Of a stretch of 64,000 bases of DNA, positions 1 through 64,000 are shown in pieces. The stretch lies in NCBI GenBank assembly GCA_964457085.1, contig CAYWDM010000002.1, positions 116,037 to 180,036 on the forward strand. The letters run 5' to 3'. The notes under the pieces were generated by a model. It was not told the origin of the DNA. It searched no databases and saw only the letters and a list, made by a program, of their open reading frames with translations. The DNA comes from an uncultured Pseudomonadales bacterium (GTDB lineage Bacteria > Patescibacteriota > Microgenomatia > UBA1400 > PJMF01). A program made the position numbers and the translations under genes. How positions within the stretch are numbered: the first letter of the stretch is position 1; each line of letters begins with the position of its first letter.

Positions 1-725
1 TTGAATCAAGATCGGGTGCGTCAAAACCAAGCGACACAAAAATTGCACAGTCCTCAGAAAAACCAGTGGAGCGGAAGCGAACTCCAGATGAGAGAACTGA
101 GCTAATACTTGCAAGTCATCGGATCAAGGATTTACTCCCTGAGTTAGCACGAGTCCTACGGGAGATCAGTCAAGCAAATTGGGAGCAACTAGCTCCAATC
201 GTTGAGTTAATTGTGTTGTATCAACAAGGAAATCAACTACAAGATGATATCTTTGCTGAAGCAAATATTACTGAAGAATATGCAGCAAAATTATATATTA
301 GACTTGGTGAGTTTTTACTTCAGGGAACGCAGTCATCAAAATTAAAGGATGTGGTTCTCGGACTACGGTCTGAAGGACACAAGAACATATCGACATTACG
401 GCAGCATGCCTTAAAAAGTCAGAAAATGGATAGTACTGTGAAGATGAATTCTACGATAGTTTCTCAGATCCAGCGTTCTGTAGGAATACTGCGCAGATTA
501 ACTATGATTCAAGATGAGATGGAATTATACCAAGATCAACGCTCACTTGCAGCTTTGTTGGCAACTAACCAATCAAGCGAACCACCTGATTCTGCGTTAG
601 CCCAAATAGGTAGAGAAATGACAAATAAATTCAATGAAGTTGATGAAATAGTAACCACTCTTTCAGAGATATTACAGCAATTAATCGGTGCCAAAATTTT
701 GGCTACTAGAAAAGTGAGAGCATAG
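1..725 (+). CDS. Hypothetical protein, possibly 5'-partial. The frame is open to the window start; the track starts it at GTG 66.
   Basis: Long ORF with no in-frame stop back to position 3, helical/polar composition. No recognisable motif. Confidence 0.45.
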   Translation, partial: ESRSGASKPSDTKIAQSSEKPVERKRTPDERTELILASHRIKDLLPELARVLREISQANWEQLAPIVELIVLYQQGNQLQDDIFAEANITEEYAAKLYIRLGEFLLQGTQSSKLKDVVLGLRSEGHKNISTLRQHALKSQKMDSTVKMNSTIVSQIQRSVGILRRLTMIQDEMELYQDQRSLAALLATNQSSEPPDSALAQIGREMTNKFNEVDEIVTTLSEILQQLIGAKILATRKVRA

Positions 726-792
726 GTATCTCTTTGCACAGCTACTATTCAAATCTTGATTAAAATTACTTACAATCTGATATGATTGCTGC

Positions 793-1479
793 ATGTGGGT
801 CACATCAAAACTTAAATTATCTGTAATTGTTCCAATCTTCAATGAAGAGAAAACCGTGGTAAAGGTGTTGCAAAAGCTTCTTGCTTCGACCGAAGTTTTT
901 GAAGTGGTGGTGGTTGATGATGGCTCAACAGATGGTTCACTTAAAAAGATACAACAGCTCAAACACAAAAAACTTCGAGTTTTTTCAAAAGCTAATGGTG
1001 GCAAAGGTAGTGCGGTACGGTACGGTTTAGAAAAAGTTACTGGTGACTATGTGTTAATCCAAGATTCCGATTTGGAATACGATCCTGATGATATTCCAGT
1101 GTTGGTTGAGCCAGTGAAAAAAGGTAAAGCTGAGGTTATATATGGTTCAAGATTTTTAGGTTCACACTCGAATTTGCTGTTTTGGCATCGAGTTGGAAAT
1201 AGCTTTTTAAATTTCGTGGTCAATATCATGTATGACACTACACTGTCGGACATGGAAACTTGTTACAAATTATTGCCCACAGAATTATTCCGATCACTTG
1301 ACATTAAAGCGAATAAATTTGACATGGAACCTGAGATTACCTGCAAAATGCTGCGTAAAAAAGTCAAGATTTATGAAGTGCCCATTACCTATGTAGGGAG
1401 AGACTTCACTGAAGGCAAAAAAATTACTTGGCGCGATGGATTTGGAGCGCTGTGGATGATTTTTAAACTGAGATTTTAA
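793..1479 (+). CDS. Family-2 glycosyltransferase (DPM1/GtrB-like polyprenol-phosphate sugar synthase).
   Basis: N-terminal VIVPIFNEEKTV, the DDGSTDGS (DXD-like) motif, DSDLEYDPDD and a conserved GT-A core. Confidence 0.85.
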   Translation: MWVTSKLKLSVIVPIFNEEKTVVKVLQKLLASTEVFEVVVVDDGSTDGSLKKIQQLKHKKLRVFSKANGGKGSAVRYGLEKVTGDYVLIQDSDLEYDPDDIPVLVEPVKKGKAEVIYGSRFLGSHSNLLFWHRVGNSFLNFVVNIMYDTTLSDMETCYKLLPTELFRSLDIKANKFDMEPEITCKMLRKKVKIYEVPITYVGRDFTEGKKITWRDGFGALWMIFKLRF

Positions 1480-3839
1480 TGATGAAAACAGCTCGGTTCA
1501 CTCGCTGGTTGATGCAACATAGTTGGTTTTTTGGCATGGTGGCAGTGGCGATGGTAGTGATTTGTTTGCGTTTTTCCCCGGCAGTTTTTCAAGGCAAGAC
1601 TTTGGTATTTGGTGATAATTATTCATTGATGGTTCCAGGTAAAATTTTTACGGCTACCTGGCTCAAACAAGGTGTGCTGCCATTGTGGAATCCACTGATT
1701 TTTTCTGGTCTGCCGTGGTTGGCTGATATTAACCAATCAGTTCTGTATTTCACTACAGCTTTTTTTGTTTGGTTTCACCCAGCGGTGGCTTTGAATTTAA
1801 CAATTACTAGTCATTGGTTGATTGCTTTTGTTGGTGCGTATTTACTCGGAAGGTTTTGGACCAAACAACATTGGCTGGGAATGGTGGCGGGGAGTTTGTG
1901 GATGTTGTCGACTCAAGTCACAGGGAGTAGCAACAATTTTTCTACACTGCAGTCAATTGTTTGGTTGCCGTTAATTGCTTTTTTTGGTTTGCAACTACGA
2001 AGTCGCTGGTGGGCAATTGCTGGGTTTGCTTTGACAATTTTGGCTGAGTTTTTGGGTGGATATCCACAACATGTCTTGTACGCCATCATGGCTGCAGTAT
2101 GGCTGTCAATTATTTGGGAGTTTGGTCCCTCCGCACCTTGGCAGTCGCTTACCAAGCTACGCCCCGAGATTGAGCAGTGGGTGAAAATGTGGGCTGTGGC
2201 AGGGGTGATGACTGTGGGATTATCAGCAGTGGCATGGCTGCCATTTGTAGAAACACTACAGCAATCGACTCGAATGACACAAACCAGTGAACAAGCAGCT
2301 GTCGGTTCACTTGATCCGGTGATGTTGGTAGTGAAGCCACTATTGCCGTATGCGTTTGATAAGCCCACTGCCGGAATGAAGTGGGGGCCAGCTTGGAGTG
2401 GTCAGCCAAATGTGGTGTTTTACTTTACTTGGATTGGAATACTTGCTTTGGTGACTCGATTCATTTGGTTTCGAAAAAAAATAGATCATTGGTTTTTTTG
2501 GCCAATTGCAATAACACTGACGTTTTCACTGGGTAGCAACTTGCCTGGATTCGCACAGCTGCAACAAGCCCTCCCTTTTCTACGAATTGCGAGGTATCCC
2601 AGCATGGTGATGATTGCTACTCAGTTATGGTTGATTGCTTGGTTGCTTGAAGTGTGGAGTGACAAACAGATGATTAAAAAGCTGTGGCAACATAGCTGGC
2701 GATGGTTGGGAGTAGCTGGTATATTTGGCGGCGTTTTTTGGTTGTTATCGGTTTGGCAATTTGCCCCTATTTGGTCATTCGTCGATCAAGTTTTGCAGGG
2801 CAAATTGAGTCATAGTGTTTTTCATACTTTGGCACGTGATCAAGTTATTGCTACGGTAATTGGACAGAATATTTTTATGGCTGCTGGATTGAGTCTTTTG
2901 GCTGGTTGGTTGTTGTCACGACAACGGTGGGCATGGTTTTGGGCGGTGATGACTCTCGATTTACTGTATGCCACTCAAAGCATGCTGTTTTTTGCACCTG
3001 CAGAAATTTACAGCTATCCTGAAAATAAATTATTAGAGCAACTCCAAGCAACAAGTGGTTGGCAGCACCGATCGCTGACTCGTAACGTCAATATGCCCTA
3101 TAGCGACTATGGATCTTACTGGGAGGCGATGGTAGTACGATCACCATTTTCTGATTCATTCGTAACGCCAGTGGAGTTACAACAATTTGCACATTTGCAA
3201 CATTTGAGAAATGGAGCTACTCCTGATTGGAATTTGGCATCACAAACTCCGATGGTGCATGGATATACGACATTACTGCCTCGGGATTACGATCAACTAT
3301 GGAGAACCTCAGTAGAACCAAGAATTAACTTTATTGCACAGGTTGATCCAAGCAATGCTCTGTTAGCAGAGTGGGCGGTTAAATATTATCTGGTAGACAC
3401 TGCATACAAAGTTACCGAATCAGTAGCTCATTTGCCAATTGTGGCCACTGATCAACAATGGCAACTGCATGAAATTCCCAAAGCCCTGTCTCGAATTCGG
3501 TTTCTGGATGGCACGCCGGTAAAACTTGATGGTGCGATCGAGACTCCTAATTCCATCGAACTAACGTTTGTAAATGCTTCTAGTTCAGCTAGTCTCATCG
3601 TGGCCGATCGTTATGACTCTGCTTGGAAGGCAGAAGTTAACCAACAGCCAGTCGTGATTGCTAATTATCGGGGGATGCGTCAGATTGCAATTCAACCTGG
3701 GAAAAACCAGGTCAAGCTGCAGTACCAACCACACAGTATTTGGTGGGGACTGGGGATCACGTTGGCTACAGCAACTAGCTTTTTAGCAGTCACCACATTC
3801 GTCTGCTTAACAAACCGCAAACGGTTTGTTACAATCTAA
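1479..3839 (+). CDS. Large polytopic membrane protein, probably a GT-C/YfhO-like glycosyltransferase partner of the upstream GT2.
   Basis: 786 aa, more than 12 hydrophobic helices rich in W/F, a C-terminal soluble domain. Its start overlaps the GT2 stop (ATGATGA). Confidence 0.6.
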   Translation: MMKTARFTRWLMQHSWFFGMVAVAMVVICLRFSPAVFQGKTLVFGDNYSLMVPGKIFTATWLKQGVLPLWNPLIFSGLPWLADINQSVLYFTTAFFVWFHPAVALNLTITSHWLIAFVGAYLLGRFWTKQHWLGMVAGSLWMLSTQVTGSSNNFSTLQSIVWLPLIAFFGLQLRSRWWAIAGFALTILAEFLGGYPQHVLYAIMAAVWLSIIWEFGPSAPWQSLTKLRPEIEQWVKMWAVAGVMTVGLSAVAWLPFVETLQQSTRMTQTSEQAAVGSLDPVMLVVKPLLPYAFDKPTAGMKWGPAWSGQPNVVFYFTWIGILALVTRFIWFRKKIDHWFFWPIAITLTFSLGSNLPGFAQLQQALPFLRIARYPSMVMIATQLWLIAWLLEVWSDKQMIKKLWQHSWRWLGVAGIFGGVFWLLSVWQFAPIWSFVDQVLQGKLSHSVFHTLARDQVIATVIGQNIFMAAGLSLLAGWLLSRQRWAWFWAVMTLDLLYATQSMLFFAPAEIYSYPENKLLEQLQATSGWQHRSLTRNVNMPYSDYGSYWEAMVVRSPFSDSFVTPVELQQFAHLQHLRNGATPDWNLASQTPMVHGYTTLLPRDYDQLWRTSVEPRINFIAQVDPSNALLAEWAVKYYLVDTAYKVTESVAHLPIVATDQQWQLHEIPKALSRIRFLDGTPVKLDGAIETPNSIELTFVNASSSASLIVADRYDSAWKAEVNQQPVVIANYRGMRQIAIQPGKNQVKLQYQPHSIWWGLGITLATATSFLAVTTFVCLTNRKRFVTI

Positions 3840-3889
3840 CTCTCGAGTTACGAATCAATCTGTATCGGGTTATTATTTTTGAGCATTTT

Positions 3890-4756
3890 ATGCCAACAAA
3901 GCGCGATTTTTACGAAGTATTAGGCTTGTCAAAAACATCTAGCGAAAGCGAGATTAAGTCTGCGTATCGCAAGATGGCTTTGAAGTTTCATCCTGATCGT
4001 AATAAAGCCGCCGACGCTGAGACCAAATTTAAAGAGATTAATGAAGCGTATCAAGTGCTTTCTGATAAACAGAAACGCTCGACCTATGATCAATTTGGTC
4101 ACGCTGCATTTGATCCAGCTAGTGGTATGGGTGGTGCAGGTGGTGGAAATCCATTCAGCGGTGGTTTTGGCGGTGGTGGACCATTCACTTGGTCATATAG
4201 TAGCTCTGGTGCAAATCAGAACTCTGATTTTGGTGATCCTTTTGATATTTTTGAATCGATTTTTGGTGGCGGTGGTTTTGGTGGGGGCGGACAGCGACGA
4301 CCACGGTATGGTTTGCAATTAACTTTTATGGAGGCAGCCAAAGGTGTCACTAAAGAAGTCTCGATTGATGGCAAGAAGCAAGTGATTAAAGTGCCAGCCG
4401 GAGCTAATGATGGCACCAGACTGAAATTTGATGATTTTGATGTCACCATTGATGTGGCACCACACGATCGATTCAAACGTGATGGTTATGACGTTTTTGT
4501 TGATCAGGAAATTAGTTTTGCGGTAGCAGCACTTGGTGGTCAAATTGAGGTACCGACACTCGATGGCAAATTGAAGATGAAAGTGCGTGCTGGTACACCG
4601 TCGCACATGTTGGTAAGACTGCGAGATGAGGGAATTCAGCGTTTGCAGAGTCGTGGTAAAGGCGATTTATACGTGCGTTTAATTGTTAAAGTGCCCCAGT
4701 CTTTAAGTCGAGAGCAAAAGCAGCTGCTTGAGGAATTGAAAAAGCTGGAATCATAG
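3890..4756 (+). CDS. dnaJ: DnaJ-domain co-chaperone (CbpA/DnaJ-like) with a G/F-rich region and no zinc-finger CxxCxGxG repeats.
   Basis: J domain (DFYEVLGLSKTSSESEIKSAYRKMALKFHPDRNK) with the HPD motif, a long Gly/Phe region, and a C-terminal substrate-binding domain. Confidence 0.9.
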   Translation: MPTKRDFYEVLGLSKTSSESEIKSAYRKMALKFHPDRNKAADAETKFKEINEAYQVLSDKQKRSTYDQFGHAAFDPASGMGGAGGGNPFSGGFGGGGPFTWSYSSSGANQNSDFGDPFDIFESIFGGGGFGGGGQRRPRYGLQLTFMEAAKGVTKEVSIDGKKQVIKVPAGANDGTRLKFDDFDVTIDVAPHDRFKRDGYDVFVDQEISFAVAALGGQIEVPTLDGKLKMKVRAGTPSHMLVRLRDEGIQRLQSRGKGDLYVRLIVKVPQSLSREQKQLLEELKKLES

Positions 4757-4786
4757 CGTATAATTTAGTCTGGAATTTGATGTTGA

Positions 4787-4816
4787 AGGACTGGAGGCTG
4801 CTCAAGTCCTTTTTTT
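4787..4816 (+). terminator. Rho-independent terminator after dnaJ.
   Basis: AGGACU-loop-AGUCCU stem followed by a T7 run. It lies inside the track's N-terminal extension of nusA. Confidence 0.55.
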
Positions 4817-4848
4817 GTAAAAACAGCAAAAAAATAATAAGGAAATGT

Positions 4849-6117
4849 ATGTCACAGACAAGCTCAGTTGTACGAACAGAATTTGCGGCTGCTATTGCCC
4901 AAATCGCTACCGAACGTAAGATTGCTCCAGAAGCAATTTTTGAAGGTATTCGCCAGGCGTTGGTCTCGGCTTTTCGTAAACAAATCGGTGAGTTGGAAGA
5001 TGAATTTTATTACTACACTGTCTTGAATGAAGAGTCAGGTGAAGCTAATATTTTCAAAGCTCCAGTGTTAGAGCGAGATGAGGAAACTGAAGAAATCACC
5101 AAATGGGATGAGACTAAAGCTGTGGATGTAACTCCAGCAGGTTTTGGTCGTATTGCCGCTCAAACTGCCAAGCAAGTTATTTTGCAGAAGATTCGTCGCA
5201 GTGAAAAAGATCAGATCATTTCTGATTACCAAGACAAAATCGGTGATGTGATTACTGCACAAGTACTCCGCATGGATGGTCGAGCAGTGATTATGGATAT
5301 CGGTCGTGGTCATGGTTTCATGCCTCCAGAAGAGCAGATGCGTGGTGAGTTTTATCGCTTAAACCAACGCTTTGCAGTCTTGATCAAAGAAATTGGTGAA
5401 ACCGTTCGCGGCAAAGTAATCATCGTGTCTCGTGCCGACAAAAAATTAGTTGAAAAGTTGTTTGAACGTGAGGTTCCAGAAGTTGCTTCAGGTGCTGTCA
5501 CCATTACTAACATTGCTCGTGAAGCTGGTGTCCGCACTAAATTAACTGTCAAATCAACTCAAGATGGTGTTGATCCAGTTGGTTCATGTGTCGGTCAGCG
5601 TGGCGTTCGTGTCCAGAGAGTTATTGAAGAATTAAATAACGAGAAAGTCGATATCATTCCTCACTCTGATGACATGTCCAAATTGCTGCAAGGTGCTTTG
5701 GCTCCAGCAGAAAACCTCAAGATTGAGTTAAATCCAATGGCGTTCCAAGCTGTGGTAATTGCTCCAGATGATCAATTGTCATTGGCAATCGGTCGTGGTG
5801 GTCAAAATGTGCGTTTGGCAGCTAAATTAACCGGCTATCAAATCACCATCAAGTCAGCAGAAGGCACAGTTAAGTCACAAGTGACCGGTACTGAAGAGCA
5901 TGAAATCGATACTTTTGAAGGTATGGCTCCAGAGACTAGAACTTTCTTGATTGAGAACAAACTCACCACTCTTGGTGACTTGGCTCGATTCAAAGATAAA
6001 TGGTTCGGTGCTAAAGAATTGAGTATGGAGCAGAAAGAATTGCTCAGTGCTCGAGTAACTGCATTTGAAAAAGAAGAATTAGCTAATCCTCGCCGCATCA
6101 ATCCTTTAACTGCATAA
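4849..6117 (+). CDS. nusA: Transcription termination/antitermination factor NusA.
   Basis: N-terminal domain, S1 and two KH regions (GRGGQNVRLA). An AAGGAA RBS precedes the ATG at 4849. The track start at 4777 is probably too far upstream because it runs through the terminator hairpin. Confidence 0.9.
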   Translation: MSQTSSVVRTEFAAAIAQIATERKIAPEAIFEGIRQALVSAFRKQIGELEDEFYYYTVLNEESGEANIFKAPVLERDEETEEITKWDETKAVDVTPAGFGRIAAQTAKQVILQKIRRSEKDQIISDYQDKIGDVITAQVLRMDGRAVIMDIGRGHGFMPPEEQMRGEFYRLNQRFAVLIKEIGETVRGKVIIVSRADKKLVEKLFEREVPEVASGAVTITNIAREAGVRTKLTVKSTQDGVDPVGSCVGQRGVRVQRVIEELNNEKVDIIPHSDDMSKLLQGALAPAENLKIELNPMAFQAVVIAPDDQLSLAIGRGGQNVRLAAKLTGYQITIKSAEGTVKSQVTGTEEHEIDTFEGMAPETRTFLIENKLTTLGDLARFKDKWFGAKELSMEQKELLSARVTAFEKEELANPRRINPLTA

Positions 6118-6213
6118 GTTATAGGTAATTTGGCGAAATTAGGTTGAGTGCGAAAATCGAGCAATTGGTTTTTGTAATTAACCTACATACAAAAGAGTTT
6201 TATAAGGAAACAC

Positions 6214-7719
6214 ATGGCACGTACATCACGACCTCCAATTATCACCATCATGGGTCATGTCGACCATGGTAAAACCACGTTGTTGGATTTTATTCGCAAA
6301 AGTAAAATCACTGCCGGCGAAGCAGGTGGTATCACTCAGCATATCGGTGCCTATCAGATCGAGTTTAAAGGCAAATTGATGACCTTTATCGATACTCCAG
6401 GTCACGCAGCATTCAACAAAATGCGCCAGCGTGGTGCCAGGGCGACTGATTTTGTGATTTTGGTGGTAGCTGCCAATGATGGTGTGAAACCTCAAACCAT
6501 TGAATCAATTCGTTACATCAAAGAGAGTAATGTCTCGTTCATAGTGGCGGTTAATAAAACTGATCTTCCAGGCGTTTTAGTTGATCAAGTTAAGGGTCAA
6601 TTAGCTGAACAGGGTGTGGTGGTAACTGAGTTTGGTGGTGACATTGAAGCAGTCGAGATCTCTGCCAAATCTGGCAAGGGTGTCGATAAATTACTTGAAA
6701 CTATTCAATTAATGGCTGAGCTCAAAGAGTTACAGGCTGATCCAGATGCTCCTTTGGAAGCAGTGGTGATTGAGTCTACAATGGATGCTCGCAAAGGTTG
6801 TGTGGCTCGAGTAATTGTTAAAAGTGGCACCATGACTGTTCGTCAAGATATTTATGTCGGCGATATTAGTGGTCGAGTTCGCCAATTAACCAACGAAAAA
6901 GGGGTAATTTTAGATAAGGTTTTGCCTGGTTGCCCAGCTGAGATGATTGGTCTGGCTGCTCCCGCAGATGTTGGTGCGGTGATCAAAGAAGCTGGCCGAG
7001 ATTATTCCATTGATGATGAAGAAATTGCTGAGTTGGAAGCCGAGGCAGGATTTGCCAATCAAGGTACCAGTGCATCAAGATTGAAGAGTTTTAATGAAAT
7101 GGATGTCGACTTTTTGCTGGGCGATAAACAGCGCTTAAAGCTAATTGTTAAGGCTGATGTTCGCGGTACACTCGAGGCAATTTTACAGATTCTTGATCCT
7201 GAAAGTGTTGAATTATTATCAGCTGGTTTGGGTCAAATCACCGAACAAGATGTCGATATGGCTCATACCACTGATGCCTTAGTTATTGCGTTTGATGTTA
7301 AAGTCAGTAAACAAATCAAGATTTTGGCCAAAGGTCAGGGTGTCAAAATCAAAGAATACGACATCATCTATCAATTGATTGAAGATCTGCAAAAACAGAT
7401 GCTGCGATTGATGGAACCAACCATTGGTGAAGTTATCACTGGCGAGGCTGAAATTATCCAGATTTTCGAGATGCGAGGCGAACGAATTGCCGGCGTGCGA
7501 GTACGCACTGGTGAAATCAAAAAAAATGATTTGTTCCATCTGAAGCGTGGTGAGGTAATTACTGCAAATCCAGTGATTAAATCCATTAAGCATGGAAAAG
7601 AGGACATCTTGGTAATCAAGACCAAAAATGAAGCCGGTCTTACGTTTAAAAACAAAAAATTAGATTTTGTAGTGGGTGACCTGTTAATCGCATACAAAGA
7701 CGAAGACGCGATTGAATAG
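6214..7719 (+). CDS. infB: Translation initiation factor IF-2, short form lacking N-terminal domains.
   Basis: G1 motif GHVDHGKTTLLD, DTPGH, NKTD, and a C-terminal beta-barrel. 501 aa is typical of reduced genomes. Confidence 0.92.
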   Translation: MARTSRPPIITIMGHVDHGKTTLLDFIRKSKITAGEAGGITQHIGAYQIEFKGKLMTFIDTPGHAAFNKMRQRGARATDFVILVVAANDGVKPQTIESIRYIKESNVSFIVAVNKTDLPGVLVDQVKGQLAEQGVVVTEFGGDIEAVEISAKSGKGVDKLLETIQLMAELKELQADPDAPLEAVVIESTMDARKGCVARVIVKSGTMTVRQDIYVGDISGRVRQLTNEKGVILDKVLPGCPAEMIGLAAPADVGAVIKEAGRDYSIDDEEIAELEAEAGFANQGTSASRLKSFNEMDVDFLLGDKQRLKLIVKADVRGTLEAILQILDPESVELLSAGLGQITEQDVDMAHTTDALVIAFDVKVSKQIKILAKGQGVKIKEYDIIYQLIEDLQKQMLRLMEPTIGEVITGEAEIIQIFEMRGERIAGVRVRTGEIKKNDLFHLKRGEVITANPVIKSIKHGKEDILVIKTKNEAGLTFKNKKLDFVVGDLLIAYKDEDAIE

Positions 7720-7731
7720 TTAGCCGATTAT

Positions 7732-8013
7732 ATGCAGTTCACAATTTTAGTTAACGATTCCACTGCTCATGGTGCAGAATCAGAACAAGGTCATGCACAC
7801 ACGACAGAGTCAGAATTACCAAAACGTGCAGGTAGACTTGTCCAGATTTTAGACATTGCTTTTGGTTCAGCGATTTCGTTTAGTGCTGATGGTAATGTGG
7901 TAATTGCCAAGAGATTTGACGAAACTGATCTTGGCGGCAAGTTACTTGAAGCTGTTAAACACAAGCTTGATGACTATTGCCGTCTCAATGGATTGAAATA
8001 TACGACTGTTTAG
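7732..8013 (+). CDS. Small hypothetical protein directly downstream of infB, possibly DUF503/YlxP-like.
   Basis: 93 aa, 12 bp after the infB stop. The position matches ylxP in nusA-infB operons, but sequence similarity is weak. Confidence 0.35.
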   Translation: MQFTILVNDSTAHGAESEQGHAHTTESELPKRAGRLVQILDIAFGSAISFSADGNVVIAKRFDETDLGGKLLEAVKHKLDDYCRLNGLKYTTV

Positions 8014-8049
8014 TTGCTTGCTTTCCAAATTTACTGTAAATGAGTCGAT

Positions 8050-8077
8050 TTGATTTCTTCCGGTAACTCGGTATAAG
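8050..8077 (+). promoter_or_regulatory. Putative sigma70-like promoter (TTGATT-16-TATAAG) upstream of the 8113 ORF.
   Basis: Hexamer match and spacing seen in the sequence. Confidence 0.3.
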
Positions 8078-8112
8078 ATGTTGTTCTAGTACCTTATTTT
8101 TTTTGAAAGCAG

Positions 8113-9225
8113 ATGTATATGGCTGAACAAACAGAAAAACCAAAATTTGATTTAGAAAAAGCAATTGCGGAGATGTTGGCGGTCCCTGAATTTACCAAAC
8201 TTAAGCTTGATGTCTGGGCTAAAAAAATGGGAATTGAAGCTAGCTCAAGGGACTTACGAGCCAAGGTGATTGATTGGCTGGTGAATTATCCAGATCAAAA
8301 GCAAGCGGAACAATTGATGAGTAAAATTCATTTTATGGATTTTGCATTCATTTCTTCCCAAGTAATACCACGTTGGAACGAGGCAAAAAAATCTCAGCCA
8401 GAACAATCAAAGCTCACTCCCTCACAGGAAAAATTATTTAAATTAGTGGGTGCGACTGCAGCTACGGGTACCGCAATTGCTGTTTCAGAAATAGTTCGAC
8501 GACTAGACCAATTAATTAATGGTGGCGAACAAGTTTTTAGTGCTAACATCAACACGGCTGAGTTAGTCCAAGATTTAGAACAGAAACTGGATGGCAAAAA
8601 AATCACTATCCAACAGTCACTAGGTGGAAGAACTGGAGCTGGTGATACGCTAACTCTTATTGATGGACAAGACAAAGTGCTGTTGACCATAACGATCAAG
8701 AACTCAGCAGAAAATGCTCCATTAAACAAAACTTTATTTAGTGATGAAGAGCCTCGAAAAATGCCTAAAGTTGAGGTAATGGTCAGCAAATCAAATGGTG
8801 GAAATTTCTTTGAAAAAGGCGTTGACCTCTATGGAAGTGGCAAGCGGGCAATTCAGCAACTGCAAACTGGAGGTAGCGGAGTTGTTAATAGTATTCTGAA
8901 TGCAGCTGACGATGTGGGTGAAATGATTGGGTTAGTTGATTTGCCCAATCAAGTTTCTAATGTGATTGAAAAATTAGCAGAGCGAGAAGAACAGGAGTTT
9001 GATCGTGAGTCAGATGAGATTGCTACTCTTAATAATAATCAACTCGAGTTAGTACTTTCTGCTTTATTGTGTACAAGTTGTGGCGTGCCTCGACCTAAAG
9101 AAGCAAGTGCATTATGCGCACAATGTGGTGCTGCACTGGCAAATCGAGTAGAGGCCGATGTTGGTAAATACGGACAACAATTGGTTAAATTTAAGCAAAT
9201 GGGAATGGTTGACTCAGATAAATGA
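8113..9225 (+). CDS. Hypothetical protein with a C-terminal CxxC...CxxC zinc ribbon.
   Basis: 370 aa with CTSCGVPRPKEASALCAQCG at the C-terminus. No other recognisable motif. Confidence 0.5.
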   Translation: MYMAEQTEKPKFDLEKAIAEMLAVPEFTKLKLDVWAKKMGIEASSRDLRAKVIDWLVNYPDQKQAEQLMSKIHFMDFAFISSQVIPRWNEAKKSQPEQSKLTPSQEKLFKLVGATAATGTAIAVSEIVRRLDQLINGGEQVFSANINTAELVQDLEQKLDGKKITIQQSLGGRTGAGDTLTLIDGQDKVLLTITIKNSAENAPLNKTLFSDEEPRKMPKVEVMVSKSNGGNFFEKGVDLYGSGKRAIQQLQTGGSGVVNSILNAADDVGEMIGLVDLPNQVSNVIEKLAEREEQEFDRESDEIATLNNNQLELVLSALLCTSCGVPRPKEASALCAQCGAALANRVEADVGKYGQQLVKFKQMGMVDSDK

Positions 9226-9357
9226 TTTTTTGAGTCTGCGACAGTGAATAGAGTGTCGTCTGGTATAATACCTCCATTAATATGGTTACTTTGTTGATTG
9301 GTGCGGTTGGTTTGGTTTCTGACCGATTACGAATCAAGCAAGGGTGAAAGGATACCT

Positions 9358-9627
9358 ATGGCACTCGATAAAGCCAAAAAAGACCAAGTTATCAAAGACT
9401 TTCAAATTTTTGAAGGTGACACTGGATCTCCAGAGGTTCAGATTGCTTTGTTGACTATTTCTATCCAAGAGCTCACTGAGCACTTGAAGAAAAACAAGAA
9501 AGACAATCATTCTCGCCGTGGTTTGTTGAAGCAGGTTTCGAAACGCCGTCGCTTATTGAGCTTCTTGCTCAAGAGAAGTGAAGAGCGTTACCAAGCTGTA
9601 ATCAAGAAATTAGGTTTGAGTAAATAA
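9358..9627 (+). CDS. rpsO: 30S ribosomal protein S15.
   Basis: 89 aa (MALDKAKK...[14 protein letters not shown]...HSRRGLL), classic S15. An AAAGGA RBS precedes the ATG at 9358; the track start at 9298 is too long. Confidence 0.93.
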
Positions 9628-9672
9628 CTTGATCGTTTGCACCGAAAAGTGCATTGACTTGAAAATAAAAAA

Positions 9673-9697
9673 CCACCTCGAAAGGGGTGGTTTTTTG
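9673..9697 (+). terminator. Rho-independent terminator after rpsO.
   Basis: CCACCUC-GAAA-GGGGUGG (GNRA tetraloop) followed by U6. Confidence 0.8.
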
Positions 9698-9768
9698 GTT
9701 GTACAAATAACGAGAGTGATCTGAGGTGAATGATTGATTTTGATCAGTAATCTCTGTACAGTGATGGT

Positions 9769-10134
9769 ATGGGTGTAAATGCTACTATTTCTAATACCAC
9801 AAATGCCGTTCAGTCTGGCATAAATGACCTCCCACTTTCAGCTGCAGAACAAGCATTGAAAGATCGAATTGATCGTTATAACCAATTACCCGAAGTTAAA
9901 GGTGAAGAGTTGGTAGATCAGTACTTGGATCTACAGACCACATCGACAGTGATTAAATCAGCTGTGCAGATGGTACAGAGCGATGCTCATACAAATTTGA
10001 TTGATCAAGATACAAAACAGACCATGACTGCAGAAATTAAAACTGCGAGCCAACATCTCCTTGGTCAAGCTTCTGATTTTTTAACTGTGTGCAAAGAGTA
10101 TAAAGACCAAAATGGTACAAAGAGTACTTCATAA
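9769..10134 (+). CDS. Hypothetical protein, 121 aa, first gene of the accessory region.
   Basis: ORF ending 6 bp before the 1047-aa gene, so probably co-transcribed. Confidence 0.45.
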   Translation: MGVNATISNTTNAVQSGINDLPLSAAEQALKDRIDRYNQLPEVKGEELVDQYLDLQTTSTVIKSAVQMVQSDAHTNLIDQDTKQTMTAEIKTASQHLLGQASDFLTVCKEYKDQNGTKSTS

Positions 10135-10139
10135 GTAAT

Positions 10140-13100
10140 ATGCCAAATGAAAACATCCCCTTCCTAAAGGAAATCCAAAAAGGCTATTTGCCAAATGCAA
10201 AAAATGCAGAATCTGCAAATGCAGTTTTTGACTTAGTGGCAGATGAGGCTAAATCTGTAATGGAAATGGGTGAGCAGGCAGAGGTAGTTTCGAGTGCTGC
10301 ACGTCAAGCGATTAATGAAGTCTTAAAAGGAGAACAAGTCTGGACGACCGTTTTGGAATCGGTTCAAAAAAAGTTGATGGATGGCGTTGGCAATATGGAT
10401 TCCCTTCGTGAGCTCCGAGCTTTGCAGGTGTTTGTCAAAGAAAATTTACCGATACTTTCTCAGGGTAGATTAGAGAAAAGTGGTACTGGTGAGGGTGCAA
10501 GGCGAGAACGTGCTGAGATAGTGTTAGAAGTGCAAAACATGGTGGTGAGCTCTGTTGCGGAAAAATTGGCAGACACCAAACATTTACCGCCCAGAATTAC
10601 ATTTGTACAATCTTGGCAAACTGCGATTCCTGATTTAAAGCGGAGGCTAGGAGTTGCTGGCAAAACTGAACTCTCCAAGGAGATTGACAACTTATTGGAT
10701 GCAAGTACACCATCAGGCAATGACGCACTACTTCAAGTAAATAGGATGTTTTCGGAAGCGAAAATTACTGAATTTGTAGCTCGTTATGAGGTGAAATCAG
10801 AAGCTGATTCAGAATCTGCCACCACCATGTCTCCACAGGGCGAAGTGTATGCAGCATTTCTGCAACAACAGCTGGAATCTTTTGATGCCGGGCAGCATCA
10901 AATAATCAACACTCAAGTTACTCAATTAGAAGAACAATTTTTGAATGACATATTTGCTGGGATCTGGCAGAGAAATGGTAAACTTTCGAAAACGCTAGAT
11001 GAATTACCTGATGATCGTAGAGGTAACAGAGCTATCTCCGAGATAGTCAAGATGAGTGTGGAAGGTGGTAATCTGGGTGATTATTTATTAGCTTTGGGGC
11101 AGTTAAGTAATGAACAGCGAAGAATTGCTTTCCAAAACTCATATGATGCTTGGAATAAAGTTCCTAGAACCGCAGAGGAAAAGTCAGAAGCAGCAAAGAT
11201 ACTATTGGTGGCCTTTGATAGGGAGACAGACGGTGAAACCAATTACGCAGTTGAACAGCTGCAAAAGAGTGCTGGAAATCCTGATGTAGTGCAACTTCGG
11301 GCCGAGTCAAAAGCAGAACTGACGAAGGAAGCCATGGGTGAGCTTACATCCGATTTATTCACTATTGATCTGACAAATCCAAGTTACAGACTCTATGTGC
11401 CTGAGTTAGTCAGTAAGCTGATCGATAAGGGTGTAGATACTCGGAGGTTAGCCGCGGCTCAACTAGCGAAACAAGAAATATTCCAAACTACAATTACTGA
11501 TATTCTAGAAAAACACATGCCAAAAGATGTCACACAGGCACAACAGTTTATCGATGAGTCTAGATTTGCTTTAAAAAATGCACAGAAATTGGAATATTAT
11601 CGACAAGGAAAAGATGGCTTTGTGATTCGGAAGGACTTGGGTGAGCGTGACAATCAAGTGCTGGAGCGTCGTAAGCAACAAATGTTTTTAGTAGGCTTCG
11701 TACGCCATTTGTTAAATCAACCTCAACATGCACCAGAAGCAGTGACTGACATGCGGCAGTATTTTGCAGATGCCGAGAAGTTTGGAGTTACCGCCAAAAT
11801 CTTGATCGATATTCATAACTCTGTCTCTACCGCGATTGTGGCATTTAATAAGAAAATCGAGGCTACAAGTGTGGGAGCTTATCACAGAGAAAGTGCTGCA
11901 ATTGACTTTACCGACCACATGACACGGGTTATGAAAATCCCACCTCCACTTGGTGTTCATATGCTCACCATGACTGAAGCAAAAGGTCTAGAGAATTATG
12001 GCTGGGGCGGTGAGGATCGCCCAAGCACTGGTAATGTCGGAATATATACTGACAATGCTGAGGATTCGAGAGATCAGGTTATAGCTGGGTATGCAGTGAA
12101 AGATGTTCTAAAAAGAGCTCAGATGAAGGTTGATAAATCAGGGATTGTCCCGTTATTAAATACCGGAGCTGAGCTAGATTCTTTTGAGTCTAGACTGGCC
12201 AGACATGAGTCATTGCTCAAGCCAGGGTTTGGAGGAATGTATGAGGGCCAGCAATGGCACAATGTTGATAGATTTGACAATCTAATCAAAAATGATCCAT
12301 ATGTCGATCTACAAACAAAAGCAGCGGAGTCTTTAGTTGAGCCTGATGAGCAGGCATTAAAAGCAGCCATGGAGAAGTTGGCACTGACAGGTAAAAAAGG
12401 AGATGAGCTATCATCAGCCGTAGATTCTTGGGGATATCATTGTGAAAATGATTACTCAAGACTTGGTTTTGCAGAGAAAGGCCTAATTAGGTTGGGAGGT
12501 GGTAGTAGCACACTTGCGAGTGAGAAGCACAGGTATGAGCAAAGCGCCGAACAGTTAACTGGCGAGAAATTCAATTTACTTGAGAGTGCAGATCGGTTGC
12601 GTTTGAGAAATACTCTTGAAGCTAGGAAGAAAGCAGCGCAAAAGAAATTGGCTACAGAGATTGCTACGAAGATCAAGGGAATTAGTGCAAAAGTAGTTTC
12701 TGGTGAAAGCATGGCTGCTGAGTATGTAAAAATGATGCTTAAAGATCCAGAGATGCCTTCACTGGAGGTCGTTGATTACAGCCAAAATTATCGTACATTA
12801 AAGGTGATTGCAGCTGATGACATTAATACGGTGCAGACTGATCCTCGCCTTGAAGTTATATATCGTACTTTCCAGAAAGCGAGAGAGGCTTATGGGAAAA
12901 GAGTGTATTCAAAGGTGAATAACTTAGTGGCAAATCGTGCCTATGGTACAGAGACTCAAGCGATAGAGGATGCAGTTGGAGAGTTGAGATTAAAATTAGG
13001 ATATACGGAAGCTAGAGAATCTATGGGGTACAGTAGAGAGCCTTCGCCACCAAAAGTTGATTTAACTCCGATCAGTCGAGCTATCGAACCTGTTCTCAAA

Positions 13101-13283
13101 AAAGGCTATGCACTCAACACTCAAGCAATCAATTTGAATTCAATAAAATCAGAGCCATTCAAGCAAATGCCAGGTGGTTCAGAAGATTCTGAACAGGTAG
13201 TGCTCAAAAAGAAACAAGAGCTTGAACAGAGACAGCAGAAACTAGTGATGGCAGCAACGCCTTCACCTCAGCAGTCATCGTAA
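10140..13283 (+). CDS. Large hypothetical protein (1047 aa), helical and charged, no recognisable catalytic motif.
   Basis: Uninterrupted 3.1-kb ORF with consistent composition and no signal peptide. Confidence 0.6.
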   Translation: MPNENIPFLKEIQKGYLPNAKNAESANAVFDLVADEAKSVMEMGEQAEVVSSAARQAINEVLKGEQVWTTVLESVQKKLMDGVGNMDSLRELRALQVFVKENLPILSQGRLEKSGTGEGARRERAEIVLEVQNMVVSSVAEKLADTKHLPPRITFVQSWQTAIPDLKRRLGVAGKTELSKEIDNLLDASTPSGNDALLQVNRMFSEAKITEFVARYEVKSEADSESATTMSPQGEVYAAFLQQQLESFDAGQHQIINTQVTQLEEQFLNDIFAGIWQRNGKLSKTLDELPDDRRGNRAISEIVKMSVEGGNLGDYLLALGQLSNEQRRIAFQNSYDAWNKVPRTAEEKSEAAKILLVAFDRETDGETNYAVEQLQKSAGNPDVVQLRAESKAELTKEAMGELTSDLFTIDLTNPSYRLYVPELVSKLIDKGVDTRRLAAAQLAKQEIFQTTITDILEKHMPKDVTQAQQFIDESRFALKNAQKLEYYRQGKDGFVIRKDLGERDNQVLERRKQQMFLVGFVRHLLNQPQHAPEAVTDMRQYFADAEKFGVTAKILIDIHNSVSTAIVAFNKKIEATSVGAYHRESAAIDFTDHMTRVMKIPPPLGVHMLTMTEAKGLENYGWGGEDRPSTGNVGIYTDNAEDSRDQVIAGYAVKDVLKRAQMKVDKSGIVPLLNTGAELDSFESRLARHESLLKPGFGGMYEGQQWHNVDRFDNLIKNDPYVDLQTKAAESLVEPDEQALKAAMEKLALTGKKGDELSSAVDSWGYHCENDYSRLGFAEKGLIRLGGGSSTLASEKHRYEQSAEQLTGEKFNLLESADRLRLRNTLEARKKAAQKKLATEIATKIKGISAKVVSGESMAAEYVKMMLKDPEMPSLEVVDYSQNYRTLKVIAADDINTVQTDPRLEVIYRTFQKAREAYGKRVYSKVNNLVANRAYGTETQAIEDAVGELRLKLGYTEARESMGYSREPSPPKVDLTPISRAIEPVLKKGYALNTQAINLNSIKSEPFKQMPGGSEDSEQVVLKKKQELEQRQQKLVMAATPSPQQSS

Positions 13284-13348
13284 ATTGCTGATTTAGTTTT
13301 GCCGATTGCTGACATGTTAATTTCAGAAATGAAGAAGTGGTGACTTCA

Positions 13349-14092
13349 TTAACTATTTGGCTTGAAGTCTTTTGGAAAAGGATGAGCTGAGGGGTAGTTT
13401 TGTGTCCAACCACCACCATATTTTTTGTTGGCCAAGAGTATAGCTCGCTCTCCGGGATCAATCACGATTAGCTTGCCATCAGCAGTGCGTAGTAGCCCTT
13501 TAGCTACCAAACCCTGAAGGATTGAGTCAAAAATTTCTTCTGGTTTATTATTTACCTCGTTGGTGATTTTGTTGGTGTCTTTTTTAGAGATCACTACTGC
13601 TGCCCATAATCGTTGATATGGCCCATCAGTATCATCTTCGCTTTTGCCAAGAAATGAAAAGGCAAACACAAAATCTCCATGTTCCCAGCCACCTTTTTTT
13701 GAATCACAGGGAATTAGATCAAAGGCTGGTTTTCCCAGTAACCCATCTATTACAGTTTGACCGCGACTGTGTGATTGCTTGTCAAAACAGGTTTCATCAA
13801 ATTTGCGAACAGGTACAAAGATACCTATTGTTTTCATGCCACTCTCCACTGCTTGTTTAAATGACTGATCTGCAGTGATTGCAGCTTTTATCTTGCCAAG
13901 AATTTCAGTGAGACCAGGGCTCATTTCTTGAAGCGGTTTGATTTTGTCTCCGTGTAGAGTTTCGCCAGTTCTGCCAAGAAAAAGTGGTGGTGTTTCCTGT
14001 TCCTCAACGCCGAAAAAACCTTCTTTTCCTGGTCCATTTTTGCCAATTCCTGCTTTTCCAATTCCTGCTTTGCCTGCAAGTGCCTGTGCCAT
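13349..14092 (-). CDS. Module protein A1 (247 aa), paralogous to the 19230..19985 protein and divergently transcribed from giant gene B1.
   Basis: The C-terminal half aligns with A2 (WEHGDFVFAF...SKKDTNK... versus EHGWALFVMSGKDTNK...). N-terminal GKAGIGKAGIGK micro-repeat. Confidence 0.6.
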   Translation of the reverse strand: MAQALAGKAGIGKAGIGKNGPGKEGFFGVEEQETPPLFLGRTGETLHGDKIKPLQEMSPGLTEILGKIKAAITADQSFKQAVESGMKTIGIFVPVRKFDETCFDKQSHSRGQTVIDGLLGKPAFDLIPCDSKKGGWEHGDFVFAFSFLGKSEDDTDGPYQRLWAAVVISKKDTNKITNEVNNKPEEIFDSILQGLVAKGLLRTADGKLIVIDPGERAILLANKKYGGGWTQNYPSAHPFPKDFKPNS

Positions 14093-14154
14093 AGTTCTGT
14101 CTCCCAGATCATATTAGCACTAAAAGCCTATGTTTTGCATCATAAAAATCAGCT

Positions 14155-17100
14155 ATGATTATTTTGGAAATGATATTGGAAGCGACAACAGTGACCGGAG
14201 CTAGGCAACATGGATTTGACGATCTTGTTGTGGCTCCTGAGGATCCCGTATCAGTACTCAGAGATTTGAATTGTGGTGAGGTGAGAACAAAAGATACCTC
14301 ATACCTAAAAAGCCAAAATGAAGTTTCGGATATGGTTAAGGCCACAAAAGAACTAAAGTGGCCAGGTTTTTGGTACGAATTACTGCAGGGAGCTTGGGAT
14401 TATAACGACTGGAGTAAAGGTAGTCCTCAAATTACCATTACTTTTGCTGGTGGTGAATCAATTTCACTGGCTCAGTTTGTCAGTGAGTGTGCTGCAGCTG
14501 GTGGTTTAAAAAAACTCAAACGTGGTCGAATTCAAGAAGTGAGTGTCAGCAATAACATTCGCGGAGATACTGGACTGCGACCTGTAAATGTGGTGTTGAC
14601 TGATCACGATGAAAAGGACGGTAAAAAACCACTGGGAACACATGGGCGAGGACTAAAAATTGCCAGTACTTGTGTTTTTGCTGGCGAATTGGCTAAAGCG
14701 ATTTCATATGAGTCATGGGTGCCAGAAATGGGTATGTGGTACGGTGAGGCCGGCATGCATCGGGATGAAGATGACCCAAAAGCTCCAGAAAATTTTCAAA
14801 TTAAATACAAACGAAATAAGGAATTGCAGACAGATAGAACTGTAATTAGAGTAACAGAGCCTGCAGAGGATTTGGTAGAAGCACTAATTTCATTTCAAGA
14901 TTGGTTTTTACCAGTCAATGGCAACTACCGTTTCCAAAGGATGGAGGCACAATCTGCAGATATGGTGCCTAATCGAGCTACGATTTTTGCCAACAAAAAA
15001 CACGCTCAAGAACCCCACGATGCTGCGGTTACTCCTTCAGAGCTGAGGTGGACGTATGGGCAAAATAAACTGGATGAGGCCGATGGTGTGGAACCACCTA
15101 GAGTCGAGATTCTATCGCGGGAATTATTGCCAACTGCACCAAATCCTATTAATTTTGTGTTTATTGATGGTTTGAGGGTGGGAGTGCCGGGAGCTACATT
15201 TTGTCAAATCTATGCTTTTTGGGGCTGGGGCAAAGGGACTAGTCATGGATACAATCCTGGTCGATCAAATGACTCGCTTAAAATGACCGGTGATATTGAC
15301 GATTTGTTGGCAAAAACATTAACGCTTAACACTAATGCAGCAGTTTTTTTGGAAATCATGGTTGCGAATTTAAATGGCCACAAAACGTATGAGGGTACAG
15401 AAGTGTCATATCTAGATGCTCTCGCTGGAAATGCAGCATCAAAGTCAGCACTGACACATGCATGGGAAGAATTAAGGATGGCAACTAATTCACCTGCAGA
15501 TGTTTTGATTACAGACTCTAAAGACGATTATGATCGGGCAAAGCGTGAGCAAAAAGTCGCTTTATTTTTGCCAAAACGATGGACAGCAATTTTGTGTGAG
15601 ATTATTCCAGGTTTGACTACTGCAGGCACGGTTTTTTCTCAAGAATTTGAAGAGGTTCAAGCGAAAGAGAGAGCCACTAGGCAGGCTATGGAACTGCAAC
15701 AGCGTGAAATGGAGGCTCGGGTTGTGAGAGAGAAGGAAGAGGCAATTGAACAATATAGAAAGAGCCGAGGTATTGTTAAGGAGGCATCAAATACTGGTGA
15801 AGTCATTAAAATGGCAAGACCAGAAAACAAACAAATAACGTTGCAACTGGCTTTATTGCATCTGGTGCATGCGTTGGCTATGGATGGTGGCAGAGTTGTA
15901 TCAGGCGATCCAAAGAAATTAATTCTCGAGATGCGAGCTGGTGGTTTTGATCAGTTGCCCAATAATACCAATTCGCTTGATGTACTTGGTGAATTTCTCA
16001 AATTGTACCTGGTGGTGTTTGGTAGTGACGCAATCGCAGAGTTAAAAATCGTGAGACAAGAAAAGGGAGTGTATTTCAATTTTGCCAGAAGTAAAAAAGC
16101 TGATTCTTTTGGCAACTACACCATTGAGGTACAGCAGGGTGAACTGGAACTACCACATGACAGTTGGGTGCAGTTAGAGTTGTCATTACCAGACACAACT
16201 GATGATAACGCATCCACTGGCGAAGCACGCCAACCACTAACTAGTGTTGATGGAGAAGATCTAGATTGTGCTGGATACCATGATGTGCTGACTCAGGCGA
16301 TTCGCGCCATCAGTAATTTGGATGGAACAGTTGATAGAAATGTCTATATGGCGAGTGAATATTTTGCACTGTATCCAGCAGCTGAAGCCAGAATGCGACT
16401 CCGCATGGAGATCGAAAAAACACAGCTTGAAATGAAGCTGTTATTCGATGAACAAAATAAATTGCGAGTGAGGTCTGGACTCAAGCCGTTGCCATATCCA
16501 GATGAATTAAAAACAACACGACCTCGGAAGGTGGGGCTTGGTGCTGGTATGGGACTACCGCCTGCGGAAGCCGACCTAACTCCAGCAGAAGAAGAGGAAA
16601 AGACTAAACAAAATCGTGAACATTCTGCAGCTCGAAAGTTACGTCAAAAAATGTCCAACATCTTGACGGGCAATGAAATTTTAGATGATGTTCCAGTCGA
16701 CTCTGAGATTATTAGTATGATTCACCCAGATAGCGTTCCGGGATTGAGTGAAAAAGGCGATGTGGAACGTATGCAGATGGTGCTGGCTGAATTACCCATT
16801 GGTGAGCGGATGAGAGCAACATTGGCTGAAAAGATGCGTGAGATTCTCAATCGTGTGGCAGTGCCAGACTTCTCACTCAGTTCAGGAGAATGGTTGCATC
16901 TGCGCGGATATTTAATTGATCACATTAATCCCGCTCATTCAATCACAACTACAGATAATTATGATGCTCTACCAGCCCTACCATTCACTGAGATGCAGGC
17001 AAATCCCTGTCTCAGATTTAATAAGAAAATTATTGCAGGACTATATTCAATTCCATGCCCACCTGGATTTCATCCGGTGGCAGTCAGTCATCCTGGCGGT

Positions 17101-18747
17101 CCAAATATTGGTTTACATTTCTCTGGCAATTTAGAGAAAAATGTTTTTGCAATGAATCTTGAAAAAGACGTGCCTCCGGGACTGAGTTTTTATTTTGAGC
17201 CGACCAAAACAGTTGATCGTTCATTACCCGATCAGCGTGAATGTGAAGTCACAGCTGATGAATCTAGTTTGGCAGAGCACTGGTTTAATTTGATTACCTC
17301 AATTCGTGAGTCATCACTAACTGATAAGCAAAAAGTTGATGTCATTATTCGTGCTTGGGTCAAGGCTTTTAACTACAGCAAAGAACAAAAAGCATTTGAC
17401 GAATATACAGATAGTCGAGGAATTAAAAAGAAATTTACTACAGATATCATTAACAAATCGATTGGCAACTGTGGGTATGCAACCCAAGGTATTTTAGGGT
17501 TACTTACTTTAATTGGGATTCCGACCAGAGATGTGGCGGCATTTCTGCATGATGGCGGTGGCAATTTTTCGCGTCAAGGAAATTATCACGGTATGGTGCA
17601 AGTCTATATTGATAACCGTTGGGTGTTGATCGAACCGCAAAGCGGATATGTTCAGGAAGGGTATGAAACTGAAGAACTACCCACAACTGTTCGTACTGAA
17701 TTTGAAAATTTACTCGGTGAGATTCCCAGAAGGTACTTAGAGTCAGCTCGAACTGTTGCGGCACTGCCTGATGTAGTTGGAGAAGATGAGAACGAAATAC
17801 CAACCATGGCTACTGGGCTTCGTGAGAGCTTGCGGGCTTTACTGCCATTTAGCTTACCAACATTTTCAAATCCATTTGCACTACTTCGTGACCGATGGAC
17901 TGAATTCATGCAGCGACGTCGAGAATCAAGCGGACGTAATCAGCACGAGGCAACAGTAATAAATCCCGCTGAGTTGCTCCGCGACTTAGCACAGGCAACA
18001 AATGCACTACAGCTAACTGAAGGAAAATTACCAGAGGGAATAACTCAATCTGAACCATTTACTGGTGCAGATATGGGACAGCAATTTTTGATTGAGCTGA
18101 GCACACAAATTACAGAGATGATGGCTGATTCCCCAACAACCATTCTTAATCCAGATGCTCCAATTGCCGAAAGATTAGAAGTAATGGAAGAGCAGTTATT
18201 GCATTACACTCGTTTGTTGCAAACTGTGCGAACAGCACAAATGTATGAGATGGTAACCGATGATCAAGTTGAGGCGATAAAGAATACTGTTGATAGACTG
18301 GGTCAGTTTGTGGTGCAGCTGCGAAATGAACAATCTGAGTTTGAGGATGCACAGCTACGAAAAGAATTATTCAGGGCAAATTTGAAAAAATCATTATTGC
18401 GGCTGAGTGCAGTTACAGCCGGAGCAACCATTGGAGCATTGTTGGCTCCACATATGAATGAGATCTTGTCACTGGGAGCTACTCAATTAGCTGCAACCAA
18501 ACAGCTGGTGGAATCACTGGCATCATCAGGACCAAATCTTCCCTCACCATCTGAAATTGCAACCAGTACCCAAGATTTTGCTCAAGAACAACTCCGAAAA
18601 ATCGAGTCCGTACCACAAAAACCAATTACTGAAACAATGCGACAGTATTGGCTGCTCGCATTAGTGGCAACAATACTAGCTGGCACACATACAGGAGCAT
18701 ATATGTTGGGTAAGACGAAAGAATCACCCGCAGAAATAGAGGATTAA
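14155..18747 (+). CDS. Giant protein B1 (1530 aa) with a transglutaminase-like (papain-fold) Cys/His core near the C-terminus and C-terminal hydrophobic segments.
   Basis: Conserved with B2 over the N-terminus (KDTSYLKSQNEV...WPGFWYELLQGAWDYNDW; IRGDTGLRP; GTHGRGLKIAS; YAFWGWGKG...NPGRSNDSLK). Cys motif IGNCGYATQG, then YHGMVQVYIDNRWVLIEPQ, and a Glu/Lys/Arg coiled central region. Confidence 0.7.
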   Translation: MIILEMILEATTVTGARQHGFDDLVVAPEDPVSVLRDLNCGEVRTKDTSYLKSQNEVSDMVKATKELKWPGFWYELLQGAWDYNDWSKGSPQITITFAGGESISLAQFVSECAAAGGLKKLKRGRIQEVSVSNNIRGDTGLRPVNVVLTDHDEKDGKKPLGTHGRGLKIASTCVFAGELAKAISYESWVPEMGMWYGEAGMHRDEDDPKAPENFQIKYKRNKELQTDRTVIRVTEPAEDLVEALISFQDWFLPVNGNYRFQRMEAQSADMVPNRATIFANKKHAQEPHDAAVTPSELRWTYGQNKLDEADGVEPPRVEILSRELLPTAPNPINFVFIDGLRVGVPGATFCQIYAFWGWGKGTSHGYNPGRSNDSLKMTGDIDDLLAKTLTLNTNAAVFLEIMVANLNGHKTYEGTEVSYLDALAGNAASKSALTHAWEELRMATNSPADVLITDSKDDYDRAKREQKVALFLPKRWTAILCEIIPGLTTAGTVFSQEFEEVQAKERATRQAMELQQREMEARVVREKEEAIEQYRKSRGIVKEASNTGEVIKMARPENKQITLQLALLHLVHALAMDGGRVVSGDPKKLILEMRAGGFDQLPNNTNSLDVLGEFLKLYLVVFGSDAIAELKIVRQEKGVYFNFARSKKADSFGNYTIEVQQGELELPHDSWVQLELSLPDTTDDNASTGEARQPLTSVDGEDLDCAGYHDVLTQAIRAISNLDGTVDRNVYMASEYFALYPAAEARMRLRMEIEKTQLEMKLLFDEQNKLRVRSGLKPLPYPDELKTTRPRKVGLGAGMGLPPAEADLTPAEEEEKTKQNREHSAARKLRQKMSNILTGNEILDDVPVDSEIISMIHPDSVPGLSEKGDVERMQMVLAELPIGERMRATLAEKMREILNRVAVPDFSLSSGEWLHLRGYLIDHINPAHSITTTDNYDALPALPFTEMQANPCLRFNKKIIAGLYSIPCPPGFHPVAVSHPGGPNIGLHFSGNLEKNVFAMNLEKDVPPGLSFYFEPTKTVDRSLPDQRECEVTADESSLAEHWFNLITSIRESSLTDKQKVDVIIRAWVKAFNYSKEQKAFDEYTDSRGIKKKFTTDIINKSIGNCGYATQGILGLLTLIGIPTRDVAAFLHDGGGNFSRQGNYHGMVQVYIDNRWVLIEPQSGYVQEGYETEELPTTVRTEFENLLGEIPRRYLESARTVAALPDVVGEDENEIPTMATGLRESLRALLPFSLPTFSNPFALLRDRWTEFMQRRRESSGRNQHEATVINPAELLRDLAQATNALQLTEGKLPEGITQSEPFTGADMGQQFLIELSTQITEMMADSPTTILNPDAPIAERLEVMEEQLLHYTRLLQTVRTAQMYEMVTDDQVEAIKNTVDRLGQFVVQLRNEQSEFEDAQLRKELFRANLKKSLLRLSAVTAGATIGALLAPHMNEILSLGATQLAATKQLVESLASSGPNLPSPSEIATSTQDFAQEQLRKIESVPQKPITETMRQYWLLALVATILAGTHTGAYMLGKTKESPAEIED

Positions 18748-18748
18748 T

Positions 18749-19237
18749 ATGATTAAACCACCCCAAATTGCAGTGACTTCATCGATCGGTGAGTATGATT
18801 TGTTTGAGTTGATGAATCTCAGCAAAATGCCACAGTCTCAAAAAGATACTTATTTATTGGATGCTAATGCCCTGATTTGGCAGGGTTTTTTGATGGAAAA
18901 ATTACCACATTTATTAACTCAACAACAGTATCAACAACTGCAGCAACAACTAAATGATGGCAAAACTCTCGAGGAAATTTTAGCTTGGTTATTGGAGCTG
19001 GTGCCGAATTTTACATATTTGCTGGCAGAATTCACTCGTGATGCAAAAGCAACATTGGTTGAAAAACAGTTTCAGAGTGAGATCTTGAGCTTGGAAAAAA
19101 TGCTCTCAACAGAATTAACAGAACAAAATTACCAGAAGATAAAAATCAGTCTTTCAAATTACAAGACTGCACTGCGACTTGCAGTACAACAAGAATGGCG
19201 TCAGATTATTGAGTTATGGCAGGCGTCAATTATTTAA
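18749..19237 (+). CDS. Module protein C1 (162 aa), small acidic helical protein paralogous to C2.
   Basis: Its start overlaps the B1 stop (TAATATGA) and a GAGGA RBS is present. EYDLFELM...ILAWLLELVPN...AEFTRDAK aligns with C2. Confidence 0.6.
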   Translation: MIKPPQIAVTSSIGEYDLFELMNLSKMPQSQKDTYLLDANALIWQGFLMEKLPHLLTQQQYQQLQQQLNDGKTLEEILAWLLELVPNFTYLLAEFTRDAKATLVEKQFQSEILSLEKMLSTELTEQNYQKIKISLSNYKTALRLAVQQEWRQIIELWQASII

Positions 19238-19985
19238 CGGTTGTTGTTGAGGCATAATTTTTTGGATATCTGCCTTTAACATGGGTATTGGAAAGAATAA
19301 TCACATGCTCGCCCATATCAACTTCAGCTTGCTCACCAGTACTCAGTTGTAATGGTTCATCTTCTGAAAGCATTCCAAGATCAACTAAATGCTCAAATAC
19401 TGCGGATGGATCCTTCAGACAATCAGCGGCAAATTTATTAGTGTCTTTACCAGACATCACAAATAATGCCCAGCCATGTTCTTGTTTTGGTTGAGAGCTA
19501 TCTTCAGTATCATTTGTAGCGGCGATTGCAAAATGAATCACTACTGCGTGGTCTTTTGATCCCCAGTTACCTAGTTTAGATTTGATTGGCTCTTCGACTG
19601 GCTCTTCGACTGGTCTTGAAAACAATTTTTTTACAAAACTAAGTCTAGTTTTTTGACTGGTCTTCGTTGTTCGTGTTGAGCTGTCTAAAAACTGAATAGG
19701 AACCACCTGTAGCCAAGTTGTGTCGCCAGGTTTCATTTGTGACTCTGGAATGGGGTCACCTGCCAAAACGGCTTGAATGTCTTTTCTTTTGAGTACATTT
19801 TCAATTACAGGATCAAGAATTAGTTTCTCAATTTGAGAAGGTTCAAGACCTCTATCACTATGTTCTGGTTGTGGCAGTTTAATAAACTTAAATTTAAATT
19901 TTATTTGACCGTCATCGACTTCTTGTAAATCGGGTTTGCCATCAAGATTTGGTTTTGAGGGAGTAGATTCTGAGATTTGAGTCAT
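19230..19985 (-). CDS. Module protein A2 (251 aa), paralog of A1, divergent from B2.
   Basis: Alignable with A1 over the C-terminal 120 aa. Contains a PVEEPVEEP micro-repeat. The 3' end overlaps C1 convergently by 8 bp. Confidence 0.6.
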   Translation of the reverse strand: MTQISESTPSKPNLDGKPDLQEVDDGQIKFKFKFIKLPQPEHSDRGLEPSQIEKLILDPVIENVLKRKDIQAVLAGDPIPESQMKPGDTTWLQVVPIQFLDSSTRTTKTSQKTRLSFVKKLFSRPVEEPVEEPIKSKLGNWGSKDHAVVIHFAIAATNDTEDSSQPKQEHGWALFVMSGKDTNKFAADCLKDPSAVFEHLVDLGMLSEDEPLQLSTGEQAEVDMGEHVIILSNTHVKGRYPKNYASTTTVK

Positions 19986-20065
19986 GCTAATTCCTTTTTT
20001 ACTCTACTTCAGAATACCACGGAGTACTTGATCTGGACAGTAACTATCAGCTATTCTGGAGAAGT

Positions 20066-23000
20066 ATGACATTAATGGATGTCCTTGGTTTTGGTGGCGT
20101 CATGTTTCGTGGCTCAAAGAAGTCAGGTGTGGATGGTGTGCCCCCCATGATTCCAGTTGAGATGGGTGACCCGCAGGCAGAGCTACGCAATCTCGGCCCA
20201 GAATCAAAGGTTAAGGGTACTTCATATAACGATCAGCAGAACGAAGTACGAGAGATGATTGATGCTACCAAAGAAAAGCGTTGGCCAGGTTTTTGGTATG
20301 AATTACTGCAGGGTGCATATGAGTACAACGATTGGAATCGGGGATTACCACGGATTTTAGTATATTATGCCGGAGTGGCTGAACCAGTGAGCTTGACTCG
20401 GTTTGTCTCTGATCGTGGTCGATTTTTCCATCGCAAAGTTGAAAGAGTTGAAATCAAAAACTATATTCGAGGCGATACTGGACTACGACCGCATAATGTC
20501 GCCGCAACTCTTCATGAAGAAAAAGATAATCAAGTTGGTTTGAGTGCTCATGGACGTGGGATGAAAATTTCATCCACTGCAGCCGCAGGTCATTTGGCGA
20601 AAGGCATCACTTTTGAGTCATGCGTACCTGGTATTGGTGCTTGGTTTGGTCGTGGTGAGATTGCACGGGATGAGGAGGATCCACGACCTTCAGATACATT
20701 CCAACTGCGGTATAACAATAATCCTGCATTGAGAGCAAAAGAGACCATTTTTACCGTACTTGAACCAAATAGTGCTGCTTTGAAAGCCTTGTCTGATTTA
20801 CCCAAATGGTTTTTACCCACGAATCCCGCATATCCAAGCTATCGTCTTGATGCAGAGCCAACCGCAACACGACCCAATAAAACTACTATATATGCTAACC
20901 AAAAGTTTGTGGGAGCTGAGAATAGTCTCGCTTTCTCTGAAAGAGAATTAAATTTATTTGGAAATAGTGGATTAAAATCTGAAGCTAATGCAGTTGAACC
21001 TGCTCGGGTTGAAATATTACCGGATAACTTGACTGGAAAGCGACGGGGCAAAATCGACTACGTATATGTTGATGGATTGCGAGTGGCAGTTGAGGGTGCC
21101 CAGTTTGCTAATGTGTATGCCTTTTGGGGGTGGGGCAATGGTGATCATGGTTTTAATCCGCGTCGTTCCAATGATTCCTTGAAGTTGGCAAATGCAATGA
21201 ATTTTTTACTAGGTGCCACGTTGTGTCGTTGTCCAAATCCTGAGGTATTTTTATCCATTCTACGTTCAAATTTGAATGATAAGGCCACCTTTGAAGGGGG
21301 TACCGGCATTTTTGAAAGACATTGGTACGACCTTTCAAAAAGTATGACTGGTGAAGCAAAAGCTGCCATGAGTGCTGCTTGGGGTCAGTTGACTACCGAA
21401 ATTGGTGTCAAAGGCAGAGTGTATGTCACATCTGAAAAAGAATCAAAGCAACGAGCCAAGCGAGAGAAAAAACCAACCATTTTGATGCAGCAGAACTGTT
21501 TAGCAATGTTGATGGTATCGAGATCTGATCTAAGGACTGTTGAGTCGGTGTTTGAAGATGAGGCCAAGGATGCAGAGGCACGTGAGGCTCAATTGAAATG
21601 GGAGAAAGATAAATTAATTCGTGAAAAAGAAGAACTGAAAAAAGAGGCTAAAAATAGAGACGAATATCTAAAGTTAGAGGCGGCAAAGGAAGCCGAGGCT
21701 AACGCCAAAAAGCGAACTGGTATTAAAGAGTATGCCGAAAGTACTGGAGAATTTCTCCGAGTGGCAGCACCCGATGATCCATCAATTGCAGTTGAGATGG
21801 CAAAAATAAATTTAATTAATTTATTTATGCTCAACCAAGGCTCTTTTAAACTAGAAAAAATTGGCCTTTTTGCTAAAACCGGGAAATTGGTAATTGATTT
21901 GCAGATGCCTGAGCTGGTGACGCTGCCGAGAAATGTTAAAGACATGGGACCGGTTGGTGATTTTGTGTTAAATTTTTTAGCCGCTGGTTCCACGACTGCT
22001 ACAGCCGAGGTGAGGTATGTGCGCAATTCAGAGGGGGTCTATTTTCATTTAGGTCGGTCGATGATTGACGAAAGGATTGATAAGTTTGGTAACTTCAGGA
22101 TTTTTGTGAATCAGGGTTCACTAGACATGACCGACAAACATCTAGTGAGAATCACACTCGATTTAGGAGAAAATGATGAGACAAGATTTAACGGTGAAGT
22201 GGCAAAGATATTTGAGTCATTGCAAAAGGCTGATGGCACTCCTGATGTAGATCGGTATCTGGAAAGTCAGTATTACCATGATTTTCCACCAGGTGAAGAT
22301 AGGCTTAAAGAAAAACGCAAAATGGAAGCGGAGCTACAGCAATACGAAAAGCACTTAGCTGAAGAGAATAGACGTCGACGTCGTGTTGGCCTGCCGCCAT
22401 TACCGAGCAAATACAATGCCAAATCAAGATTTGGTGGGCATGACGAGTTTGAAGATGAACCTGCATCTGGAGGAAGAGCCAAACTCCCCGCACAACGTGA
22501 TCGCAAAACCTTAGATCGTATTAGACGTTCTGAAGAACGAGCGATCGGTGATTCTGGTATCGATATCCAAGATGCGATCTTATCGCTGATGCACCCAGAT
22601 GCCAGGCCAGGAATTACTACGCATGGCACTGAGAAGCGACGGCGCATGGTACAAGAATCACTGTCTGGAAACGAGCGGCTTAGAAATGAAGCTGCAGCTC
22701 GGGCTAGGGAGATTTTTAAGCGACAATTGATCCCAGATTGTTCGATGTCGTCTAGTGAGTTTAGTCGGGTGAGACCATACCTTATTGACCATATCGACGA
22801 TGAAAACTTTGGCACTGACGATTACGACATCTTGAGTGGTTTTGAGTTTGGCCAGTTGAGTAATTTGCCCAAATTGAGGTTCAATAAACCAATTGGTTCC
22901 GGACTAGGCTCACTCCCTTGCCCTCCTGGGTACAGGCCAGTTGGGTATTATCACCCAGAGGGCGAGATTAAAGGACTGCATTTTTCAGGAAATTTTGAAC

Positions 23001-24136
23001 GCAATGTTTTTGCCATCTCATTACCTCGTGGTATTGATAAAGGCCTAACGGTCTACTATCGAAAGTTGAAATCATTTGCTGATACCACAGAGCCGACGGA
23101 AGAAAATCGTCGTTGCAGAGTGAAGGTGGAAACATTAAATGGTCCATGGTCTGAGCTGTTGATTGCATTACGCGATAGTCCTTTAAATGAAAAACAAAAA
23201 GCCGACATTATCATTCGAGCTTGGTCTCAGCGGGGCTTTATCTATGATAAGTCAGAGGCAGGACATCGTAAGTACGACCCGTATGGCTCGATTGATAGCC
23301 CTGAGTTTATGAGTGCTATTCTTAATTTTGGAAATGGTACTTGTGGGCATGCGGAAAAAGGTTGGCAGGGTGCGGGGACTGCTTGTAACTTGGCGGTTCG
23401 AAAAGTTACCAGTTATCTTGCTGGTGCTAATGGCGGTTTCTCGATGCGTGAAAATTTACATGGCTTGATACAGGTCTACATTAAAGATAGGTGGGTATTG
23501 GTAGAGCCACAAGTCGGATATATAGATCCTGGATATGAGTTAGAAGAAATACCAGCTCCATATCGTGAGAAATTTACTCGTTTGATTGAGGCGATACCTA
23601 ACGCAAAAGTTACTTCCCCAGAGCGTTTATCAGCGTTGCCAGATGTGCTTTCTGAAAACACAGAAAATTACACCAGCATGATGGAAGAATTAAGAATGAA
23701 ATATGATGAATATTTTGGTGATGGAGAACAGCTCACGCTCAGTGACTTGATGGTAGCTGTGCGTTCCGGTTTTGTCCAATTTGACAAACGCAAACTAGCA
23801 CTCTCACTTGCTAAATATTCAGCTCTAACCTTAGCTGGGGCATTTGCAGTACATGAAATTACACCAATGATTCCGAAGTTAGCTGAAATGACATTACAGC
23901 TTTTGGACTCAATTCCTCCAGAAAAATTAAGAAATATAGCAATTGGAACCATAGTGTCCATAGTCGCAATATCATATTTAGGTACCGGGAAGATTGGATT
24001 TGAGATCGGAAAATATATTGAAAGTCGTCGGTTAAGTTTAGCTTTTGCTTCCGATGAAACAGCAGCACTTCCAGATAGTTCAAGTGATGGTGGTGAAGAG
24101 AGCCCTTTGCCTGCGATACTACCAGTAGTAGACTAG
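20066..24136 (+). CDS. Giant protein B2 (1356 aa), paralog of B1 with a transglutaminase-like Cys/His core and C-terminal transmembrane-like helices.
   Basis: Shares the motifs WPGFWYELLQGAYEYNDW, IRGDTGLRPHNV, SAHGRGMKISS, YAFWGWGNGDHGFNPRRSNDSLK, GNGTCGHAEKGW and LHGLIQVYIKDRWVLVEPQ with B1. Confidence 0.7.
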   Translation: MTLMDVLGFGGVMFRGSKKSGVDGVPPMIPVEMGDPQAELRNLGPESKVKGTSYNDQQNEVREMIDATKEKRWPGFWYELLQGAYEYNDWNRGLPRILVYYAGVAEPVSLTRFVSDRGRFFHRKVERVEIKNYIRGDTGLRPHNVAATLHEEKDNQVGLSAHGRGMKISSTAAAGHLAKGITFESCVPGIGAWFGRGEIARDEEDPRPSDTFQLRYNNNPALRAKETIFTVLEPNSAALKALSDLPKWFLPTNPAYPSYRLDAEPTATRPNKTTIYANQKFVGAENSLAFSERELNLFGNSGLKSEANAVEPARVEILPDNLTGKRRGKIDYVYVDGLRVAVEGAQFANVYAFWGWGNGDHGFNPRRSNDSLKLANAMNFLLGATLCRCPNPEVFLSILRSNLNDKATFEGGTGIFERHWYDLSKSMTGEAKAAMSAAWGQLTTEIGVKGRVYVTSEKESKQRAKREKKPTILMQQNCLAMLMVSRSDLRTVESVFEDEAKDAEAREAQLKWEKDKLIREKEELKKEAKNRDEYLKLEAAKEAEANAKKRTGIKEYAESTGEFLRVAAPDDPSIAVEMAKINLINLFMLNQGSFKLEKIGLFAKTGKLVIDLQMPELVTLPRNVKDMGPVGDFVLNFLAAGSTTATAEVRYVRNSEGVYFHLGRSMIDERIDKFGNFRIFVNQGSLDMTDKHLVRITLDLGENDETRFNGEVAKIFESLQKADGTPDVDRYLESQYYHDFPPGEDRLKEKRKMEAELQQYEKHLAEENRRRRRVGLPPLPSKYNAKSRFGGHDEFEDEPASGGRAKLPAQRDRKTLDRIRRSEERAIGDSGIDIQDAILSLMHPDARPGITTHGTEKRRRMVQESLSGNERLRNEAAARAREIFKRQLIPDCSMSSSEFSRVRPYLIDHIDDENFGTDDYDILSGFEFGQLSNLPKLRFNKPIGSGLGSLPCPPGYRPVGYYHPEGEIKGLHFSGNFERNVFAISLPRGIDKGLTVYYRKLKSFADTTEPTEENRRCRVKVETLNGPWSELLIALRDSPLNEKQKADIIIRAWSQRGFIYDKSEAGHRKYDPYGSIDSPEFMSAILNFGNGTCGHAEKGWQGAGTACNLAVRKVTSYLAGANGGFSMRENLHGLIQVYIKDRWVLVEPQVGYIDPGYELEEIPAPYREKFTRLIEAIPNAKVTSPERLSALPDVLSENTENYTSMMEELRMKYDEYFGDGEQLTLSDLMVAVRSGFVQFDKRKLALSLAKYSALTLAGAFAVHEITPMIPKLAEMTLQLLDSIPPEKLRNIAIGTIVSIVAISYLGTGKIGFEIGKYIESRRLSLAFASDETAALPDSSSDGGEESPLPAILPVVD

Positions 24137-24160
24137 ATATAAATAAATATACATAAACCT

Positions 24161-24709
24161 ATGGTTACTGAGATGGCTCCAACAAAATCAATAGACGATT
24201 ACTCAGTTTTTGATTTGATTGGTGTTGAGTTAACACCAGAAGAACAAGAAAGCTATATCTTGGAATTAAATGATGAGGTATGGACTCGGTTTATCGAACA
24301 ACGGTTACCGTTTTTATTGACCGAAACTCAGTTGGATGAGCTGCGTGACCAACTTACTGAGACAATTCCATTTGATCAGATATTAACATGGCTGCAGCAG
24401 CTAGCTCCAAACACTCCAGAATTAGTTGCAGAATATACCCGTGATGTTAAAACTGAAGCCATTGAGAAGAGTTTGCTCGCACAATTGGCTCAGTGTGAAA
24501 AAATTCTAGCTAATGAAATTTCTGAAGAACATCGACTGCAACAACAAGAGCGACATGAACGGCTGCAGGCTGCTATTGGCTACGCACAACAGCAACTGTG
24601 GGATGATGTCGATCGTGTCCTCAACAGCTCAGAACCATTTGTGATAGGTAGTGAGGGATATGCAATTAATAAAATCGATTCAGTTGAAGTAGATGAGGAA
24701 TCAAAATAA
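24161..24709 (+). CDS. Module protein C2 (182 aa), paralog of C1.
   Basis: DYSVFDLIGV...ILTWLQQLAPNTPELVAEYTRDVK aligns with C1; same position relative to B2. Confidence 0.6.
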   Translation: MVTEMAPTKSIDDYSVFDLIGVELTPEEQESYILELNDEVWTRFIEQRLPFLLTETQLDELRDQLTETIPFDQILTWLQQLAPNTPELVAEYTRDVKTEAIEKSLLAQLAQCEKILANEISEEHRLQQQERHERLQAAIGYAQQQLWDDVDRVLNSSEPFVIGSEGYAINKIDSVEVDEESK

Positions 24710-24712
24710 ATC

Positions 24713-25321
24713 ATGATTGAAAATAACCAAGCCACATCAGCAGTTGGAAGTAAAATCAATCTGGCAGATGTGCCAAAAATGCCAGAGAATAGTTCGCCAG
24801 GTATCAAAGCTGAAGTTGAAACACACCTGCAGGTGGCGGTTGATACCATTGAACATGCCTTAGCTGCATTACCAAATGCTACTCCACAAGAGATTAATGA
24901 CCAACTCAAAACGATTCAAGGACTTCGTGACCAAGTCAATCAAAAAAACCAGTCCTGGCAACAACGATTAGAAGCAATTCGGGCATTGAATCAACAAATC
25001 AATGCTTTCAAGGCAGGAGCAAGAGAGGCAGCGGATGTACGACCACCAGCAGGGACACTACGAATTAATAGTGCTTCCATGAGGGCTCTTCTTGGTACGC
25101 TTGGCGTTTCATCTTTACCTGCTTTCGATCACGATGTTTTAAGTGCGACCTCAACTATAGGTGTTAATTTAAATCAAGCTGAAGTCGAATCACTTCGAAA
25201 AGAGCGAGATGCTCTCGGTGATGTACCATTAGAGCATACAGGTGCAATGGATTGGATCATTGCCAAACTCGATGAAGCCGCTGAGGCAGTTCGTGCAGCT
25301 GCGAGATTAACTGCAACATAA
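24713..25321 (+). CDS. Hypothetical protein (202 aa).
   Basis: ORF 4 bp after C2, polar/helical. No recognisable motif. Confidence 0.45.
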   Translation: MIENNQATSAVGSKINLADVPKMPENSSPGIKAEVETHLQVAVDTIEHALAALPNATPQEINDQLKTIQGLRDQVNQKNQSWQQRLEAIRALNQQINAFKAGAREAADVRPPAGTLRINSASMRALLGTLGVSSLPAFDHDVLSATSTIGVNLNQAEVESLRKERDALGDVPLEHTGAMDWIIAKLDEAAEAVRAAARLTAT

Positions 25322-25349
25322 TTTGATATCTTAAAAGATAAGGATATAT

Positions 25350-25940
25350 ATGTCTGAAATAAATGGCGTTAAAGAACTCGAATCAAGATTGAGTGAAAGT
25401 GCAAAGCGGAATTTAGATGTACAGCGAAGTGTGTATGAGCACCAAGATGCTGAATCATTACGGGAGAGTATTCAAACATTTAATGCCCAAAACGGATCGC
25501 CTGAAAGTACTTTTGCTTGGCTGAAGCAGCGAGCAGACAATCATCCTAGCGATGTTGGTCATCATGTTGCCCCATTCGATGGTGAGAAATGGGATACGTA
25601 TGCCGCCATGATGTTGGCAGGTCTTGAGGTGGTAGCGACAAATCCTGAGTTGGCAGAGATCGCTCAGCCAGAGCATTTTTTACAGGTGTTGCAGCTCATT
25701 AGCGACCACGTCAAAAATTCAGGATTAAAAATCGGCGAGAAGCTTAAGCTTTTTGGTTCTCCAGCTCAATTAAAAATTGATTGTGCCACATTTTTAGAGA
25801 TGGGAAAAATACTGATAGCTAACCAGAGTAAACTGGAGCCAGAATCAGCCCCAGTATCCGCCCCAGTATCCGCAATTAGCCATCTGGATTTGGATGATGG
25901 CCCTCTGGGTCAACATGGTCAAGGTGTAAAGGTTTCCTAG
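25350..25940 (+). CDS. Hypothetical protein (196 aa).
   Basis: ORF with a short SAPVSAPVSA repeat near the C-terminus. No recognisable motif. Confidence 0.45.
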   Translation: MSEINGVKELESRLSESAKRNLDVQRSVYEHQDAESLRESIQTFNAQNGSPESTFAWLKQRADNHPSDVGHHVAPFDGEKWDTYAAMMLAGLEVVATNPELAEIAQPEHFLQVLQLISDHVKNSGLKIGEKLKLFGSPAQLKIDCATFLEMGKILIANQSKLEPESAPVSAPVSAISHLDLDDGPLGQHGQGVKVS

Positions 25941-26233
25941 TAGTCTTTTTGTTATTTTGGTTACTTCTTATCGAATAGTAGACATTACTACAGCTATTGC
26001 TGTTGTGGCTCTGTTATAATTACCCAGTAAGTAATTTGGCTCGTCAGAGGATGAGTCTAGTTTAATTTTGGAAAACGGTTGAGAATTCAAGAGAGATGAT
26101 GAGGATGGGTGATAACTCCAGTTGGCATTCAAATAGCACAACTCGGACACTTTCATTGCTTGTCTTTTCTCCAGAATGCTCACGTTTTCCCCTAAGTTGT
26201 CAGTGATCTGGCAGCAACACAGAAAGGACTGTT

Positions 26234-28813
26234 ATGTCATATCCGACATACGGTAACACACTCCACCAAGATATTGCGGTGGGTGATAAGGTAGTACATA
26301 TTGAAATTGGCAAGTTCAGCCAACAGGCTGCTGCGGCAGTTTTGGCCACTTGTGGCGAGACCATGGTGCTCTGCACTGTTGGTTTGGGTCGTGAGACTGA
26401 ACTCGGATATTTTCCATTGTCAGTTGAGTTCGTTGAGAAACTCTATGCCGGTGGCATTATCAAGGGTTCTCGCTGGGTGAAGCGTGAGGGTCGACCAACT
26501 GATGAGTCTATTCTCAAAGGTCGAGTCGTTGATCGCACCATGCGACCATTGTTCCCAGATGGTTTAAAGAATGAAGTCCAGATCATTAACACTGTCTTTT
26601 CATATGACGGTGAAAATGATGCTGATATGGTAGGCATGATTGCAGCTTCGGTTGCATTGCAGATCAGTGAGATTCCTTTCGCAGGACCAATTTCTGGTAT
26701 GCGTATTGGCTATCGCAAAGCTGACGGCCAATTCTTGTTTAACCCAACTCAAACCGAGCGCAAAACTAGTGATCTAGACTTGATCGTTTCAGGTTCTGAC
26801 ACTAAAGTAGTGATGGTTGAGGCAGGTGCTAACGAAGTTGCTGAATCAGTGATTATCGAAGCCATCAGTAAAGCTCAAGAAATCTTAGGTGGCGTTTGTG
26901 CAACAATCACCAAGATTACTGAGCAAATTGGTAAGCCAAAATTTGCAGTCAAGACTTTGCCAGCAGAAGACGTGGCTCGCAACGACGCTTGGAAAGCAGC
27001 AATTCTCAAGAACTTCAAAAAAGAGATTCACGACATGACCATGAAGTTGGGTGTTTTGGAGCCAACTGGTGTCGAGGCATTTGTGCCTACAGTGACTGCT
27101 AAACTCAATGAGGGTTTAGATGCTGAAGCTGAGGGTGTGGTTTTAATCACCGACAAGCAAGCTAAGGGTTTTGTGTTTGATTTAATGCAAAAAGAAACTC
27201 GTCGTATGGTGATTGAGGACGGTGTTCGTCCCGATGGTCGCAAAGCCGATGAAATTCGCCCAATCTGGTGTGAAGTTGATGTTTTTGCACGCACTCACGG
27301 TAGTGCCATGTTCAAACGTGGTGCCACTCAAGCAGTTAGTGTTGTGACTTTAGGTAGTCCATCACTTGGTCAATATGTTGAAGATTTGGATGGCGAGTCG
27401 GTGCACCACTATATGCACCACTACAACATGCCTCCTTTCGCCTCTGGCGAAGCTGGTCGCATCGGTTCACCCAAACGTCGAGAAATTGGTCATGGTGCCC
27501 TAGCTGAGCGTGCCATCATGCCAATGTTGCCAACACAGGAAGAGTTCCCATACACCATTCGCGTGGTTAGTGAGATCTTGAGTTCCAATGGTTCAACTTC
27601 TCAAGCTTCAATCTGTGGTTCTACCATGTCATTAATGGCTGCAGGTGTGCCTTTGAAGAAACCAGTGGCAGGTATTGCTATGGGTTTGATGAGTGAGGGC
27701 GACAAAAACGTAGTGCTTTCCGATATCCAAGGTCTGGAAGATCACGATGGTGATATGGACTTTAAAGTGGCTGGTACCAAAGATGGTATTACCGCTTTGC
27801 AGATGGATATTAAGCTCACCGGTTTGAATTCAAAGATTCTCACCGAGGCTTTAGAGCAAGCACGCATCGGTCGCTTACACATCATGGACAAGATGTTAGC
27901 TTGTATTCCTGAGCCAAGAAAACAACTCAGTATCTACGCTCCAAAGATTCAACAGATCACCATTCCAGTTGGAAAGATTGGTGAGTTAATCGGACCAGGT
28001 GGCAAGATGATCAAGAGTATCATCGAGAAATCAGGTGCTGACATCGATGTTGATGAGGACGAAGAGCGTGGCTTGGGTATCGTTAACATCTCTTCACCAG
28101 ATCAAGAAAAGATTGATGTTGCAGTCAAAATGATTGAAGGCATTACTCGAGAAATCTTGGTTGGAGATGAGTTCGACGGTCCAGTTGTTCGAATTGAAGC
28201 ATACGGCTGTTTTGTAAACATCACTCCAGCAAAAGACGGTTTGGTACATGTCAGTGCTATGGCAACTGAATATGTCTCTGATCCAGAGTCTATCGTGAAG
28301 ATGGGCCAAGTGGTTCATGTTCGCGTCAGTGAGATCCAAGATGACGGCAAGATCAAACTCTCAATGTTAACCAAAGAACAAGAAGACGCTGCCAAACAAA
28401 GTGGCGGTAGTCGAGGTGGTTTCGGTGGTGACAGAGGTGGTGATCGCGGAGGTCGCTCAGGCGGCTTCAGTGGTGGACGCTCTGGTGGTTTCGATCGCGG
28501 TGGTGATCGAGGCGGCCGTGGAGGAGATCGTGGTAGTCGAGGTGGTTTCGGTGGTGACAGAGGTGGTGATCGCGGAGGTCGCTCAGGCGGCTTCAGTGGT
28601 GGACGCTCTGGTGGTTTCGATCGCGGTGGTGATCGAGGCGGCCGCAGTGACTTTGGAGGCAGTCGGGGTGGAGATCAGCTAAATCGCGATGCAAGTCGTG
28701 ATTCGAGTCGAGATGTTCAGCCCATCGTCAATGAAAATGCACCTGCAAAATCAGACACCACACGAGATCAGATGAACAACTTAAGTGACATTTTTCAAAG
28801 TAATTTGACCTAA
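26234..28813 (+). CDS. pnp: Polynucleotide phosphorylase with an unusual roughly 145-aa RGG/RGD-rich low-complexity C-terminal extension.
   Basis: Two RNase PH domains, KH (GKIGELIGPGGKMIK), S1 (VVRIEAYGCFVNI), then the GG(F/S)(D)RGG repeats. Confidence 0.93.
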   Translation: MSYPTYGNTLHQDIAVGDKVVHIEIGKFSQQAAAAVLATCGETMVLCTVGLGRETELGYFPLSVEFVEKLYAGGIIKGSRWVKREGRPTDESILKGRVVDRTMRPLFPDGLKNEVQIINTVFSYDGENDADMVGMIAASVALQISEIPFAGPISGMRIGYRKADGQFLFNPTQTERKTSDLDLIVSGSDTKVVMVEAGANEVAESVIIEAISKAQEILGGVCATITKITEQIGKPKFAVKTLPAEDVARNDAWKAAILKNFKKEIHDMTMKLGVLEPTGVEAFVPTVTAKLNEGLDAEAEGVVLITDKQAKGFVFDLMQKETRRMVIEDGVRPDGRKADEIRPIWCEVDVFARTHGSAMFKRGATQAVSVVTLGSPSLGQYVEDLDGESVHHYMHHYNMPPFASGEAGRIGSPKRREIGHGALAERAIMPMLPTQEEFPYTIRVVSEILSSNGSTSQASICGSTMSLMAAGVPLKKPVAGIAMGLMSEGDKNVVLSDIQGLEDHDGDMDFKVAGTKDGITALQMDIKLTGLNSKILTEALEQARIGRLHIMDKMLACIPEPRKQLSIYAPKIQQITIPVGKIGELIGPGGKMIKSIIEKSGADIDVDEDEERGLGIVNISSPDQEKIDVAVKMIEGITREILVGDEFDGPVVRIEAYGCFVNITPAKDGLVHVSAMATEYVSDPESIVKMGQVVHVRVSEIQDDGKIKLSMLTKEQEDAAKQSGGSRGGFGGDRGGDRGGRSGGFSGGRSGGFDRGGDRGGRGGDRGSRGGFGGDRGGDRGGRSGGFSGGRSGGFDRGGDRGGRSDFGGSRGGDQLNRDASRDSSRDVQPIVNENAPAKSDTTRDQMNNLSDIFQSNLT
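28411..28662 (+). repeat. Tandem direct repeat: 126-bp period, about 2.1 copies, 108 bp identical, encoding the RGG tail of PNPase.
   Basis: Sequence 28411-28518 is identical to 28537-28644; a third partial unit starts at 28663. Confidence 0.9.
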
Positions 28814-28832
28814 TGTTTTCTTGAATAGTTTG

Positions 28833-28861
28833 AATTAGAAAAGCCCTCGGCGAAAGCCGAG
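28833..28861 (+). terminator. Rho-independent terminator after pnp.
   Basis: GCCCUCGGC-GAAA-GCCGAGGGC followed by UUUGUGG. Confidence 0.8.
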
Positions 28862-29014
28862 GGCTTTGTGGTTCATACAGGATCCAAGCTTGACTGGTGA
28901 CCAGGAGCCCGTAACTCATTAGTACTGATTCCAAGCAGTAATTTGCGTTATAGTTATTGTGTTAGCGCAAACTCAGCGTCTATTTATTTGGTGTCATCTT
29001 ATTTAATTTGAGCT

Positions 29015-29872
29015 ATGCATATTTCATCTTTATCTTCAGCAAACAGAATGTTCCATTTGCTTGCCCTAGATGGCTCAGCTCGCATGATTGATCGATTTGA
29101 GCTGCCGATGGTTGATCCCGAAACAGATGAAGCAATTAGTAAGATTTTGACTGCAATACAGCAGTTGATCTCACCAAGCAGCTCTGGAGTAGTGATTGAT
29201 CCCATGTATGGTTTTCATTTATCACAGCTTAAGCCTGCTGATGTGGGCATCGCATACCGTTTAGAAAAATTAGCAGCAGAGGTTGATCCATTGGCATTGC
29301 CGATTTTAATTGGTAACTGGGGGATAAGTGCAATTCGACACAACTATGGGGTGGCAAAGCTCGAGTTGTATTATCACCCCAAAGAAGAATGTGCTTTGGA
29401 GAAAAAACAATTAATTGCGGAGTTGTTTGATTACTGTAAACATGAAGGCATCTCGCTATTGCTCAAATTAGTTGTCTACACACCTGCAGATGAGACTTTT
29501 ACGGTGGCGAGCTTCCAGGAAGCACAGTTGGAGGCAGCTCGAGAATTGTCTCCCAGTTGTTCATTGCTAGCATTGCAATTTCCCCAAGATGCATTAGCGT
29601 GTGCCACACTAACCGCTGAGCTTGATGTGCCATGGATCTTAATTGGTGACGACATTGAATATGAGAGTTTTAAAGATATTTTGCGAACTTCCCTCGATAA
29701 TGGTGCAAAAGGATATCTAATAGACGAGGTTTTATGGCGAGAAATGTACCAAATGCGCCAAGAAGATGGTTTTCCTGATTGGACAGCGGTCACGAAGTTT
29801 TTGCAGACCACAGTCAGAGATCGGAGTATCGAATTGGCGAGAATTGTAAATGAGAGTGATGCGGATAATTGA
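29015..29872 (+). CDS. TIM-barrel aldolase-like protein (tagatose/fructose bisphosphate aldolase LacD-like); tentative.
   Basis: N-terminal FHLLALDGSAR resembles the LacD ALAFDQRGAL motif; alternating beta/alpha pattern over 285 aa. Confidence 0.35.
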   Translation: MHISSLSSANRMFHLLALDGSARMIDRFELPMVDPETDEAISKILTAIQQLISPSSSGVVIDPMYGFHLSQLKPADVGIAYRLEKLAAEVDPLALPILIGNWGISAIRHNYGVAKLELYYHPKEECALEKKQLIAELFDYCKHEGISLLLKLVVYTPADETFTVASFQEAQLEAARELSPSCSLLALQFPQDALACATLTAELDVPWILIGDDIEYESFKDILRTSLDNGAKGYLIDEVLWREMYQMRQEDGFPDWTAVTKFLQTTVRDRSIELARIVNESDADN

Positions 29873-30158
29873 GCGGATTATTGCTAAAAGAGTATGTGGT
29901 TACTCTTACAATTTGTCATTCCCACAGCTTATTAATTCGAGTGCATTGTAAAATATATTCGATTACGTAAAAATGTGTGAGATTAGCTTGATCTCTGGAT
30001 TTTTTTAATTTCATAAACTACAACACTGATTAAATTAGTGTTATTTATCAGTGTATCGAGAAATCGAGTGACTGGACAAGCAAAAACTGTGTGATTTGTC
30101 ACTGATTGTGTTGATAGGTGAGCATATAATTAAAGCATCAAATCCTAGAAAGGTACGT

Positions 30159-30770
30159 ATGTCGTTTACTTTATCTCCACTTCCTTACAACTATGCCGCC
30201 CTTGAGCCGCACTTTGATGAGCAAACCATGCGTGTCCATCACGACAAGCATCATCAAACCTATTTGGATAAACTAAATGAGGTGGTAGCCACTGAACCAG
30301 CACTGGTTGATATTGATGCTGAGCAGCTGATTGTCGAATTAAATTCTCTGGTTCCAGAACCGATTCGTCAAAAAATTAAAAATTTTGGTGGGGGATATAT
30401 AAATCACACTTTTTTCTTTGAGTCGTTTGCTCCAAACGCAGGTGGTGAGCCAGTTGGAGAGCTTGTCGAAGCAATTGAGCGTGATTTCGGCAATTTTGCT
30501 TCGTTCAAAGAACAATTTACCGCTGCTGCAACCACACTATTTGGTTCTGGGTGGGCATGGTTAGTTGTTGATCAAGATAAACTACGAATAATTACTACTA
30601 CCAATCAAGACTCACCCTTAACTCTTGGCTTGAAACCACTGCTTGGGATTGACGTTTGGGAGCATGCATATTATTTGAAGTATCAGAATAAGCGTCCAGA
30701 TTATATTGCCGCATTTTGGCAGGTTGTTGACTGGTCAGTGGTTTCGAAGCGATACACTCAAGCAAAATAA
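30159..30770 (+). CDS. sodA: Fe/Mn superoxide dismutase.
   Basis: LPYNYAALEPHFDEQTMRVHHDKHHQTY and the C-terminal DVWEHAYYL motif. An AAAGG RBS precedes the ATG at 30159. Confidence 0.93.
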   Translation: MSFTLSPLPYNYAALEPHFDEQTMRVHHDKHHQTYLDKLNEVVATEPALVDIDAEQLIVELNSLVPEPIRQKIKNFGGGYINHTFFFESFAPNAGGEPVGELVEAIERDFGNFASFKEQFTAAATTLFGSGWAWLVVDQDKLRIITTTNQDSPLTLGLKPLLGIDVWEHAYYLKYQNKRPDYIAAFWQVVDWSVVSKRYTQAK

Positions 30771-30782
30771 CTGACTTTCTTC

Positions 30783-31439
30783 GTGTTTTATTTCACTGTG
30801 TTTCAGGTGTATAAATCTGATAGAGTGAGGTTTGTTATTTACTCGGATTTATATATGTTGCAAGTTATTCTTGATGTCGAAACTAAGAAAACCTTTGAAG
30901 AAGTTGGAGGATATTTTCCTGACCGACTGGGCATTTCGTTCGTTGGCGTTTGTGTCAGGCAAAATTTTGGTGAAGCTGGTGAGTTTCAATCATATTTTGA
31001 GCGTGATTTGCCAAAGTTGTTTCCATTGTTAGAACGTGCAGATGTGGTGGTCGGTTTTAATATTGATGGGTTCGACATGCCCACTTTCACGAATTATTAC
31101 AGTGGTGACATCACTAAGATTCCAACCTTAGACGTAATGTCTAGAATTAAAGATAGCGTAGGGCATCGAATTGGTTTGGATGCAGTTGCTAAAGAGACAT
31201 TGGGCCAGGGTAAAACAGGTGATGGCTTGGATGCGATTAAATACTATAAGAATCAAGATTGGGAAAAACTTGAAAAATACTGTTTACAGGATGTGAAAGT
31301 TACCAGAGATGTTTTTGATTATGGGTATAAAAATGGCAAAGTGCTGTTTCGCAATAAATGGAATCGGTTGATTGACTGCCCAGTTGATTTTTCAATCAAA
31401 CCACAAAAAGATTCTGGGGTGCAAATGGCTTTATTGTAA
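30783..31439 (+). CDS. DEDD-family 3'-5' exonuclease-like protein (RNase H-like fold).
   Basis: ILDVET (Exo I), FNIDGFDMP (Exo II), and YCLQDVKVTRDVFDYG (Exo III YxxxD). The true start may be the ATG near 30855. Confidence 0.5.
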   Translation: MFYFTVFQVYKSDRVRFVIYSDLYMLQVILDVETKKTFEEVGGYFPDRLGISFVGVCVRQNFGEAGEFQSYFERDLPKLFPLLERADVVVGFNIDGFDMPTFTNYYSGDITKIPTLDVMSRIKDSVGHRIGLDAVAKETLGQGKTGDGLDAIKYYKNQDWEKLEKYCLQDVKVTRDVFDYGYKNGKVLFRNKWNRLIDCPVDFSIKPQKDSGVQMALL

Positions 31440-31466
31440 CTGCACGATTCCTAAAATTTTTAATAC

Positions 31467-32015
31467 ATGACCATTCAACAAAATACTCTGAATAAACCGC
31501 TGGTATGTTTTACGGCAGGTGGCTTGGTAATTCACCAGAAAAAAGTACTGTTGGTGAAGCATAAAAAACTGGGAATTTGGCTGGCCCCAGGTGGTCACTT
31601 GGAGGAAAATGAGTTACCACATCAGGCTGCGATTCGGGAAGTGTCCGAGGAGACAGGTATCATGGCTGCAATTACTAGCACTGTGTCCTTGCCATTTTCA
31701 AATGACTCAGAATACCAACCCACGCCACTGCTGGTTAATTTGCACTGGGTAGTGCAGGAAAATTATCAAGCTCGAATTCAGTCTATTGATCCGAGCAAGC
31801 CACACATCACGGAAAAGTGGAAACGTGGCTGTGAAAAACACTTAGTATGGATATATTTGATGAAGCCGGCAAGTGACTCAATCGATCTGAAAATTGATTT
31901 AAATGAGTCTACAGAAATTGGTTGGTTTGAGTCATCACAAATTGCGACACTTCAGACGACTGAAGATATTAAATCGGAGATTCAATTCGCTTTGCGATTT
32001 GTAGAAAAGAGTTGA
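31467..32015 (+). CDS. NUDIX hydrolase.
   Basis: Nudix box GGHLEENELPHQAAIREVSEETGI. Confidence 0.8.
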   Translation: MTIQQNTLNKPLVCFTAGGLVIHQKKVLLVKHKKLGIWLAPGGHLEENELPHQAAIREVSEETGIMAAITSTVSLPFSNDSEYQPTPLLVNLHWVVQENYQARIQSIDPSKPHITEKWKRGCEKHLVWIYLMKPASDSIDLKIDLNESTEIGWFESSQIATLQTTEDIKSEIQFALRFVEKS

Positions 32016-32053
32016 TTAACTAATTTTTTGTTGGAGTTGTAATCCTGGGTATC

Positions 32054-32590
32054 ATGATTGATGATATGGATATGCAAGAAGCACTCACTGTTCCACATCA
32101 ATTGACGTCACACACCAAGTTGCTACATAAGGTAGCTATTATTTGGCAGGGCAAAGTTTTACTGCTAAAACGATCTGTTCAAGCACTTTCTCGACCAAGT
32201 TGCTGGGATTTGCCAGGTGGGAATTCTGAGTGGCCAAGTGCCATTGCTGAGCCAACTGAGAATCTGTATCAATTAGATATTGCGCGTGAGATTTTGGAAG
32301 AAACTGGCATACAAGTTACTCCGAATGTTTTTGATACCCAGGCATTAGTTTTGTTTTATAGCTTTTTTGAACCAAAACGAGAAATTTACAGCATTATTTG
32401 TGGTTGGAGCTGCTCAAGTGATAAAATCGTGAGCTCTCTTGCAGCTGACCTACAGACGTCTGTGGTACTATCTGCCGAACACCAAGAATTTGTTTGGGCA
32501 ACTATCGATGAGTTGTCTCAATATGATTTTGGAGGTGTATCTGGAGATTTTGTACTTGAGATTGCCAAGAAAGCTTTAGAGCATACATAA
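32054..32590 (+). CDS. NUDIX hydrolase (second, diverged).
   Basis: LPGGNSEW...AREILEETGIQ, a Nudix-like box. Confidence 0.65.
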   Translation: MIDDMDMQEALTVPHQLTSHTKLLHKVAIIWQGKVLLLKRSVQALSRPSCWDLPGGNSEWPSAIAEPTENLYQLDIAREILEETGIQVTPNVFDTQALVLFYSFFEPKREIYSIICGWSCSSDKIVSSLAADLQTSVVLSAEHQEFVWATIDELSQYDFGGVSGDFVLEIAKKALEHT

Positions 32591-32596
32591 AAATAT

Positions 32597-33373
32597 ATGT
32601 CAAAAATAGAGCAATTATTATCTGTTGCTAACTTAGTGGTAACTATTGGAGATAAGCCAATTCTCAATGGTTTGGATTTGCAGATCAACAAAGGTGAATT
32701 CCACGTCTTGCTCGGACAAAATGGTTCAGGCAAATCTACATTTGCCAGCATTCTAGCTGGTGATCCTAGCTATGAGATTCAGAAAAATCCTAGTACAGTT
32801 TTGGAGTTTTCTGGACAATCATTATTGGAAGTCAGTGCTGATGAGCGGGCACGAAATGGTTTATTTATGGCTTTTCAACAACCTGTGGAAGTTCCTGGGG
32901 TTAAGGTACTCAATTTTTTGTGGGAGGCGTATAAAACTCGTTTTCCTGAAAAAACCGCCAGAAAATGGGTGACAATTGTGAATTTCCGAGATGCACTGCA
33001 AGTCTTAACAGAGGAACTGGGAATAAAATCTGAACTAATCATGCGCGGCTTGAATGAAGGTTTTAGCGGTGGAGAGAAAAAACGATTAGAAGTTGCACAG
33101 ATGATGATGCTGACTCCAACCTTGGCTATTTTAGATGAAATTGATTCCGGACTTGATGTCGATGCACTCAAACTTGTAGCCAGTGGAGTGCAGAAAGTTC
33201 GAAAACAACACAACACTGCTGTCTTGATGATTACACATCATCAACGAATTTTGCAGTATTTTAAGCCTGACAAAGTGCACGTGATGAACCAAGGAAGAAT
33301 AGTTGTCAGTGGTGGATATGAACTTGTGGAGCAAATTGAAAAAAATGGCTATGCCAGTGTCATCAAAGGATAG
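32597..33373 (+). CDS. sufC: Fe-S cluster assembly ATPase SufC.
   Basis: Walker A GQNGSGKST, ABC signature FSGGEKKR, Walker B ILDEIDSG. Confidence 0.9.
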   Translation: MSKIEQLLSVANLVVTIGDKPILNGLDLQINKGEFHVLLGQNGSGKSTFASILAGDPSYEIQKNPSTVLEFSGQSLLEVSADERARNGLFMAFQQPVEVPGVKVLNFLWEAYKTRFPEKTARKWVTIVNFRDALQVLTEELGIKSELIMRGLNEGFSGGEKKRLEVAQMMMLTPTLAILDEIDSGLDVDALKLVASGVQKVRKQHNTAVLMITHHQRILQYFKPDKVHVMNQGRIVVSGGYELVEQIEKNGYASVIKG

Positions 33374-33378
33374 TTTTA

Positions 33379-34827
33379 GTGTCACGATTTATTTCCAAAC
33401 CTAAGCTTAATGAAGAGACTACAATTAAAAGTGGCGACGATTTAATTGCAACTGAGTACGAGCATGGCTTTTCATATCCTACCGATGGTTATTCATTTAT
33501 CTCTAAACCAGGACTGAGTGAAAAAACAGTTTCAGAAATTTCGCATCTCAAGATTGAACCTGCTTGGATGAGCGACTATCGTTTGAAAGCATACCAACAG
33601 TTTTTGGCCAAGCCCATGCCGGCTTGGGGAGCAGATCTGAGTGAAATCGATTTTCAAACTATTCGGTATTATTTGCGTCCAACTGATGATGTGGCTGGAT
33701 CTTGGGATGATGTTCCTGCTGACGTCAAATTAACTTTTGAGAAGTTGGGAATTCCAGAAGCAGAACGCCAGGTTTTAGCAGGAGTTAAAGCTCAATATGA
33801 TAGCGAAGTGGTATACGGTTCGTTGCAAAAAGTGTGGCAACAGGATGGTGTCATTTTCCTCTCTATGGATGAAGCACTGCAGCAACATCCTGATTTAGTG
33901 AAGCAATATTTTGGTACTGTCATCAACAGTGATGACAATAAATTTGCAGCATTAAACAGTGCAGTATGGAGTGGTGGATCATTTGTGTATGTCCCTGCTG
34001 GAGTGCATGTCAAAATGCCACTGCAAACGTATTTCCGTATTAATTCAAAAAATGCTGGTCAATTTGAACGTACTCTAATTATTGTCGAGGAAGGTGCAAG
34101 TGTGCACTATGTTGAGGGTTGTACCGCTCCTAATTTTTCAGCCACATCACTTCATAGTGCAGTAGTTGAAATCATTATTAAAAAAGGTGCCCGGTGTCAG
34201 TACACCACTATCCAAAATTGGTATAAAAATATTTATAACTTAGTGACTAAACGTGCTTGGGTTGATAGTGAGGGCGAGATGATTTGGACCGATTGTAATA
34301 TCGGTTCAAAAGTTACCATGAAATATCCAGGCTTTGTGTTGGCAGGTAAGGGTGCTCGAGGTCAGGTGTTGTCCATGGCTTTAGCAGGTGCAGGTCAACA
34401 TCAAGATACTGGTGCTAAAGCAATTCATTTGGCACCGCATACTAGTTCCACAATCATCGCTAAATCAATAAGTAAAGCAGGTGGCCGCACCAGCTATCGT
34501 GGTATGGTGAACATTGGTCCGTATGCGACTCAAAGTAAAAATACTGTGGTTTGTGATGCATTAATTTTAGATGCACAGTCGCGATCAGATACTTATCCTG
34601 TAGATCGGATTTTTAATCATGATGTTGAAATCCAGCATGAAGCTACGGTTTCTAAAATTGGTGATGATCAACTTTTTTATTTAATGAGTCGTGGTATTTC
34701 CGAAGAAGATGCTCGAAAAATGATTGTTAATGGTTTTATGGCAGATTTGGTTCAAAAACTACCTTTAGAATATGCAGTCGAAATGAATCGGTTGATTGAT
34801 TTTGAAATGGAAGGCAGCGTGGGCTAA
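33379..34827 (+). CDS. sufB: Fe-S cluster assembly protein SufB.
   Basis: 482 aa with a SufB/SufD beta-helix C-terminal region, between sufC and sufD. Non-ATG (GTG) start. Confidence 0.85.
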   Translation: MSRFISKPKLNEETTIKSGDDLIATEYEHGFSYPTDGYSFISKPGLSEKTVSEISHLKIEPAWMSDYRLKAYQQFLAKPMPAWGADLSEIDFQTIRYYLRPTDDVAGSWDDVPADVKLTFEKLGIPEAERQVLAGVKAQYDSEVVYGSLQKVWQQDGVIFLSMDEALQQHPDLVKQYFGTVINSDDNKFAALNSAVWSGGSFVYVPAGVHVKMPLQTYFRINSKNAGQFERTLIIVEEGASVHYVEGCTAPNFSATSLHSAVVEIIIKKGARCQYTTIQNWYKNIYNLVTKRAWVDSEGEMIWTDCNIGSKVTMKYPGFVLAGKGARGQVLSMALAGAGQHQDTGAKAIHLAPHTSSTIIAKSISKAGGRTSYRGMVNIGPYATQSKNTVVCDALILDAQSRSDTYPVDRIFNHDVEIQHEATVSKIGDDQLFYLMSRGISEEDARKMIVNGFMADLVQKLPLEYAVEMNRLIDFEMEGSVG

Positions 34828-35324
34828 TGTCATTGAAACTATTCAAGCATTCCATTGAGAGTCACCAGGAAACTGAGATTGTTCTGGATCAACCAGGTCG
34901 TTATGAAGTGCGGCTAGTGGGTGAGTACGCCAGCGTGAAGGTTAGTGGCAGATTCCAATTAGTTGGCACAGATGCCGAACAATATCAGGTCATTTTGTAT
35001 CATCAAGCTCCGCACACGACTGCCAACACTTCACTACTGGGTACTGTTGATGACCGAGCATTTCTACGTATCCAAGGCAAAATTATTATCGAGGAAAATT
35101 GCCACGATTCCCAATCATTTTTAACCGAACGAATTTTGTTATTATCAGCGACTGCAAAAGCTGAAGTGGTTCCTGATTTAGAAATTCTCAATCATGAAGT
35201 TAAGTGCTCTCATGCTGCAAGTTTAAGTAGAATTCCTGATGCTCAGATTTTTTACCTGCAAAGTCGTGGCATTACAGCAAACAAAGCTAAACAATTAATT
35301 GCAGCAGGTTTCTTGTTACAATAG
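34827..35324 (+). CDS. sufD: Short SufD-like protein (SufBD beta-helix core only, 165 aa).
   Basis: Position after sufB with an overlapping start/stop; the C-terminal FYLQSRGI motif is shared with SufB (FYLMSRGI). Confidence 0.7.
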   Translation: MSLKLFKHSIESHQETEIVLDQPGRYEVRLVGEYASVKVSGRFQLVGTDAEQYQVILYHQAPHTTANTSLLGTVDDRAFLRIQGKIIIEENCHDSQSFLTERILLLSATAKAEVVPDLEILNHEVKCSHAASLSRIPDAQIFYLQSRGITANKAKQLIAAGFLLQ

Positions 35325-35332
35325 CAATAACT

Positions 35333-36595
35333 ATGACTGAGCTCACCGCAAATTCTTGGAATGTGACTAAGGATTTCCCTTTTATTAATCACCCAGAGAA
35401 TAAAGACTTAATATATTTTGATAGTGCTGCCACCAGTCAAAAACCGGGCAGCGTCATCGATGCTATCTCAACTTATTACCAATTTGGAGTGGCAAACGTG
35501 CATCGTGGTGTTCACCGTTTATCAGATCGAAGCACACAACTTTGGGAACAGAGTTGTCAACAAGTTGCACAGTTTCTAGGAGCAGATGCAAACGAGTTAA
35601 TTATTACTCGCAATGCCACTGAAGCACTCAATGGAGTGGCCTATGGGTGGGGTGAACAACATGTTGTGGCTGGGGATGTTCTGTTGGTGTCAGGACTAGA
35701 ACATCATGCAAATTTAGTACCATGGCAGGAATTGGCAAAACGAAAAAATGCGGTTTTGAAAATCATTGAAGTTGATCAAAATGGTCAGATTGATATAACC
35801 AAGGTGGAACAAATGTTGAAGGATTTACCAGTGAAGCTAATCGCTGTTGGTCATGTTTCAAACGTACTTGGCAGTGTTTTACCAATTAAAGAAATTGCCA
35901 CACTCATAAAAAAATATAATCATAAAAATGCTCGATTGACTCGTCTAGCAGTCGATGGTGCACAGGCTGTGCCACATATTGCTGTTAGTTTTAAGGAACT
36001 TGGTGCAGATTTTTATGCGTTCAGTGGCCACAAACTCTATGGCCCAATGGGAATTGGAGGATTATTGGTGAAGAAAGAGTTATTGGAGAGTAATGAGATG
36101 CTACCATGGCTATTTGGTGGCGGCATGATTGATTGGGTTACATCAGAAAGTGCTGCTTTTGCAAATAACCCCAATGATCGATTCACGGCAGGTACTCCTG
36201 ATGTTGCCTCAGCCATAGGTTTGGCAGCAGCAACAAAATATCTGAGTGACCTGGGAATGGCAAGAGTTGCAGACCATGAGCAAGAACTGGTGCATGCTGC
36301 CTACCAGCTACTTTCAAAAAACCCAGAAATCTCAGTGATTGGCCCAAATCCAGATACATATCAACGAATTGGTTCTGTGGCTTTTACTCACACCTATGCA
36401 CATGCACACGACATTGCTCAAGTATTTAATAGTTTTGGAATAGCAGTTAGGTCTGGGCATCATTGTGCCATGCCACTACACATTCAATTTAATTGGCAAG
36501 CTACCACAAGAATTAGTTTTGGAGTTTACAATACTAGTGCACAGGTGAGTCGTTTGCAAATTGCAATTGATAAAATAAACACCATGTTTCGTTGA
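35333..36595 (+). CDS. sufS: Cysteine desulfurase SufS (class V aminotransferase).
   Basis: PLP-lysine region SGHKLYGPMGIGGL; catalytic Cys region HHCAMP. Confidence 0.9.
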   Translation: MTELTANSWNVTKDFPFINHPENKDLIYFDSAATSQKPGSVIDAISTYYQFGVANVHRGVHRLSDRSTQLWEQSCQQVAQFLGADANELIITRNATEALNGVAYGWGEQHVVAGDVLLVSGLEHHANLVPWQELAKRKNAVLKIIEVDQNGQIDITKVEQMLKDLPVKLIAVGHVSNVLGSVLPIKEIATLIKKYNHKNARLTRLAVDGAQAVPHIAVSFKELGADFYAFSGHKLYGPMGIGGLLVKKELLESNEMLPWLFGGGMIDWVTSESAAFANNPNDRFTAGTPDVASAIGLAAATKYLSDLGMARVADHEQELVHAAYQLLSKNPEISVIGPNPDTYQRIGSVAFTHTYAHAHDIAQVFNSFGIAVRSGHHCAMPLHIQFNWQATTRISFGVYNTSAQVSRLQIAIDKINTMFR

Positions 36596-36960
36596 TGTCT
36601 GATATCTACGCCGAATTGTTACTTGAATCCGCAAAGCATCCCGAGCATTATAAATTGCTCGATGATTTTACCGCCACTGCTGAAGGATTTAATGCATCCT
36701 GTGGAGATAAAATTCAGGTGACTCTTAAAGTAACAAATGAAATAATTACTGATGTTGGTTGGATCGGTCAGGGCTGTGTAATCAGTAGAGCTCATATGAG
36801 CGTGTTGTCAGAACTGATGATTGGAAAAAAAATTTCCGAAATTTTAAAAATGGAAAAAAAAGATTTATTGCAGTTTTTTGGATTTGATGAAACCTTATCA
36901 CCGGGACGTGATAAATGTTTATTGATTGGTTTGAATACGGTTAAGTTAGCATTGAAATAA
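36592..36960 (+). CDS. sufU: SufU/IscU-like sulfur acceptor scaffold.
   Basis: Conserved cysteines (CGDKIQV, GQGCVIS); overlaps the sufS stop. Confidence 0.8.
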   Translation: MMSDIYAELLLESAKHPEHYKLLDDFTATAEGFNASCGDKIQVTLKVTNEIITDVGWIGQGCVISRAHMSVLSELMIGKKISEILKMEKKDLLQFFGFDETLSPGRDKCLLIGLNTVKLALK

Positions 36961-36982
36961 TAATTTATTTTTTTACATCGCT

Positions 36983-37540
36983 ATGTATTTTTTTGTTGGA
37001 TCAAACAATCCAGTTAAATTACAAGCCGCCAAAATGGCAGGCATTTCCAGTTGGCCTGATTTACAGGTTTCCGGATATTCAGTTCCTAGTGGTGTTTCTG
37101 ACCAACCACGAACTGACAGTGAGACTAAGACTGGTGCAGCTAATAGAGCAGCAGCTGCATTGATTGCTGGTCGCAGGGCTAATAGTTCGACTAAGATTGA
37201 AGCATTGGGATTGGGACTAGAAGGTGGGGTATTTGTTCAGGATGGTGAGTTATGGTCTACAGTTTGGGTGGCTGTAACGGATGGCACAGAGACGTATTTT
37301 GCGAACGGAGCACGTTTCAAAATTCCTGACGCAATCGCACAGCCAATAGTTGCTGGAGAAGAAATGGGTATTGTTGTCGGTAAACTATTACAGAATCCAT
37401 TAATAAAACAGCAGCAAGGTATGATCGGAGTGGTCACAAAAAACTTTGTCGATCGCACAGAGGAATATGCGGCTCTGACAAAACTTGCAGTTGGTTTGTG
37501 GTATGGTAGAGACTGGGAATCTGTACAGCTTCGTAAGTGA
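36983..37540 (+). CDS. Non-canonical purine NTPase-like protein (YjjX/Ham1-Maf superfamily); tentative.
   Basis: N-terminal FVGSNNPVKLQAAK resembles the YjjX GSxNPxK motif. Confidence 0.45.
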   Translation: MYFFVGSNNPVKLQAAKMAGISSWPDLQVSGYSVPSGVSDQPRTDSETKTGAANRAAAALIAGRRANSSTKIEALGLGLEGGVFVQDGELWSTVWVAVTDGTETYFANGARFKIPDAIAQPIVAGEEMGIVVGKLLQNPLIKQQQGMIGVVTKNFVDRTEEYAALTKLAVGLWYGRDWESVQLRK

Positions 37541-38259
37541 CAAAAAACAATATGACTCAAAAACCTCAGCAATTTATCTGCAGATTGCAGGAAAAGAAGA
37601 TCTTGAATGAGCGATTTGTTCAGTATAATTTTGAACTAGTTCAGCCAAATGCAATTCATTTTTTAGCCGGTCAGCATGTATCGGTCCAAGTTAGTGAGGG
37701 AGGAGATCAGCGTGCTTACACAATTGTGAGTACTCCAGAAATTACACATGGGTTTGAGTTACTTGTTGAACACATTCCAGGTGGAATTGGTTCGCTCTAT
37801 TTCCAACAATTACAACTTGGCGATCAAATAAAAATCTTAGAACCTACTGGCCAGTTTACGCTTGATTTTGCTGAACCAGAGTTTGCGTTTGTGGCTACAG
37901 GTTCTGGAATAGCTCCATTTAGAAGCATGATTTTGCAATTATTACAGCAACAGCGATTCAGTAAACCAATCACATTGTATTGGGGCATGAAGACTGTAGC
38001 AGATATGGTTTGGGAAACTGAATTTCAAGAATTAATGACTGCATTTCCCAACTTTAAATTCCACCCAACACTCTCTCAAAGTCCGACAGAGTGGCCACTT
38101 TGTAGGGGGAGAGTAACTGATTGCCTTTCAATTCACGAAATTTCAACTGCAGCAGGATATTATTTGTGTGGCGGTACACCAATGATTCTAGATGTCAAAG
38201 AATTACTGAAAAAACGGGGAGTGAATAACGATAACATTCACTACGAAAAATTCTTTTAG
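37537..38259 (+). CDS. FAD/NAD(P)-binding oxidoreductase of the ferredoxin-NADP reductase family.
   Basis: RAYTIVS (RxYS FAD motif), GSGIAPFRSM (NAD-binding) and C-terminal YLCGGTPM. Confidence 0.75.
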   Translation: MTKNNMTQKPQQFICRLQEKKILNERFVQYNFELVQPNAIHFLAGQHVSVQVSEGGDQRAYTIVSTPEITHGFELLVEHIPGGIGSLYFQQLQLGDQIKILEPTGQFTLDFAEPEFAFVATGSGIAPFRSMILQLLQQQRFSKPITLYWGMKTVADMVWETEFQELMTAFPNFKFHPTLSQSPTEWPLCRGRVTDCLSIHEISTAAGYYLCGGTPMILDVKELLKKRGVNNDNIHYEKFF

Positions 38260-38281
38260 TTACAAGAAAATTCCAAATAAA

Positions 38282-39394
38282 TTAAATAGAGGCAGTCAGT
38301 AGTAAATTTGTTTCAAATGAACGTAGCTGAGTGGTGTTGTCTCGCGATTGAGTGAGAGCAATCTCCACTAGTCTATCAATCAACTGCGGATATGATGTAC
38401 CACTGGGTTCCCACAGATAGAAACTCATGCTTCCTGGAATTGTATTTAGTTCAGTTAGAAAAATTTCACTAGTTGTTTGATTGACAAAGAAATCGATTCG
38501 CACCACACCTGTGCAATCAAAAATCTTGAAAACATGTAGAGCAACTTCATGCAGTTTTGCTAGAGTAGAGCTACTGATTGGTGCTGGGATACGTCTAGTA
38601 GCACTAGCCATGCCAGATTTTTTGCCACCACCTCGTTGATATTTATCGACAAAACTCAAGAACTCATCGGCTTTAATTGGCTGCTCAGCTACTGAAGCTT
38701 CAGCATGAGTTTGGTCACCAAGTACTGAGATATTAATCTCAATGCAGTCTTTTACTTCAGCTTCCACAATAACTCGGTCATCAAACTGAAGTGCAAACTC
38801 AATTGCTGCATCAAGATCTAATTGTTGGCTGACTCGCTTAATACCAATACTTGATCCAGAGTTAGCAGGCTTCACGAAAACTGGTAGCCCGAGTCGACCC
38901 AATTTAGTAGTTATCTCTGATTTTTTACTCAGCCAATCATGTTTCGTGAGCCATTCAAAATCAGTTTGTCCGATATGTTCTGCAGCTAAGATTTGTCTGG
39001 TAACAATTTTATCAAAACCTATAGCAGATGATAGGACGCCAGGTCCCTGATAAGGAATGCCGGCAAGTTCCAACACTCCTTGAATTGGGCCACTCTCACC
39101 ATTTGTACCATGGAAGCAGAGCAATGCCACATCAAGCTGTTTTGTGTCAGGATGATTTAGATCTAATATAAATGGAGTTAGTCCGGTAGGTTTAAATAGA
39201 TCAGCTGTACGGAAATAGGCCAGTGTTGCTACTTGATCTCCAATCCACCATTTTCCAGTTTTATCAATGTAAATTGGTGTGGGTTCATACTTGGCGGGGT
39301 CAACTTTTTTAAGTAACTGTAGACCGGTGATGATTGAAACCTCGTGTTCTACCGACACACCTCCAAACAAGACGCCAAGTTTAAGTTTTGTCAT
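38282..39394 (-). CDS. ddl: D-alanine--D-alanine ligase.
   Basis: MTKLKLGVLFGGVSVEHEVSIITG N-terminus, ATP-grasp motifs. Confidence 0.9.
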   Translation of the reverse strand: MTKLKLGVLFGGVSVEHEVSIITGLQLLKKVDPAKYEPTPIYIDKTGKWWIGDQVATLAYFRTADLFKPTGLTPFILDLNHPDTKQLDVALLCFHGTNGESGPIQGVLELAGIPYQGPGVLSSAIGFDKIVTRQILAAEHIGQTDFEWLTKHDWLSKKSEITTKLGRLGLPVFVKPANSGSSIGIKRVSQQLDLDAAIEFALQFDDRVIVEAEVKDCIEINISVLGDQTHAEASVAEQPIKADEFLSFVDKYQRGGGKKSGMASATRRIPAPISSSTLAKLHEVALHVFKIFDCTGVVRIDFFVNQTTSEIFLTELNTIPGSMSFYLWEPSGTSYPQLIDRLVEIALTQSRDNTTQLRSFETNLLLTASI

Positions 39395-39404
39395 AATTTA
39401 ATTC

Positions 39405-40733
39405 CTAGTTGTATACCTCAGGGAGGTTATTCTCAAATAATACCACTGATTGTGGTTGATAGAGATGTCCGAGTGCTTGGGATGTCTCGAGCTGCGAACT
39501 TGCTTCGATGATTTGTTCTGGCTTACCTCCTGCAGACAAAAATCCTCTAATAATTGCCTTGCTACCGGATGAGGTAATGATGCCTAGATAATCAACAACC
39601 TGAGCTAATTGACGACCAAATTGCTCATGTAGTTGTTCAGAAGCAGACCCAAGTTCTGCAAATCCTGGTGTAATTACTATTCTTCTAGCAGCTGGCAAAC
39701 CTTGCAGTAATTCCAAACTGAAGACTGCTGAGTCGGGGTTAGAGTTATATCCATTATCTAGAAAGAGAATGTTGTTTGCGGAAAATGTTGGTTGATGTCG
39801 ATGCGGCACATATGGTGTACTGCCGAGTTGTCTGATGGCATTTTCTTGATCCAAACCGAGTGCTTGTGCTAGCCACAGTGCTGGCAAGCTATTCACCAAT
39901 TGATGTACGCCAAATAATGGTGTGAATACTTGAGTGGAAACAGTATTCTTTGTCAATTTCACATGGCCCTCTGTGCCTGCCCAACTTACCTTTCCATGAC
40001 TGACCACATAATCACTTGCCGGTAAATTACCGTAGGTGAGAGGAGCTGTCGCTAAACCGGTTGGAAGAAAAGGCACCAGTGACTCATGAATTAGAACTTT
40101 TGCTGGATTAAACTCAAAATGAGTGGCCAGTTCCAAGATAGTTGTGGCAATTGTCGAGAGTTCCTGCATTCTTTCAAGATGCTGCCGACCAGCAGGACAA
40201 ACTACACCCAAATCTGGCTCGATAAATCGAGTTAAGGTGGCAATGTCACCAGGGTAATACTCACCCAGCTCAACCAAAAAAACTTTTTCTTTGCCGGTGA
40301 GGTTTTTTAAAATAAATTGCGAGATTCCCAGTAAGGTATTGATGCTTTTTGGTGTAGCCAAGGTAGCGGTCTGAGCGTTAAGTAAGTGCTGGGCAATTTT
40401 TTTAGTCGAAGTTTTGCCGTAACTGCCGGAAAAGGCAATAATTTTTAGACCTCTTTTTTTGAGCCAGAGCAATTTAATTTTTGCAGCAAACAACCAAGCT
40501 GATTTGGTTACCCAATCCGCCGGGCTGAGGAGCCAACTAGCAGTCAAGATTTGCTGGTGAGCAGGTAGCCAAAAAAACAGACGGCTCATTTGATCGATTA
40601 GGCGTAGTTTGGTGGTCCATTTTTTTGGTGAGATGAGGTCATTTTCTTGATGGTGATCGCGCCACCAGCGATTGAAATAAATATCGTCGTATTCGCTTTG
40701 TTGCAGAATGGCTAAAATTGTTTGACGATGCAT
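39405..40733 (-). CDS. murF: UDP-MurNAc-tripeptide--D-Ala-D-Ala ligase (Mur ligase family).
   Basis: P-loop GSYGKTSTK; placed immediately upstream of ddl. Confidence 0.8.
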   Translation of the reverse strand: MHRQTILAILQQSEYDDIYFNRWWRDHHQENDLISPKKWTTKLRLIDQMSRLFFWLPAHQQILTASWLLSPADWVTKSAWLFAAKIKLLWLKKRGLKIIAFSGSYGKTSTKKIAQHLLNAQTATLATPKSINTLLGISQFILKNLTGKEKVFLVELGEYYPGDIATLTRFIEPDLGVVCPAGRQHLERMQELSTIATTILELATHFEFNPAKVLIHESLVPFLPTGLATAPLTYGNLPASDYVVSHGKVSWAGTEGHVKLTKNTVSTQVFTPLFGVHQLVNSLPALWLAQALGLDQENAIRQLGSTPYVPHRHQPTFSANNILFLDNGYNSNPDSAVFSLELLQGLPAARRIVITPGFAELGSASEQLHEQFGRQLAQVVDYLGIITSSGSKAIIRGFLSAGGKPEQIIEASSQLETSQALGHLYQPQSVVLFENNLPEVYN

Positions 40734-40734
40734 G

Positions 40735-41505
40735 CTAGATACTGGCTTCTAAAATTGCTGTAAGTGTTTCTCTTGGTTGATCATGAAAAGGACAGTGTCC
40801 TGCTGCAGTGATTATACAAAGTTTTGAGTTGGCTATCAGTGTTGCAAACTGTTTTCCTGCACTGAGAGGAGTTGTTGTATCTTGCTCTCCCCAAATAATG
40901 GTGGTCGGTAACGTGATTCTTTTCAACTGGGGCTCAATGTTTTCTCTAACAATTTCTCGTAATATCGCTTGTTGAGCTGAATTAGCATTTTGGTAGTCAG
41001 TGGCCACTCCAACTTTTCTAAGAATCTCAGGTGTTAACTGGTGCTTATACACATCTTTTATTTTTCTGGGAATTAATTTGGAGATAGTCTGAACTAATTG
41101 TTCTTTTCGAGTGAGTGGGAGGGGTAATCCGGCACTATCGATCAGAATCAAACCTTGTTGCAATTCTGTATTTTTTGTTGTGGCAATGACTGCAATTTTG
41201 CCGCCGAATGAATGTCCAAGTAGTAGGTATGGGCGATTTGGAATGATTTGCTGAATTAAATCCTCTAGCCAAAGAGTGTATTCATTACTATTCCAAGCTT
41301 TACCGGCTGCAGAGGGTGTAGGGTTGGCTGATTCGCCAAAGCCAGGAAGATCAGGGAGCAATACAGAGAAATGGTCGGCAAGTCCTGGAATGAGGTTGGC
41401 AAAGGTCTCGTGTGTGTGTCCCCAGCCGTGTAGCATCACCAACACAATAGGATTGTTTCCAATCAGTTGGTAGTGAGTACTAGTGTTATGAGCGACGCAC
41501 TGCAT
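40735..41505 (-). CDS. Alpha/beta-fold hydrolase.
   Basis: HGWGH and the GHSFGG nucleophile elbow. Confidence 0.8.
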   Translation of the reverse strand: MQCVAHNTSTHYQLIGNNPIVLVMLHGWGHTHETFANLIPGLADHFSVLLPDLPGFGESANPTPSAAGKAWNSNEYTLWLEDLIQQIIPNRPYLLLGHSFGGKIAVIATTKNTELQQGLILIDSAGLPLPLTRKEQLVQTISKLIPRKIKDVYKHQLTPEILRKVGVATDYQNANSAQQAILREIVRENIEPQLKRITLPTTIIWGEQDTTTPLSAGKQFATLIANSKLCIITAAGHCPFHDQPRETLTAILEASI

Positions 41506-41717
41506 GGTAAAAATTGTGTCGTTGCTGATTATACTTGGTGGCCATAATTCAGAACAGCTGGGTTATTATTTTGTGTTTTTCTCAAGATACACATTGGTTC
41601 CCCTTGACATCACTAGCTTTTTGGCGAGAATGTGAGATAGTTAGATTGGGTTTGAAACAAATTCAGTCAACATACGTGCAAAGTTAATTTAAAATAAGCC
41701 TGGTGGAGAGGCAAAGC

Positions 41718-42233
41718 ATGAAAAAATTATATCCGTATATTTTCCCGGCAATCGCATTGGCATTTCTCGTATTCTTAACATATCGCTGGTACGCACTACG
41801 CACACAGCGTGACGGTTTAGTAACTCCTTTCGAGGAAGGTGTGATTGTTGAAAACCTCAGCACAGATGATGCACAAAAGATTCTAAAAGGGATGGGCGAT
41901 CTCAAAACTGTTGAACTGACTAGTGAGAAATCAGACACAAAAACACCAGTAATCGGTCAAGTCAGATATGAAGTTAAAAATAGTAAGGTAAACTTTAGTG
42001 TTCAAGCTGATTTACCAAAATTAAAGACTGGTTCATATCAAGTTTGGCTGAAAGAGGTTGGCACAGAAGCTAAAAAGAAGGCTTTTGTACTTGAATTTGG
42101 TAAGGGAGGTTACATGGGAACTGCATCTGTTGCAGAATCATCACTGCCATTTGAAGTAGTCGTGACCAATCAGAGTGCAGATAGTGCAGTCATGGGCGAA
42201 GTGATCTTAAGCGGTCGTATCAATAAAAATTGA
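41718..42233 (+). CDS. Hypothetical membrane-anchored protein.
   Basis: N-terminal transmembrane helix; a GGAGAGG RBS precedes the ATG at 41718, inside the track's longer ORF. Confidence 0.5.
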   Translation: MKKLYPYIFPAIALAFLVFLTYRWYALRTQRDGLVTPFEEGVIVENLSTDDAQKILKGMGDLKTVELTSEKSDTKTPVIGQVRYEVKNSKVNFSVQADLPKLKTGSYQVWLKEVGTEAKKKAFVLEFGKGGYMGTASVAESSLPFEVVVTNQSADSAVMGEVILSGRINKN

Positions 42234-42352
42234 TGTATCGCAATAGCACTTCATTCGTATCTGGAGTAACAATTACTCCTTGATATACGAATCGAGTATG
42301 TTACGCTGTATACAGTAGTAATCCCCGAGTAAATCGGGAAAAGGAGAAGAAT

Positions 42353-42556
42353 ATGGCAGATACCTATAGCTACACAAACGCCAAGGGTCAGGCATATTAC
42401 TTGCACACACGTGAGGTCACTCTCAAAAATGGTCGTGTGCAACGTATTTACTTTTTTGCTCGCGACATTCGCAGTGGCTCTTTGAGTGCTGTGCCCGCAG
42501 GCTACAAAGTAATTGAGACCAAGCGTACTGGCATGCCAGTACTCAAAAAAGCCTAA
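42353..42556 (+). CDS. Small conserved-looking hypothetical protein (67 aa).
   Basis: A GGAGAAGA RBS precedes the ATG; followed by a strong terminator. Confidence 0.5.
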   Translation: MADTYSYTNAKGQAYYLHTREVTLKNGRVQRIYFFARDIRSGSLSAVPAGYKVIETKRTGMPVLKKA

Positions 42557-42590
42557 TATTGGCTTTAGCTACACTAAAATTGTAACGAAG

Positions 42591-42615
42591 ACCCCAGTTT
42601 AGACTGGGGTTTTTG
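42591..42615. terminator. Bidirectional rho-independent terminator between convergent genes.
   Basis: ACCCCAGU-UUAG-ACUGGGGU followed by a U run. Confidence 0.75.
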
Positions 42616-42672
42616 GTTATTTTGCCAAAGTATGGTGAGTGGATTCAGCCAACTGAACAGACCACAATAGTC

Positions 42673-44499
42673 TTATTGGAAATCAACTGTTTTGTATTGT
42701 AAGTGATCTGGTGAGAGTTCAAATATTTTACTGTTAAATTGATTATGATAATCCCAGTTTTCGATTAGTTTCTCATTTAGACAAGCTCCTCTTTCGACAA
42801 AAACCCTTGAAACTAAGTTGCGATTGATGTGGCTAAAGTTGCAGATTGAATGGTAATCCTCACCAAATGGCAAAACTAGATCGAAATTGTTTGAATAAAC
42901 GGCATGTGTGTAAATTTTTTTGTGTAGAGTTTCATCAACAATAAGGCTAGCAAAATGTATGTTTCGATGAATAAGTACTGAGCTATCTACGTGCGAGACA
43001 ATCCACTGATAACTATCAGATTTGGACAGTTTGCCATTAGATATTCTCAGCCAATTATAGTTTTCTGACCAAGATGTTGTAAGAAATATAATTGTTAGTA
43101 TCATCAGTGCGACTCTAAAGATCTTTTCACTTACTTTATTATCTTGGCTTACTAGCTGAAGACCTACCCATAAAAATGAAATTGAACCGAATGATAAAAA
43201 TTTGTGTGAAAAATATCTCCAGGTTAGGAAGAAAGTACCAGTAATTATTATTAATTGTGTTAGAGTCAGCAAATAGATTGCTTGGTGCTTTTGTCGATAT
43301 TCCTTATTCATACTGTTTTTGACTAGAACTCCAAACAATGTTATGAATAACAATAGGGTTGGTATGACCTTCCAGGAGTTGTCATTAATTATTTTTTCCC
43401 AATATACTGAGTCTAGGTATGCTGGATTAAAATCATTGGGAATGGCACCTATAATTTGAGAGATTCTCTGAGCAGTCAGTGTATATTTGTTTTGACCGTA
43501 GATTGCGACTTCTTTTTCAATACTGGTGATATTAGGGTAATAAAATCCCAAAAGAAGAATCGTTACGAATATAAGTTGCTGCAATGTTAGCCAAGATTTT
43601 CGTTTAAATAACCTATATGCGTAATAAATCAAAAACGGTGCTAATAGTACTAGCGAATAGTAATATACGAGTCCTGTAATAAAAACTAACAAAGGCAGAA
43701 GAATCAACTTTGTGTCAAATGAGGGTAAAAATAATAATAGCATGACGAGAAATAATGATATCTCTTGCGATATAGAATCCATGCCAACAATAACGTGTAA
43801 CAATGGGTAACTGAAGCAAGCAATAATTGGTAGCCATGACCATTTTATTTTTGGCAAAAACTGTGTTGCTAGAGTGAGTGCAAGCAACAATGCATATGTA
43901 AAGAAGAATTTATGAATGCTGACAAAATGTGGCTGTGTCAGCATTACATCTTCAAACCCGTGTAAAAAAATTAACAAATAATGAGCACCGAGCGGATATC
44001 TATAATTCTCTGTAACTCGTCTGAGCGTCCCAAAAAAATGATCGTTTAAGTTGGAAGGACGTTCACTCAATGAAAAATCATTTATATATCGAGCTATTCT
44101 TTCATGGTTGTGATAATCACCATTCCCACCAAATGAAATAATTGTATTGTTGCTAATCTCGGCAAAACAAATAAAGAAAAACATGCTGACATATATAAGT
44201 AGATGTAACCAAATTTGTTTGGTGATTATTGGCTTGAGGTAAATGAGGCAAATTGCACCGAGTATTGACAATACTATATAAAATTCTGTTGTAAGAATTG
44301 TATTTAAGCTCACGAAATAACTCAGAGGATAAATCAGTAATAGGACTGCAATCCACCCAACGGAAGAAAAAAGTATGATGTCATTGATTGAAGCTTTTTC
44401 TATTTTTTTTCTTACGATTAGGGAATATCCACAAAAAGAAATTGAGCCCAAGAAAAGTATTAAAACAGTGAAGATGAAAAAACTAACTAAATAAAACAT
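42673..44499 (-). CDS. Polytopic membrane glycosyltransferase-like protein (GT-C-like, 608 aa) in an AT-rich islet.
   Basis: At least 12 hydrophobic helices plus a C-terminal soluble domain; markedly lower GC than the flanks; paired with a GT2. Confidence 0.6.
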   Translation of the reverse strand: MFYLVSFFIFTVLILFLGSISFCGYSLIVRKKIEKASINDIILFSSVGWIAVLLLIYPLSYFVSLNTILTTEFYIVLSILGAICLIYLKPIITKQIWLHLLIYVSMFFFICFAEISNNTIISFGGNGDYHNHERIARYINDFSLSERPSNLNDHFFGTLRRVTENYRYPLGAHYLLIFLHGFEDVMLTQPHFVSIHKFFFTYALLLALTLATQFLPKIKWSWLPIIACFSYPLLHVIVGMDSISQEISLFLVMLLLFLPSFDTKLILLPLLVFITGLVYYYSLVLLAPFLIYYAYRLFKRKSWLTLQQLIFVTILLLGFYYPNITSIEKEVAIYGQNKYTLTAQRISQIIGAIPNDFNPAYLDSVYWEKIINDNSWKVIPTLLLFITLFGVLVKNSMNKEYRQKHQAIYLLTLTQLIIITGTFFLTWRYFSHKFLSFGSISFLWVGLQLVSQDNKVSEKIFRVALMILTIIFLTTSWSENYNWLRISNGKLSKSDSYQWIVSHVDSSVLIHRNIHFASLIVDETLHKKIYTHAVYSNNFDLVLPFGEDYHSICNFSHINRNLVSRVFVERGACLNEKLIENWDYHNQFNSKIFELSPDHLQYKTVDFQ

Positions 44500-44505
44500 A
44501 ATAAG

Positions 44506-45210
44506 TTATTCACGACTAAATCTTGATTTTAAAATATAGGCCATTATTTTAAGTCCATCGAATGGACTGCAGCCATTTTTGGGCATACTTTCAGGTAACG
44601 AAATAATTGGCATTTCAATTAAATTAATATTTTTTTTGCATATTTTTACTAATATTTCTGCCTCTAAGTTATAACCAGATGAGTTTAAGTCCAATTTTTG
44701 AAAACTCTGCTTGGTAAACGCTTTTAGACCACAAAGAGGGTCTCTAAAAAATCTGCCATTCAAGAGAAAAAATTCGACGATAATGCAGATTTTTCCGAGT
44801 ATTTTTGAACTTGGCTCTGACGAATTGCCATACCGACTACCTGTGATAATTGCATCACTGTTGGAGTCAAGTATCTGATTGAAGCTGTGCAGACAGGAAA
44901 CTTGGTGTTGACCATCAGCATCAAACAAAATTAATTTACTTGCGTGCAAATTTTTAATTGCGTGTTGGCATCCAATTTTAATGGCTTGACTTTTGCCCAG
45001 ATTTTTATTGAGTTTAATAACATGAGGGGTGAATCTTGAGGCAATTTTTGCAGTCTGATCTGTAGAACCGTCATCAACAACCAAACAGTTAATGTGTAGT
45101 TTCTTTATTGCAACCAATAGTGGTTTAATTCGTGGGGCTTCGTTGTATGCAGGTATCACAACAACGAGTGTGCCAGTGGTTGTATAGTGTTTCTTTTCAT
45201 TCATGGGCAA
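44506..45210 (-). CDS. Family-2 glycosyltransferase.
   Basis: VVIPAYNEAPRI, VVDDGSTDQT, LFDADGQH. Confidence 0.85.
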   Translation of the reverse strand: MPMNEKKHYTTTGTLVVVIPAYNEAPRIKPLLVAIKKLHINCLVVDDGSTDQTAKIASRFTPHVIKLNKNLGKSQAIKIGCQHAIKNLHASKLILFDADGQHQVSCLHSFNQILDSNSDAIITGSRYGNSSEPSSKILGKICIIVEFFLLNGRFFRDPLCGLKAFTKQSFQKLDLNSSGYNLEAEILVKICKKNINLIEMPIISLPESMPKNGCSPFDGLKIMAYILKSRFSRE

Positions 45211-45396
45211 CGTAGCACAGATTGAGGCTTACTTGAACTTGTCGAATCATGTTACTTCTATATCAATATATTACATGGATGCTATATTTTTTTTACTCAA
45301 AATACAAGGGTACCTGATTGATATTCCAAGTTTTTGAGTTTGGGATATTTATGTAGCCTTACGTTTTAATGTGTTTTTTTCCGTTACAATACCAAT

Positions 45397-45768
45397 ATGA
45401 CAACATCCCTAGCAAAACAATCAAAAATTAGTACGCCTCCAACACTATTATCGCCGACCAAGCAAAGAATCATAGAACGTTTAAAAACTATCTTGGATCC
45501 TGAAATCGATGTTGATATTGTTAGTTTAGGTTTGATTTATGACGCAATGGTTACTACTGATAAAAAAGTGTTTGTGCGAATGACCCTAACCTCTCCAGGC
45601 TGTCCATTGGCAGGCTCGATTGAATCATTAATCAGAATCTCAATGAATGATTTGGTAGCTGATACCGACGGAGATGTGATACTTGAAATAACCTTTGATC
45701 CTCCATGGACACCTGATATGATGAGTGAGGAAGTTCGACTTGAGTACGGAATTCCATTGGTGAATTAA
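45397..45768 (+). CDS. DUF59/MIP18-family Fe-S assembly protein (SufT-like).
   Basis: IDVDIVSLGLIYD...LTSPGCPLAGSI motif. Confidence 0.75.
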   Translation: MTTSLAKQSKISTPPTLLSPTKQRIIERLKTILDPEIDVDIVSLGLIYDAMVTTDKKVFVRMTLTSPGCPLAGSIESLIRISMNDLVADTDGDVILEITFDPPWTPDMMSEEVRLEYGIPLVN

Positions 45769-45769
45769 T

Positions 45770-46243
45770 ATGAAATTATTATTTGGTGCCGATCACGGTG
45801 GTTTTGAACTGAAAGAACAACTCAAAGGTTGGGCAATTTTACAGGGTTATCAGATTGAAGATTTTGGAGCGATAGAGTTGGTACCTGGCGATGATTACAC
45901 TCCATATGCGATTGCAGTAGCGAGATCAGTTGCGAGCCAATCAACGGATTACAGTCAGCAACATGTTTTTGGAGTCTTGTGTTGCCGATCTGGAGGGGGC
46001 GTGACTATTGCCGCTAACAGAATTGCTGGAGTTAGAGCAGTTGACGTCGACAATGAAGTTGAGGCTCAGCATGCTCGAAATGATAACGCTGCTAATATCA
46101 TCACACTTAGTGGAGATTGGCTGTCAATTGCAGCAGCTCAGAAATTACTAGCAGTGTTTTGCACCACACCATTTAGCGGTGCAGAGCGACATGTGAGGCG
46201 GCTGCGAGAGATTGACGCAATTACTGACACTACAGCTGAGTAA
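45770..46243 (+). CDS. rpiB: Ribose-5-phosphate isomerase B.
   Basis: MKLLFGADHGGFELKEQL; RpiB/LacAB family. Confidence 0.85.
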   Translation: MKLLFGADHGGFELKEQLKGWAILQGYQIEDFGAIELVPGDDYTPYAIAVARSVASQSTDYSQQHVFGVLCCRSGGGVTIAANRIAGVRAVDVDNEVEAQHARNDNAANIITLSGDWLSIAAAQKLLAVFCTTPFSGAERHVRRLREIDAITDTTAE

Positions 46244-46265
46244 TTAAGTAGTAACTATTTTATTT

Positions 46266-46949
46266 ATGCAAATAATTCCCACAATTCTGCAATCGGACTT
46301 AGAAATGGTAAAAAAACAGGTGGCTCTATCACAGCAACTACCAGGTGTTGAGTTAATTCAGATCGATGTGCAAGATGGACAATTTACTTCAGAGCGAACG
46401 GTTAGTATCAGTGATTTGACAGAGATTGAATACGGTAATTTGCAGCTCGATGTGCACTTAATGGTTGACGAACCAATGGACTTTCTCTGGGAGTTAATTG
46501 AGTTGAATGAATGGTTACCTATACATAGTGTCACTGCACAGATAGAGCACATGAGTTATCAGGCTGATTTTATCGACGAAGTCGCAGGACATAATTGGGA
46601 GGTTGGCTTTTCACTTGAATTGTATACACCGTTTGAATCTATCGACCAGGAATCATTGGCTAGATTGGATAGCGTACAACTGTTGGCTATTCAGGCTGGC
46701 AGTCAAGGACAACCACTAAATGACTTGGTATATGGGCGTTTGTTGGAACTACAAAAAGTGTTATCTCAGTGCAAATCAGTTGACGGTCTTGATCGCAAAC
46801 CAATAGAGATTTGGGTGGATGGTGGAGTAAAGCCAGAAAATATTACCAAGTTGCAACAACATGGTGTTACTGCAGTAACTGTTGGTAGTTACCTGTGGAA
46901 ATCAACTGATAGCATCGAGGCATATCGTCAACTGCAGGCATTACTCTAA
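46266..46949 (+). CDS. rpe: Ribulose-phosphate 3-epimerase.
   Basis: IIPTILQSDL, IQIDVQDGQF, DVHLMV motifs. Confidence 0.8.
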   Translation: MQIIPTILQSDLEMVKKQVALSQQLPGVELIQIDVQDGQFTSERTVSISDLTEIEYGNLQLDVHLMVDEPMDFLWELIELNEWLPIHSVTAQIEHMSYQADFIDEVAGHNWEVGFSLELYTPFESIDQESLARLDSVQLLAIQAGSQGQPLNDLVYGRLLELQKVLSQCKSVDGLDRKPIEIWVDGGVKPENITKLQQHGVTAVTVGSYLWKSTDSIEAYRQLQALL

Positions 46950-47032
46950 TTACTATTTGTGTCTATCTAATTAGATTTGTGTTCAATTCATTGTTCCTAA
47001 GTTTTCCGCATATTGCTACTATGTAGTCACCT

Positions 47033-47665
47033 ATGCGTACCCAAATCAGCATTCCTCACATTAAACAGCAAAGCACTATTCGTGATATTGCAATCTTCGG
47101 AGGTGCTGATGTTGATGAGCTACATCCTCTGTATCAGGAAGTTTTCAAAGTTGCACGTTATTTGGCATATCACGGTAAGGTAATTATCGATGGTGGTGGT
47201 CCAGGAGTGATGAACGCAGCTACTCAGGGGGCAGAGTCAGTTGGTGGCCAGACTTTAGGTGTCACTTTTTATCCCAAGGACATGCCAAATTTCGAGGGCA
47301 GATTTGGTGAAAATAAAGTTGATAAGGAGATCCGTACTTCTAACTACATCGAGAGAATGTTTACCTTAATGTATCACGCAGATGCTTTTGTGATTTTTCA
47401 AGGTGGCACTGGCACTCTGAGTGAATGGGCAACAGCTTGGTTATTGGCTCATCTCTATTATGGGAACCACAAGCCAATTATTTTATATGGTGAATTTTGG
47501 CATGAGGTGATGCGGGTGATTAATGACAATTTTCTGATTGGTGAGTCAGAAAGAATGGTATACAAGATTGCCAACGATCAAGACCAGCTGATTGCAGCCT
47601 TAAGTGATTTTGAGGCTGAACTCGAAACTCGTTGTCAGTTGCCCAAGCGCCAAACAAACGAGTAG
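47033..47665 (+). CDS. LOG-family protein (TIGR00730 Rossmann-fold nucleotide-binding protein).
   Basis: GGGPGVMNA and FQGGTGTLSEW motifs. Confidence 0.8.
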   Translation: MRTQISIPHIKQQSTIRDIAIFGGADVDELHPLYQEVFKVARYLAYHGKVIIDGGGPGVMNAATQGAESVGGQTLGVTFYPKDMPNFEGRFGENKVDKEIRTSNYIERMFTLMYHADAFVIFQGGTGTLSEWATAWLLAHLYYGNHKPIILYGEFWHEVMRVINDNFLIGESERMVYKIANDQDQLIAALSDFEAELETRCQLPKRQTNE

Positions 47666-47715
47666 AATGACTTTGGCAACTTATTCACAGTATTAATTGG
47701 TTGCGGTATCTGCCT

Positions 47716-48642
47716 ATGTTTCATGTCATTTCAATTGGCTCTGCGTTAGTTGATATTTTTATCCACTCACAAAAGTTTGAGACTCAGTCAAATGCTGAAG
47801 GAAAATTGCTCTGTCAGATGCAAGGAGCAAAAGTCGACATTGAAGGTTTTAGAGTGTACACAGGTGGTGGTGCTAGTAATACTGCAGTAGGTTTCAGTCG
47901 ATTGGGTCTATCAAGTGCGGCACTTTGCGAAACTGGTCGAGATGAATTTGCCAGAATTGTTGTTTCAGATTTAGAAAAAGAAAATGTTTCCACTCAATTA
48001 GTAATCTCAGAGAAAAAGGAACAGACGGGTGGTTCAGTTATTTTGGTTGGGGCAAAAGGAAGCCGTACTGCATTAGTACACCGAGGTGCAGCTTCAATGT
48101 TGGATTCATTTGATATTCCGCCATATTGGATTTCACAGACACGTTGGGTGCATTTATCGAGTATCGGGGGCAGGCTGGAAACACTTGAACGTATCTTTAA
48201 GTTGGTTAAAAAAGTTGGAGATGTTGGTTTGTCTTGGAATCCGGGACAAGGTGAGTTGGCATTATTGAAAGAAGGTTCTCTAGCGGTTGAGTCCATCACT
48301 TGTACTGTTTTATTTTTAAACAAAGAAGAGTGGCGTCAGATTAGTGCACAACACGCTCAATTGCTTGAGCATATTCCACAAATCATTATCACCGACGGCA
48401 AAAATGGTGGTGATGCATACATTAATGGCAAACATAGTTGGCGATATTTGGCACTACCTGTTGAGTCAGTCGATGACACAGGAGCAGGTGATGCCTTTGC
48501 AGTGGGCTATGTTGCTGCACATTTGTCTGGCAAAAAACCTCAAGAGTCTATTGAATGGGCAGTAAAGAATGCCAGCTCTGTAGTCAGATTTTATGGTGCC
48601 AAACCTGGTTTACTCGATAAAAAACGAATAGAAAGTAACTAA
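47716..48642 (+). CDS. PfkB-family carbohydrate kinase (ribokinase-like).
   Basis: N-terminal ISIGSALVDIF and the C-terminal DTGAGDAF anion-hole motif. Confidence 0.8.
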   Translation: MFHVISIGSALVDIFIHSQKFETQSNAEGKLLCQMQGAKVDIEGFRVYTGGGASNTAVGFSRLGLSSAALCETGRDEFARIVVSDLEKENVSTQLVISEKKEQTGGSVILVGAKGSRTALVHRGAASMLDSFDIPPYWISQTRWVHLSSIGGRLETLERIFKLVKKVGDVGLSWNPGQGELALLKEGSLAVESITCTVLFLNKEEWRQISAQHAQLLEHIPQIIITDGKNGGDAYINGKHSWRYLALPVESVDDTGAGDAFAVGYVAAHLSGKKPQESIEWAVKNASSVVRFYGAKPGLLDKKRIESN

Positions 48643-48696
48643 TCATAAAGTAGAGGTTTGATAATTTCCCAAAAACTCTCTATCATGAGACTAACC

Positions 48697-49263
48697 ATGA
48701 AACGAATCATTTTTTTACTCGTATTTTTTTTGTTGGCATTTAGCCTCACAGCTTCATCTGCTTTGGCTGCAACTTTAAAACTAACTAGAATTGGAGCCTC
48801 CTCGACAGAGGGTCAGACTTTTCGAACTTGGTACTACCAGGGTTTAAATCCATTACTACAGGGAACCACAACCCCTGAAGCTCAAGTGAGCATCACGTTA
48901 AACAGTGCTAATAATAAAGTCACTGCTGATGAGACCGGTGATTGGAGTTTTCAACCAACCACACTCATTGCTGGTCAACATGATGTAACTATTGGATCTG
49001 ACGGTCAACAAATTGCATTTACACTCACCATCGATGACGGAACTGCCTCTAGTAGTGCGAGTACTAGTTCTACCACTACTACATCGAGTAGTAGCTCTGA
49101 ATCTGCAACAACTGAGAGTGGTGTAGGTGGAGTGGCGACTGATTCTGGTGAACTACCAGTAACCGGTGCTGTAAGTCAAACATTCTTCTTAGTATTGGCA
49201 GGTTTTTCAATCATGGGTTTGGGCATGGCCATTAAGGCAGTGCATCATGCTGAGGTTAGTTAA
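48697..49263 (+). CDS. Secreted Ser/Thr-rich protein with an LPxTG sortase sorting signal.
   Basis: Signal peptide MKRIIFLLVFFLLAFSLTASSALA; low-complexity S/T linker; C-terminal LPVTG plus a hydrophobic stretch and a charged tail. Start ambiguous (48658, 48685 or 48697). Confidence 0.75.
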   Translation: MKRIIFLLVFFLLAFSLTASSALAATLKLTRIGASSTEGQTFRTWYYQGLNPLLQGTTTPEAQVSITLNSANNKVTADETGDWSFQPTTLIAGQHDVTIGSDGQQIAFTLTIDDGTASSSASTSSTTTTSSSSSESATTESGVGGVATDSGELPVTGAVSQTFFLVLAGFSIMGLGMAIKAVHHAEVS

Positions 49264-49287
49264 TTTAGTAAAAATGGTTTTTGAGGT

Positions 49288-50346
49288 ATGTCCGATTTTC
49301 GTCAAGTTCTCCAACAAGAAATTGATGAGCTGAAGCAAAAAGCTGCAGCTGCTGTTTTGCCGGAACCAATGCGGGTGAAGGTGAACAAGGAAATAGTTGC
49401 GCTGGAGCGAAGTGTGGAGCTGGGAAGTTATGACGAAAAGTACGAAAAAGTCTCAAGATATGTTGATTGGGTACTGAAAATTCCTTGGCAGAATGAAAGT
49501 AAAGACACTTTAGACATTACCCAAACTCGTCAGATTTTTGACGAACATCATTATGGTTTAGAGGAGGTGAAGGATCGTTTTTTGGAGTATGTGTCAGTGC
49601 TGAAACTTCGTGCCAAACAAGATCCAGAAGCTTCATTTCGAGCTCCAATTTTACTATTGGTTGGTTTGGTGGGTACCGGTAAAACAACTTTTGCTTATTC
49701 ACTAGCTGAGGCATTAGGACGTCAAATTGTTCGTATTCCATTTGGTGGTATGGGTTCTGCTCGTGAACTGCGTGGTAACTCAAGACTGCTACTCGGATCA
49801 GAGCCAGGTCGAGTGATTAAAGGTGTTTGTGAGGCTGGAGTTAGAAATCCAGTGATCTTGCTTGATGAGATTGACCGCTCTGCAGAAGAAGCAAACATGG
49901 ATATCATGGGTGTTTTGGTCGAGTTGCTCGATCCAGCCCAGAACAACTCATTCGTTGATACCTACATCGATTTTCCAATTGATCTGAGTCATGCGATATT
50001 TATTGCTACCGCCAACAATACAGTTAAGATTGCTACAGCTGTGATGGATCGTATGGAAAAAATCACCATGCCTTCATATTCTGATGAAGAAAAAATCGTG
50101 ATTGCCAAGAAATATGTCTTGCCGGGGTTGTTGAAAGATGCTGGTCTTAAACCAGAGCAGTTTATTATCGAGGAGGATGTTTGGGCAAAAGTGGTTCGGC
50201 CACTCGGATTTGATATGGGTATCCGTACTCTGCAAAGAACGCTCCATGGTGCAGTACGAAAAGCAGTACGAATTATTGTTGAACGTGGATTTACTGAGAT
50301 TGTGATTACAGTTGATAATTCGAAGATTTTCTTACCGCAGTATTAA
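49288..50346 (+). CDS. Lon-like AAA+ ATPase module lacking both the N-terminal LAN domain and the C-terminal Ser-Lys protease domain.
   Basis: YVDWVLKIPWQNESKD, EDHYGLEEVKDRFLEY, Walker A GLVGTGKTT, Walker B ILLDEIDR, LLDPAQNNSF and FIATAN are all Lon signatures. The ORF ends after the AAA lid (352 aa). Confidence 0.75.
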   Translation: MSDFRQVLQQEIDELKQKAAAAVLPEPMRVKVNKEIVALERSVELGSYDEKYEKVSRYVDWVLKIPWQNESKDTLDITQTRQIFDEHHYGLEEVKDRFLEYVSVLKLRAKQDPEASFRAPILLLVGLVGTGKTTFAYSLAEALGRQIVRIPFGGMGSARELRGNSRLLLGSEPGRVIKGVCEAGVRNPVILLDEIDRSAEEANMDIMGVLVELLDPAQNNSFVDTYIDFPIDLSHAIFIATANNTVKIATAVMDRMEKITMPSYSDEEKIVIAKKYVLPGLLKDAGLKPEQFIIEEDVWAKVVRPLGFDMGIRTLQRTLHGAVRKAVRIIVERGFTEIVITVDNSKIFLPQY

Positions 50347-50394
50347 TTCTTTAAGCAGCAATTGTGGCGTCGCTACTTTACAGGCGAAGCATAA

Positions 50395-50919
50395 TTGCTC
50401 ACAATAACACTAACTATGACAGAATTAGAAAAAGTAACAAAAGTATCAGAACTCCATGAAAGACTTGGGTATCTAGGTGCAAAAACAGCAGAGTTTTTTG
50501 CGAAAATGCATAGTCTATGGGCAGAAGGCAGAGGTAGCCAATTACTGCAGACTCAGTTTGTGGATATGGCTGCTGGTCAGCAAGATATGATTGCTGTAGA
50601 TTCAGATGTTTCAGAATCAACTGTTGTAGAACCAGCAACTATTGAGTCATCAGATCTCAGACCAGCTCCAGCAGAAAGTCATGTAGTAGAATCAGCTCCA
50701 AAAATGACTTCCAGAGTACTTTTAGCCACTCTTCGTAGAAAAATTGCAGCTGGACTACCGATACTTGGTGCTGAATCGGTAGTGGCTACTTCCAACAAAA
50801 AAGAATTAGATTTAGATGACGCAGAAGACAAACATCCAATCAGGGATTTTCTAGCGAATTTTAAAACTCAAATTTCTCAAGGTTTATCACCTCTACTGTT
50901 AACTCCAGTACGAGCCTAG
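50395..50919 (+). CDS. Hypothetical protein (174 aa).
   Basis: ORF between Lon-like and UDG. No Lon protease motif. Confidence 0.45.
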   Translation: MLTITLTMTELEKVTKVSELHERLGYLGAKTAEFFAKMHSLWAEGRGSQLLQTQFVDMAAGQQDMIAVDSDVSESTVVEPATIESSDLRPAPAESHVVESAPKMTSRVLLATLRRKIAAGLPILGAESVVATSNKKELDLDDAEDKHPIRDFLANFKTQISQGLSPLLLTPVRA

Positions 50920-50920
50920 G

Positions 50921-51550
50921 ATGAGTCAGACTCAGTTACAACAACTCCAAACTTCACTTGAAGAGGCTGCCGCTGAAGGAAAATTGCCCCTAGCAATGAA
51001 ACTTGAAGATATTGTCATGGGCGAGGGTCCAGCTACGGCTAGTATCATGCTGATCGGCGAAGCACCGGGATATCATGAATCAGTACAGCGTCGCCCATTT
51101 GTAGGTGTTTCTGGCCAGCTACTTCGAAAAACATTGCTGGCGGTTGGGCTAAAACCAGAATTGGTATATATCAGTAATATTGTTAAGGTTCGACCACCAG
51201 ATAATCGAGACCCATCAGATATTGAAATTGAGGCCTTTAAGCCTTTTCTAGATCGAGAAATTGAGATTCTGGCACCTAAGTTAATAATTACGCTTGGTCG
51301 ATTTAGTATGGCTAAGTTTTTGCCAGATGTCCGAATCTCAGCAGTACATGGTAAATTGCATAAGATTGAGTGGAATGGTGAAAAACTATTTGTTTTGCCA
51401 ATGTATCATCCTGCAGCTGCACTGCGTTCGGGAGCGATGAAAGCAGCTTTTTTGGCTGACTTTGAAAAAATACCAAAAATAGTAGTTTGGATAGATGAAC
51501 AGTCACAGTTGGCTAATGACGTTGCTTCTGTAAAGGCAGCACTTTTCTAG
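50921..51550 (+). CDS. Uracil-DNA glycosylase, family 4.
   Basis: LIGEAPGYHE...RPFVGVSGQLL motif. Confidence 0.85.
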   Translation: MSQTQLQQLQTSLEEAAAEGKLPLAMKLEDIVMGEGPATASIMLIGEAPGYHESVQRRPFVGVSGQLLRKTLLAVGLKPELVYISNIVKVRPPDNRDPSDIEIEAFKPFLDREIEILAPKLIITLGRFSMAKFLPDVRISAVHGKLHKIEWNGEKLFVLPMYHPAAALRSGAMKAAFLADFEKIPKIVVWIDEQSQLANDVASVKAALF

Positions 51551-51568
51551 ACATGTTAAGATAATTGT

Positions 51569-52327
51569 ATGGTGATGTTCCTCGTGTTAATTCCGATGTT
51601 GGTGGTGATTAGTTCAATTCTCATCTATCAATTCAATGGTCGAAAAGAATTTGTTAAGTTTGATTTAGTGCAGTTTTTATATGCTTTCTTTTTTGTGCCA
51701 GTGATGTTTATTTGGTTAAAAAGTTTATTGTTTTATCTACTTCGCAGAGAATTAGATCTGCATCTCTCAGTAACTGACATTTTTGCAGCAGACACCGCTT
51801 TTTCGGTAATGTTCTTATTTTTATATGCATTTATTGTGATTCACTCACTGACGAAAAGCTTTGAATTAAAGCGAGAACATGATCCACTGTATGACTTGAT
51901 GAAAGATTCGGAATATTTTCATCTTTGGATTTCGCACATCGTGTTTAATTTTGGCATGACTTTGATTGTGAGTGTGCTGTCCGTCACAAATTTATTTATA
52001 CCTATCACTACTACAATTAATCACCCATTTTTTTACATGCTACTTAGTTTTGGTTTGATTTTTGGAATTGCATTATTCGTTTTTACCTGGCTGTCTAATT
52101 TTTCAGCCAACTTCGTGCGAGTAATGAAGATTTTTTATGGTGTGATCTTTACCATACACGTAGGTTTATATATTACAATTTACCCAGGATTTGATAATCG
52201 ATATGGTATATTCTGGGTGACGGTTACAGCACTGAGCTCATTCATGTTTTGTTCATTATTTTTTGAACGGTTTGAAAGGCCAATGAACTGGATTCAACGA
52301 TTACATTACAAATTCTTTAAATCCTGA
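51569..52327 (+). CDS. Hypothetical polytopic membrane protein.
   Basis: Six to seven hydrophobic helices. Confidence 0.5.
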   Translation: MVMFLVLIPMLVVISSILIYQFNGRKEFVKFDLVQFLYAFFFVPVMFIWLKSLLFYLLRRELDLHLSVTDIFAADTAFSVMFLFLYAFIVIHSLTKSFELKREHDPLYDLMKDSEYFHLWISHIVFNFGMTLIVSVLSVTNLFIPITTTINHPFFYMLLSFGLIFGIALFVFTWLSNFSANFVRVMKIFYGVIFTIHVGLYITIYPGFDNRYGIFWVTVTALSSFMFCSLFFERFERPMNWIQRLHYKFFKS

Positions 52328-52337
52328 AGGAGAAAAT

Positions 52338-53999
52338 ATGTCAGATTTACGCTTAATTCCACTTGGTGGCATGGGTAACGTTACCCAAAATATGTATGTA
52401 TATGAATATGAGGATGAGATGCTGCTCGTCGATTGTGGTATCGGATTTCCCGATGTCTACATGCCTGGAGTTGATGTTTTAATTCCCGATATTTCATACA
52501 TTCTTAAACAAGTGCAACTTGGCAAGACAATAGTTGGTATGGTGTTGAGTCATGGTCATGATGACCATATCGGTGCATTACCATATCTCTTGCCAGAGAT
52601 GCCTTCATTTCCAATCTATGGTTCGCCATTAACTGCTGGGTTTGCAAAACAACGTATCTCGGACAAGTTAGATTCTAAGGAAATTACTGTTTTAACTGAT
52701 AGAGTTCCAGTAAAAATCGGCAAATTCTTCCGAGTTACCACATTAGCCATGACTCACTCGGTGCCTGACACCAAACACTTGGTGATCGAGACTCCAGTTG
52801 GATTGGTGTATCACGGTTCAGATTTTAAACTCGACACTAACCCGGTTGACGGTGTTTTGCCTGATTATGCTGCTATAGAACAAGTTGGATCAAAGTCAGT
52901 GATGCTGATGTTAATTGATAGCTTACGTTCAGAACGCAGCGAGTGGGGTAAGTCAGAGTCGACCGTTGGTCCAGTGTTAGAGGATTTAATGTCTCAGACC
53001 AAAGGAAAATATGTGGTGACATTAATGAGTTCACATATTCATCGCATCCAGCAAGTTATTCGTGCCGCTGAAAAACTGGGTCGCAAAATCGTCTTGGTTG
53101 GTCGCTCAGTCGAGCAAAATGTTAAGGTTTCAGTTGAACTTGGCAAACTAAAAGTAGATAGAGAAACACTCGTAGATAAGAAATACATTGCTGATTACTC
53201 AGATAACAAACTTTGCATTATCATTGCCGGTAGTCAGGGACAAGAAGGTTCTTCACTAGTGCGAGCTGTATATGGTGAGCATCGTGAGGTGCAGCTCGGC
53301 AGCTCAGACACAGTGGTCTTTTCAGCCGACGTTATTCCTGGAAATGAGGTGCCGTATTACCGTGCTATTGATGAGTTGTCTCGAAATGGAATTCAAGTAA
53401 TTTATCCAGATATTAATAAAGAAGTACATCAATCAGGTCACGCTGCAGCTCCAGAGCAACAAAAGTTGCTAGGTATGGTGAGGCCAAAGTTTGTAATGCC
53501 AATTGGTGGTGCTGATCGACATCGAGCTCGTTTCACTCAAGTAGTGGCAAAGCCAATTGGATACACAGATGATCGCATTTTAATTCCAAAACCAGGTGAG
53601 GTTTTGAGTTTTAACAATGGTGAATTCCATGTGGCTGAAACACTAGTGCTCAATCCAAGTGTGGTTGATGGACTGGGAATTGGAGACGTGGGCCCAGTAG
53701 TTCTGTCCGATCGCTTGTCACTTGCTCAAGCGGGAATGATTGTGATTATTATTCCCAAAAAAGCTGGTCAGTTGGATCTCAAACAAATTGAGGTGGTTTC
53801 TCGAGGTTTTGTGTTCATGAAACAAGCAGATGAAGTGGTGAAGTTTATTAAAACTCAGACCGCAGAAATTGCCATCAAAGAACAAAACTCAAAAGAAGCA
53901 GATCTTAAAAAACTGATTGAGAGAAGACTTGCTCGCAAACTCTATAAAATCATTAAACGTGAGCCATTGATTGACGTGACCATATTGAACGTTGATTAG
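52338..53999 (+). CDS. rnj: Ribonuclease J (metallo-beta-lactamase/beta-CASP).
   Basis: HGHDDHIG motif; beta-CASP and C-terminal domain; 553 aa. Confidence 0.88.
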   Translation: MSDLRLIPLGGMGNVTQNMYVYEYEDEMLLVDCGIGFPDVYMPGVDVLIPDISYILKQVQLGKTIVGMVLSHGHDDHIGALPYLLPEMPSFPIYGSPLTAGFAKQRISDKLDSKEITVLTDRVPVKIGKFFRVTTLAMTHSVPDTKHLVIETPVGLVYHGSDFKLDTNPVDGVLPDYAAIEQVGSKSVMLMLIDSLRSERSEWGKSESTVGPVLEDLMSQTKGKYVVTLMSSHIHRIQQVIRAAEKLGRKIVLVGRSVEQNVKVSVELGKLKVDRETLVDKKYIADYSDNKLCIIIAGSQGQEGSSLVRAVYGEHREVQLGSSDTVVFSADVIPGNEVPYYRAIDELSRNGIQVIYPDINKEVHQSGHAAAPEQQKLLGMVRPKFVMPIGGADRHRARFTQVVAKPIGYTDDRILIPKPGEVLSFNNGEFHVAETLVLNPSVVDGLGIGDVGPVVLSDRLSLAQAGMIVIIIPKKAGQLDLKQIEVVSRGFVFMKQADEVVKFIKTQTAEIAIKEQNSKEADLKKLIERRLARKLYKIIKREPLIDVTILNVD

Positions 54000-54070
54000 A
54001 CAAGTGGTTTGTAAACCAGCTTTTTGCGAGATGTGGTAAAGACACACCTCGACGTGTTACTATAAATGCA

Positions 54071-54310
54071 ATGTTTTATTTTATTGCATTAGTTATTTTG
54101 CAAACGATCTTGTTTATTGAGTTGGGATTACTGTTTTTACGGGTACTGGGACGTCGGAAAACAAAGTATGGCGGGCTCGGCAAATCTTGTGCTTCCCTCC
54201 AATGTTTTTTTGCATGGTTGTCTCGGTTAATTGGCTATTTGTTTATTACTTTGGCAGCATATGTATTGTCGATGGGGATTTTGCAAGCATTGGCTGTGTA
54301 CAATATTTAA
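54071..54310 (+). CDS. Small membrane protein (79 aa).
   Basis: Two hydrophobic helices; weak support. Confidence 0.3.
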   Translation: MFYFIALVILQTILFIELGLLFLRVLGRRKTKYGGLGKSCASLQCFFAWLSRLIGYLFITLAAYVLSMGILQALAVYNI

Positions 54311-54382
54311 TTTTTATTGACAGTAGCACAATATCATTATATCCTATAATAATTAGAATTCAGTGACGCGGGCACGCGTATT

Positions 54383-56566
54383 ATGCCCAGAAGAAAGAAG
54401 TTAAAACCCCTACATCTCGATGTCAAACCTGAGACAATTTCCTCAATTGCCGCAGTTGTTTTAGTGATGGTTGGTCTATTAGTGATGGTTTCGTTCACTG
54501 GGCAAGGTCAGTTGCTGTCTGCCATCAATCAATTCTTGGGTTTTAAATTTGGTTTTTCGACACTTTTTTTGCCATTTATTTTTATTTCTTCAGGCTTAGT
54601 ACTATTTCGCACCAAATGGAAATTCACTAAGCCACACGTCTTGCTCGGAACCATTTTATTGGGTTTAGCCACTATGGGGTTATTCCAAACTGGACAGATT
54701 GGCGAAGAAACGTTTGTTAACTTGGCTGCACTCATCAGTGTGGCTGGCACGTATGTGTTATTTAGTGCCATCGCAATCACTGGTTGGTTGATTTTGACTC
54801 AACTTTCTTTAGCAGAATTACTCGAGCTTTTTGAAAAGATGGGAAATAAAGTTCCCACTAAATTACCCACGACTACAGAAGATTTATTTGTCAGTGCTGG
54901 GGCCACCGAGAAAAAGTCTGGATTTTCCTTGCCAAAATTGAGTCTAGGTTTTGGCTCGCTTAAATCTGGTGACACTAAAGATGAGCCTACTGTTGAAGAG
55001 GAAAAAACAGAAAAAACCGTGGCAGACAAAAAGATAAATCAACTAAAAAAACTACCAGTGGGCACTTCTCTTGATGGTACTGCGATCGAAACTTCGTCAC
55101 ACTCACCAGCTATTTGGGAGTATCCGCCACTATCATTGCTTTCTAATAAAGGTGGTGGTCAAGCAGATCGTGGTGATATCCGCAGCAACGCTCAGATTAT
55201 TGAAAACACCTTAGACTCATTTGGACTTAAAGCAAAGGTAGTAGAGGTGAACAAAGGTCCGGCAATTACGCAATATGCTTTGGAGATTGCTCGCGGTACC
55301 AAACTTTCAAAAATTACTGGATTGTCAAATGACTTAGCACTGGCGTTGGCCGCAACTACTGGTCAGGTTCGTATTGAGGCTCCAATCGCTGGTAAAAATT
55401 TAGTTGGTGTCGAAGTGCCCAACCATTCATCTCAATATGTAACTTTGCGAGAGATGTTGGCGAGTAAAGCTATGAAAGATGCACATTCGAAGTTGGCAGT
55501 CTCATTGGGAATTGGTGTTTCTGGCGAACACGTGATGGCGGATATCGCCAAGATGCCACACCTACTGATTGCAGGTTCAACTGGGTCAGGTAAATCGGTT
55601 TGTGTGAATGCATTTCTGTGTTCAATTTTATTTAGAGCCAGTCCTGATGAGGTTAAACTCATTTTGGTCGATCCAAAACGAGTGGAGTTGACTGGATATA
55701 ACGACATCCCTCACTTATTAACTCCAGTGATCACTGAGCCAGGAAAAGTGGTGTCTGCTCTTAAGTGGGCAGCCAACTTGATGGACAAACGGTACAAACA
55801 ACTCCAAGAAGTTGGAGTTAAAAATATCTCTGATTACAACGAACTTGCTGGATTGGTGGCGATGCCAAACATCGTGATTGTGATTGATGAATTGGCCGAT
55901 ATTATGTTGTTCGCTCCAAGTGAGGTTGAAGAAAACATTACTCGGTTGGCACAAATGGCTCGTGCAGTCGGCATCCATTTGGTGTTGGCAACACAGCGGC
56001 CGTCGGTAGATGTTATCACTGGTTTAATCAAAGCTAACATCCCAACTCGCATTGCATTCAATGTGTCCTCGGTGACTGATTCTCGGGTTATTTTGGATAA
56101 TCCTGGTGCTGAGAAACTACTCGGTCGAGGTGACATGCTGTATTTGCCTCCAGATAGGGCTAAGCCATTGCGTGTTCAGGGTACTTTTGTAACCGATGCT
56201 GAAATCAAGAATCTAATTAGTTTCTTGAAGACTCAGGGATACCGACCTCAATATGAAGATGAGGTGGTTAACAAATACAAGGCAACCATGTCAAAGGGAA
56301 GTGGTGGCGGCAGTAGTATGGGCGGTGAGAATGGTGAAAATCGAGATGAGTTATTTGCAGAAGCAGCTCGTTTATTCTCGAGTTATGACAAGGCCTCGTC
56401 ATCATTGATTCAGCGACGGATGTCTGTGGGTTATGCCCGTGCAGCTCGGATTCTTGATCAACTCTATGAAGCAGGTTTTGTCGGTCCAGCAGATGGCAGC
56501 AAACCTCGTGAAGTTAATGGCACTAAAATCATGGAGTATCTCGCCAATCACATGCCGGAAGAGTAA
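54383..56566 (+). CDS. ftsK: DNA translocase FtsK/SpoIIIE.
   Basis: N-terminal transmembrane helices, Walker A GSTGSGKS, LVLATQRPSVDVI, and a C-terminal gamma winged-helix domain. Confidence 0.92.
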   Translation: MPRRKKLKPLHLDVKPETISSIAAVVLVMVGLLVMVSFTGQGQLLSAINQFLGFKFGFSTLFLPFIFISSGLVLFRTKWKFTKPHVLLGTILLGLATMGLFQTGQIGEETFVNLAALISVAGTYVLFSAIAITGWLILTQLSLAELLELFEKMGNKVPTKLPTTTEDLFVSAGATEKKSGFSLPKLSLGFGSLKSGDTKDEPTVEEEKTEKTVADKKINQLKKLPVGTSLDGTAIETSSHSPAIWEYPPLSLLSNKGGGQADRGDIRSNAQIIENTLDSFGLKAKVVEVNKGPAITQYALEIARGTKLSKITGLSNDLALALAATTGQVRIEAPIAGKNLVGVEVPNHSSQYVTLREMLASKAMKDAHSKLAVSLGIGVSGEHVMADIAKMPHLLIAGSTGSGKSVCVNAFLCSILFRASPDEVKLILVDPKRVELTGYNDIPHLLTPVITEPGKVVSALKWAANLMDKRYKQLQEVGVKNISDYNELAGLVAMPNIVIVIDELADIMLFAPSEVEENITRLAQMARAVGIHLVLATQRPSVDVITGLIKANIPTRIAFNVSSVTDSRVILDNPGAEKLLGRGDMLYLPPDRAKPLRVQGTFVTDAEIKNLISFLKTQGYRPQYEDEVVNKYKATMSKGSGGGSSMGGENGENRDELFAEAARLFSSYDKASSSLIQRRMSVGYARAARILDQLYEAGFVGPADGSKPREVNGTKIMEYLANHMPEE

Positions 56567-56576
56567 GCAGCAGAAG

Positions 56577-57608
56577 CTACTGAGTTGCGGTATTTTCAGG
56601 TAAGAAGGTAATTGTGTCACTGTAGTTAGTACAGCTGTTTTTTTCGATGGTACAGACTCGGAAATAATAGGTATTATTTTTATCAGGCAATGCCCAGTCA
56701 TAGCTTGTCTTACCGCCAGTAATGTTTCGAAAACCGGTGGCAGTTTTTTGGTCAAGTGGCTTTGCACTACTTCGCAGCAGACGATAGGCGACTTTTTTTG
56801 ATGCGGAATCGCTATTTGGGTTGATCCAAATAAACGTAATTTTAGGAGTAGTTTTACCAATAGTTAGCAATAGTGGTTTGGTCGCAGTTTGTGTAGCGGC
56901 TGTTGTCGCGATTGGTGCAGTGGGAGGTGGGAGCATTGTCAGTGAGATTCGACTCTCTTCGGGTGTTGGCAGAGTGACGCTTGTTGTAGCTGTTGTTGTG
57001 AGGTTATCAGCTGGAATGATCACTTCGCTCTCAACGATAGCCGAATTGGTGAAGCTGTATGTTTCTCCCGAGCCAATAAGAATAGGAGTTTCATCCTCTG
57101 TGGTTTCATCAGAGTAAGTGAGCTCTACAGTTTTGTCATACACAGTGACTGACTGATTTGACAGAGTATTGCTGATTTTGAAAGTAGCACTAGTGATAGT
57201 GACTTCGTTGCTGCCAACTTCAATTTTTAATGGGTTTTGTTGTGAGCCCAAATATCTTCCTGATATCGAACCACTCAGCAGTTCCCAGGTTGAGGCACCA
57301 TTCGAGACCCCTTCGTATATTAATTGTGAGTCTGATTGCAAGCCAATTTGACTCACCGTGTTGAGCCAAAGTGAACCACTACTATCCTCACCAATTCGCA
57401 GCTGGGTATTGGGAGCGATGTGCTGGTTATCAATAGCAGGCAGCCAATCTTGATTCCCGATTTGGTATTCCACATTGCCACGAATATGAGTCAATTGACT
57501 ACTATGTGCAACTTGGGCAATTTTACTGAAAAAATGCACCAACCACACACTGAAGAATGTCAGGATAACCAAAGTTACCAGTGTCACAATTACGAGTGAG
57601 CGACGCAT
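56577..57608 (-). CDS. Hypothetical membrane-anchored Thr-rich extracellular protein.
   Basis: N-terminal transmembrane helix, a T/A-rich linker, and a C-terminal domain. Confidence 0.5.
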   Translation of the reverse strand: MRRSLVIVTLVTLVILTFFSVWLVHFFSKIAQVAHSSQLTHIRGNVEYQIGNQDWLPAIDNQHIAPNTQLRIGEDSSGSLWLNTVSQIGLQSDSQLIYEGVSNGASTWELLSGSISGRYLGSQQNPLKIEVGSNEVTITSATFKISNTLSNQSVTVYDKTVELTYSDETTEDETPILIGSGETYSFTNSAIVESEVIIPADNLTTTATTSVTLPTPEESRISLTMLPPPTAPIATTAATQTATKPLLLTIGKTTPKITFIWINPNSDSASKKVAYRLLRSSAKPLDQKTATGFRNITGGKTSYDWALPDKNNTYYFRVCTIEKNSCTNYSDTITFLPENTATQ

Positions 57609-57676
57609 TGAACCATTGTAGCAAGTGAAAGCTGACTATGAGGATGGGCAGAATGTTAGTGCAAAAGTTTACGATT

Positions 57677-58027
57677 CTACGCTTGTTTCAACATGCGTTT
57701 TAGCGTCAGAGCAAGGGTTGCAAGTCGCATCTTTTTTGTTTGTTTAGTTTCTTTGTTATATGAGTAAATTTCGCCAGAAAATTCGAAATAAGACATTCCA
57801 TTAGCAGTTGTTTGTGCGATCCTATCAGCTTCTTCAATCACCCTTTCCAACGTTGCTCCGGAAACGGGCTCTATTGGTTGTTCTGGGGTTAGACCATCTC
57901 CTTCTTTTCGCACGAACCATTGATCAGTTAGACCAAGTTTTATTAGCAACTCTTGTTTAGCTTCGTCAGTCATTTCTGGTGCAGCGGGAGGATTTGTTGC
58001 CCTTGTGGGACTTTCTTCGATTATCAT
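57677..58027 (-). CDS. Hypothetical small protein (116 aa).
   Basis: ORF only. Confidence 0.4.
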   Translation of the reverse strand: MIIEESPTRATNPPAAPEMTDEAKQELLIKLGLTDQWFVRKEGDGLTPEQPIEPVSGATLERVIEEADRIAQTTANGMSYFEFSGEIYSYNKETKQTKKMRLATLALTLKRMLKQA

Positions 58028-58051
58028 ATCTATGACTATATCTCATATATC

Positions 58052-58076
58052 AAAAAAACGCCGCAGAAGCGACGTT
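58052..58076 (-). terminator. Rho-independent terminator following tmRNA (minus strand).
   Basis: ACGUCGC-UUCU-GCGGCGU followed by U7 on the minus-strand transcript. Confidence 0.7.
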
Positions 58077-58084
58077 TTTAAATG

Positions 58085-58516
58085 TGGAGATGAGGGGCAA
58101 TGAACCCCTGTCCGTAAACAAGATCAAGAGTGAGCACTACAGACATAGTCAATCTTTGGTATGAATTAACTGGTGGAAATGACAGACCATGCTAATTCAC
58201 CCATAGCAGATTTGCTTAGCCCACCTCAGGCTATGAACTGTGAGGGCTGACACACGAACTGGGTTTTCACTAGTCAATTTCCGCTCGTGAAAGAACTCTG
58301 ACTAATGTCCCTTACAAGTTGCAATTAAGCAACGGCGTAAGATGGAGCCATCAAACTGGCGACGGTGTCTACGGCTGAGCCGAAGAAACTTGCCACTTTG
58401 CTGGTTAGACTGCGAAATGAATTGGCAGTTATTGTTTTTGACTCTGTTTTACACCCGTGAGTCAAGGGTGGTCTGCACTTGCTAATGAGCTGTCACGTCG
58501 ATGCAATTACATCCCC
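58085..58516 (-). ncRNA. ssrA: Transfer-messenger RNA (tmRNA, SsrA).
   Basis: The 5' GGGGAUG pairs with the 3' CAUCUCC, giving a G3:U wobble as in tRNA-Ala, followed by discriminator A. T-arm AGGGG-UUCAUUG-CCCCU. The 5' AUCGACG resembles the tmRNA D-analog consensus. The in-frame ORF ends ...APSYAVA-UAA at 58325-58327. There is no protein ORF on either strand across roughly 560 bp. Confidence 0.8.
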
Positions 58517-58525
58517 GTGATCTGT

Positions 58526-58554
58526 AGTATAGCTTTTTTAGTATTTTTTCTCAA
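58526..58554 (-). promoter_or_regulatory. Sigma70-like promoter for ssrA (TTGAGA-17-TATACT, about 9 nt to G+1).
   Basis: Hexamers and spacing read on the minus strand immediately upstream of the tmRNA 5' end. Confidence 0.5.
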
Positions 58555-58587
58555 GTAGCTGGTTTTTTTTATTGTTGTTATTATTGC

Positions 58588-59214
58588 TTATGAACCGTGT
58601 GCGATCGCTAGTCCATAAACGCTATTTGCACCAGCCGCTTTGAGTGCTCGGGCACAAGCTATAAGTGTGGCCCCGGTGGTGAGTACATCATCAAGCAGAA
58701 TAATGTTTTGGTTGGCACACTCTGGAGTCGCAAGAAATGTGCCGGCTTGGTAATGTTCTAATCTTTCCGCTCGACTCAGTCCAGCTTGGGGAGAGGTTGG
58801 TTGAGCTCGAGTGAGCAGTGACAGATAAGGTATACATATTGATTTGCTGAGATGTTTGGTTATTAATTCTGCTTGATTGAAGCCACGTTGATTGAGTTTG
58901 CTTTTGTGCAGTGGCACCCAGGTAATTATGGAGGCAGTCCAATCGGGAAAGGAAGCAAATGCGAGGTTTGCAAGAATCTCGGCAATTGCAGTCACACCTT
59001 GGTATTTTAAGGCACGAATTAGCGACTTAATTGGTCTGTTGTAAATAAATATAGCTGCTGATTCATCTAGCGCAGGGTCTGTCGGTAAATGCTGTAGCAA
59101 AGGAATACCTGGTTCAATTAATTCTTGGCAATTCTTGCAGAATAACTTGCCAATTCGACCACAATTCACACAGAAAGATGGATAGAACAGTTTAAGGAAA
59201 AATGAGAGATTCAC
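58588..59214 (-). CDS. comF: ComF-family phosphoribosyltransferase (competence protein ComFC-like).
   Basis: N-terminal Cys4 finger (CVNCG...CKNCQ); PRTase motif IILLDDVLTTGATL. Confidence 0.8.
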   Translation of the reverse strand: MNLSFFLKLFYPSFCVNCGRIGKLFCKNCQELIEPGIPLLQHLPTDPALDESAAIFIYNRPIKSLIRALKYQGVTAIAEILANLAFASFPDWTASIITWVPLHKSKLNQRGFNQAELITKHLSKSICIPYLSLLTRAQPTSPQAGLSRAERLEHYQAGTFLATPECANQNIILLDDVLTTGATLIACARALKAAGANSVYGLAIAHGS

Positions 59215-59255
59215 CTGACTAAAATATCAGAGGAAGATTAACCTAGTATGAAATT

Positions 59256-59332
59256 TGGTGGACAATACAGGACTCGAACCTGTGACCTCACGAATGTGAA
59301 TCGTGCGCTCTAACCAGCTGAGCTAATTGTCC
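59256..59332 (-). tRNA. tRNA-Val (anticodon CAC), CCA encoded.
   Basis: Manual fold: acceptor GGACAAU/AUUGUCC, D-arm GCUC-AGCUGGUUA-GAGC, anticodon stem CACGA/UCGUG with loop UUCACAU, T-arm ACAGG-UUCGAGU-CCUGU. Confidence 0.85.
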
Positions 59333-59471
59333 AAACAGATTTACAGCGAACAGAGTCAAGTTCGCTGGTAATAGTCGGTATTATATCGGTGAGCAGCATT
59401 CTTGATAAGAGGGATTCACCAGATGTCGATATCTGACCCATGATACAATTATTCTCGAGAAGGAAAATACT

Positions 59472-59903
59472 ATGACAATCAAACAGACTTTAATGGAAGA
59501 CATGAAAACAGCGATGAGAGCTCATGATTCGGTCAAGCTCAATACTATTCGTATGTTGATTTCTGATGTTAAAAACTTTGAAATCGATAATGGTGAGCAA
59601 GATGACGCTGGTGTGCAGAAAATTGCTGCCAAGTTAATCAAACAATGGCAAGATGCCATGACTGATTTTGTCAAAGCGGCTCGTGAAGACTTAATTGCCG
59701 AAACACAAGCTAAAATTGACATCATGACCGCCTATTTACCTCAGCAGTTGAGTGATGACCAGCTCAAGGCAGTGGTTGATGAAGTGTTGGCAGCGGCTCC
59801 AGTTAAGTCAATGGGCCCAGTAACTGGTATGGTGATGAAACGAGTGGCTGGTCAGGCAGATGGATCTCGAGTTTCAGCAATGGTCAAAGCAGCTTTAAGT
59901 TAA
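59472..59903 (+). CDS. yqeY: GatB/YqeY-domain protein.
   Basis: N-terminal LMEDMKTAMRAHDSVKLNTIRMLISDV is typical of YqeY. Confidence 0.75.
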   Translation: MTIKQTLMEDMKTAMRAHDSVKLNTIRMLISDVKNFEIDNGEQDDAGVQKIAAKLIKQWQDAMTDFVKAAREDLIAETQAKIDIMTAYLPQQLSDDQLKAVVDEVLAAAPVKSMGPVTGMVMKRVAGQADGSRVSAMVKAALS

Positions 59904-59955
59904 CTGTCAGTTTATTGTCGGCAATCAACAGTAGCATTACTTTTAAATACACATT

Positions 59956-60603
59956 GTGAAGACTAAAACATTGGGGGAAATACTCAAAGATGCACGTATC
60001 AGTGCAGGTGTGGGACTCGATGAGCTTGAGTCATTGACTCGTATCAAATTGGTAAGTTTGCAAGCATTAGAGCGAGATGATTTCAGTCAATTACCCTCAG
60101 CAGTTTTCGTTAAAGGATATATCTGCAGCATTGCTCGAGCACTGGATGTAGATTCTAGACCGCTTTTGGCAATACTGCGTCGTGATTTCAAGTCAAGTGC
60201 GAAGGGGCATCTTCAAGCTCGAGAATTTTTGGTACCGATGGCAAACACTCAATTTGCACCAAGACCAATACGTTTTGTGGTTTTAGCCACATTCTGTATG
60301 GGTCTAGTATTGGCGCTATATGTGAGTTGGCAATGGTTTTTGCTCAATCAACCCCCGTCGGTATTATTGGTTAGTCCAACCGAACTGAGTGAAGTGGGGA
60401 GTGAGGTGAGCGTGACTGGTCGAACCAAACCTGAAGTGAGTGTGCTGATAAATGGGCAACCTGCCAACCTTAAGCCAGATGGATTATTTATTGGTGAAGT
60501 GTATTTTCCCAAAGATGGAATTGCCAATATTGTCGTGGAGGTTAAGGATCGCCGTGGTAAAAAAACCACTATTGAGCGACAGGTTTTGGTAAAAAGTAAT
60601 TGA
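59956..60603 (+). CDS. RodZ-like HTH (XRE) membrane protein.
   Basis: N-terminal HTH (LGEILKDARISAGVGLDELESLTRIKLVSLQALE), a single transmembrane helix and a C-terminal domain. GTG start. Confidence 0.65.
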   Translation: MKTKTLGEILKDARISAGVGLDELESLTRIKLVSLQALERDDFSQLPSAVFVKGYICSIARALDVDSRPLLAILRRDFKSSAKGHLQAREFLVPMANTQFAPRPIRFVVLATFCMGLVLALYVSWQWFLLNQPPSVLLVSPTELSEVGSEVSVTGRTKPEVSVLINGQPANLKPDGLFIGEVYFPKDGIANIVVEVKDRRGKKTTIERQVLVKSN

Positions 60604-60619
60604 TGTAGAATAGACTCAT

Positions 60620-60898
60620 ATGCAAGAAGCTCTCCCCATCTTATTCGCGATCGTTTTAATTGTGGTCACCATTGTCCTGTCGGTTGTCGGCGTTCAGTTG
60701 GTGTTGACTCTACTTGAGCTGAAGAGAACTTTGACTCGGGTAAATCAACTGCTTGATCAAGCTGAAGATAAATTTGAAAATGTACTTTCACCACTTCGAA
60801 ATTTGGGCGGTATTGCTAGTGGGTTACAGACTGGTTTTCGAGTTTTTGAGTCATTCATTGGCTGGTTGAATCGAGCTAAAGATGATCGAGATGATTAG
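60620..60898 (+). CDS. Small membrane protein (DUF948-like).
   Basis: N-terminal transmembrane helix then a helical tail. Confidence 0.45.
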   Translation: MQEALPILFAIVLIVVTIVLSVVGVQLVLTLLELKRTLTRVNQLLDQAEDKFENVLSPLRNLGGIASGLQTGFRVFESFIGWLNRAKDDRDD

Positions 60899-60905
60899 TT
60901 AACAG

Positions 60906-61292
60906 TTGAGTACTTTTTTTATGTCGCAAGATACTCCTGCCAACACACCGACTGAACATACAAAATCTGGTGTGTCTACTTTTGTAGGTGGATTTACCGT
61001 TGGAGTGTTGTTTGGTGTGGCTGGATATTATCTGTTCGGTACTAAGCAGGGCAAGGCTGTGAGAAATCTACTTACAGAGGAGTGGCAACTTGCGGAGCGA
61101 TCAGCACATCTTCCAGTTGGTGAAGCTCATGTGAGCAAGCATTGGCAAAGTGCTTTTTCAAGATTAGCCAAGGAATTGGGGTTTAATCGTCGTCGACAGG
61201 CTTCGGTCTCAGGAAAAGTTGTCCGACAATCGGCTTTTATCAAGAAAAACCGTCCACATAAAAAGCCAAGCGGTAAGTTTAGCGGAATTTAA
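60906..61292 (+). CDS. Small membrane-associated protein (YtxH-like).
   Basis: Hydrophobic GGFTVGVLFGVAGYYLFG segment then a basic tail. Confidence 0.4.
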   Translation: MSTFFMSQDTPANTPTEHTKSGVSTFVGGFTVGVLFGVAGYYLFGTKQGKAVRNLLTEEWQLAERSAHLPVGEAHVSKHWQSAFSRLAKELGFNRRRQASVSGKVVRQSAFIKKNRPHKKPSGKFSGI

Positions 61293-61359
61293 TTCGATCG
61301 TAATTTTAAGTTGTAATTTACTCGACTGTTCTCCATAGAACATCGGGTATAATTGCTCC

Positions 61360-63300
61360 ATGTTAACTCCCAATCAACTGCGACAACTGTACTTTGATTT
61401 TTTCGCGGGAAAATTAGCAGCAGCCCAGTCTTCGATTCCTATGGCAGCACATGCGATTGTGCCTTCATCACCGTTAGTTCCAGAAAACGATCCCACAACT
61501 TTGTTTACTGGTTCTGGCATGCAACCAATGATGCCGTATTTGCTCGGAGAAAAGCATCCAAAAGGACAACGAATTTGCGATTCTCAAAAATGTTTTCGTG
61601 CAGAAGACATTGAAGAGGTTGGTGATAACAGACATACCACTTTTTTCGAAATGTTAGGCAACTGGTCTCTGGGAGATTACTTTAAAAAAGAACAACTCAC
61701 ATGGTTTTATTATTTTCTAACTGAGCTAGTTGGACTGAAACCAGAAAAACTATATGTCACTGTGTTTGGCGGAAATGCTGAACTTAAAGTTGACCGCGAT
61801 GATGAGTCAGTGGCAATTTGGCAGGAGATATTTGCTGCCGCTGGCATTGAGGCCAAAGCGATTGAAAATGCTAAAGCAAAAGGTATGCAGGGTGGTCGAA
61901 TTTTCTTCTATGACGAGAAGAAAAACTGGTGGTCACGTGCGGGTGTTCCAGCGAATATGCCAGTTGGTGAGCCGGGTGGTCCAGATAGCGAAATGTTTTA
62001 TGACTTTGGTAGTGAGTTACAGCTGCATGAAAACTCCGAATTTAAAAATGAACCCTGTCATGTAAATTGTGATTGTGGTCGTTTCTTGGAGATCGGCAAC
62101 TCGGTGTTCATGAAATATCACAAAACTGCGACTGGTTTTGAGGAATTAGCACAACAAAATGTCGATTTCGGTGGTGGGTTTGAGCGAATTCTGGCTGCCT
62201 CACAAAATGAGCGTGATGTTTTTAACACCGCTATTTTTGCTCCTTTAATGGCAGTAATCAGTCAAACTAGTGGTCAAGAATATGCTACTTCTTCGCAGAA
62301 AGCTTCATTTCGAGTGATTGCTGACCATGTGCGAGCAGCAGTGATGCTGGTAGCTGATGGAGTTTTCCCCGGAAACAAAGAGCAAGGTTATGTGGTCAGA
62401 AGATTAATTCGTCGAGCGGTTCGTCATGGCAAAATGCTGGGCATTGAGCAAAGTTTTATGGCCAGTTTAGTCAGGCCATTGATCGAGCTATACAAGGAAG
62501 CATATCCAGTATTGGGCGAGCGTAGTGAGATAATTGAACAAGCGTTAACTCAAGAAGAGGCTAAATTTTTGAGAACAATTGCTAAAGGTCTCAAAGAATT
62601 TGATAAAGCACCACCAGTAGTGACGACAGAAGGTGCGACAGACGGCAAACAATATTTGAGTGGCGACTTGTCATTCAAACTCTACGAAACTTTTGGTTTT
62701 CCGCTTGAACTAACAATCGAAGAGGCAAAACTGCGTGGATTTGTAGTTCCTGAGGATATTTCAGCGACTTTTACGGTCGCAAAAACAGCCCATCAAGATA
62801 TTTCGCGAACTGCCACAGCTGGCAAATTCAAAGGTGGTTTGCAAGATCAATCAGTGGTGACCACCAAATATCACACCGCCACACATTTGCTACATGCCGC
62901 GCTACGACAAGTTCTGGGTAAACATGTATCTCAAAAAGGTTCCAACATTACAGTTGAAAGACTTCGGTTTGATTTTTCTCATCCAGATGCATTGACTCCG
63001 ATGCAGCTCAAAGAAATTGAAATACAAATCAATGAGTGGATTGTGGCTGACCTACCCATGACTAAGGCGATGATGGCTAAACAAGCTGCTTTAGATTCTG
63101 GAGCCATGGCTTTCTTTGTGGAGAAGTACCCAGATGAAGTTAGTGTCTACACAATTGGCAAATCAGGAGAGGCTTGGGTTTCTCGAGAACTCTGTGGTGG
63201 TCCTCATGTGGCACACACTGGAGAAATTGGGGCCATTAAAATCGTCAAAGAAAAAGCCATTTCTGCCGGAATTCGCAGAATATACGCTGAGTTGACTTAG
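61360..63300 (+). CDS. alaS: Alanyl-tRNA synthetase, short form lacking the C-Ala domain.
   Basis: The class II catalytic core and the editing-domain HxxxH/CxxxH motifs (HTATHLLHAAL...CGGPHV) are present; the ORF ends at 646 aa. Confidence 0.9.
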   Translation: MLTPNQLRQLYFDFFAGKLAAAQSSIPMAAHAIVPSSPLVPENDPTTLFTGSGMQPMMPYLLGEKHPKGQRICDSQKCFRAEDIEEVGDNRHTTFFEMLGNWSLGDYFKKEQLTWFYYFLTELVGLKPEKLYVTVFGGNAELKVDRDDESVAIWQEIFAAAGIEAKAIENAKAKGMQGGRIFFYDEKKNWWSRAGVPANMPVGEPGGPDSEMFYDFGSELQLHENSEFKNEPCHVNCDCGRFLEIGNSVFMKYHKTATGFEELAQQNVDFGGGFERILAASQNERDVFNTAIFAPLMAVISQTSGQEYATSSQKASFRVIADHVRAAVMLVADGVFPGNKEQGYVVRRLIRRAVRHGKMLGIEQSFMASLVRPLIELYKEAYPVLGERSEIIEQALTQEEAKFLRTIAKGLKEFDKAPPVVTTEGATDGKQYLSGDLSFKLYETFGFPLELTIEEAKLRGFVVPEDISATFTVAKTAHQDISRTATAGKFKGGLQDQSVVTTKYHTATHLLHAALRQVLGKHVSQKGSNITVERLRFDFSHPDALTPMQLKEIEIQINEWIVADLPMTKAMMAKQAALDSGAMAFFVEKYPDEVSVYTIGKSGEAWVSRELCGGPHVAHTGEIGAIKIVKEKAISAGIRRIYAELT

Positions 63301-63551
63301 TTTTACTACTCGATGTAGCTGACCATTTTTACCTTGACATTAGTCCTATAATAATTTATAATTGGACTGTGTGATGTTTTTTGTCAAATTTTGCATTTGA
63401 TTGAAAGACTCACATGAACTTTAACACTGCAATTACTTAATTTGACTCGTGGTAGGCACCCAGACTTTGTGATGAAGCATGAGTGCCTAATCATGAGTCA
63501 CCGTGCGACGGTGAACATGTTAGCAACTACCTTTCTTCTGGAGACAACTGA

Positions 63552-64000
63552 TGATCAACCGTTCGAACATCCTTACAATTACTCTGTCGTTATTGCTTGG
63601 TGCCGTCATTGGTGCTTTTGCAATGAATTATTTCGCACCTGCTCCCAAGCAAGTGTTTGTGAGCACCACATATCAAACCTGCGTTGGCGATATCGCCGCA
63701 AATCAGGCGATGGTGCCACCCTACAAGGGCTTTACTCTTGACCCCGGTGACAATACGGCCGTTTACTATGGCTCAAACTTGTCCAATGGCAAAATGTCCA
63801 TCACTCGGGTTGATTTGGTAACGGGTGAAAACAGTACTCCTTTTGGGGAGGGCTGGATCGAGGTCGAAAAGGTTAAGGTCGATGGCTATACCTTCACGGT
63901 GAATTCCGACCGCATGCTCGTGATCGTTGGTGAGAGTTGGTACAAAAGCATCGGCGTCTGGGATATCCACCAGTTCGGAGAATTTATTGATGGCAATTTC
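63552..64000 (+). CDS. Hypothetical membrane-anchored/secreted protein, 3'-partial (runs off the window).
   Basis: ATG at 63552 followed by transmembrane helix ILTITLSLLLGAVIGAFAM. The frame is open to the window end. Local GC is higher than the rest of the window. Confidence 0.5.

Follow-up and report, generated by a model that had tools for sequence, protein, structure and literature searches.

In the arrangement typified by E. coli, rpsO and pnp form an operon in which the pnp leader is processed by RNase III. Here we ask what separates these two genes in an uncultured member of Patescibacteria (CPR), from whose metagenome-assembled genome we analysed a window of 64,000 nucleotides (the whole stretch of DNA, to which all coordinates refer), and what the genes lying between them may do. 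Comparison with related loci, family searches and examination of the sequences point to a long-resident, lineage-specific accessory mosaic at ~9.7-26.0 kb, a structural and evolutionary reading that we consider highly probable. Within it lies a so far undescribed gene cassette with a large protein, T, at its core and two partners, C and D.

Boundaries of the insertion and comparison with relatives

Ten open reading frames, A, B, C1, T1, D1, C2, T2, D2, E and F, lie between rpsO and pnp (Table 1), in accordance with the insertion proposed in a preliminary description of this DNA. rpsO in fact starts with the ATG at 9358 and encodes 89 aa, and the same 89-aa gene is called in an independent assembly. 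The strong rpsO terminator, already noted in that description, has a 9-bp stem (AACCACCTC/GGGGTGGTT) with a GAAA loop followed by T5; it was missed by a pattern scanner and found on direct reading of 9672-9697, and in the closest relative (L002) an equivalent hairpin of different sequence occupies the same place. This terminator is the left edge of the insertion, as had been thought, whereas the right edge, previously set at 26233, is near 26000, just before TGTTATAAT, as the last ~220 bp before pnp consist of this promoter-like element and a leader hairpin that belong to the backbone and are kept in relatives. The element, a putative promoter element of pnp, aligns with TG(n)TATAAT in the corresponding position of L017, L021, L032 and L009, and L002 carries TGGTATAAT about as far from the leader, while the hairpin arms (GAGAATTCAAGAGAGA / TCTTTTCTCCAGAATGCTC) are kept in L002, L009, L017, L021 and L032. 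Since rpsO is closed by a terminator and pnp is preceded by a promoter-like element and a leader, the two genes look like separate transcription units in this lineage. The locus shares with the E. coli-type operon the neighbourhood of rpsO and pnp, seen in most of the relatives, and a long, stable and conserved leader hairpin before pnp, but differs from it in the strong terminator on rpsO, in the promoter-like element of pnp and in the accessory genes, up to 16 kb of them, that occupy the spacer.

The comparison set comprised 27 Patescibacteria loci containing both rpsO and pnp (pnp 52-65% identical), with a common backbone nusA-infB-rpsO-pnp-(DeoC-like). In 16 of them the two genes are 24-306 bp apart, the other 11 carry unrelated inserts of 0.6-4.8 kb, and the island genes are absent from all 27. 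Homologous genes in the gap were found only in the closest relative (L002-L004; pnp 90% identical), which has a smaller set in another order, one C-T-D cassette followed by A'-B', in 9.7 kb. The relatives, then, do not uniformly carry the island genes. The rpsO-pnp gap is a tolerant insertion site, into which unrelated genes have come repeatedly in this clade, and the 16 close gaps, the 11 unrelated inserts and the partial sharing by the closest relative alone argue for an accessory insertion at a hotspot.

Table 1. Positions in the window of the genes, regulatory elements and T1 domains discussed in the text
Feature	Position	Strand	Remarks
rpsO (ribosomal protein S15), left backbone gene	9358..9627	+	Pfam Ribosomal_S15, E 1.7e-32
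rpsO intrinsic terminator	9672..9697	+	read directly; left edge of insertion
A, 121-aa orphan, first gene of A-B pair	9769..10134	+	no family match
B, 1047-aa orphan, second gene of A-B pair	10140..13283	+	two relatives only
C1, 247 aa, divergent from T1 (cassette 1)	13349..14092	-	
T1, 1530 aa, core of cassette 1	14155..18747	+	
T1 Bergerat-fold (GHKL/GHL) ATPase-like + transducer-like domain, aa ~30-495	14242..15639	+	
T1 second, degenerate Bergerat-like alpha/beta domain, aa ~535-680	15757..16194	+	
T1 transglutaminase-fold core, aa 1050-1165 (C1106, H1145, E1160)	17302..17649	+	Pfam PF01841, E 2.6e-8
T1 C-terminal hydrophobic helix, putative membrane anchor	18652..18708	+	Kyte-Doolittle scan
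D1, 162-aa helical partner	18749..19237	+	starts 1 nt past T1 stop (junction read)
C2, 251 aa, divergent from T2 (cassette 2)	19230..19985	-	26% identical to C1
T2, 1356-aa T1 paralogue (cassette 2)	20066..24136	+	36% identical over 1251 aa
D2, 182-aa D1 paralogue	24161..24709	+	32% identical
E, 202-aa orphan	24713..25321	+	sub-threshold Pfam matches to coiled-coil families only
F, 196-aa orphan	25350..25940	+	no match in Pfam, NCBIfam, PADLOC, PHROGs
Extended -10-like element TGTTATAAT upstream of pnp	26012..26020	+	read directly; backbone
pnp 5' leader hairpin	26070..26190	+	MFE -57.3 kcal/mol, z -4.7 vs shuffles; backbone
pnp (polynucleotide phosphorylase), right backbone gene	26234..28813	+	Pfam RNase_PH (two domains), RNase_PH_C, KH_1, S1

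Composition and modules of the island

Eight of the ten ORFs have no match in Pfam, NCBIfam, PADLOC or PHROGs, the same number that had been described as lacking a recognisable family, and profile searches of the inserted proteins gave a significant Pfam match in T1 only (Transglut_core, 34.5 bits; cut-off 23), T2 falling short of the cut-off with 18 bits. The GC and codon-usage profile suggested in the preliminary description shows no shift of the island relative to its flanks. Searches for integrase, transposase and phage structural genes with Pfam and PHROGs returned none, and neither flanking direct or inverted repeats nor a tRNA were found at the site. No sign of recent transfer was detected in composition or in mobility features.

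The ten genes fall into an A-B pair, two cassettes of C (on the minus strand), T and D, and the two orphans E and F, for which no homologue was found in any fetched relative locus. B had been regarded as an orphan and is nearly so: among 5.8 billion sequences it has two homologues, P0009 (46%; GCA_018830045.1) and B' of L002 (20%). It has no Pfam match and no PDB profile match, and since it has no TM segment it is expected to be soluble. In L089/L090, where the A-B pair stands alone, the B homologue is immediately preceded by a 139-aa gene 62% identical to A. The island is hence not a single system, as had been suggested, but a mosaic in which at least three modules have distributions of their own; what holds of that suggestion is that it includes a cassette that is conserved and undescribed. 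The three-gene repeat seen in the preliminary description is likewise real (Table 1; E 3e-15 for C1/C2 and 5e-29 for D1/D2), and the domain order of T1 and T2 is alike according to local HMMs. T2, however, branches outside the clade formed by T1 and the trios of other genomes, and the two cassettes are anciently diverged paralogues rather than a recent tandem copy.

Organization and distribution of the C/T/D cassette

The C family HMM finds matches upstream of T, in divergent orientation, in eight instances. The C proteins are of ~240 aa with a Lys/Gly-rich N-terminal tail, the intergenic region between C and T measures 62-80 bp in the near subfamily, and C1 has no TM, no family match and no PDB match. 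D, helical and of ~160 aa, follows T in all seven full instances; it starts 24 nt past the stop of T2 and in L087 and L091 overlaps the T gene at its end, and it also occurs downstream of P0036, a distant T member lacking the transglutaminase (TGase) domain (E 4.5e-21). The cassette recurs in varied contexts (L005, within a glycosyltransferase/Wzy cluster, L006, L087, L088 and L094), and the literature searched holds no description of it or of the T protein. The C/T/D cassette is an undescribed, conserved unit.

A word-index search gave seven relatives of T, and an exhaustive HMM search of 1.84 billion cluster representatives gave 88 clusters (~89 proteins), apparently confined to Patescibacteria. 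By tblastn against 50,697 phage and 72,556 plasmid records, T1 has no match, nor is there any T-like match in IMG/VR. A context rich in toxin-antitoxin genes (Gp49/HTH, MNT/HEPN, Fic) was seen in L005 only. This single context, the lack of matches in the phage, plasmid and IMG/VR records and the lack of PADLOC and PHROGs matches speak against a conflict reading. One distant T member lies directly downstream of ftsA-ftsZ, a position that would suit a cell-biological role.

Architecture of the T protein and comparison with known systems

The T proteins (1356-1530 aa) have no signal peptide. Their first module is a GHL-type Bergerat ATPase-like domain with transducer, from which a charged coiled coil leads to another Bergerat-like domain, a degenerate one; a beta-rich domain and a transglutaminase-fold domain come next, and one or two hydrophobic helices lie towards the C terminus. 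The N-terminal module is not covered by any Pfam model and no HATPase match was obtained, Pfam recognising the TGase core only, and T has no sequence match to any PDB chain. The AF2 model of this module has a pLDDT of 79, both AF2 models being built on an alignment of seven sequences only. The GHL motifs appear in canonical order (YE75xxQ[G/N]79xxD82; N133..G140xxP; G161xHGRG166; T229), and the transducer part contains an invariant R370-S-x-D-S loop. Where motif I should have its Mg-coordinating Asn, T1 and T2 have Gly, and of 83 family members only 31 keep the Asn; in motif II, 73 of the 83 have Asn in place of the adenine-contacting Asp. Because of these replacements, ATP hydrolysis by T may have been lost or altered. 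The Cys-His-Glu triad of the TGase domain is invariant in the seven close relatives and nearly so across the family (Cys 62/63, His 57/58, Glu 55/57). A hydrophobic segment follows this domain in 41 of the 63 TGase-bearing members, none of which has an N-terminal one; the membrane anchor is predicted by hydropathy scan only, with weak scores for T1 and T2 (1.5-1.7).

T shares its motif order (the E..D helix, the GxG loop, GxxGxG and the conserved Thr) with the GHL branch of GHKL ATPases, which includes GyrB/ParE, MutL, Hsp90, Topo VI-B, MORC and SMCHD1, and with the last two also a coiled-coil segment past the ATPase module. It departs from them in the absence of sequence matches to Pfam HATPase models or PDB chains, in the motif I and II replacements, in lacking DNA-binding, endonuclease or client-binding C-terminal domains, and in its fusion to a second Bergerat-like domain, a transglutaminase-fold enzyme and a predicted membrane anchor. 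The transglutaminase-like cysteine peptidase superfamily (PF01841) includes the bacterial membrane protein TgpA. T resembles this superfamily in its Pfam match, its conserved Cys and His, the usual GxC...H...[DE] spacing and its predicted membrane association, but the third triad residue is Glu instead of the usual Asp, the domain is predicted to be cytoplasmic and comes after more than 1000 residues of ATPase-like modules, and neither the MoxR/VWA partners nor the N-terminal multi-pass membrane domain are present. Sacsin, a eukaryotic giant protein with repeated Hsp90-like domains, DnaJ and HEPN and no transglutaminase domain, is similar to T at the fold level only.

Among systems of biological conflict, the Shedu type I-D protein VcSduA combines a GHKL ATPase with a DUF4263 nuclease, the N-terminal ATPase being proposed to control the C-terminal effector (PMC12137116). 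T has the same layout of N-terminal GHKL regulator and C-terminal effector enzyme in one polypeptide, but the effector of VcSduA is a PD-(D/E)xK nuclease instead of a transglutaminase-fold enzyme and all four canonical motifs are kept (PMC12137116); VcSduA also lacks a membrane anchor and D or C partners, and no sequence homology between the two was detected (PADLOC negative). The paraMORC-HEPN proteins, in which a toxin-type effector is joined to a GHKL ATPase, and the giant HEPN-helicase-transglutaminase proteins of R-M-like systems, in which the transglutaminase-like peptidase is a proposed effector, share one domain type each with T but lie in restriction-modification neighbourhoods, unlike the cassette described here (PMC3710099). 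A GHKL ATPase and a transglutaminase-like peptidase in one protein have not been reported in the literature searched.

Discussion

We propose that T would be tethered to the membrane at its cytoplasmic face, that its N-terminal module would dimerise or close on a nucleotide or ligand, as in GyrB, MutL, Hsp90 and MORC, and that this closure would gate the transglutaminase-fold cysteine enzyme, be it a peptidase, an amidase or a cross-linker. D would be an obligate partner of T, either adaptor or inhibitor, and C may be its regulator or its substrate.

Whether the cassette serves defence or the cell's own biology is the question on which the readings divide. That it is a dedicated anti-phage or abortive-infection system, with the GHKL module sensing the invader, the transglutaminase-fold protease cleaving cellular or viral proteins, D as inhibitor or antitoxin and C as regulator, is possible but doubtful: the architecture is like those of GHKL-nuclease Shedu (PMC12137116) and paraMORC-HEPN (PMC3710099), transglutaminase-like peptidase domains are proposed defence effectors in giant helicase proteins (PMC3710099), and the sporadic distribution, the contexts varying from genome to genome, the two divergent copies stacked at a hotspot and the toxin-antitoxin neighbours in L005 agree with it, yet PADLOC gives no match, a DNA- or RNA-targeting domain is absent, the motif I Asn is lost in T1 and T2, five of six contexts show no enrichment near known defence genes, and a membrane tether is unusual for the sensor of a cytoplasmic invader. 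Slightly less probable still, T and D could form a lineage-specific CPR machine tethered to the membrane, either a chaperone-protease of Hsp90/sacsin type or a cross-linker of proteins, with a task in the envelope, in division or in glycoprotein turnover, with A, B, E and F as fast-evolving structural proteins and the region accessory yet not conflict-related. The tandem pair of Hsp90-like Bergerat domains recalls the sacsin repeats, and the neighbours of some T genes (ftsA-ftsZ; the glycosyltransferase/Wzy/PMT cluster of L005; PBP genes within 6-10 kb of the L087 cassette), the native composition of the island and the apparent confinement to Patescibacteria fit such a machine. Most relatives lack the cassette, among them every one of the 27 genomes that share the backbone, so a core role of this type is unlikely; the neighbourhoods are moreover inconsistent, and because envelope genes abound throughout CPR genomes these adjacencies may be due to chance.

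The origin of the block leaves much less room for doubt. A mobile-element origin, the block being what is left of a prophage, plasmid or integrative element inserted beside rpsO, would account for a large insert of mostly orphan genes at a site variable among relatives, but the lack of mobility genes, flanking repeats and tRNA, the lack of T relatives in phage, plasmid and IMG/VR records, and GC and codon usage equal to those of the flanks largely refute it and make it very improbable. The absence of any insertion is refuted, in spite of the native composition and of the C-T-D and A'-B' genes between rpsO and pnp in the closest relative, whose version differs in gene number and order: ordinary conserved lineage genes are ruled out by the 27 more distant relatives lacking them, and an assembly chimera by the same arrangement in an independent Logan assembly and in the NCBI contig.

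An accessory mosaic with a gated, membrane-tethered T remains as a whole the best explanation, with a probability of roughly 0.55, its gated-effector mechanism joined to a conflict role being a tentative part to which we give less than even odds. A conflict or defence role of the cassette is plausible. Given its sporadic distribution, changing context, fast-evolving partners and two divergent copies stacked at one site, the cassette most likely has an accessory role in these Patescibacteria, of conflict/defence type or in membrane-proximal protein processing, rather than a housekeeping one.

Conservation of the rpsO-pnp interval

One genome per species was scanned with the PNPase of the window, and the nearest relatives proved to be Patescibacteria (CPR) MAGs with 52-65% identity in this protein. 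The backbone nusA-infB-rpsO-pnp, often followed by a DeoC-like gene, is conserved in the 27 loci having both rpsO and pnp. These two genes lie 24-306 bp apart in 16 of the loci and 0.6-4.8 kb apart in the other 11, where the intervening ORFs are unrelated to the ten that we find in the window (A, B, C1, T1, D1, C2, T2, D2, E and F). The 11 inserts, made up mostly of orphans together with a Band-7 protein, a CitMHS transporter and a ferric-reductase-like protein, are also unrelated to one another, except for the pairs L010/L011 and L014/L020, each of which has a common insert. No homologue of any of the ten proteins was found in the 27 backbone loci. Only the closest genome (L002-L004, on 15 contigs), in which pnp, rpsO and nusA are 90%, 91% and 89% identical to those of the window, has part of the island in common: its insert of 9.7 kb encodes a C protein of 242 residues on the opposite strand, a T of 1508, a D of 166 and the proteins A' and B' of 114 and 1011 residues. 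The A'-B' pair lies 3' of this C/T/D cassette, whereas A-B lies 5' of the cassettes in the window. The synteny comparison recommended in the preliminary description revealed, then, presence/absence variation, with 27 of 27 relatives devoid of these genes and the relative with 90% identity carrying some of them. Relatives do not uniformly carry the same genes, and the island is therefore an accessory insertion, as had been proposed, confined to a narrow lineage and placed at a site used repeatedly in the clade.

The edges of the insertion were examined next to those of the relatives. An intrinsic terminator, read from the sequence itself since a simple scanner missed it, stands directly 3' of rpsO (AACCACCTC-GAAA-GGGGTGGTT plus a T run), in agreement with the strong terminator described before; a terminator hairpin also follows rpsO directly in L002, the two hairpin sequences being different. 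At the other edge, conservation with L002 covers the last ~160 nt before pnp and is partial in L009, L017, L021 and L032. An extended -10-like element, TGTTATAAT, lies 5' of this conserved part, and TG(n)TATAAT occurs at a comparable position in the relatives compared for the pnp upstream region. The pnp leader forms a hairpin (-57.3 kcal/mol, z -4.7) whose arms are conserved boxes kept in the same five relatives; no Rfam family matches it at the gathering threshold, and it recalls the pnp leader of E. coli, which is processed by RNase III and autoregulatory. From this arrangement we infer that in this genome rpsO and pnp are transcribed as separate units; DNA placed between the terminator and the promoter-like element would disturb neither gene. 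As the promoter-like element and the conserved leader belong to pnp, the inserted DNA ends near 26000 and not at 26233, where its end had been placed earlier. Accessory genes in the clade appear to find a tolerated landing site between the rpsO terminator and the promoter-like element of pnp, and this gap is useful for locating further accessory cargo.

Features of the window, with positions in nucleotides
Feature	Position	Strand	Product or remark
nusA	4777-6117		
infB	6214-7719		short
Two orphans	7732-9225		93 aa and 370 aa
rpsO	from 9358		real start; Pfam Ribosomal_S15, E 1.7e-32
Intrinsic terminator	9672-9697		directly 3' of rpsO
A	9769-10134	+	121 aa
B	10140-13283	+	1047 aa
C1	13349-14092	-	247 aa
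T1	14155-18747	+	1530 aa
D1	18749-19237	+	162 aa
C2	19230-19985	-	251 aa
T2	20066-24136	+	1356 aa
D2	24161-24709	+	182 aa
E	24713-25321	+	202 aa
F	25350-25940	+	196 aa
Extended -10-like element	26012-26020		
pnp leader hairpin	26070-26190		
pnp	from 26234		domains RNase_PH x2, KH, S1
Arg/Gly-rich tail of PNPase	28350-28700		~110 residues
Compositional outlier	42673-45210	-	608-aa orphan and 234-aa family-2 glycosyltransferase
tmRNA	58082-58516	-	Rfam, 82.5 bits
tRNA	59259-59332	-	Rfam

Several other features of the backbone deserve mention. The spacing between infB and rpsO is ~90-160 bp in most relatives, and the two orphans found there in the window are for this reason a second lineage-specific insertion; the 370-aa protein has a C-terminal CxxC...CxxC and a 352-aa homologue in L002 (28% identity). 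The PNPase of the window ends in an Arg/Gly-rich tail with tandem repeats (GGDRGGDRGGRSGGFSGGRSGGFDRGG...), unusual for a bacterial PNPase and absent from the tblastn matches of 717-739 residues in most relatives. At the gathering threshold Rfam recognizes in the whole window only the tmRNA and the tRNA. The closest Patescibacteria MAGs are often deposited under names such as 'uncultured Pseudomonadales', 'Limisphaerales' or 'Methylococcaceae' (L009, L013, L014, L016, L019-L023 and others); all of them share the CPR-type backbone nusA-infB(501 aa)-rpsO-pnp, and the implausible names look like a labelling artefact in the public records.

Gene content and mosaic build of the island

The ORF boundaries of the island are identical in an independent Logan assembly, whose locus stops inside T2. 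Among the ten proteins T1 alone has an above-threshold Pfam match (Transglut_core), with T2 matching the same model below threshold; the other eight have no match in Pfam, NCBIfam, PADLOC or PHROGs, and PDB searches with profiles built on the N-terminus of T and on C, D and B returned nothing significant. The defence models of PADLOC-DB 2.0 gave no match for nine of the ten proteins and only coiled-coil noise (E >= 0.004) for protein E. The preliminary description had counted ten genes ahead of pnp, eight of them without a family, and both numbers are borne out; the profile-database search that it advised finds in Pfam the transglutaminase-fold (TGase) core and nothing else. Its view of the 1047-aa protein B as an orphan very nearly holds, B having only two relatives: P0009 from GCA_018830045.1 (46% identity) and the B' of L002 (20%). 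P0009 is preceded by a small homologue of A, 62% identical to it, and has no T-, C- or D-like gene within 10 kb. That B is far nearer to this copy, whose context is unrelated, than to that of the sister genome, and that the pair occupies the opposite side of the cassette in the latter, speaks for an A-B module that was independently acquired or replaced. For proteins E and F, none of the fetched loci contains a relative.

The duplicated three-gene module previously noticed is real: T1 and T2 are 36% identical over 1251 residues, C1 and C2 26% (E 3e-15), and D1 and D2 32% (E 5e-29). The DNA similarity of the two copies amounts to one stretch of 100 nt at 74%, the sole real internal repeat of the island, which encodes the most conserved T motif. 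Moreover, over 1062 ungapped columns T1 matches the T proteins of foreign trios at 40-44% identity and T2 at only 37%, and T2 branches outside the whole group formed by T1 and the foreign T proteins. The two cassettes are hence not recent tandem duplicates and, on these sequence comparisons, are either ancient paralogues or separate acquisitions.

Order and orientation of the cassette (C on the minus strand, then T and D) are constant in seven full instances from six contexts and in the partial L094, a 2-kb fragment. Outside the window and its closest relative, the cassette occurs in L005 within a glycosyltransferase/Wzy/PMT cluster that has toxin-antitoxin genes beside it, in L006 flanked by MFS and VIT-domain genes, in L087 adjacent to ribonucleotide reductase and tsaD, and in L088 on a short contig; a metagenome scan yielded only one extra locus, of 2 kb. 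A motif ATCAGCTA(T/C) lies 3-20 nt 5' of the T start codon in T1 (14130-14154), T2 (20040-20065) and L002 (9975-10000), with a looser version in L094, and may serve the cassette as a promoter or leader element.

Could the island be a mobile element or a recent arrival? GC content is ~0.42 in island and flanks alike, and the pooled codon-usage divergence between the island and the rest of the window (0.0114) falls below the maximum of 0.0156 obtained with random gene sets (0.0070 +/- 0.0022). The composition profile proposed earlier as a check therefore shows no deviation from the flanks, and recent horizontal transfer finds no footing in composition. No flanking direct or inverted repeats were found, there is no tRNA at the insertion site, and the island contains neither integrase nor transposase, so that it does not qualify as a classical genomic island. 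A prophage, plasmid or integrative element was likewise rejected, given these absences and the lack of relatives of T in mobile DNA: T1 gave no tblastn match in 50,697 phage and 72,556 plasmid records, and IMG/VR contains none to the profile of the T N-terminus. The sole compositional outlier of the window is the stretch encoding the 608-aa orphan and the glycosyltransferase (GC 0.33-0.36 against ~0.42 elsewhere), which may have been acquired more recently than the island.

Domain architecture of T and its partners

The giant T protein combines an N-terminal GHL-type module with a TGase domain and C-terminal hydrophobic helices. An exhaustive HMM search with the N-terminal module against 1.84 billion representatives recovered 88 clusters at E <= 1e-3, 40 of them at E <= 1e-30, and motif counts were taken from an 83-member alignment of the family (residues in T1 numbering). 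All four GHKL motifs follow one another as they do canonically, in the same secondary-structure setting, and the assignment of the module to a Bergerat alpha/beta sandwich with a transducer domain, as in the GHL branch, is solid. In canonical proteins motif I (ExxxNxxD) provides the catalytic Glu and the Mg-binding Asn, and motif II (DxGxG) the adenine-contacting Asp and the glycine loop. Motif I of the family reads Y-E75-x-x-Q78-[G/N]79-x-x-D82 (Y-E75-L-L-Q-G79-A-x-D82 in T1 and T2), with Glu in 81, Gln78 in 82 and Asp in 73 of the 83 members; the Mg-binding position departs from the canonical pattern, being Gly in 51 members, T1 and T2 included, and Asn in 31. Motif II, N133-...-G-x-G140-[LM]-x-P143 (in fuller form N133-x-(IRG)-G-x-G140-L-x-P), conserves its glycines and Pro, has Asn in place of the adenine-contacting Asp in 73/83 and carries a three-residue insertion in the subfamily of the window. 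With both departures, hydrolysis of ATP by T1 and T2 may be altered or gone. Motif III (T-L-G161-x-H-G164-R-G166, conserved in 77-82/83) stands just before the helix 164-176 of the AF2 model, and T229 of motif IV (82/83) lies on the strand 228-234. An invariant loop in the transducer part, R370-S-x-D373-S374, may play the role of a gamma-phosphate-sensing loop. A BFVD structure search returned only unnamed phage proteins of GHKL-like fold, and Pfam has no model for this divergent clade.

The TGase core of T1 (residues 1050-1165) scores 34.5 bits against PF01841 (cut-off 23); T2, 36% identical to T1 across the domain, stays below the cut-off with 18.0 bits, and distant family members score 24-50 bits. 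Cys1106, His1145 and Glu1160 are kept in all seven close relatives, and family-wide (63 members) in 62/63, 57/58 and 55/57 cases, respectively, with Asp in the two exceptions to Glu. The usual third residue of a transglutaminase-like triad is Asp; the domain is very probably an active cysteine enzyme in which Glu replaces it. A hydrophobic segment follows the TGase domain in 41 of the 63 members bearing it, although weakly in T1 and T2, and no family member has a hydrophobic N-terminus. This is at odds with a secreted protein or surface adhesin, and we infer a cytoplasmic protein with a C-terminal tether to the membrane. The TGase domain was found by a local HMM in 63 of 74 full-length members, and in one further by Pfam, which detects only this core in any member; source records name the proteins 'hypothetical protein' or 'transglutaminase domain-containing protein', one of them from Candidatus Daviesbacteria. 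In the subgroup P0032-P0039 no TGase domain was detected, while the GHL-like module is kept, and in P0036 also the partner D, which suggests effector swapping within the family. One distant member with a TGase domain, P0044 (1075 aa), lies directly 3' of ftsA-ftsZ (L093, GCA_007281175.1, 3349-9228), on a contig ending <=180 bp past its gene.

D follows T in every complete instance, starting 1 nt past the stop of T1 and 24 nt past that of T2 and overlapping the end of the T gene in L087 and L091. The distant P0036 of Candidatus Daviesbacteria (L091, GCA_016183305.1, 667-5297), which lacks the TGase domain, is likewise followed by a D homologue (E 4.5e-21), so that T-D is, by gene order, the most conserved pair. 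D is helical, without TM segment, and has no credible family match in Pfam or in the PDB profile search; the single-member Pfam matches to MazG-like (0.0023) and DUF5663 (0.031) are too weak, and the JGI label 'predicted metal-dependent peptidase' of one homologue lacks sequence support. C is present only with the near T subfamily and is always divergent from T, with 47-123 bp between them where both starts are defined; the two gaps in the window measure 62 and 80 bp. Its sequence changes more quickly than that of T: instances of C are 14-26% identical, the exception being C1 and the L002 orthologue with 55%. The N-terminal tail of C is disordered and Lys/Gly-rich, with G-[IV]-G-K-like repeats in several members.

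Possible function of the cassette

The domain order, the catalytic triad, the GHL-like motifs, the coupling of T with D and the sporadic, context-independent distribution are established features on which a model can be built. By analogy with GyrB, MutL, Hsp90 and MORC, binding of a nucleotide or ligand would make the N-terminal module close or dimerize, and this conformational change would control the TGase-fold enzyme, anchored on the inner side of the membrane. D could then be an adaptor or inhibitor and, because transglutaminase-fold enzymes act on Lys/Gln side chains or on peptide bonds, C could be a regulator or substrate. The Shedu protein VcSduA (PMC12137116) and paraMORC-HEPN fusions are proposed to control a C-terminal effector by a GHKL N-domain, and transglutaminase-like peptidases have been proposed as effectors in giant conflict proteins (PMC3710099). 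Shedu, however, has a DUF4263 PD-(D/E)xK nuclease, and none was found by Pfam or PADLOC in T1, T2 or their neighbours.

Since the cassette is rare and patchy, has fast-evolving partners and is present in two divergent copies stacked at a hotspot, it is most likely, as far as such genomic signs can tell, a candidate conflict or defence system. Against this role, PADLOC gives no match, toxin-antitoxin genes abound in just one of the contexts, and a distant family member is a neighbour of ftsA-ftsZ; a function of T/D as a chaperone-protease peculiar to the lineage, or one related to the envelope, is a serious rival. In a bolder reading, with a probability of roughly 0.3, T-D, joined by C in one subfamily, would be an undescribed class of system restricted to Patescibacteria, in which a new and highly divergent GHL Bergerat clade, in many members with a remodelled Mg site, would act as a ligand or nucleotide clamp switching on a membrane-tethered Cys-His-Glu TGase-fold enzyme. 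The latter would cleave or cross-link specific cytoplasmic proteins, possibly the Lys-rich tail of C, in an immune or cell-fate decision of ultra-small episymbionts.

The component folds are already known. Neither the fusion of a GHL module with a Cys-His-Glu TGase-fold enzyme and a membrane tail, nor the fixed partnership of T with D (and with C in one subfamily), is described in the family libraries or literature searched, whose coverage is incomplete. The earlier opinion that the island is the best candidate for an undescribed system is in this respect supported, with the corrections made here, by a conserved C-T-D cassette absent from those sources. Patescibacteria account for a large part of bacterial diversity, and most of their lineage-specific genes are unannotated; here one 'hypothetical' block becomes a defined, testable object, a rare conserved cassette whose core unites a clamp of the GyrB/MutL/Hsp90 type with a cysteine enzyme of the transglutaminase type, both of them well-understood folds. 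Should the clamp gate the enzyme, a GHKL module would be coupled in a new way to an effector that cleaves or cross-links proteins, and the cassette would be a candidate device for immunity or regulation in symbionts with reduced genomes.

Follow-up and report, generated by a model that had tools for sequence, protein, structure and literature searches.

A tandem pair of gene modules from an uncultured bacterium encodes large proteins that combine a predicted GHKL ATPase module with a transglutaminase-fold core

The window, the whole 64,000-nucleotide stretch of DNA analyzed here, comes from an uncultured bacterium, and its positions 13349 to 24709 hold six open reading frames arranged as two consecutive modules, each with a gene A on the minus strand followed by genes B and C on the plus strand. 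Module 1 consists of A1 (13349-14092; 247 aa), divergent from B1 (14155-18747; 1530 aa), which encodes the multidomain core protein, and the acidic C1 (18749-19237; 162 aa). Module 2 consists of A2 (19230-19985; 251 aa), B2 (20066-24136; 1356 aa), with the same architecture as B1, and C2 (24161-24709; 182 aa), a highly acidic protein (net charge -25). Order, coordinates, and strands are exactly as claimed by the first-pass annotation, which had also called the three pairs paralogous at an estimated 30 to 45% identity. Pairwise BLASTP alignments were significant far beyond chance for A1/A2 (E = 3e-15, 26% identity, 191 aa aligned), B1/B2 (E = 0, 36%, 1251 aa), and C1/C2 (E = 5e-29, 32%, 155 aa); paralogy thus stands, and the estimate fits B and C but not A, where identity is lower (21 to 26%). 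Each C start abuts the preceding B stop, as had been described. The gap is 24 nt between B2 and C2, and translational coupling of B1 and C1 is likely because the C1 ATG lies 1 nt past the B1 stop; a GAGGA Shine-Dalgarno-like motif is found within the end of B1. The convergent 3' ends of A2 and C1 overlap by 8 nt, and C1 contains a hairpin (19190-19166, minus strand) that resembles a terminator for A2.

Divergent spacers of 62 bp (A1-B1; 14093-14154) and 80 bp (A2-B2; 19986-20065) separate A from B. Just 5' of the B start, both share the 9-nt sequence ATCAGCTAT (14148-14156 and 20046-20054) with the orthologue of module 1 at another locus (L001), and we roughly estimate the chance of any common 9-mer between two such spacers at about 0.02. 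At 14148-14156, ATCAGCTAT coincides in part with a -10-like hexamer, TATGAT, and with the ATG annotated for B1; translation of B1 probably starts at Met6 (14170), which aligns with the MILEL start of the L001 orthologue. A GGAG motif precedes the B2 ATG by 5 nt. The proposal that these spacers are conserved divergent promoter regions draws weak support from the 9-mer, but little else is common to the two, and the rest of the A1-B1 spacer is unconserved.

The main point of B is an ATPase module that was absent from the earlier reading. An AlphaFold2 model of the N-terminal module (pLDDT 76.7, pTM 0.75) contains the Bergerat alpha/beta sandwich, and this model shows the B N terminus to be a GHL-class GHKL ATPase module, in which the Bergerat nucleotide-binding fold is followed by a probable transducer domain. 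The module spans residues ~30 to 375 of B1 (14242-15279, plus strand) and ~14 to 492 of B2 (20105-21541, plus strand). Its motifs were assigned by eye on the model and alignments, independently of any residue-level structural alignment. In B1 the N-box reads Y74-E75-L-L-Q78-G79-A-W-D82; Gly79 occupies the position of the Mg-binding Asn. The putative G1-box region reads N133-N-I-R-G-D-T-G140-L-R-P143 (N-x-G-x-G-L in distant members), which suggests that the G1-box Asp has been replaced by Asn133 and that the clade of the window carries a 3-residue insertion. Together, the lost Mg-binding Asn and the apparent Asn133 substitution imply that ATP binding or hydrolysis may be altered or lost. The ATP lid, G161-T-H163-G164-R165-G166-L-K168, fits the G2 box G-x-x-G-x-G; among 37 sequences G166 is invariant and H163 and G164 are nearly so. 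A T229-V-I-R-V-T-E-P236 motif and an invariant R370-S-N-D-S374 loop follow. Glu75, Gln78, Gly166, Thr229, Arg370, and Ser374 are invariant across 37 full-length relatives, the basic Arg370 lying in the predicted transducer loop. Pfam, NCBIfam, and PDB profile searches all failed to recognize the GHKL domain.

After the probable transducer, B1 continues with a helical domain (residues ~380 to 490; 15292-15624, plus strand) delimited by secondary structure assignment (DSSP) on the model and by alignment, and then with a charged, coiled-coil-like segment (~495 to 540) and a second Bergerat-like alpha/beta sandwich (~540 to 680; 15772-16194, plus strand). This second sandwich lacks nucleotide-binding motifs and is a probable pseudo-GHKL domain. 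A linker joins it to the C-terminal core, before which lies a strongly conserved stretch (~900 to 1030; LRFNK, CPPG[YF]xP).

Toward its C terminus B carries a transglutaminase-fold core whose Cys-His-Glu triad is intact. In B1 this core covers residues 1050 to 1161 (17302-17637, plus strand), with Cys1106 (GNCGYA), His1145, and Glu1160 (IEPQ), and it matches Pfam PF01841 (Transglut_core) with E = 2.6e-8 and 34.5 bits against a gathering cutoff of 23. The corresponding B2 region (residues 1068 to 1148; 23267-23509, plus strand) is 36% identical to that of B1 and scores below the gathering threshold (E = 3.6e-3, 18 bits); seven of eight relatives tested match the family. The triad is invariant in sets of 7 and of 16 sequences, and among 37 sequences the Cys is invariant and the His nearly so, while the third residue, Glu in B1, is Asp in some relatives. 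A 37-sequence profile aligned both Cys and His with PDB 3isr_A, a transglutaminase-like putative cysteine protease (E = 2.2e-4). The original description of B as transglutaminase-like was correct, but it accounts for only ~110 of 1400 to 1500 residues. Peptidase, transamidase, and deamidase chemistries are indistinguishable from sequence. About 370 residues of B1 lie C terminal to the core, and B2 lacks a ~170-aa C-terminal insertion present in B1 and its L001 orthologue. One relative of B is annotated merely as a "transglutaminase-like putative cysteine protease."

B carries hydrophobic segments in its C-terminal part. In B1 a candidate membrane anchor, LLALVATILAGTHTGAYML (residues 1500 to 1518; 18652-18708, plus strand), is weakly hydrophobic, with a Kyte-Doolittle window score of 1.55, and B2 has two such segments (residues 1244 to 1262 and 1288 to 1306; 23795-23851 and 23927-23983, plus strand); those of both proteins are weak (1.5 to 1.6). 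Among 76 long representatives of the family (at least 900 aa), 39 carry one or two stronger hydrophobic segments past the transglutaminase core and none carries an N-terminal one. B is thus probably a large cytoplasmic enzyme tethered to the membrane by its C terminus.

The partner proteins have no recognizable domains. A1 begins with a Lys/Gly-rich, low-complexity tail of ~40 aa and continues as a globular region; neither a transmembrane segment nor a signal peptide was found by hydropathy, and Pfam, NCBIfam, PADLOC, and PDB searches returned no match. C1 is probably all helical and shows only subthreshold similarity, to DUF5663 and MIT-type helical bundles. None of seven C members reached the DUF5663 gathering score; one, from locus L004, aligned with PF18908 at nearly full length (positions 5 to 83 of 84; E = 0.031, 15.3 bits, cutoff 23.7), and C1 and C2 did not match. 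The small helical DUF5663 proteins, on which our literature search found nothing, are possible relatives of C as a lead only.

B belongs to a very rare family, for which 1.84 billion proteins included ~90 representatives. At least five other uncultured genomes also have the A(-)/B(+)/C(+) order, each in one copy and in an unrelated housekeeping neighborhood. A and C flank B in the same orientation at L001-3, L004, L005/6, L009, and L010, and on a sixth, truncated contig (L011) A adjoins a partial B, so that A homologues lie 5' of B at six other loci and C homologues directly 3' in five genomes. The recurrence of this order argues that the triplet is a real, co-inherited functional unit, as the first-pass annotation had proposed. 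The families also codiverge, with Spearman correlations of pairwise identities of 0.64 (B-A) and 0.54 (B-C). Neither A nor C lies beside the more distant relatives P0052, P0096, and P0068, whose flanks could be read, or 5' of B at L007, where the upstream side was read. The distant relatives checked retain the GHKL and transglutaminase architecture, and since they lack A and C, these two look like clade-specific accessories; B would be the autonomous unit of the family, which at large would not need them.

Module 2 is ~35% identical to every other module, and module 1 is no closer to it than are the modules of other genomes. This equal distance implies that the duplication is old or that module 2 was acquired separately. 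The module junctions of the window also occur on an independent contig from Logan, L008; this finding and the ~35% identity bear out the view of an old duplication rather than an assembly artifact. The source genome looks reduced and possibly host dependent; the module is usually single copy, and its host genomes appear small. That such genomes keep a 4-kb B gene, with two copies in the window, suggests an important cell-biological role for B.

GHKL ATPases serve as DNA clamps (topoisomerases, MutL, MORC), protein chaperones (Hsp90, sacsin), and kinases. B shares with the GHL class (GyrB/ParE/Topo II, MutL/MLH1/PMS1, MORC2/3, SMCHD1, Topo VI-B, Hsp90/TRAP1/GRP94, and the sacsin SRR) the N-box Glu and Asp, a GxxGxG-type lid, and a basic residue in the putative transducer loop. 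As leads, we take the lid G-T-H-G-R-G to resemble the GyrB G-L-H-G-V-G, the T-x-V-x-V-x-x-P motif to resemble the GyrB GTxVxFxPD, and the family N-box consensus Y-E-L-x-Q-N-A-x-D-Y to resemble the sacsin-type ELLQNADDA. Unlike that class, B escapes every GHKL sequence model, has in B1 and B2 Gly for the Mg-binding Asn and apparently Asn for the adenine-binding Asp, and is fused to a degenerate Bergerat-like domain and a transglutaminase-fold enzyme; Pfam detected no CW, hinge, or Hsp90 middle or C-terminal domain. With the transglutaminase-like superfamily (PF01841, PDB 3isr, and TgpA-type proteins) B shares the G-x-C-x-x-A Cys, the His, and an acidic third residue, but this residue is Glu rather than Asp, and the core sits toward the C terminus of a polypeptide longer than 1000 aa with GHKL domains at its start. 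B is predicted to be cytoplasmic rather than periplasmic and lacks DUF3488/DUF4129-type flanking domains. In MoxR-DUF58-TgpA operons an ATPase is functionally linked to a membrane-associated transglutaminase-like protein. By its inferred architecture of nucleotide module, peptidase-type domain, and membrane anchor, B may also be likened to FtsH and membrane Lon, although its nucleotide module is GHKL rather than AAA+, its enzyme is a papain/transglutaminase-fold Cys enzyme rather than a Zn or Ser protease, its anchor is C terminal, and nothing points to ring assembly or to an unfolding activity. Open-access PubMed Central full texts and bioRxiv preprints yielded no description of a GHKL-transglutaminase fusion.

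We tentatively favor, at a little short of an even chance, a model in which B works on proteins as a cysteine peptidase or transamidase, tethered to the membrane and gated by nucleotide, with A and C as its partners. The GHKL module would serve as a nucleotide-dependent clamp or switch, with the degenerate second Bergerat domain possibly as its intramolecular partner; by capturing or sensing a macromolecular client, the clamp would gate the enzyme, which could then cleave, deamidate, or cross-link a protein on the cytoplasmic side of the membrane. Because the N-box has Gly instead of the Mg-binding Asn in the clade of the window, the switch may bind nucleotide atypically or lack hydrolysis. 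A and C, which codiverge with their own B, would most likely be regulatory or specificity subunits or dedicated substrates; A, with a Lys-rich tail that is presumably disordered, is the divergently transcribed and fastest-evolving partner, and the two modules presumably act in parallel on different partners. A bolder version is unlikely to hold: that B founds a new class of nucleotide-gated, membrane-tethered machines for proteolysis or transamidation, combining an Hsp90/MORC/MutL-type GHKL clamp, a pseudo-GHKL domain in cis, and a transglutaminase-fold enzyme, with A as substrate or proprotein and C as adaptor or inhibitor, these partners having diversified jointly into two insulated, parallel modules. 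If a GHKL module does control a cysteine peptidase or transamidase, the coupling of nucleotide state to protein modification would be new; annotation pipelines miss the ATPase part, given the extreme rarity of the family and the lack of any sequence model that recognizes this part.

An unlikely alternative is a conflict system, directed against phages, hosts, or competitors, in which the GHKL module senses the invader, the transglutaminase-fold peptidase acts as effector, A and C evolve fast and supply specificity or an antidote, and diversifying selection produced the tandem copies. Invader sensing has been proposed for paraMORC ATPases in restriction-modification contexts. Consistent with this alternative, the two modules in tandem are diverged, A evolves much faster than B (14 to 26% versus 27 to 43% identity between modules, the B1/L001 orthologue pair, at 57%, being an exception), and the L004 module adjoins toxin-antitoxin-type genes (Gp49/HTH, NTase/HepT, and Fic). 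Transglutaminase-like peptidases and GHKL ATPases have, moreover, each been reported in prokaryotic conflict systems (PMC3710099; PMC8195603). Against it, none of the six proteins matched PADLOC-DB v2 at E <= 0.1, and the neighbors at the window, L001, L005, L009, L012, and the P0068 contig are housekeeping genes (rpsO/pnp, cysS, nrd, tsaD, dnaB, a murein ligase gene, and leuS), with no integrase or mobile-element signature found there. In two species the module lies in synteny between rpsO and pnp, searches of plasmids and viral contigs found no relatives, and its usual single-copy state in apparently small genomes also weighs against a conflict role.

Somewhat less probable is that B in the clade of the window is a pseudo-ATPase, its GHKL part a scaffold or oligomerization platform, its transglutaminase-fold enzyme constitutively active, and its regulation, once provided by nucleotide, taken over by A and C. 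G79 occurs in all seven B proteins associated with A and C, B1 and B2 included, so that E-x-x-x-N is not found in them, and A and C were found only beside such Gly-type proteins of this clade; many relatives keep the Asn in a canonical Y-E-x-x-Q-N-x-x-D-Y N-box, which the family overall therefore possesses. However, many distant Gly-type members also lack A and C (P0052 and P0068 have Q-G-M N-boxes), and the invariance of the HGRG lid, Thr229, and Arg370-x-x-x-Ser374 is unexpected for a dead site. That Asn and Gly both occur at this N-box position in a single family makes for a natural test of Mg-ATP binding by GHKL sites.

The first-pass annotation had suggested instead that B is a secreted or surface effector or adhesin, C its chaperone or immunity protein, and A a regulator, which we consider improbable. 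Bacterial toxins do include transglutaminase- and papain-fold domains, C, which may still be a chaperone or immunity protein, resembles many proteins of these kinds in being small, acidic, and coupled to B, divergent transcription of the A type is common among regulators, and the genome may be that of a host-dependent cell. Effectors of the BTLCP type are also mentioned in one report (PMC8195603). Yet the check for secretion signals that had been called for gave none: B1 and B2 were searched for a signal peptide, an N-terminal transmembrane segment, and adhesin repeats, and none was found. The largest conserved part of B is its GHKL module, and GHKL-type folds, known from intracellular machines, make up ~700 of its residues. 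Characterized GHKL members act inside cells. Features of polymorphic toxins or secreted effectors are likewise missing, as the transglutaminase core is internal rather than a C-terminal toxin tip, neither A nor C accompanies the distant B relatives that were examined, and no secretion-system genes were found nearby. A has neither an HTH nor another DNA-binding domain, and only three columns of its alignment are invariant, which argues against a regulator.

Least probable, indeed very doubtful, is that B is a MutL/MORC/topoisomerase-type DNA clamp that handles chromosomal or foreign DNA at the membrane, its transglutaminase fold being a nonenzymatic, Rad4/XPC-like binding module: the closest structural matches are indeed DNA enzymes (Topo II, ParE, SMCHD1, MutL, MORC, and Topo VI-B), and the coiled-coil-like segments of B after the ATPase recall the architectures of MORC and SMCHD1, but Pfam detected no Toprim, MutL C-terminal, nuclease, or HTH domain, B1 is very acidic (net charge -53), the protein chaperones Hsp90, TRAP1, GRP94, and sacsin match almost as well, and the Cys-His-Glu/Asp triad is kept, unlike in the inactivated Rad4 fold.

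The window holds two consecutive three-gene cassettes, A1(-)/B1(+)/C1(+) and A2(-)/B2(+)/C2(+), spanning nucleotides 13349 to 24709, and all six open reading frames (ORFs) were found exactly where the first-pass annotation had placed them. Pairwise alignment bore out its proposal that the cassettes are paralogous gene for gene: A1 and A2 share 26 % identity over 191 aa (E = 3e-15), B1 (14155-18747, +; 1530 aa) and B2 (20066-24136, +; 1356 aa) share 36 % over 1251 aa (E = 0), and C1 (18749-19237) and C2 (24161-24709) share 32 % over 155 aa (E = 5e-29). B and C are tightly coupled, as had also been described, with 1 nt separating the B1 stop from the C1 ATG and 24 nt separating B2 from C2; a GAGGA motif lies within the 3' end of B1, ahead of the C1 ATG. 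Because the A1-B1-C1-A2-B2 junctions are identical in an independent Logan assembly (L008), the tandem arrangement is, as claimed, no artifact of a single assembly. C1 (+) and A2 (-) converge, with 8 nt shared at their 3' ends, and the C1 coding sequence contains a minus-strand hairpin (19190-19166) that resembles a terminator and would suit A2.

The first-pass annotation had also reported conserved divergent promoter regions between A and B. The spacers are not generally conserved, and what remains of that claim is a 9-nt sequence, ATCAGCTAT, located just upstream of B in both spacers and in the ortholog at locus L001. In spacer 1 this sequence overlaps both a TATGAT -10-like hexamer and the annotated ATG of B1 (14155). 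In an alignment, the L001 ortholog (MILEL...) starts at the position of the ATG at 14170 (Met6, MILEA...), and judging by sequence the true start of B1 is probably this Met6, five codons shorter than annotated; the B1 mRNA leader would then possibly be very short. Two antisense ORFs inside B2, at 21589-22026 (-; 145 aa) and 22273-22815 (-; 180 aa), have low-complexity translations rich in Ser, Arg, and Cys; they almost certainly only shadow the reading frame of B2 and are not genes.

When 5.8 billion protein clusters were searched with a word index, just seven B proteins emerged, B1 and B2 among them. On the contigs of all five others, B has a divergent gene of 190-242 aa upstream and, at most 25 nt downstream or slightly overlapping it, a gene of 153-177 aa; the former aligns with A1/A2 and the latter with C1/C2. 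The surroundings differ from locus to locus: the modules of the window and L001 lie between rpsO and pnp, that of L004 among glycosyltransferase/Wzy and toxin-antitoxin-type genes, that of L005 near MFS and VIT genes, and that of L009 near nrd, tsaD, and groEL. With surroundings so varied, it is the triplet that is conserved. Among the seven modules, the pairwise identities of B correlate with those of A (Spearman 0.64) and of C (0.54); A, B, and C are co-inherited and co-diverging. The first-pass annotation had named two outcomes that would speak against its proposal, dissimilar pairs and a triplet that never occurs elsewhere, and neither was found. Searching with a 16-sequence B alignment gained a single locus, a short JGI contig (L011) on which A adjoins a partial B, and a scan of genome contigs for B returned only L006 (the L005 contig) and L007; a 37-sequence B alignment contains no stretch conserved enough to serve as a search query. 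Profile searches of all ORFs of all loci retrieved found A and C nowhere else. The toxin-antitoxin-type neighbors at L004 might suggest that the A/B/C module is a conflict or defense system. We consider this unlikely: no PADLOC model matched any of the six module proteins of the window, and no B relatives were found in searches of plasmids and viral contigs.

Searches of Pfam, NCBIfam, PADLOC, and PDB profiles gave no usable match by sequence for the N-domain of B, for A, or for C, and the GHKL module of B was revealed by fold prediction only. The AF2 model of the N-domain (pLDDT 76.7, pTM 0.75) matched the phage T6 topoisomerase II ATPase domain (score 11.3; 241 residues aligned), the E. coli ParE 43 kDa fragment (10.8; 235), human TOP2B (10.6; 225), SMCHD1 (10.1; 267), MutL (9.8; 217), MORC3 (9.7; 227), Topo VI-B (9.6; 265), Hsp90, TRAP1, and GRP94 (8.3-8.8; 145-242), Sacsin SR1 (6.5; 135), and histidine kinases (~5). 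Since aligned lengths of 217-267 residues cover both the Bergerat fold and the transducer domain, the modeled fold is that of the GHL class of GHKL ATPases; B belongs to none of the curated GHKL families.

The GHKL motifs, assigned by eye, read in B1 (whose residue numbers are used throughout) as an N-box, Y-E75-L-L-Q78-G79-A-W-D82, an ATP lid, G-T-H163-G-R-G166-L-K, and a further motif, T229-V-I-R-V-T-E-P236; the loop R370-S-N-D-S374 is invariant. With the N-domain profile as query, HMMER run exhaustively through 1.84 billion representative proteins returned only 90 at E <= 1e-3. Across 91 aligned family members the N-box is dimorphic: many carry the canonical Y-E-x-x-Q-N-x-x-D-Y, with the Mg-binding Asn present, whereas the window clade, B1 and B2 included, and many others read Q-G. 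E75, Q78, G166, T229, R370, S374, and C1106 are invariant across 37 full-length B proteins, and most of the GHKL motifs are conserved. The window copies have the fold, the Glu, the lid, and a Cys-His-Glu triad and lack the N-box Asn, and on the model they are members of a genuine, if atypical, GHKL family. The missing Asn would suit a pseudo-ATPase scaffold in the window clade, which we regard as distinctly unlikely; the N-box Gln, invariant across those 37 proteins, might substitute for the Mg-binding Asn.

The earlier description of B as a giant transglutaminase-like protein stands insofar as Pfam recognizes a transglutaminase (TGase) core, and needs correction in that this core, near the C terminus, is the only part recognized. 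Transglut_core spans residues 1050-1161 of B1 (E = 2.6e-8; E = 3.6e-3 in B2) and is found at the C-terminal end in seven of the eight B relatives tested. Cys1106 (GNCGYA), His1145, and Glu1160 (IEPQ) are invariant among seven close relatives, and the 37-sequence profile matches a transglutaminase-like putative cysteine protease (PDB 3isr_A; E = 2.2e-4) with the Cys and His aligned. No N-terminal hydrophobic segment occurs in B1, B2, or the 76 long representatives (>=900 aa). Weak hydrophobic segments lie near the C terminus of B, and one or two clearer ones follow the TGase core in 39 of those 76; the C-terminal tail probably carries a membrane anchor, and most of the protein is predicted to lie in the cytoplasm. 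From N to C terminus, B comprises a GHKL and transducer module, a helical domain, a charged coiled-coil-like segment, a probable pseudo-GHKL domain, a helical or disordered linker, a conserved pre-domain, the TGase-fold Cys-His-Glu core, and a variable tail with the probable anchor. No description of a GHKL-transglutaminase fusion was found in the full text of open-access PubMed Central and bioRxiv, the nearest published mentions being paraMORC-HEPN fusions and TGase-helicase-HEPN giants (PMC3710099). The B family is real, rare, and uncharacterized, with a new architecture.

Neither A nor C has a transmembrane segment, signal peptide, or significant family match (hydropathy; Pfam, NCBIfam, PADLOC, and PDB profiles), and hhalign probabilities of 0.2 % ruled out that either is a detached piece of B. 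The N-terminal tail of A is Lys/Gly-rich and of low complexity, and only three columns are invariant in an alignment of seven A sequences, which speaks against both an enzyme and a regulator that recognizes a specific sequence. C, an acidic protein, appears to be helical. The C family (the two window copies, L004 14106-14603, and L005 14049-14510) recurrently resembles, below threshold, three-helix bundles of the MIT type (calpain-7 MIT in the PDB, E = 0.28; Vta1, 0.68; NRBF2_MIT, 0.0024 in one member), and one member covers nearly the whole DUF5663 profile, also below threshold (E = 0.031); these resemblances are leads only, none of them significant. A and C are absent around the distant B relatives P0052 (L012), P0096 (L013), and P0068 and on the upstream side at L007, where a glutamate dehydrogenase gene precedes a B that is 33 % identical. 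From these examined relatives, B looks ancestral and able to work on its own; A and C look like accessories of one clade.

The first-pass model, in which B is a secreted effector, C its chaperone or immunity protein, and A a regulator, could draw on the tight B-C coupling; set beside the predicted cytoplasmic location of B and the three invariant columns of A, it seems to us very improbable. A DNA clamp whose TGase fold has no catalytic role, as the topoisomerase matches of B might suggest, is harder still to credit beside an invariant Cys-His-Glu triad. Judged by fold, B would resemble both a GHL ATPase and a TGase-fold cysteine enzyme in its working. We tentatively favor, at somewhat less than even likelihood, a model in which the GHKL module, perhaps with the pseudo-GHKL domain as its partner in cis, would form a nucleotide-dependent clamp or switch gating the TGase-fold cysteine enzyme (a peptidase, transamidase, or deamidase), which would act on a protein client at the membrane, with A and C as clade-specific substrate, adaptor, or inhibitor.

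Module 2 shares about the same identity with module 1 (~35 % for B, ~21 % for A, and ~30 % for C) as with the modules of other genomes, which rules out a recent tandem duplication. B1 is 61 % identical to its L001 ortholog and groups with it in a neighbor-joining tree (100 % bootstrap), and B2 falls outside the B1/L001/L004/L005/L009 group with weak support (57-62 %). L001 has module 1 only, at the matching rpsO-pnp locus. Together, these observations imply either a duplication older than these lineages, followed by loss of copy 2 from L001, or a separate acquisition of module 2 by the window lineage.

The window is chromosomal, carrying dnaJ-like, nusA, infB, rpsO, pnp, sodA, suf, ddl, Mur ligase, RNase J, ftsK, alaS, tmRNA, and tRNA-Val genes. 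Between rpsO and pnp, which normally lie close together, ~16 kb (9628-26233) intervene, containing genes of 121 and 1047 aa, the two modules, and genes of 202 and 196 aa; the four genes outside the modules carry no known domain. In L001 the gap holds one module followed by distant homologs of the 121-aa and 1047-aa pair, so that the order of pair and module is inverted between the two species. The acidic 1047-aa protein and its small upstream partner (9769-13283; counterparts at 15084-18482 in L001) are 20 % identical to their counterparts over the full length (E = 8e-12) and 21 % identical (E = 6e-4), respectively; neither protein matches Pfam, NCBIfam, or PADLOC, and neither resembles B. The 202-aa (24713-25321) and 196-aa (25350-25940) ORFans lie downstream of C2 in the same orientation, spaced by a few to ~30 nt, and have no homolog in any other locus retrieved. 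Terminator-like hairpins come only at 25988-26057, so the two genes may be co-transcribed with B2-C2. These neighbors were ruled out as parts of the module, since among the loci retrieved the 121-aa and 1047-aa genes have counterparts in L001 only and the other two are confined to the window.

A short IF2 (501 aa; 6214-7719), RNase J (52338-53999), and a short AlaRS (646 aa; 61360-63300) suggest that the genome is reduced and of Patescibacteria/CPR type. RNA genes detected in the window are limited to tmRNA (58082-58516, -; RF00023, 82.5 bits) and tRNA-Val(CAC) (59256-59332, -). Bacterial PNPase is typically ~700-730 aa long; at 859 aa, the PNPase of the window (26234-28813) is unusually long, with an extension of ~150 aa at the C terminus beyond the RNase PH, KH, and S1 domains, which end near residue 711.

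Follow-up and report, generated by a model that had tools for sequence, protein, structure and literature searches.

We found that two tandem giant proteins encoded in the window (the whole stretch of 64,000 nucleotides analysed) carry in their C-terminal third a two-domain module like that of TgpA, a beta-domain followed by a core of transglutaminase/papain fold. In both proteins this module is fused to a coiled coil, a middle domain and, as judged from a structural model and motifs, an N-terminal domain of the GHKL fold (the Hsp90/MutL/MORC/topoisomerase-II kind). A homologous small gene (~155 aa, helical product) always lies directly downstream of the giant gene, and within the sub-family to which the window's genes belong, a further small gene lies divergent upstream. 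We consider it probable that each giant protein is a membrane-anchored cytoplasmic enzyme of combined GHKL and transglutaminase fold that works with an obligate small partner. B1 (1530 aa; 14155..18747, + strand; open reading frame and translation) contains, in order, the GHKL-like domain, a conserved region, the coiled coil, the middle domain, the beta-domain, the transglutaminase core and C-terminal hydrophobic helices. Its paralogue B2 (1356 aa; 20066..24136, + strand) has the same domain order and is 36% identical to B1 over 1250 aa.

We found that the cores of both proteins match the Pfam Transglut_core profile (PF01841; curated cutoff 23 bits). The core of B1 (aa 1036-1165; 17260..17649, + strand) scored 34.5 bits (E 2.6e-8), above the cutoff. 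B2, the 36%-identical paralogue, scored 18 bits (E 0.0036), under the cutoff; its beta-domain and core (22838..23521, + strand) were placed from this match and from invariant alignment columns. All seven close relatives of B1 and B2 also matched PF01841. A preliminary description had proposed a Cys-His core of the transglutaminase-like papain fold in both proteins, with Glu in the position of the canonical Asp, and the profile search bears this out. The motif strings that it quoted are all present in the translations, at the coordinates that it gave, and the profile matches far exceed what chance would produce. In B1 these are IGNCGYATQG (aa 1103-1112, nt 17461-17490) and YHGMVQVYIDNRWVLIEPQ (aa 1144-1162, nt 17584-17640), and in B2 GNGTCGHAEKGW (nt 23330-23365) and LHGLIQVYIKDRWVLVEPQ (nt 23456-23512). 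The codons for the catalytic positions are at 17470-17472 (Cys1106), 17587-17589 (His1145) and 17632-17634 (Glu1160) in B1, and at 23342-23344 (Cys1093), 23459-23461 (His1132) and 23504-23506 (Glu1147) in B2.

In searches of PDB sequences neither whole B1 nor the profiles A2 and A3 gave a match; only the broader core profile of the family, A8, succeeded, with matches to TgpA (E 1.3e-9) and 3isr (E 1.1e-7). In the alignment of A8 with TgpA, the family Cys, His and Glu fall on Cys, His and Asp, the Glu being placed on the Asp of 'WLSVDPT'. An AlphaFold model of the B1 enzyme region has a pLDDT of ~90 in the core. It places the Cys at the N-terminus of a helix and the His and Glu on successive strands, a papain-like layout, and the top-ranked structure in a Foldseek search with this model was again TgpA (E 3e-7).

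The similarity to TgpA is not limited to the core. The conserved block upstream of it, noted in the preliminary description, is real and forms a predicted beta-strand domain (in B1 aa ~940-1020; 16972..17214, + strand; from the model). Its FNK, PCPPG and GLHFSGN motifs start at 17017, 17053 and 17110, respectively, and the B2 counterpart of the block is at nt 22880-22993. The domain has six strands (model residues 115-179, corresponding to B1 952-1016). When the predicted enzyme module was superposed on TgpA, 221 residues aligned to the 278-residue periplasmic domain. This exceeds the core alone, and we therefore regard the block and the core together as a TgpA-like two-domain module.

TgpA (PA2873 of Pseudomonas aeruginosa; periplasmic domain in PDB 6g49/6g4h) is thus the best profile match. 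Its catalytic Cys and His align with those of the window proteins at similar spacing, and TgpA and, by prediction, the window proteins are membrane-associated. In TgpA the N-terminus is a DUF3488 membrane domain of several helices, and the enzyme domain lies in the periplasm and has a Cys-His-Asp triad (PMC3507681). In contrast, B1 and B2 had no match to DUF3488 (PF11992) and no multi-span membrane domain before the enzyme. Instead, they have the predicted GHKL domain and the coiled coil, Glu for Asp, hydrophobic helices at the C-terminus only, and twice the length of TgpA. Three other proteins of the fold, 3isr (a putative cysteine protease of Cytophaga hutchinsonii), TglA (9crn) and LapG (4fgo; a calcium-dependent periplasmic protease), are small and single-module; their triad has Asp, and they are not fused to a GHKL domain. 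In the literature searched we found no fusion of a GHKL domain to a transglutaminase fold.

The N-terminal 250 residues are predicted to adopt the GHKL (Hsp90/MutL/MORC-type) nucleotide-binding fold; the assignment rests on a model with a mean pLDDT of 63 together with motifs. In B1 the domain spans aa ~60-250 (14332..14904, + strand), with an N-box, Y74-E75-x-x-Q78-G79-x-x-D82, at 14374-14400 and a G2 box, G161-x-x-G164-x-G166-x-K168, at 14635-14658. The B2 domain (20255..20815, + strand) was placed by alignment with B1 (WYELLQGA from nt 20294, HGRGMK from nt 20549). The model has the Bergerat arrangement: the N-box, YE(L/F)xQ(N/G)xxDY, forms part of a helix, a helix starts at the G2 box, GxxGxG, and a low-confidence 'lid' lies between the two boxes. 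The giant proteins resemble GHKL ATPases (Hsp90, MutL, MORC, SMCHD1, topoisomerase II) in this G2 box and in the N-box YELxQNxxDY found in one third of the family, and they resemble MORC proteins in having a coiled coil after the GHKL domain. Sacsin is likewise a giant multidomain protein that combines an Hsp90-like GHKL module with a C-terminal effector-type domain (PMC3710099). The resemblance is architectural only, as Sacsin is eukaryotic, has a HEPN domain instead of a transglutaminase and has no detectable sequence relationship to B1 or B2.

The giant proteins differ from GHKL ATPases at positions that bind nucleotide and metal. The canonical N-box ExxxNxxD is incomplete: Glu75 and Asp82 are present, and position 79 is Gly in both B1 and B2. 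At this Mg-binding position 53 of 83 relatives have Gly and 30 have Asn. The canonical G1 box, DxGxG, begins with the adenine-binding Asp; in this region B1 and B2 read N133...(D/E)138-x-G140 and most relatives N-x-G-x-G-L, with Asn replacing the expected Asp. Judging from these substitutions, ATP hydrolysis by the domain may have been lost. Pfam HATPase_c had no match in B1, B2 or the seven close relatives, and profiles A3 and A9 matched no GHKL chain in the PDB. An hhalign comparison of the N-domain profile with the N-terminus of E. coli MutL (an approximate query sequence) gave no signal (probability 0.2) and is uninformative. A match of A9 to TAL effectors (E 9e-7) was an artefact: 'GLSPEDxVxIxHGGG' matched the TALE repeat ~15 times, each time insignificantly, and the scores were summed.

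We found that the giant genes belong to a cassette, and that in the window the entire A-B-C cassette is duplicated in tandem. A1 (247 aa; 13349..14092, - strand) is divergent from B1 and 62 nt upstream of it. C1 (162 aa, helical; 18749..19237, + strand) begins 1 nt past the B1 stop codon. A2 (251 aa; 19230..19985, - strand) is the upstream partner of B2 and shares 8 nt with C1, where the 3' ends of the two genes overlap, and C2 (182 aa, helical; 24161..24709, + strand) lies 24 nt past the B2 stop codon. A1 and A2 are 26% identical (E 3e-15), and C1 and C2 are 32% identical. Homologues of C lie directly 3' of the giant gene in loci L001, L002, L004, L007, L008 and L012-L015 (hmmsearch E 1e-25 to 1e-39). 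Upstream of the giant gene, L001, L002, L004, L007 and L008 carry a weakly conserved ORF (190-250 aa) oriented as in the window. A scan of 9200-26300 for promoters and terminators found fewer promoter-like sites than in shuffled sequences and is therefore uninformative. Three candidate assignments were rejected. A substrate Gln supplied by partner C was dropped because 'LLTxxQ', invariant in 7 sequences, is unconserved in the wider set of 11. DUF5663 was matched by only one of 11 C proteins (E 0.031), and short HIND-motif matches in 5 of 7 giant proteins, far under threshold, were taken as chance. Neither the GHKL domain nor the conserved cassette appears in the preliminary description.

The giant-protein family is rare, patchy and fast-diverging: a search of 1.8 billion proteins yielded only 116 representative clusters. 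Another, word-indexed search of proteins (alignment A5) returned six already-known relatives and nothing more. The giant proteins are unnamed in the collection searched, where a Pfam scan detects the transglutaminase core in some of them, and NCBIfam had no match for any cassette protein. This distribution, with tandem paralogues only 36% identical, might also indicate a system directed against invaders, in which the effector is a peptidase of transglutaminase fold under the control of a MORC-like GHKL sensor or clamp and the small partners are regulator or antidote. The cassette occurs in differing genomic contexts, in L001 within 4 kb of toxin-antitoxin genes (Gp49/HTH, MNT/HepT, Fic), and in one sub-group a swap has changed the C-terminal enzyme type but left the N-domain and partner C in place. 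In addition, GHKL/paraMORC proteins are known from restriction-linked systems (PMC3710099). However, PADLOC models matched none of B1, B2, A1, A2, C1 and C2, and searches of viral contigs and of phage and plasmid records yielded no relatives. Two related genomes have the cassette in synteny, between rpsO and pnp, and it contains no nuclease or other classical effector. On balance we regard an anti-invader system as unlikely.

The position of the enzyme relative to the membrane bears on a further alternative. Kyte-Doolittle scans identified C-terminal hydrophobic segments in B1 (aa 1413-1431 and 1500-1518; 18391..18708, + strand), a putative membrane anchor, and in B2 (aa 1244-1262 and 1288-1314; 23795..24007, + strand). 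The hydrophobic helices of the preliminary description are thus present, but in B1 and B2 they are only moderately hydrophobic (Kyte-Doolittle ~1.5); relatives have one or two segments downstream of the enzyme domain with higher values, up to 2.1-2.5. Neither a signal peptide nor a hydrophobic segment precedes the enzyme domain in B1, B2 or their close relatives, and no signal peptide or membrane segment was found in partner proteins A and C. Because the hydrophobic helices, one or two, are only at the extreme C-terminus, the bulk of B1 and B2, enzyme domain included, is most likely on the cytoplasmic side.

The preliminary description had instead placed the enzyme at the cell surface. A membrane-tethered, outward-facing transglutaminase domain would act on surface proteins or glycans by cross-linking or cleavage, a role that has been suggested for periplasmic TgpA and WbmE. 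The nearest structure, TgpA, is indeed periplasmic (PMC3507681), and some loci lie amid envelope genes (glycosyltransferases, Wzy and PMT in L001; PBPs in L007). Moreover, in a related sub-group (P0035 to P0043) two membrane helices flank a transglutaminase domain of another kind (Asp-type), an outside topology, so the wider family is not uniform in this respect. For B1 and B2, however, the lack of a signal peptide or transmembrane helix before the enzyme makes action at the cell surface unlikely. The predicted N-terminal GHKL fold, a cytoplasmic module, and partners without export signals also argue against it, and we judge this arrangement to be somewhat less probable still than an anti-invader role.

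We found that the putative catalytic residues are nearly invariant. Among the 95 domain-bearing relatives (of 116 representatives; denominators are the members aligned at each position), Cys is present in 88/92, His in 85/86 and an acid in 80/80 (74 Glu, 6 Asp). B1 and B2 have the Cys and His of the canonical Cys-His-Asp triad with Glu as the third residue. The wider papain-like superfamily accepts Glu as the third residue (PMC10318531), and therefore the substitution is conservative and does not amount to a loss; the core has a complete predicted Cys-His-Glu triad in which Glu replaces Asp family-wide. It is very improbable that the domain lacks catalysis and acts as a scaffold, in the manner of protein 4.2, Rad4/XPC or the ciliary transglutaminase-like proteins, with Glu a sign of active-site decay: the inactive fold members Rad4 and protein 4.2 are among the structural neighbours and Glu is not canonical, but near-invariance of Cys, His and acid across ~90 divergent relatives indicates selection on catalysis, and papain-like triads accept Glu.

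Based on these results we suggest how a membrane-anchored cytoplasmic enzyme of this kind might work. One or two C-terminal helices would anchor the giant protein in the cytoplasmic membrane, with the remainder in the cytoplasm, and the GHKL domain and coiled coil would dimerise it. The state of the GHKL domain and coiled coil, set by ligand, nucleotide or partner protein, would gate the Cys-His-Glu site. This site would form a thioester with a protein substrate, to be resolved by hydrolysis (protease or deamidase) or by attack of an amine (cross-linking). Regulator and substrate are roles for which the small partners are the most obvious candidates.

Bacteria have many proteins of the transglutaminase fold, and few have a known substrate. 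Even for TgpA, which is essential, we know of no substrate that has been identified. The giant-protein family offers experimental handles in its family-wide Glu-for-Asp triad, a covalently attached GHKL-type regulatory domain and an obligate small partner gene, and it adds a new effector type to the prokaryotic GHKL/MORC-like repertoire. More tentatively, the B-C module could be an undescribed machine of small-genome uncultured bacteria, in which a degenerate Hsp90/MORC-type clamp senses a ligand, partner or invader and activates a Cys-His-Glu transamidase or protease, which is anchored in the membrane and remodels proteins on its inner face. If so, its output would be a new defence mechanism or a new route to envelope-associated or cytoskeletal structures.

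We found that the C-terminal regions of the two giant proteins of the window contain a transglutaminase-like core, as the preliminary description had proposed from the sequence. B1 (nt 14155-18747, + strand, 1530 aa) and B2 (20066-24136, + strand, 1356 aa) are paralogues with 36% identity across 1250 residues. All of the motifs quoted for them are present in the translations where they had been placed: IGNCGYATQG (17461-17490) and YHGMVQVYIDNRWVLIEPQ (17584-17640) in B1, and GNGTCGHAEKGW (23330-23365) and LHGLIQVYIKDRWVLVEPQ (23456-23512) in B2, all on the + strand. Four independent lines identify the core: Pfam, predicted fold, sequence profile and local topology. Transglut_core (PF01841) matched B1 above its curated cutoff of 23 bits (34.5 bits, E 2.6e-8), B2 with 18 bits (E 0.0036), and 7/7 close relatives. 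An AlphaFold2 model of B1 residues 838-1215, made from a seven-sequence alignment, had a pLDDT of ~90 over model residues 80 to 355. The first Foldseek match to this model was TgpA, the Pseudomonas aeruginosa transglutaminase with a periplasmic enzyme domain (E 3e-7). A core profile built from 26 diverse family members also matched TgpA (E 1.3e-9) and 3isr (1.1e-7) in the PDB. In the profile alignment, the family Cys corresponds to the Cys of TgpA GFCAHYA, the His to the His of HAWVEYW, and the Glu to the Asp of WLSVDPT. In the B1 model, Cys1106 opens a helix, His1145 is within the long strand that comes next, and the strand after that ends with Glu1160; this predicted topology is the papain/transglutaminase arrangement. 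The core belongs to the known transglutaminase-like superfamily, with TgpA as its closest counterpart.

The Glu in place of the canonical Asp, described earlier in both giant proteins, is the norm in this family. Searching 1.84 billion representative proteins exhaustively with HMMER (E <= 0.001) yielded 116 relatives; the C-terminal module was found in 95 of these, and both the N- and C-terminal modules in 77. Relatives were aligned to the family model and residues were counted per column. The nucleophile was Cys in 88/92 relatives and the next catalytic residue was His in 85/86. Of the aligned relatives, 74 had Glu as the third catalytic residue and 6 had Asp, and none had any other residue there. 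These counts indicate that Glu and Asp are interchangeable and that the triad is under strong selection. The third residue is Asp in TgpA and classical transglutaminases (PMC3507681), and a survey of papain-like enzymes found Asn, Gln, Asp and Glu all to be normal third residues (PMC10318531). The Glu is a conservative variant rather than evidence of decay.

The conserved FNK/PCPPG/GLHFSGN block upstream of the core (B1, 17017-17130; B2, 22880-22993; + strand) is part of the same module. B1 residues 952-1016 form six beta-strands in the AlphaFold2 model, and the superposition on TgpA extends far past the ~130-residue core. Together these identify the block as the beta-domain in a module of two domains like that of TgpA. 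The block is present in B1 and B2 as described, but its conservation is limited to the closer part of the family (aligned in ~40/95 sequences).

The preliminary description had overlooked the N-termini (B1, 14332-14904; B2, 20255-20815), which appear to adopt a GHKL fold, the Hsp90/MutL/MORC-type nucleotide-binding fold. The motifs WPGFWYELLQGAxDYNDW and LGxHGRGLKI resemble two GHKL ATPase motifs, the N-box and the G2 box, respectively. For B1 residues 30-500, a model that leaves out 250-383 had a mean pLDDT of 63 (80-90 over residues 60-220). In this model the N-box falls within a helix, the G2 box marks a helix start, and a low-confidence loop between them is at the expected place of the ATP lid. 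The family N-box consensus is YE(L/F)xQ(N/G)xxDY. Of 83 sequences, 30 have the Mg-binding Asn and 53 have Gly at this position, as do B1 and B2; the canonical YELxQNxxDY is retained by a third of the wider family. One relative with the Asn is P0021. The G1 region is mostly N-x-G-x-G-L, with Asn at the expected adenine-binding Asp position. Pfam and PDB sequence-profile searches gave no match to this domain. The model and motifs, taken together with Gly for Asn, Asn for Asp and the lack of a profile match, point to a GHKL-fold domain of doubtful ATPase competence. It is followed by a highly conserved region, a coiled coil (~aa 495-535) and a middle domain. A profile of the GHKL region also matched TAL effectors (E 9e-7). 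We regard this match as spurious: each repeat match was individually insignificant, and the score arises because the family motif GLxPxDxVxIxHGGG (14560-14640) resembles the TALE repeat GLTPDQVVAIASNGGG.

The enzyme had been proposed to be membrane-tethered and to act at the cell surface. Hydrophobic C-terminal helices are indeed present, as one or two moderately hydrophobic segments after the enzyme domain in close relatives. The surface location is not supported. Close relatives had no N-terminal signal peptide and no hydrophobic segment from the N-terminus through the end of the enzyme domain, the GHKL fold is of a cytoplasmic type, and the partner proteins have no export signals. From these features we infer that the enzyme domain is on the cytoplasmic face of the membrane. 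Unlike TgpA, the window proteins lack DUF3488, probably lack periplasmic placement and have Glu for the TgpA Asp; they are not TgpA-type proteins.

In a sub-group of relatives (P0035 to P0043) the GHKL domain is retained, but the transglutaminase-like domain is a different, Asp-type one with the canonical Cys-His-Asp triad. The motifs read YFCSVAS ... HQNNV ... DDTP in P0035, YFCSVAS ... HQNNV ... DNTP in P0036, and TCGIAN ... YHGYT ... NDATP in P0039. Several members have a membrane helix before the Asp-type domain, and in P0035 this domain lies between mid-protein and C-terminal membrane helices, a layout that would imply a TgpA-like topology with the enzyme facing outside. The sub-group implies that the enzyme domain has been swapped on a constant chassis of GHKL domain and downstream partner.

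B1 and B2 each belong to a three-gene cassette, A-B-C, that is tandemly duplicated in the window (13349-24709). The divergent upstream partners A1 (13349-14092) and A2 (19230-19985), both on the - strand, encode ~250 aa and are 26% identical. The downstream partners C1 (18749-19237) and C2 (24161-24709), both on the + strand, encode 160-180 aa, begin 1 nt and 24 nt past the B1 and B2 stop codons, respectively, and are 32% identical. C1 and A2 share 8 nt at their 3' ends. Because the paralogues are only 26-36% identical, the duplication is old. The A(-)/B/C order recurs around five further close relatives, whose genomic surroundings are unrelated. Homologues of C also lie beside more distant members, including the P0035-type at locus L015 (hmmsearch E 1e-25 to 1e-39); partner A is too divergent to be traced that far. 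Both partners are absent from three loci of a distant branch (L009, L010 and L016), and family searches assigned neither to a family. Partner A opens with Gly/Lys-rich G-x-G-K repeats, e.g., GKAGIGKAGIGKNGPGK, in A1 and at two other loci (L002, 9193-9921; L007, 9218-9931); these might form a flexible, Lys-rich tail beside the putative transglutaminase.

Upstream of the cassette (9769-13283) is a pair of genes, encoding 121 and 1047 aa, that matched no family. The 1047-aa protein is a full-length homologue (20% identity) of a 1011-aa protein at L002, a locus syntenic with the window, where the gene and a 114-aa ORF are downstream of the cassette. The rpsO-pnp region has thus been rearranged between related genomes.

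The window also encodes IF-2 (501 aa), NusA, PNPase, RNase J, AlaRS (646 aa), SUF, Ddl/Mur ligases and FtsK, a gene set that we take to resemble that of an uncultured bacterium with a small genome, of the Patescibacteria (CPR) type. The unusually short IF-2, the short AlaRS and the presence of RNase J (jointly, by position, 6214-7719, 52338-53999 and 61360-63300) fit a reduced-genome uncultured lineage. A tmRNA gene (58082-58516; Rfam 82.5 bits, without an ARAGORN call) and tRNA-Val(CAC) (59256-59332) are both on the - strand. A full-length 482-aa SufB/D gene is followed immediately by a 165-aa ORF (34827-35324) whose match to the SufBD core is confined to the C-terminal part; this ORF may be a truncated SufD.

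The cassette could be a conflict or defence system, or it could serve envelope or cytoskeleton remodelling. Three features lean towards a conflict system: different enzyme types occur on one chassis of N-domain and C partner, the cassette is duplicated in tandem, and its distribution is patchy. Two lean the other way: known defence markers are absent, with no match to any defence-system model, and two genomes share the syntenic position of the cassette between rpsO and pnp. We give the defence reading a low probability. Relatives were absent from the viral contigs, phage records and plasmid records searched.

The transglutaminase-like core is known. The literature searched had no description of the GHKL-fold fusion, of the Glu as a feature of the whole family or of the obligate small partner, and the family proteins are nameless in the protein collection searched. 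Based on the domain architecture of B1 and B2, we suggest that a B protein would be tail-anchored in the membrane and dimerised through its GHKL domain and coiled coil. The state of this clamp, set by a ligand, residual nucleotide binding or partner C, would gate the Cys-His-Glu site. The site would form a thioester with a protein substrate. Water could then resolve the thioester, making the enzyme a protease or deamidase; resolution by an amine would instead produce a cross-link.
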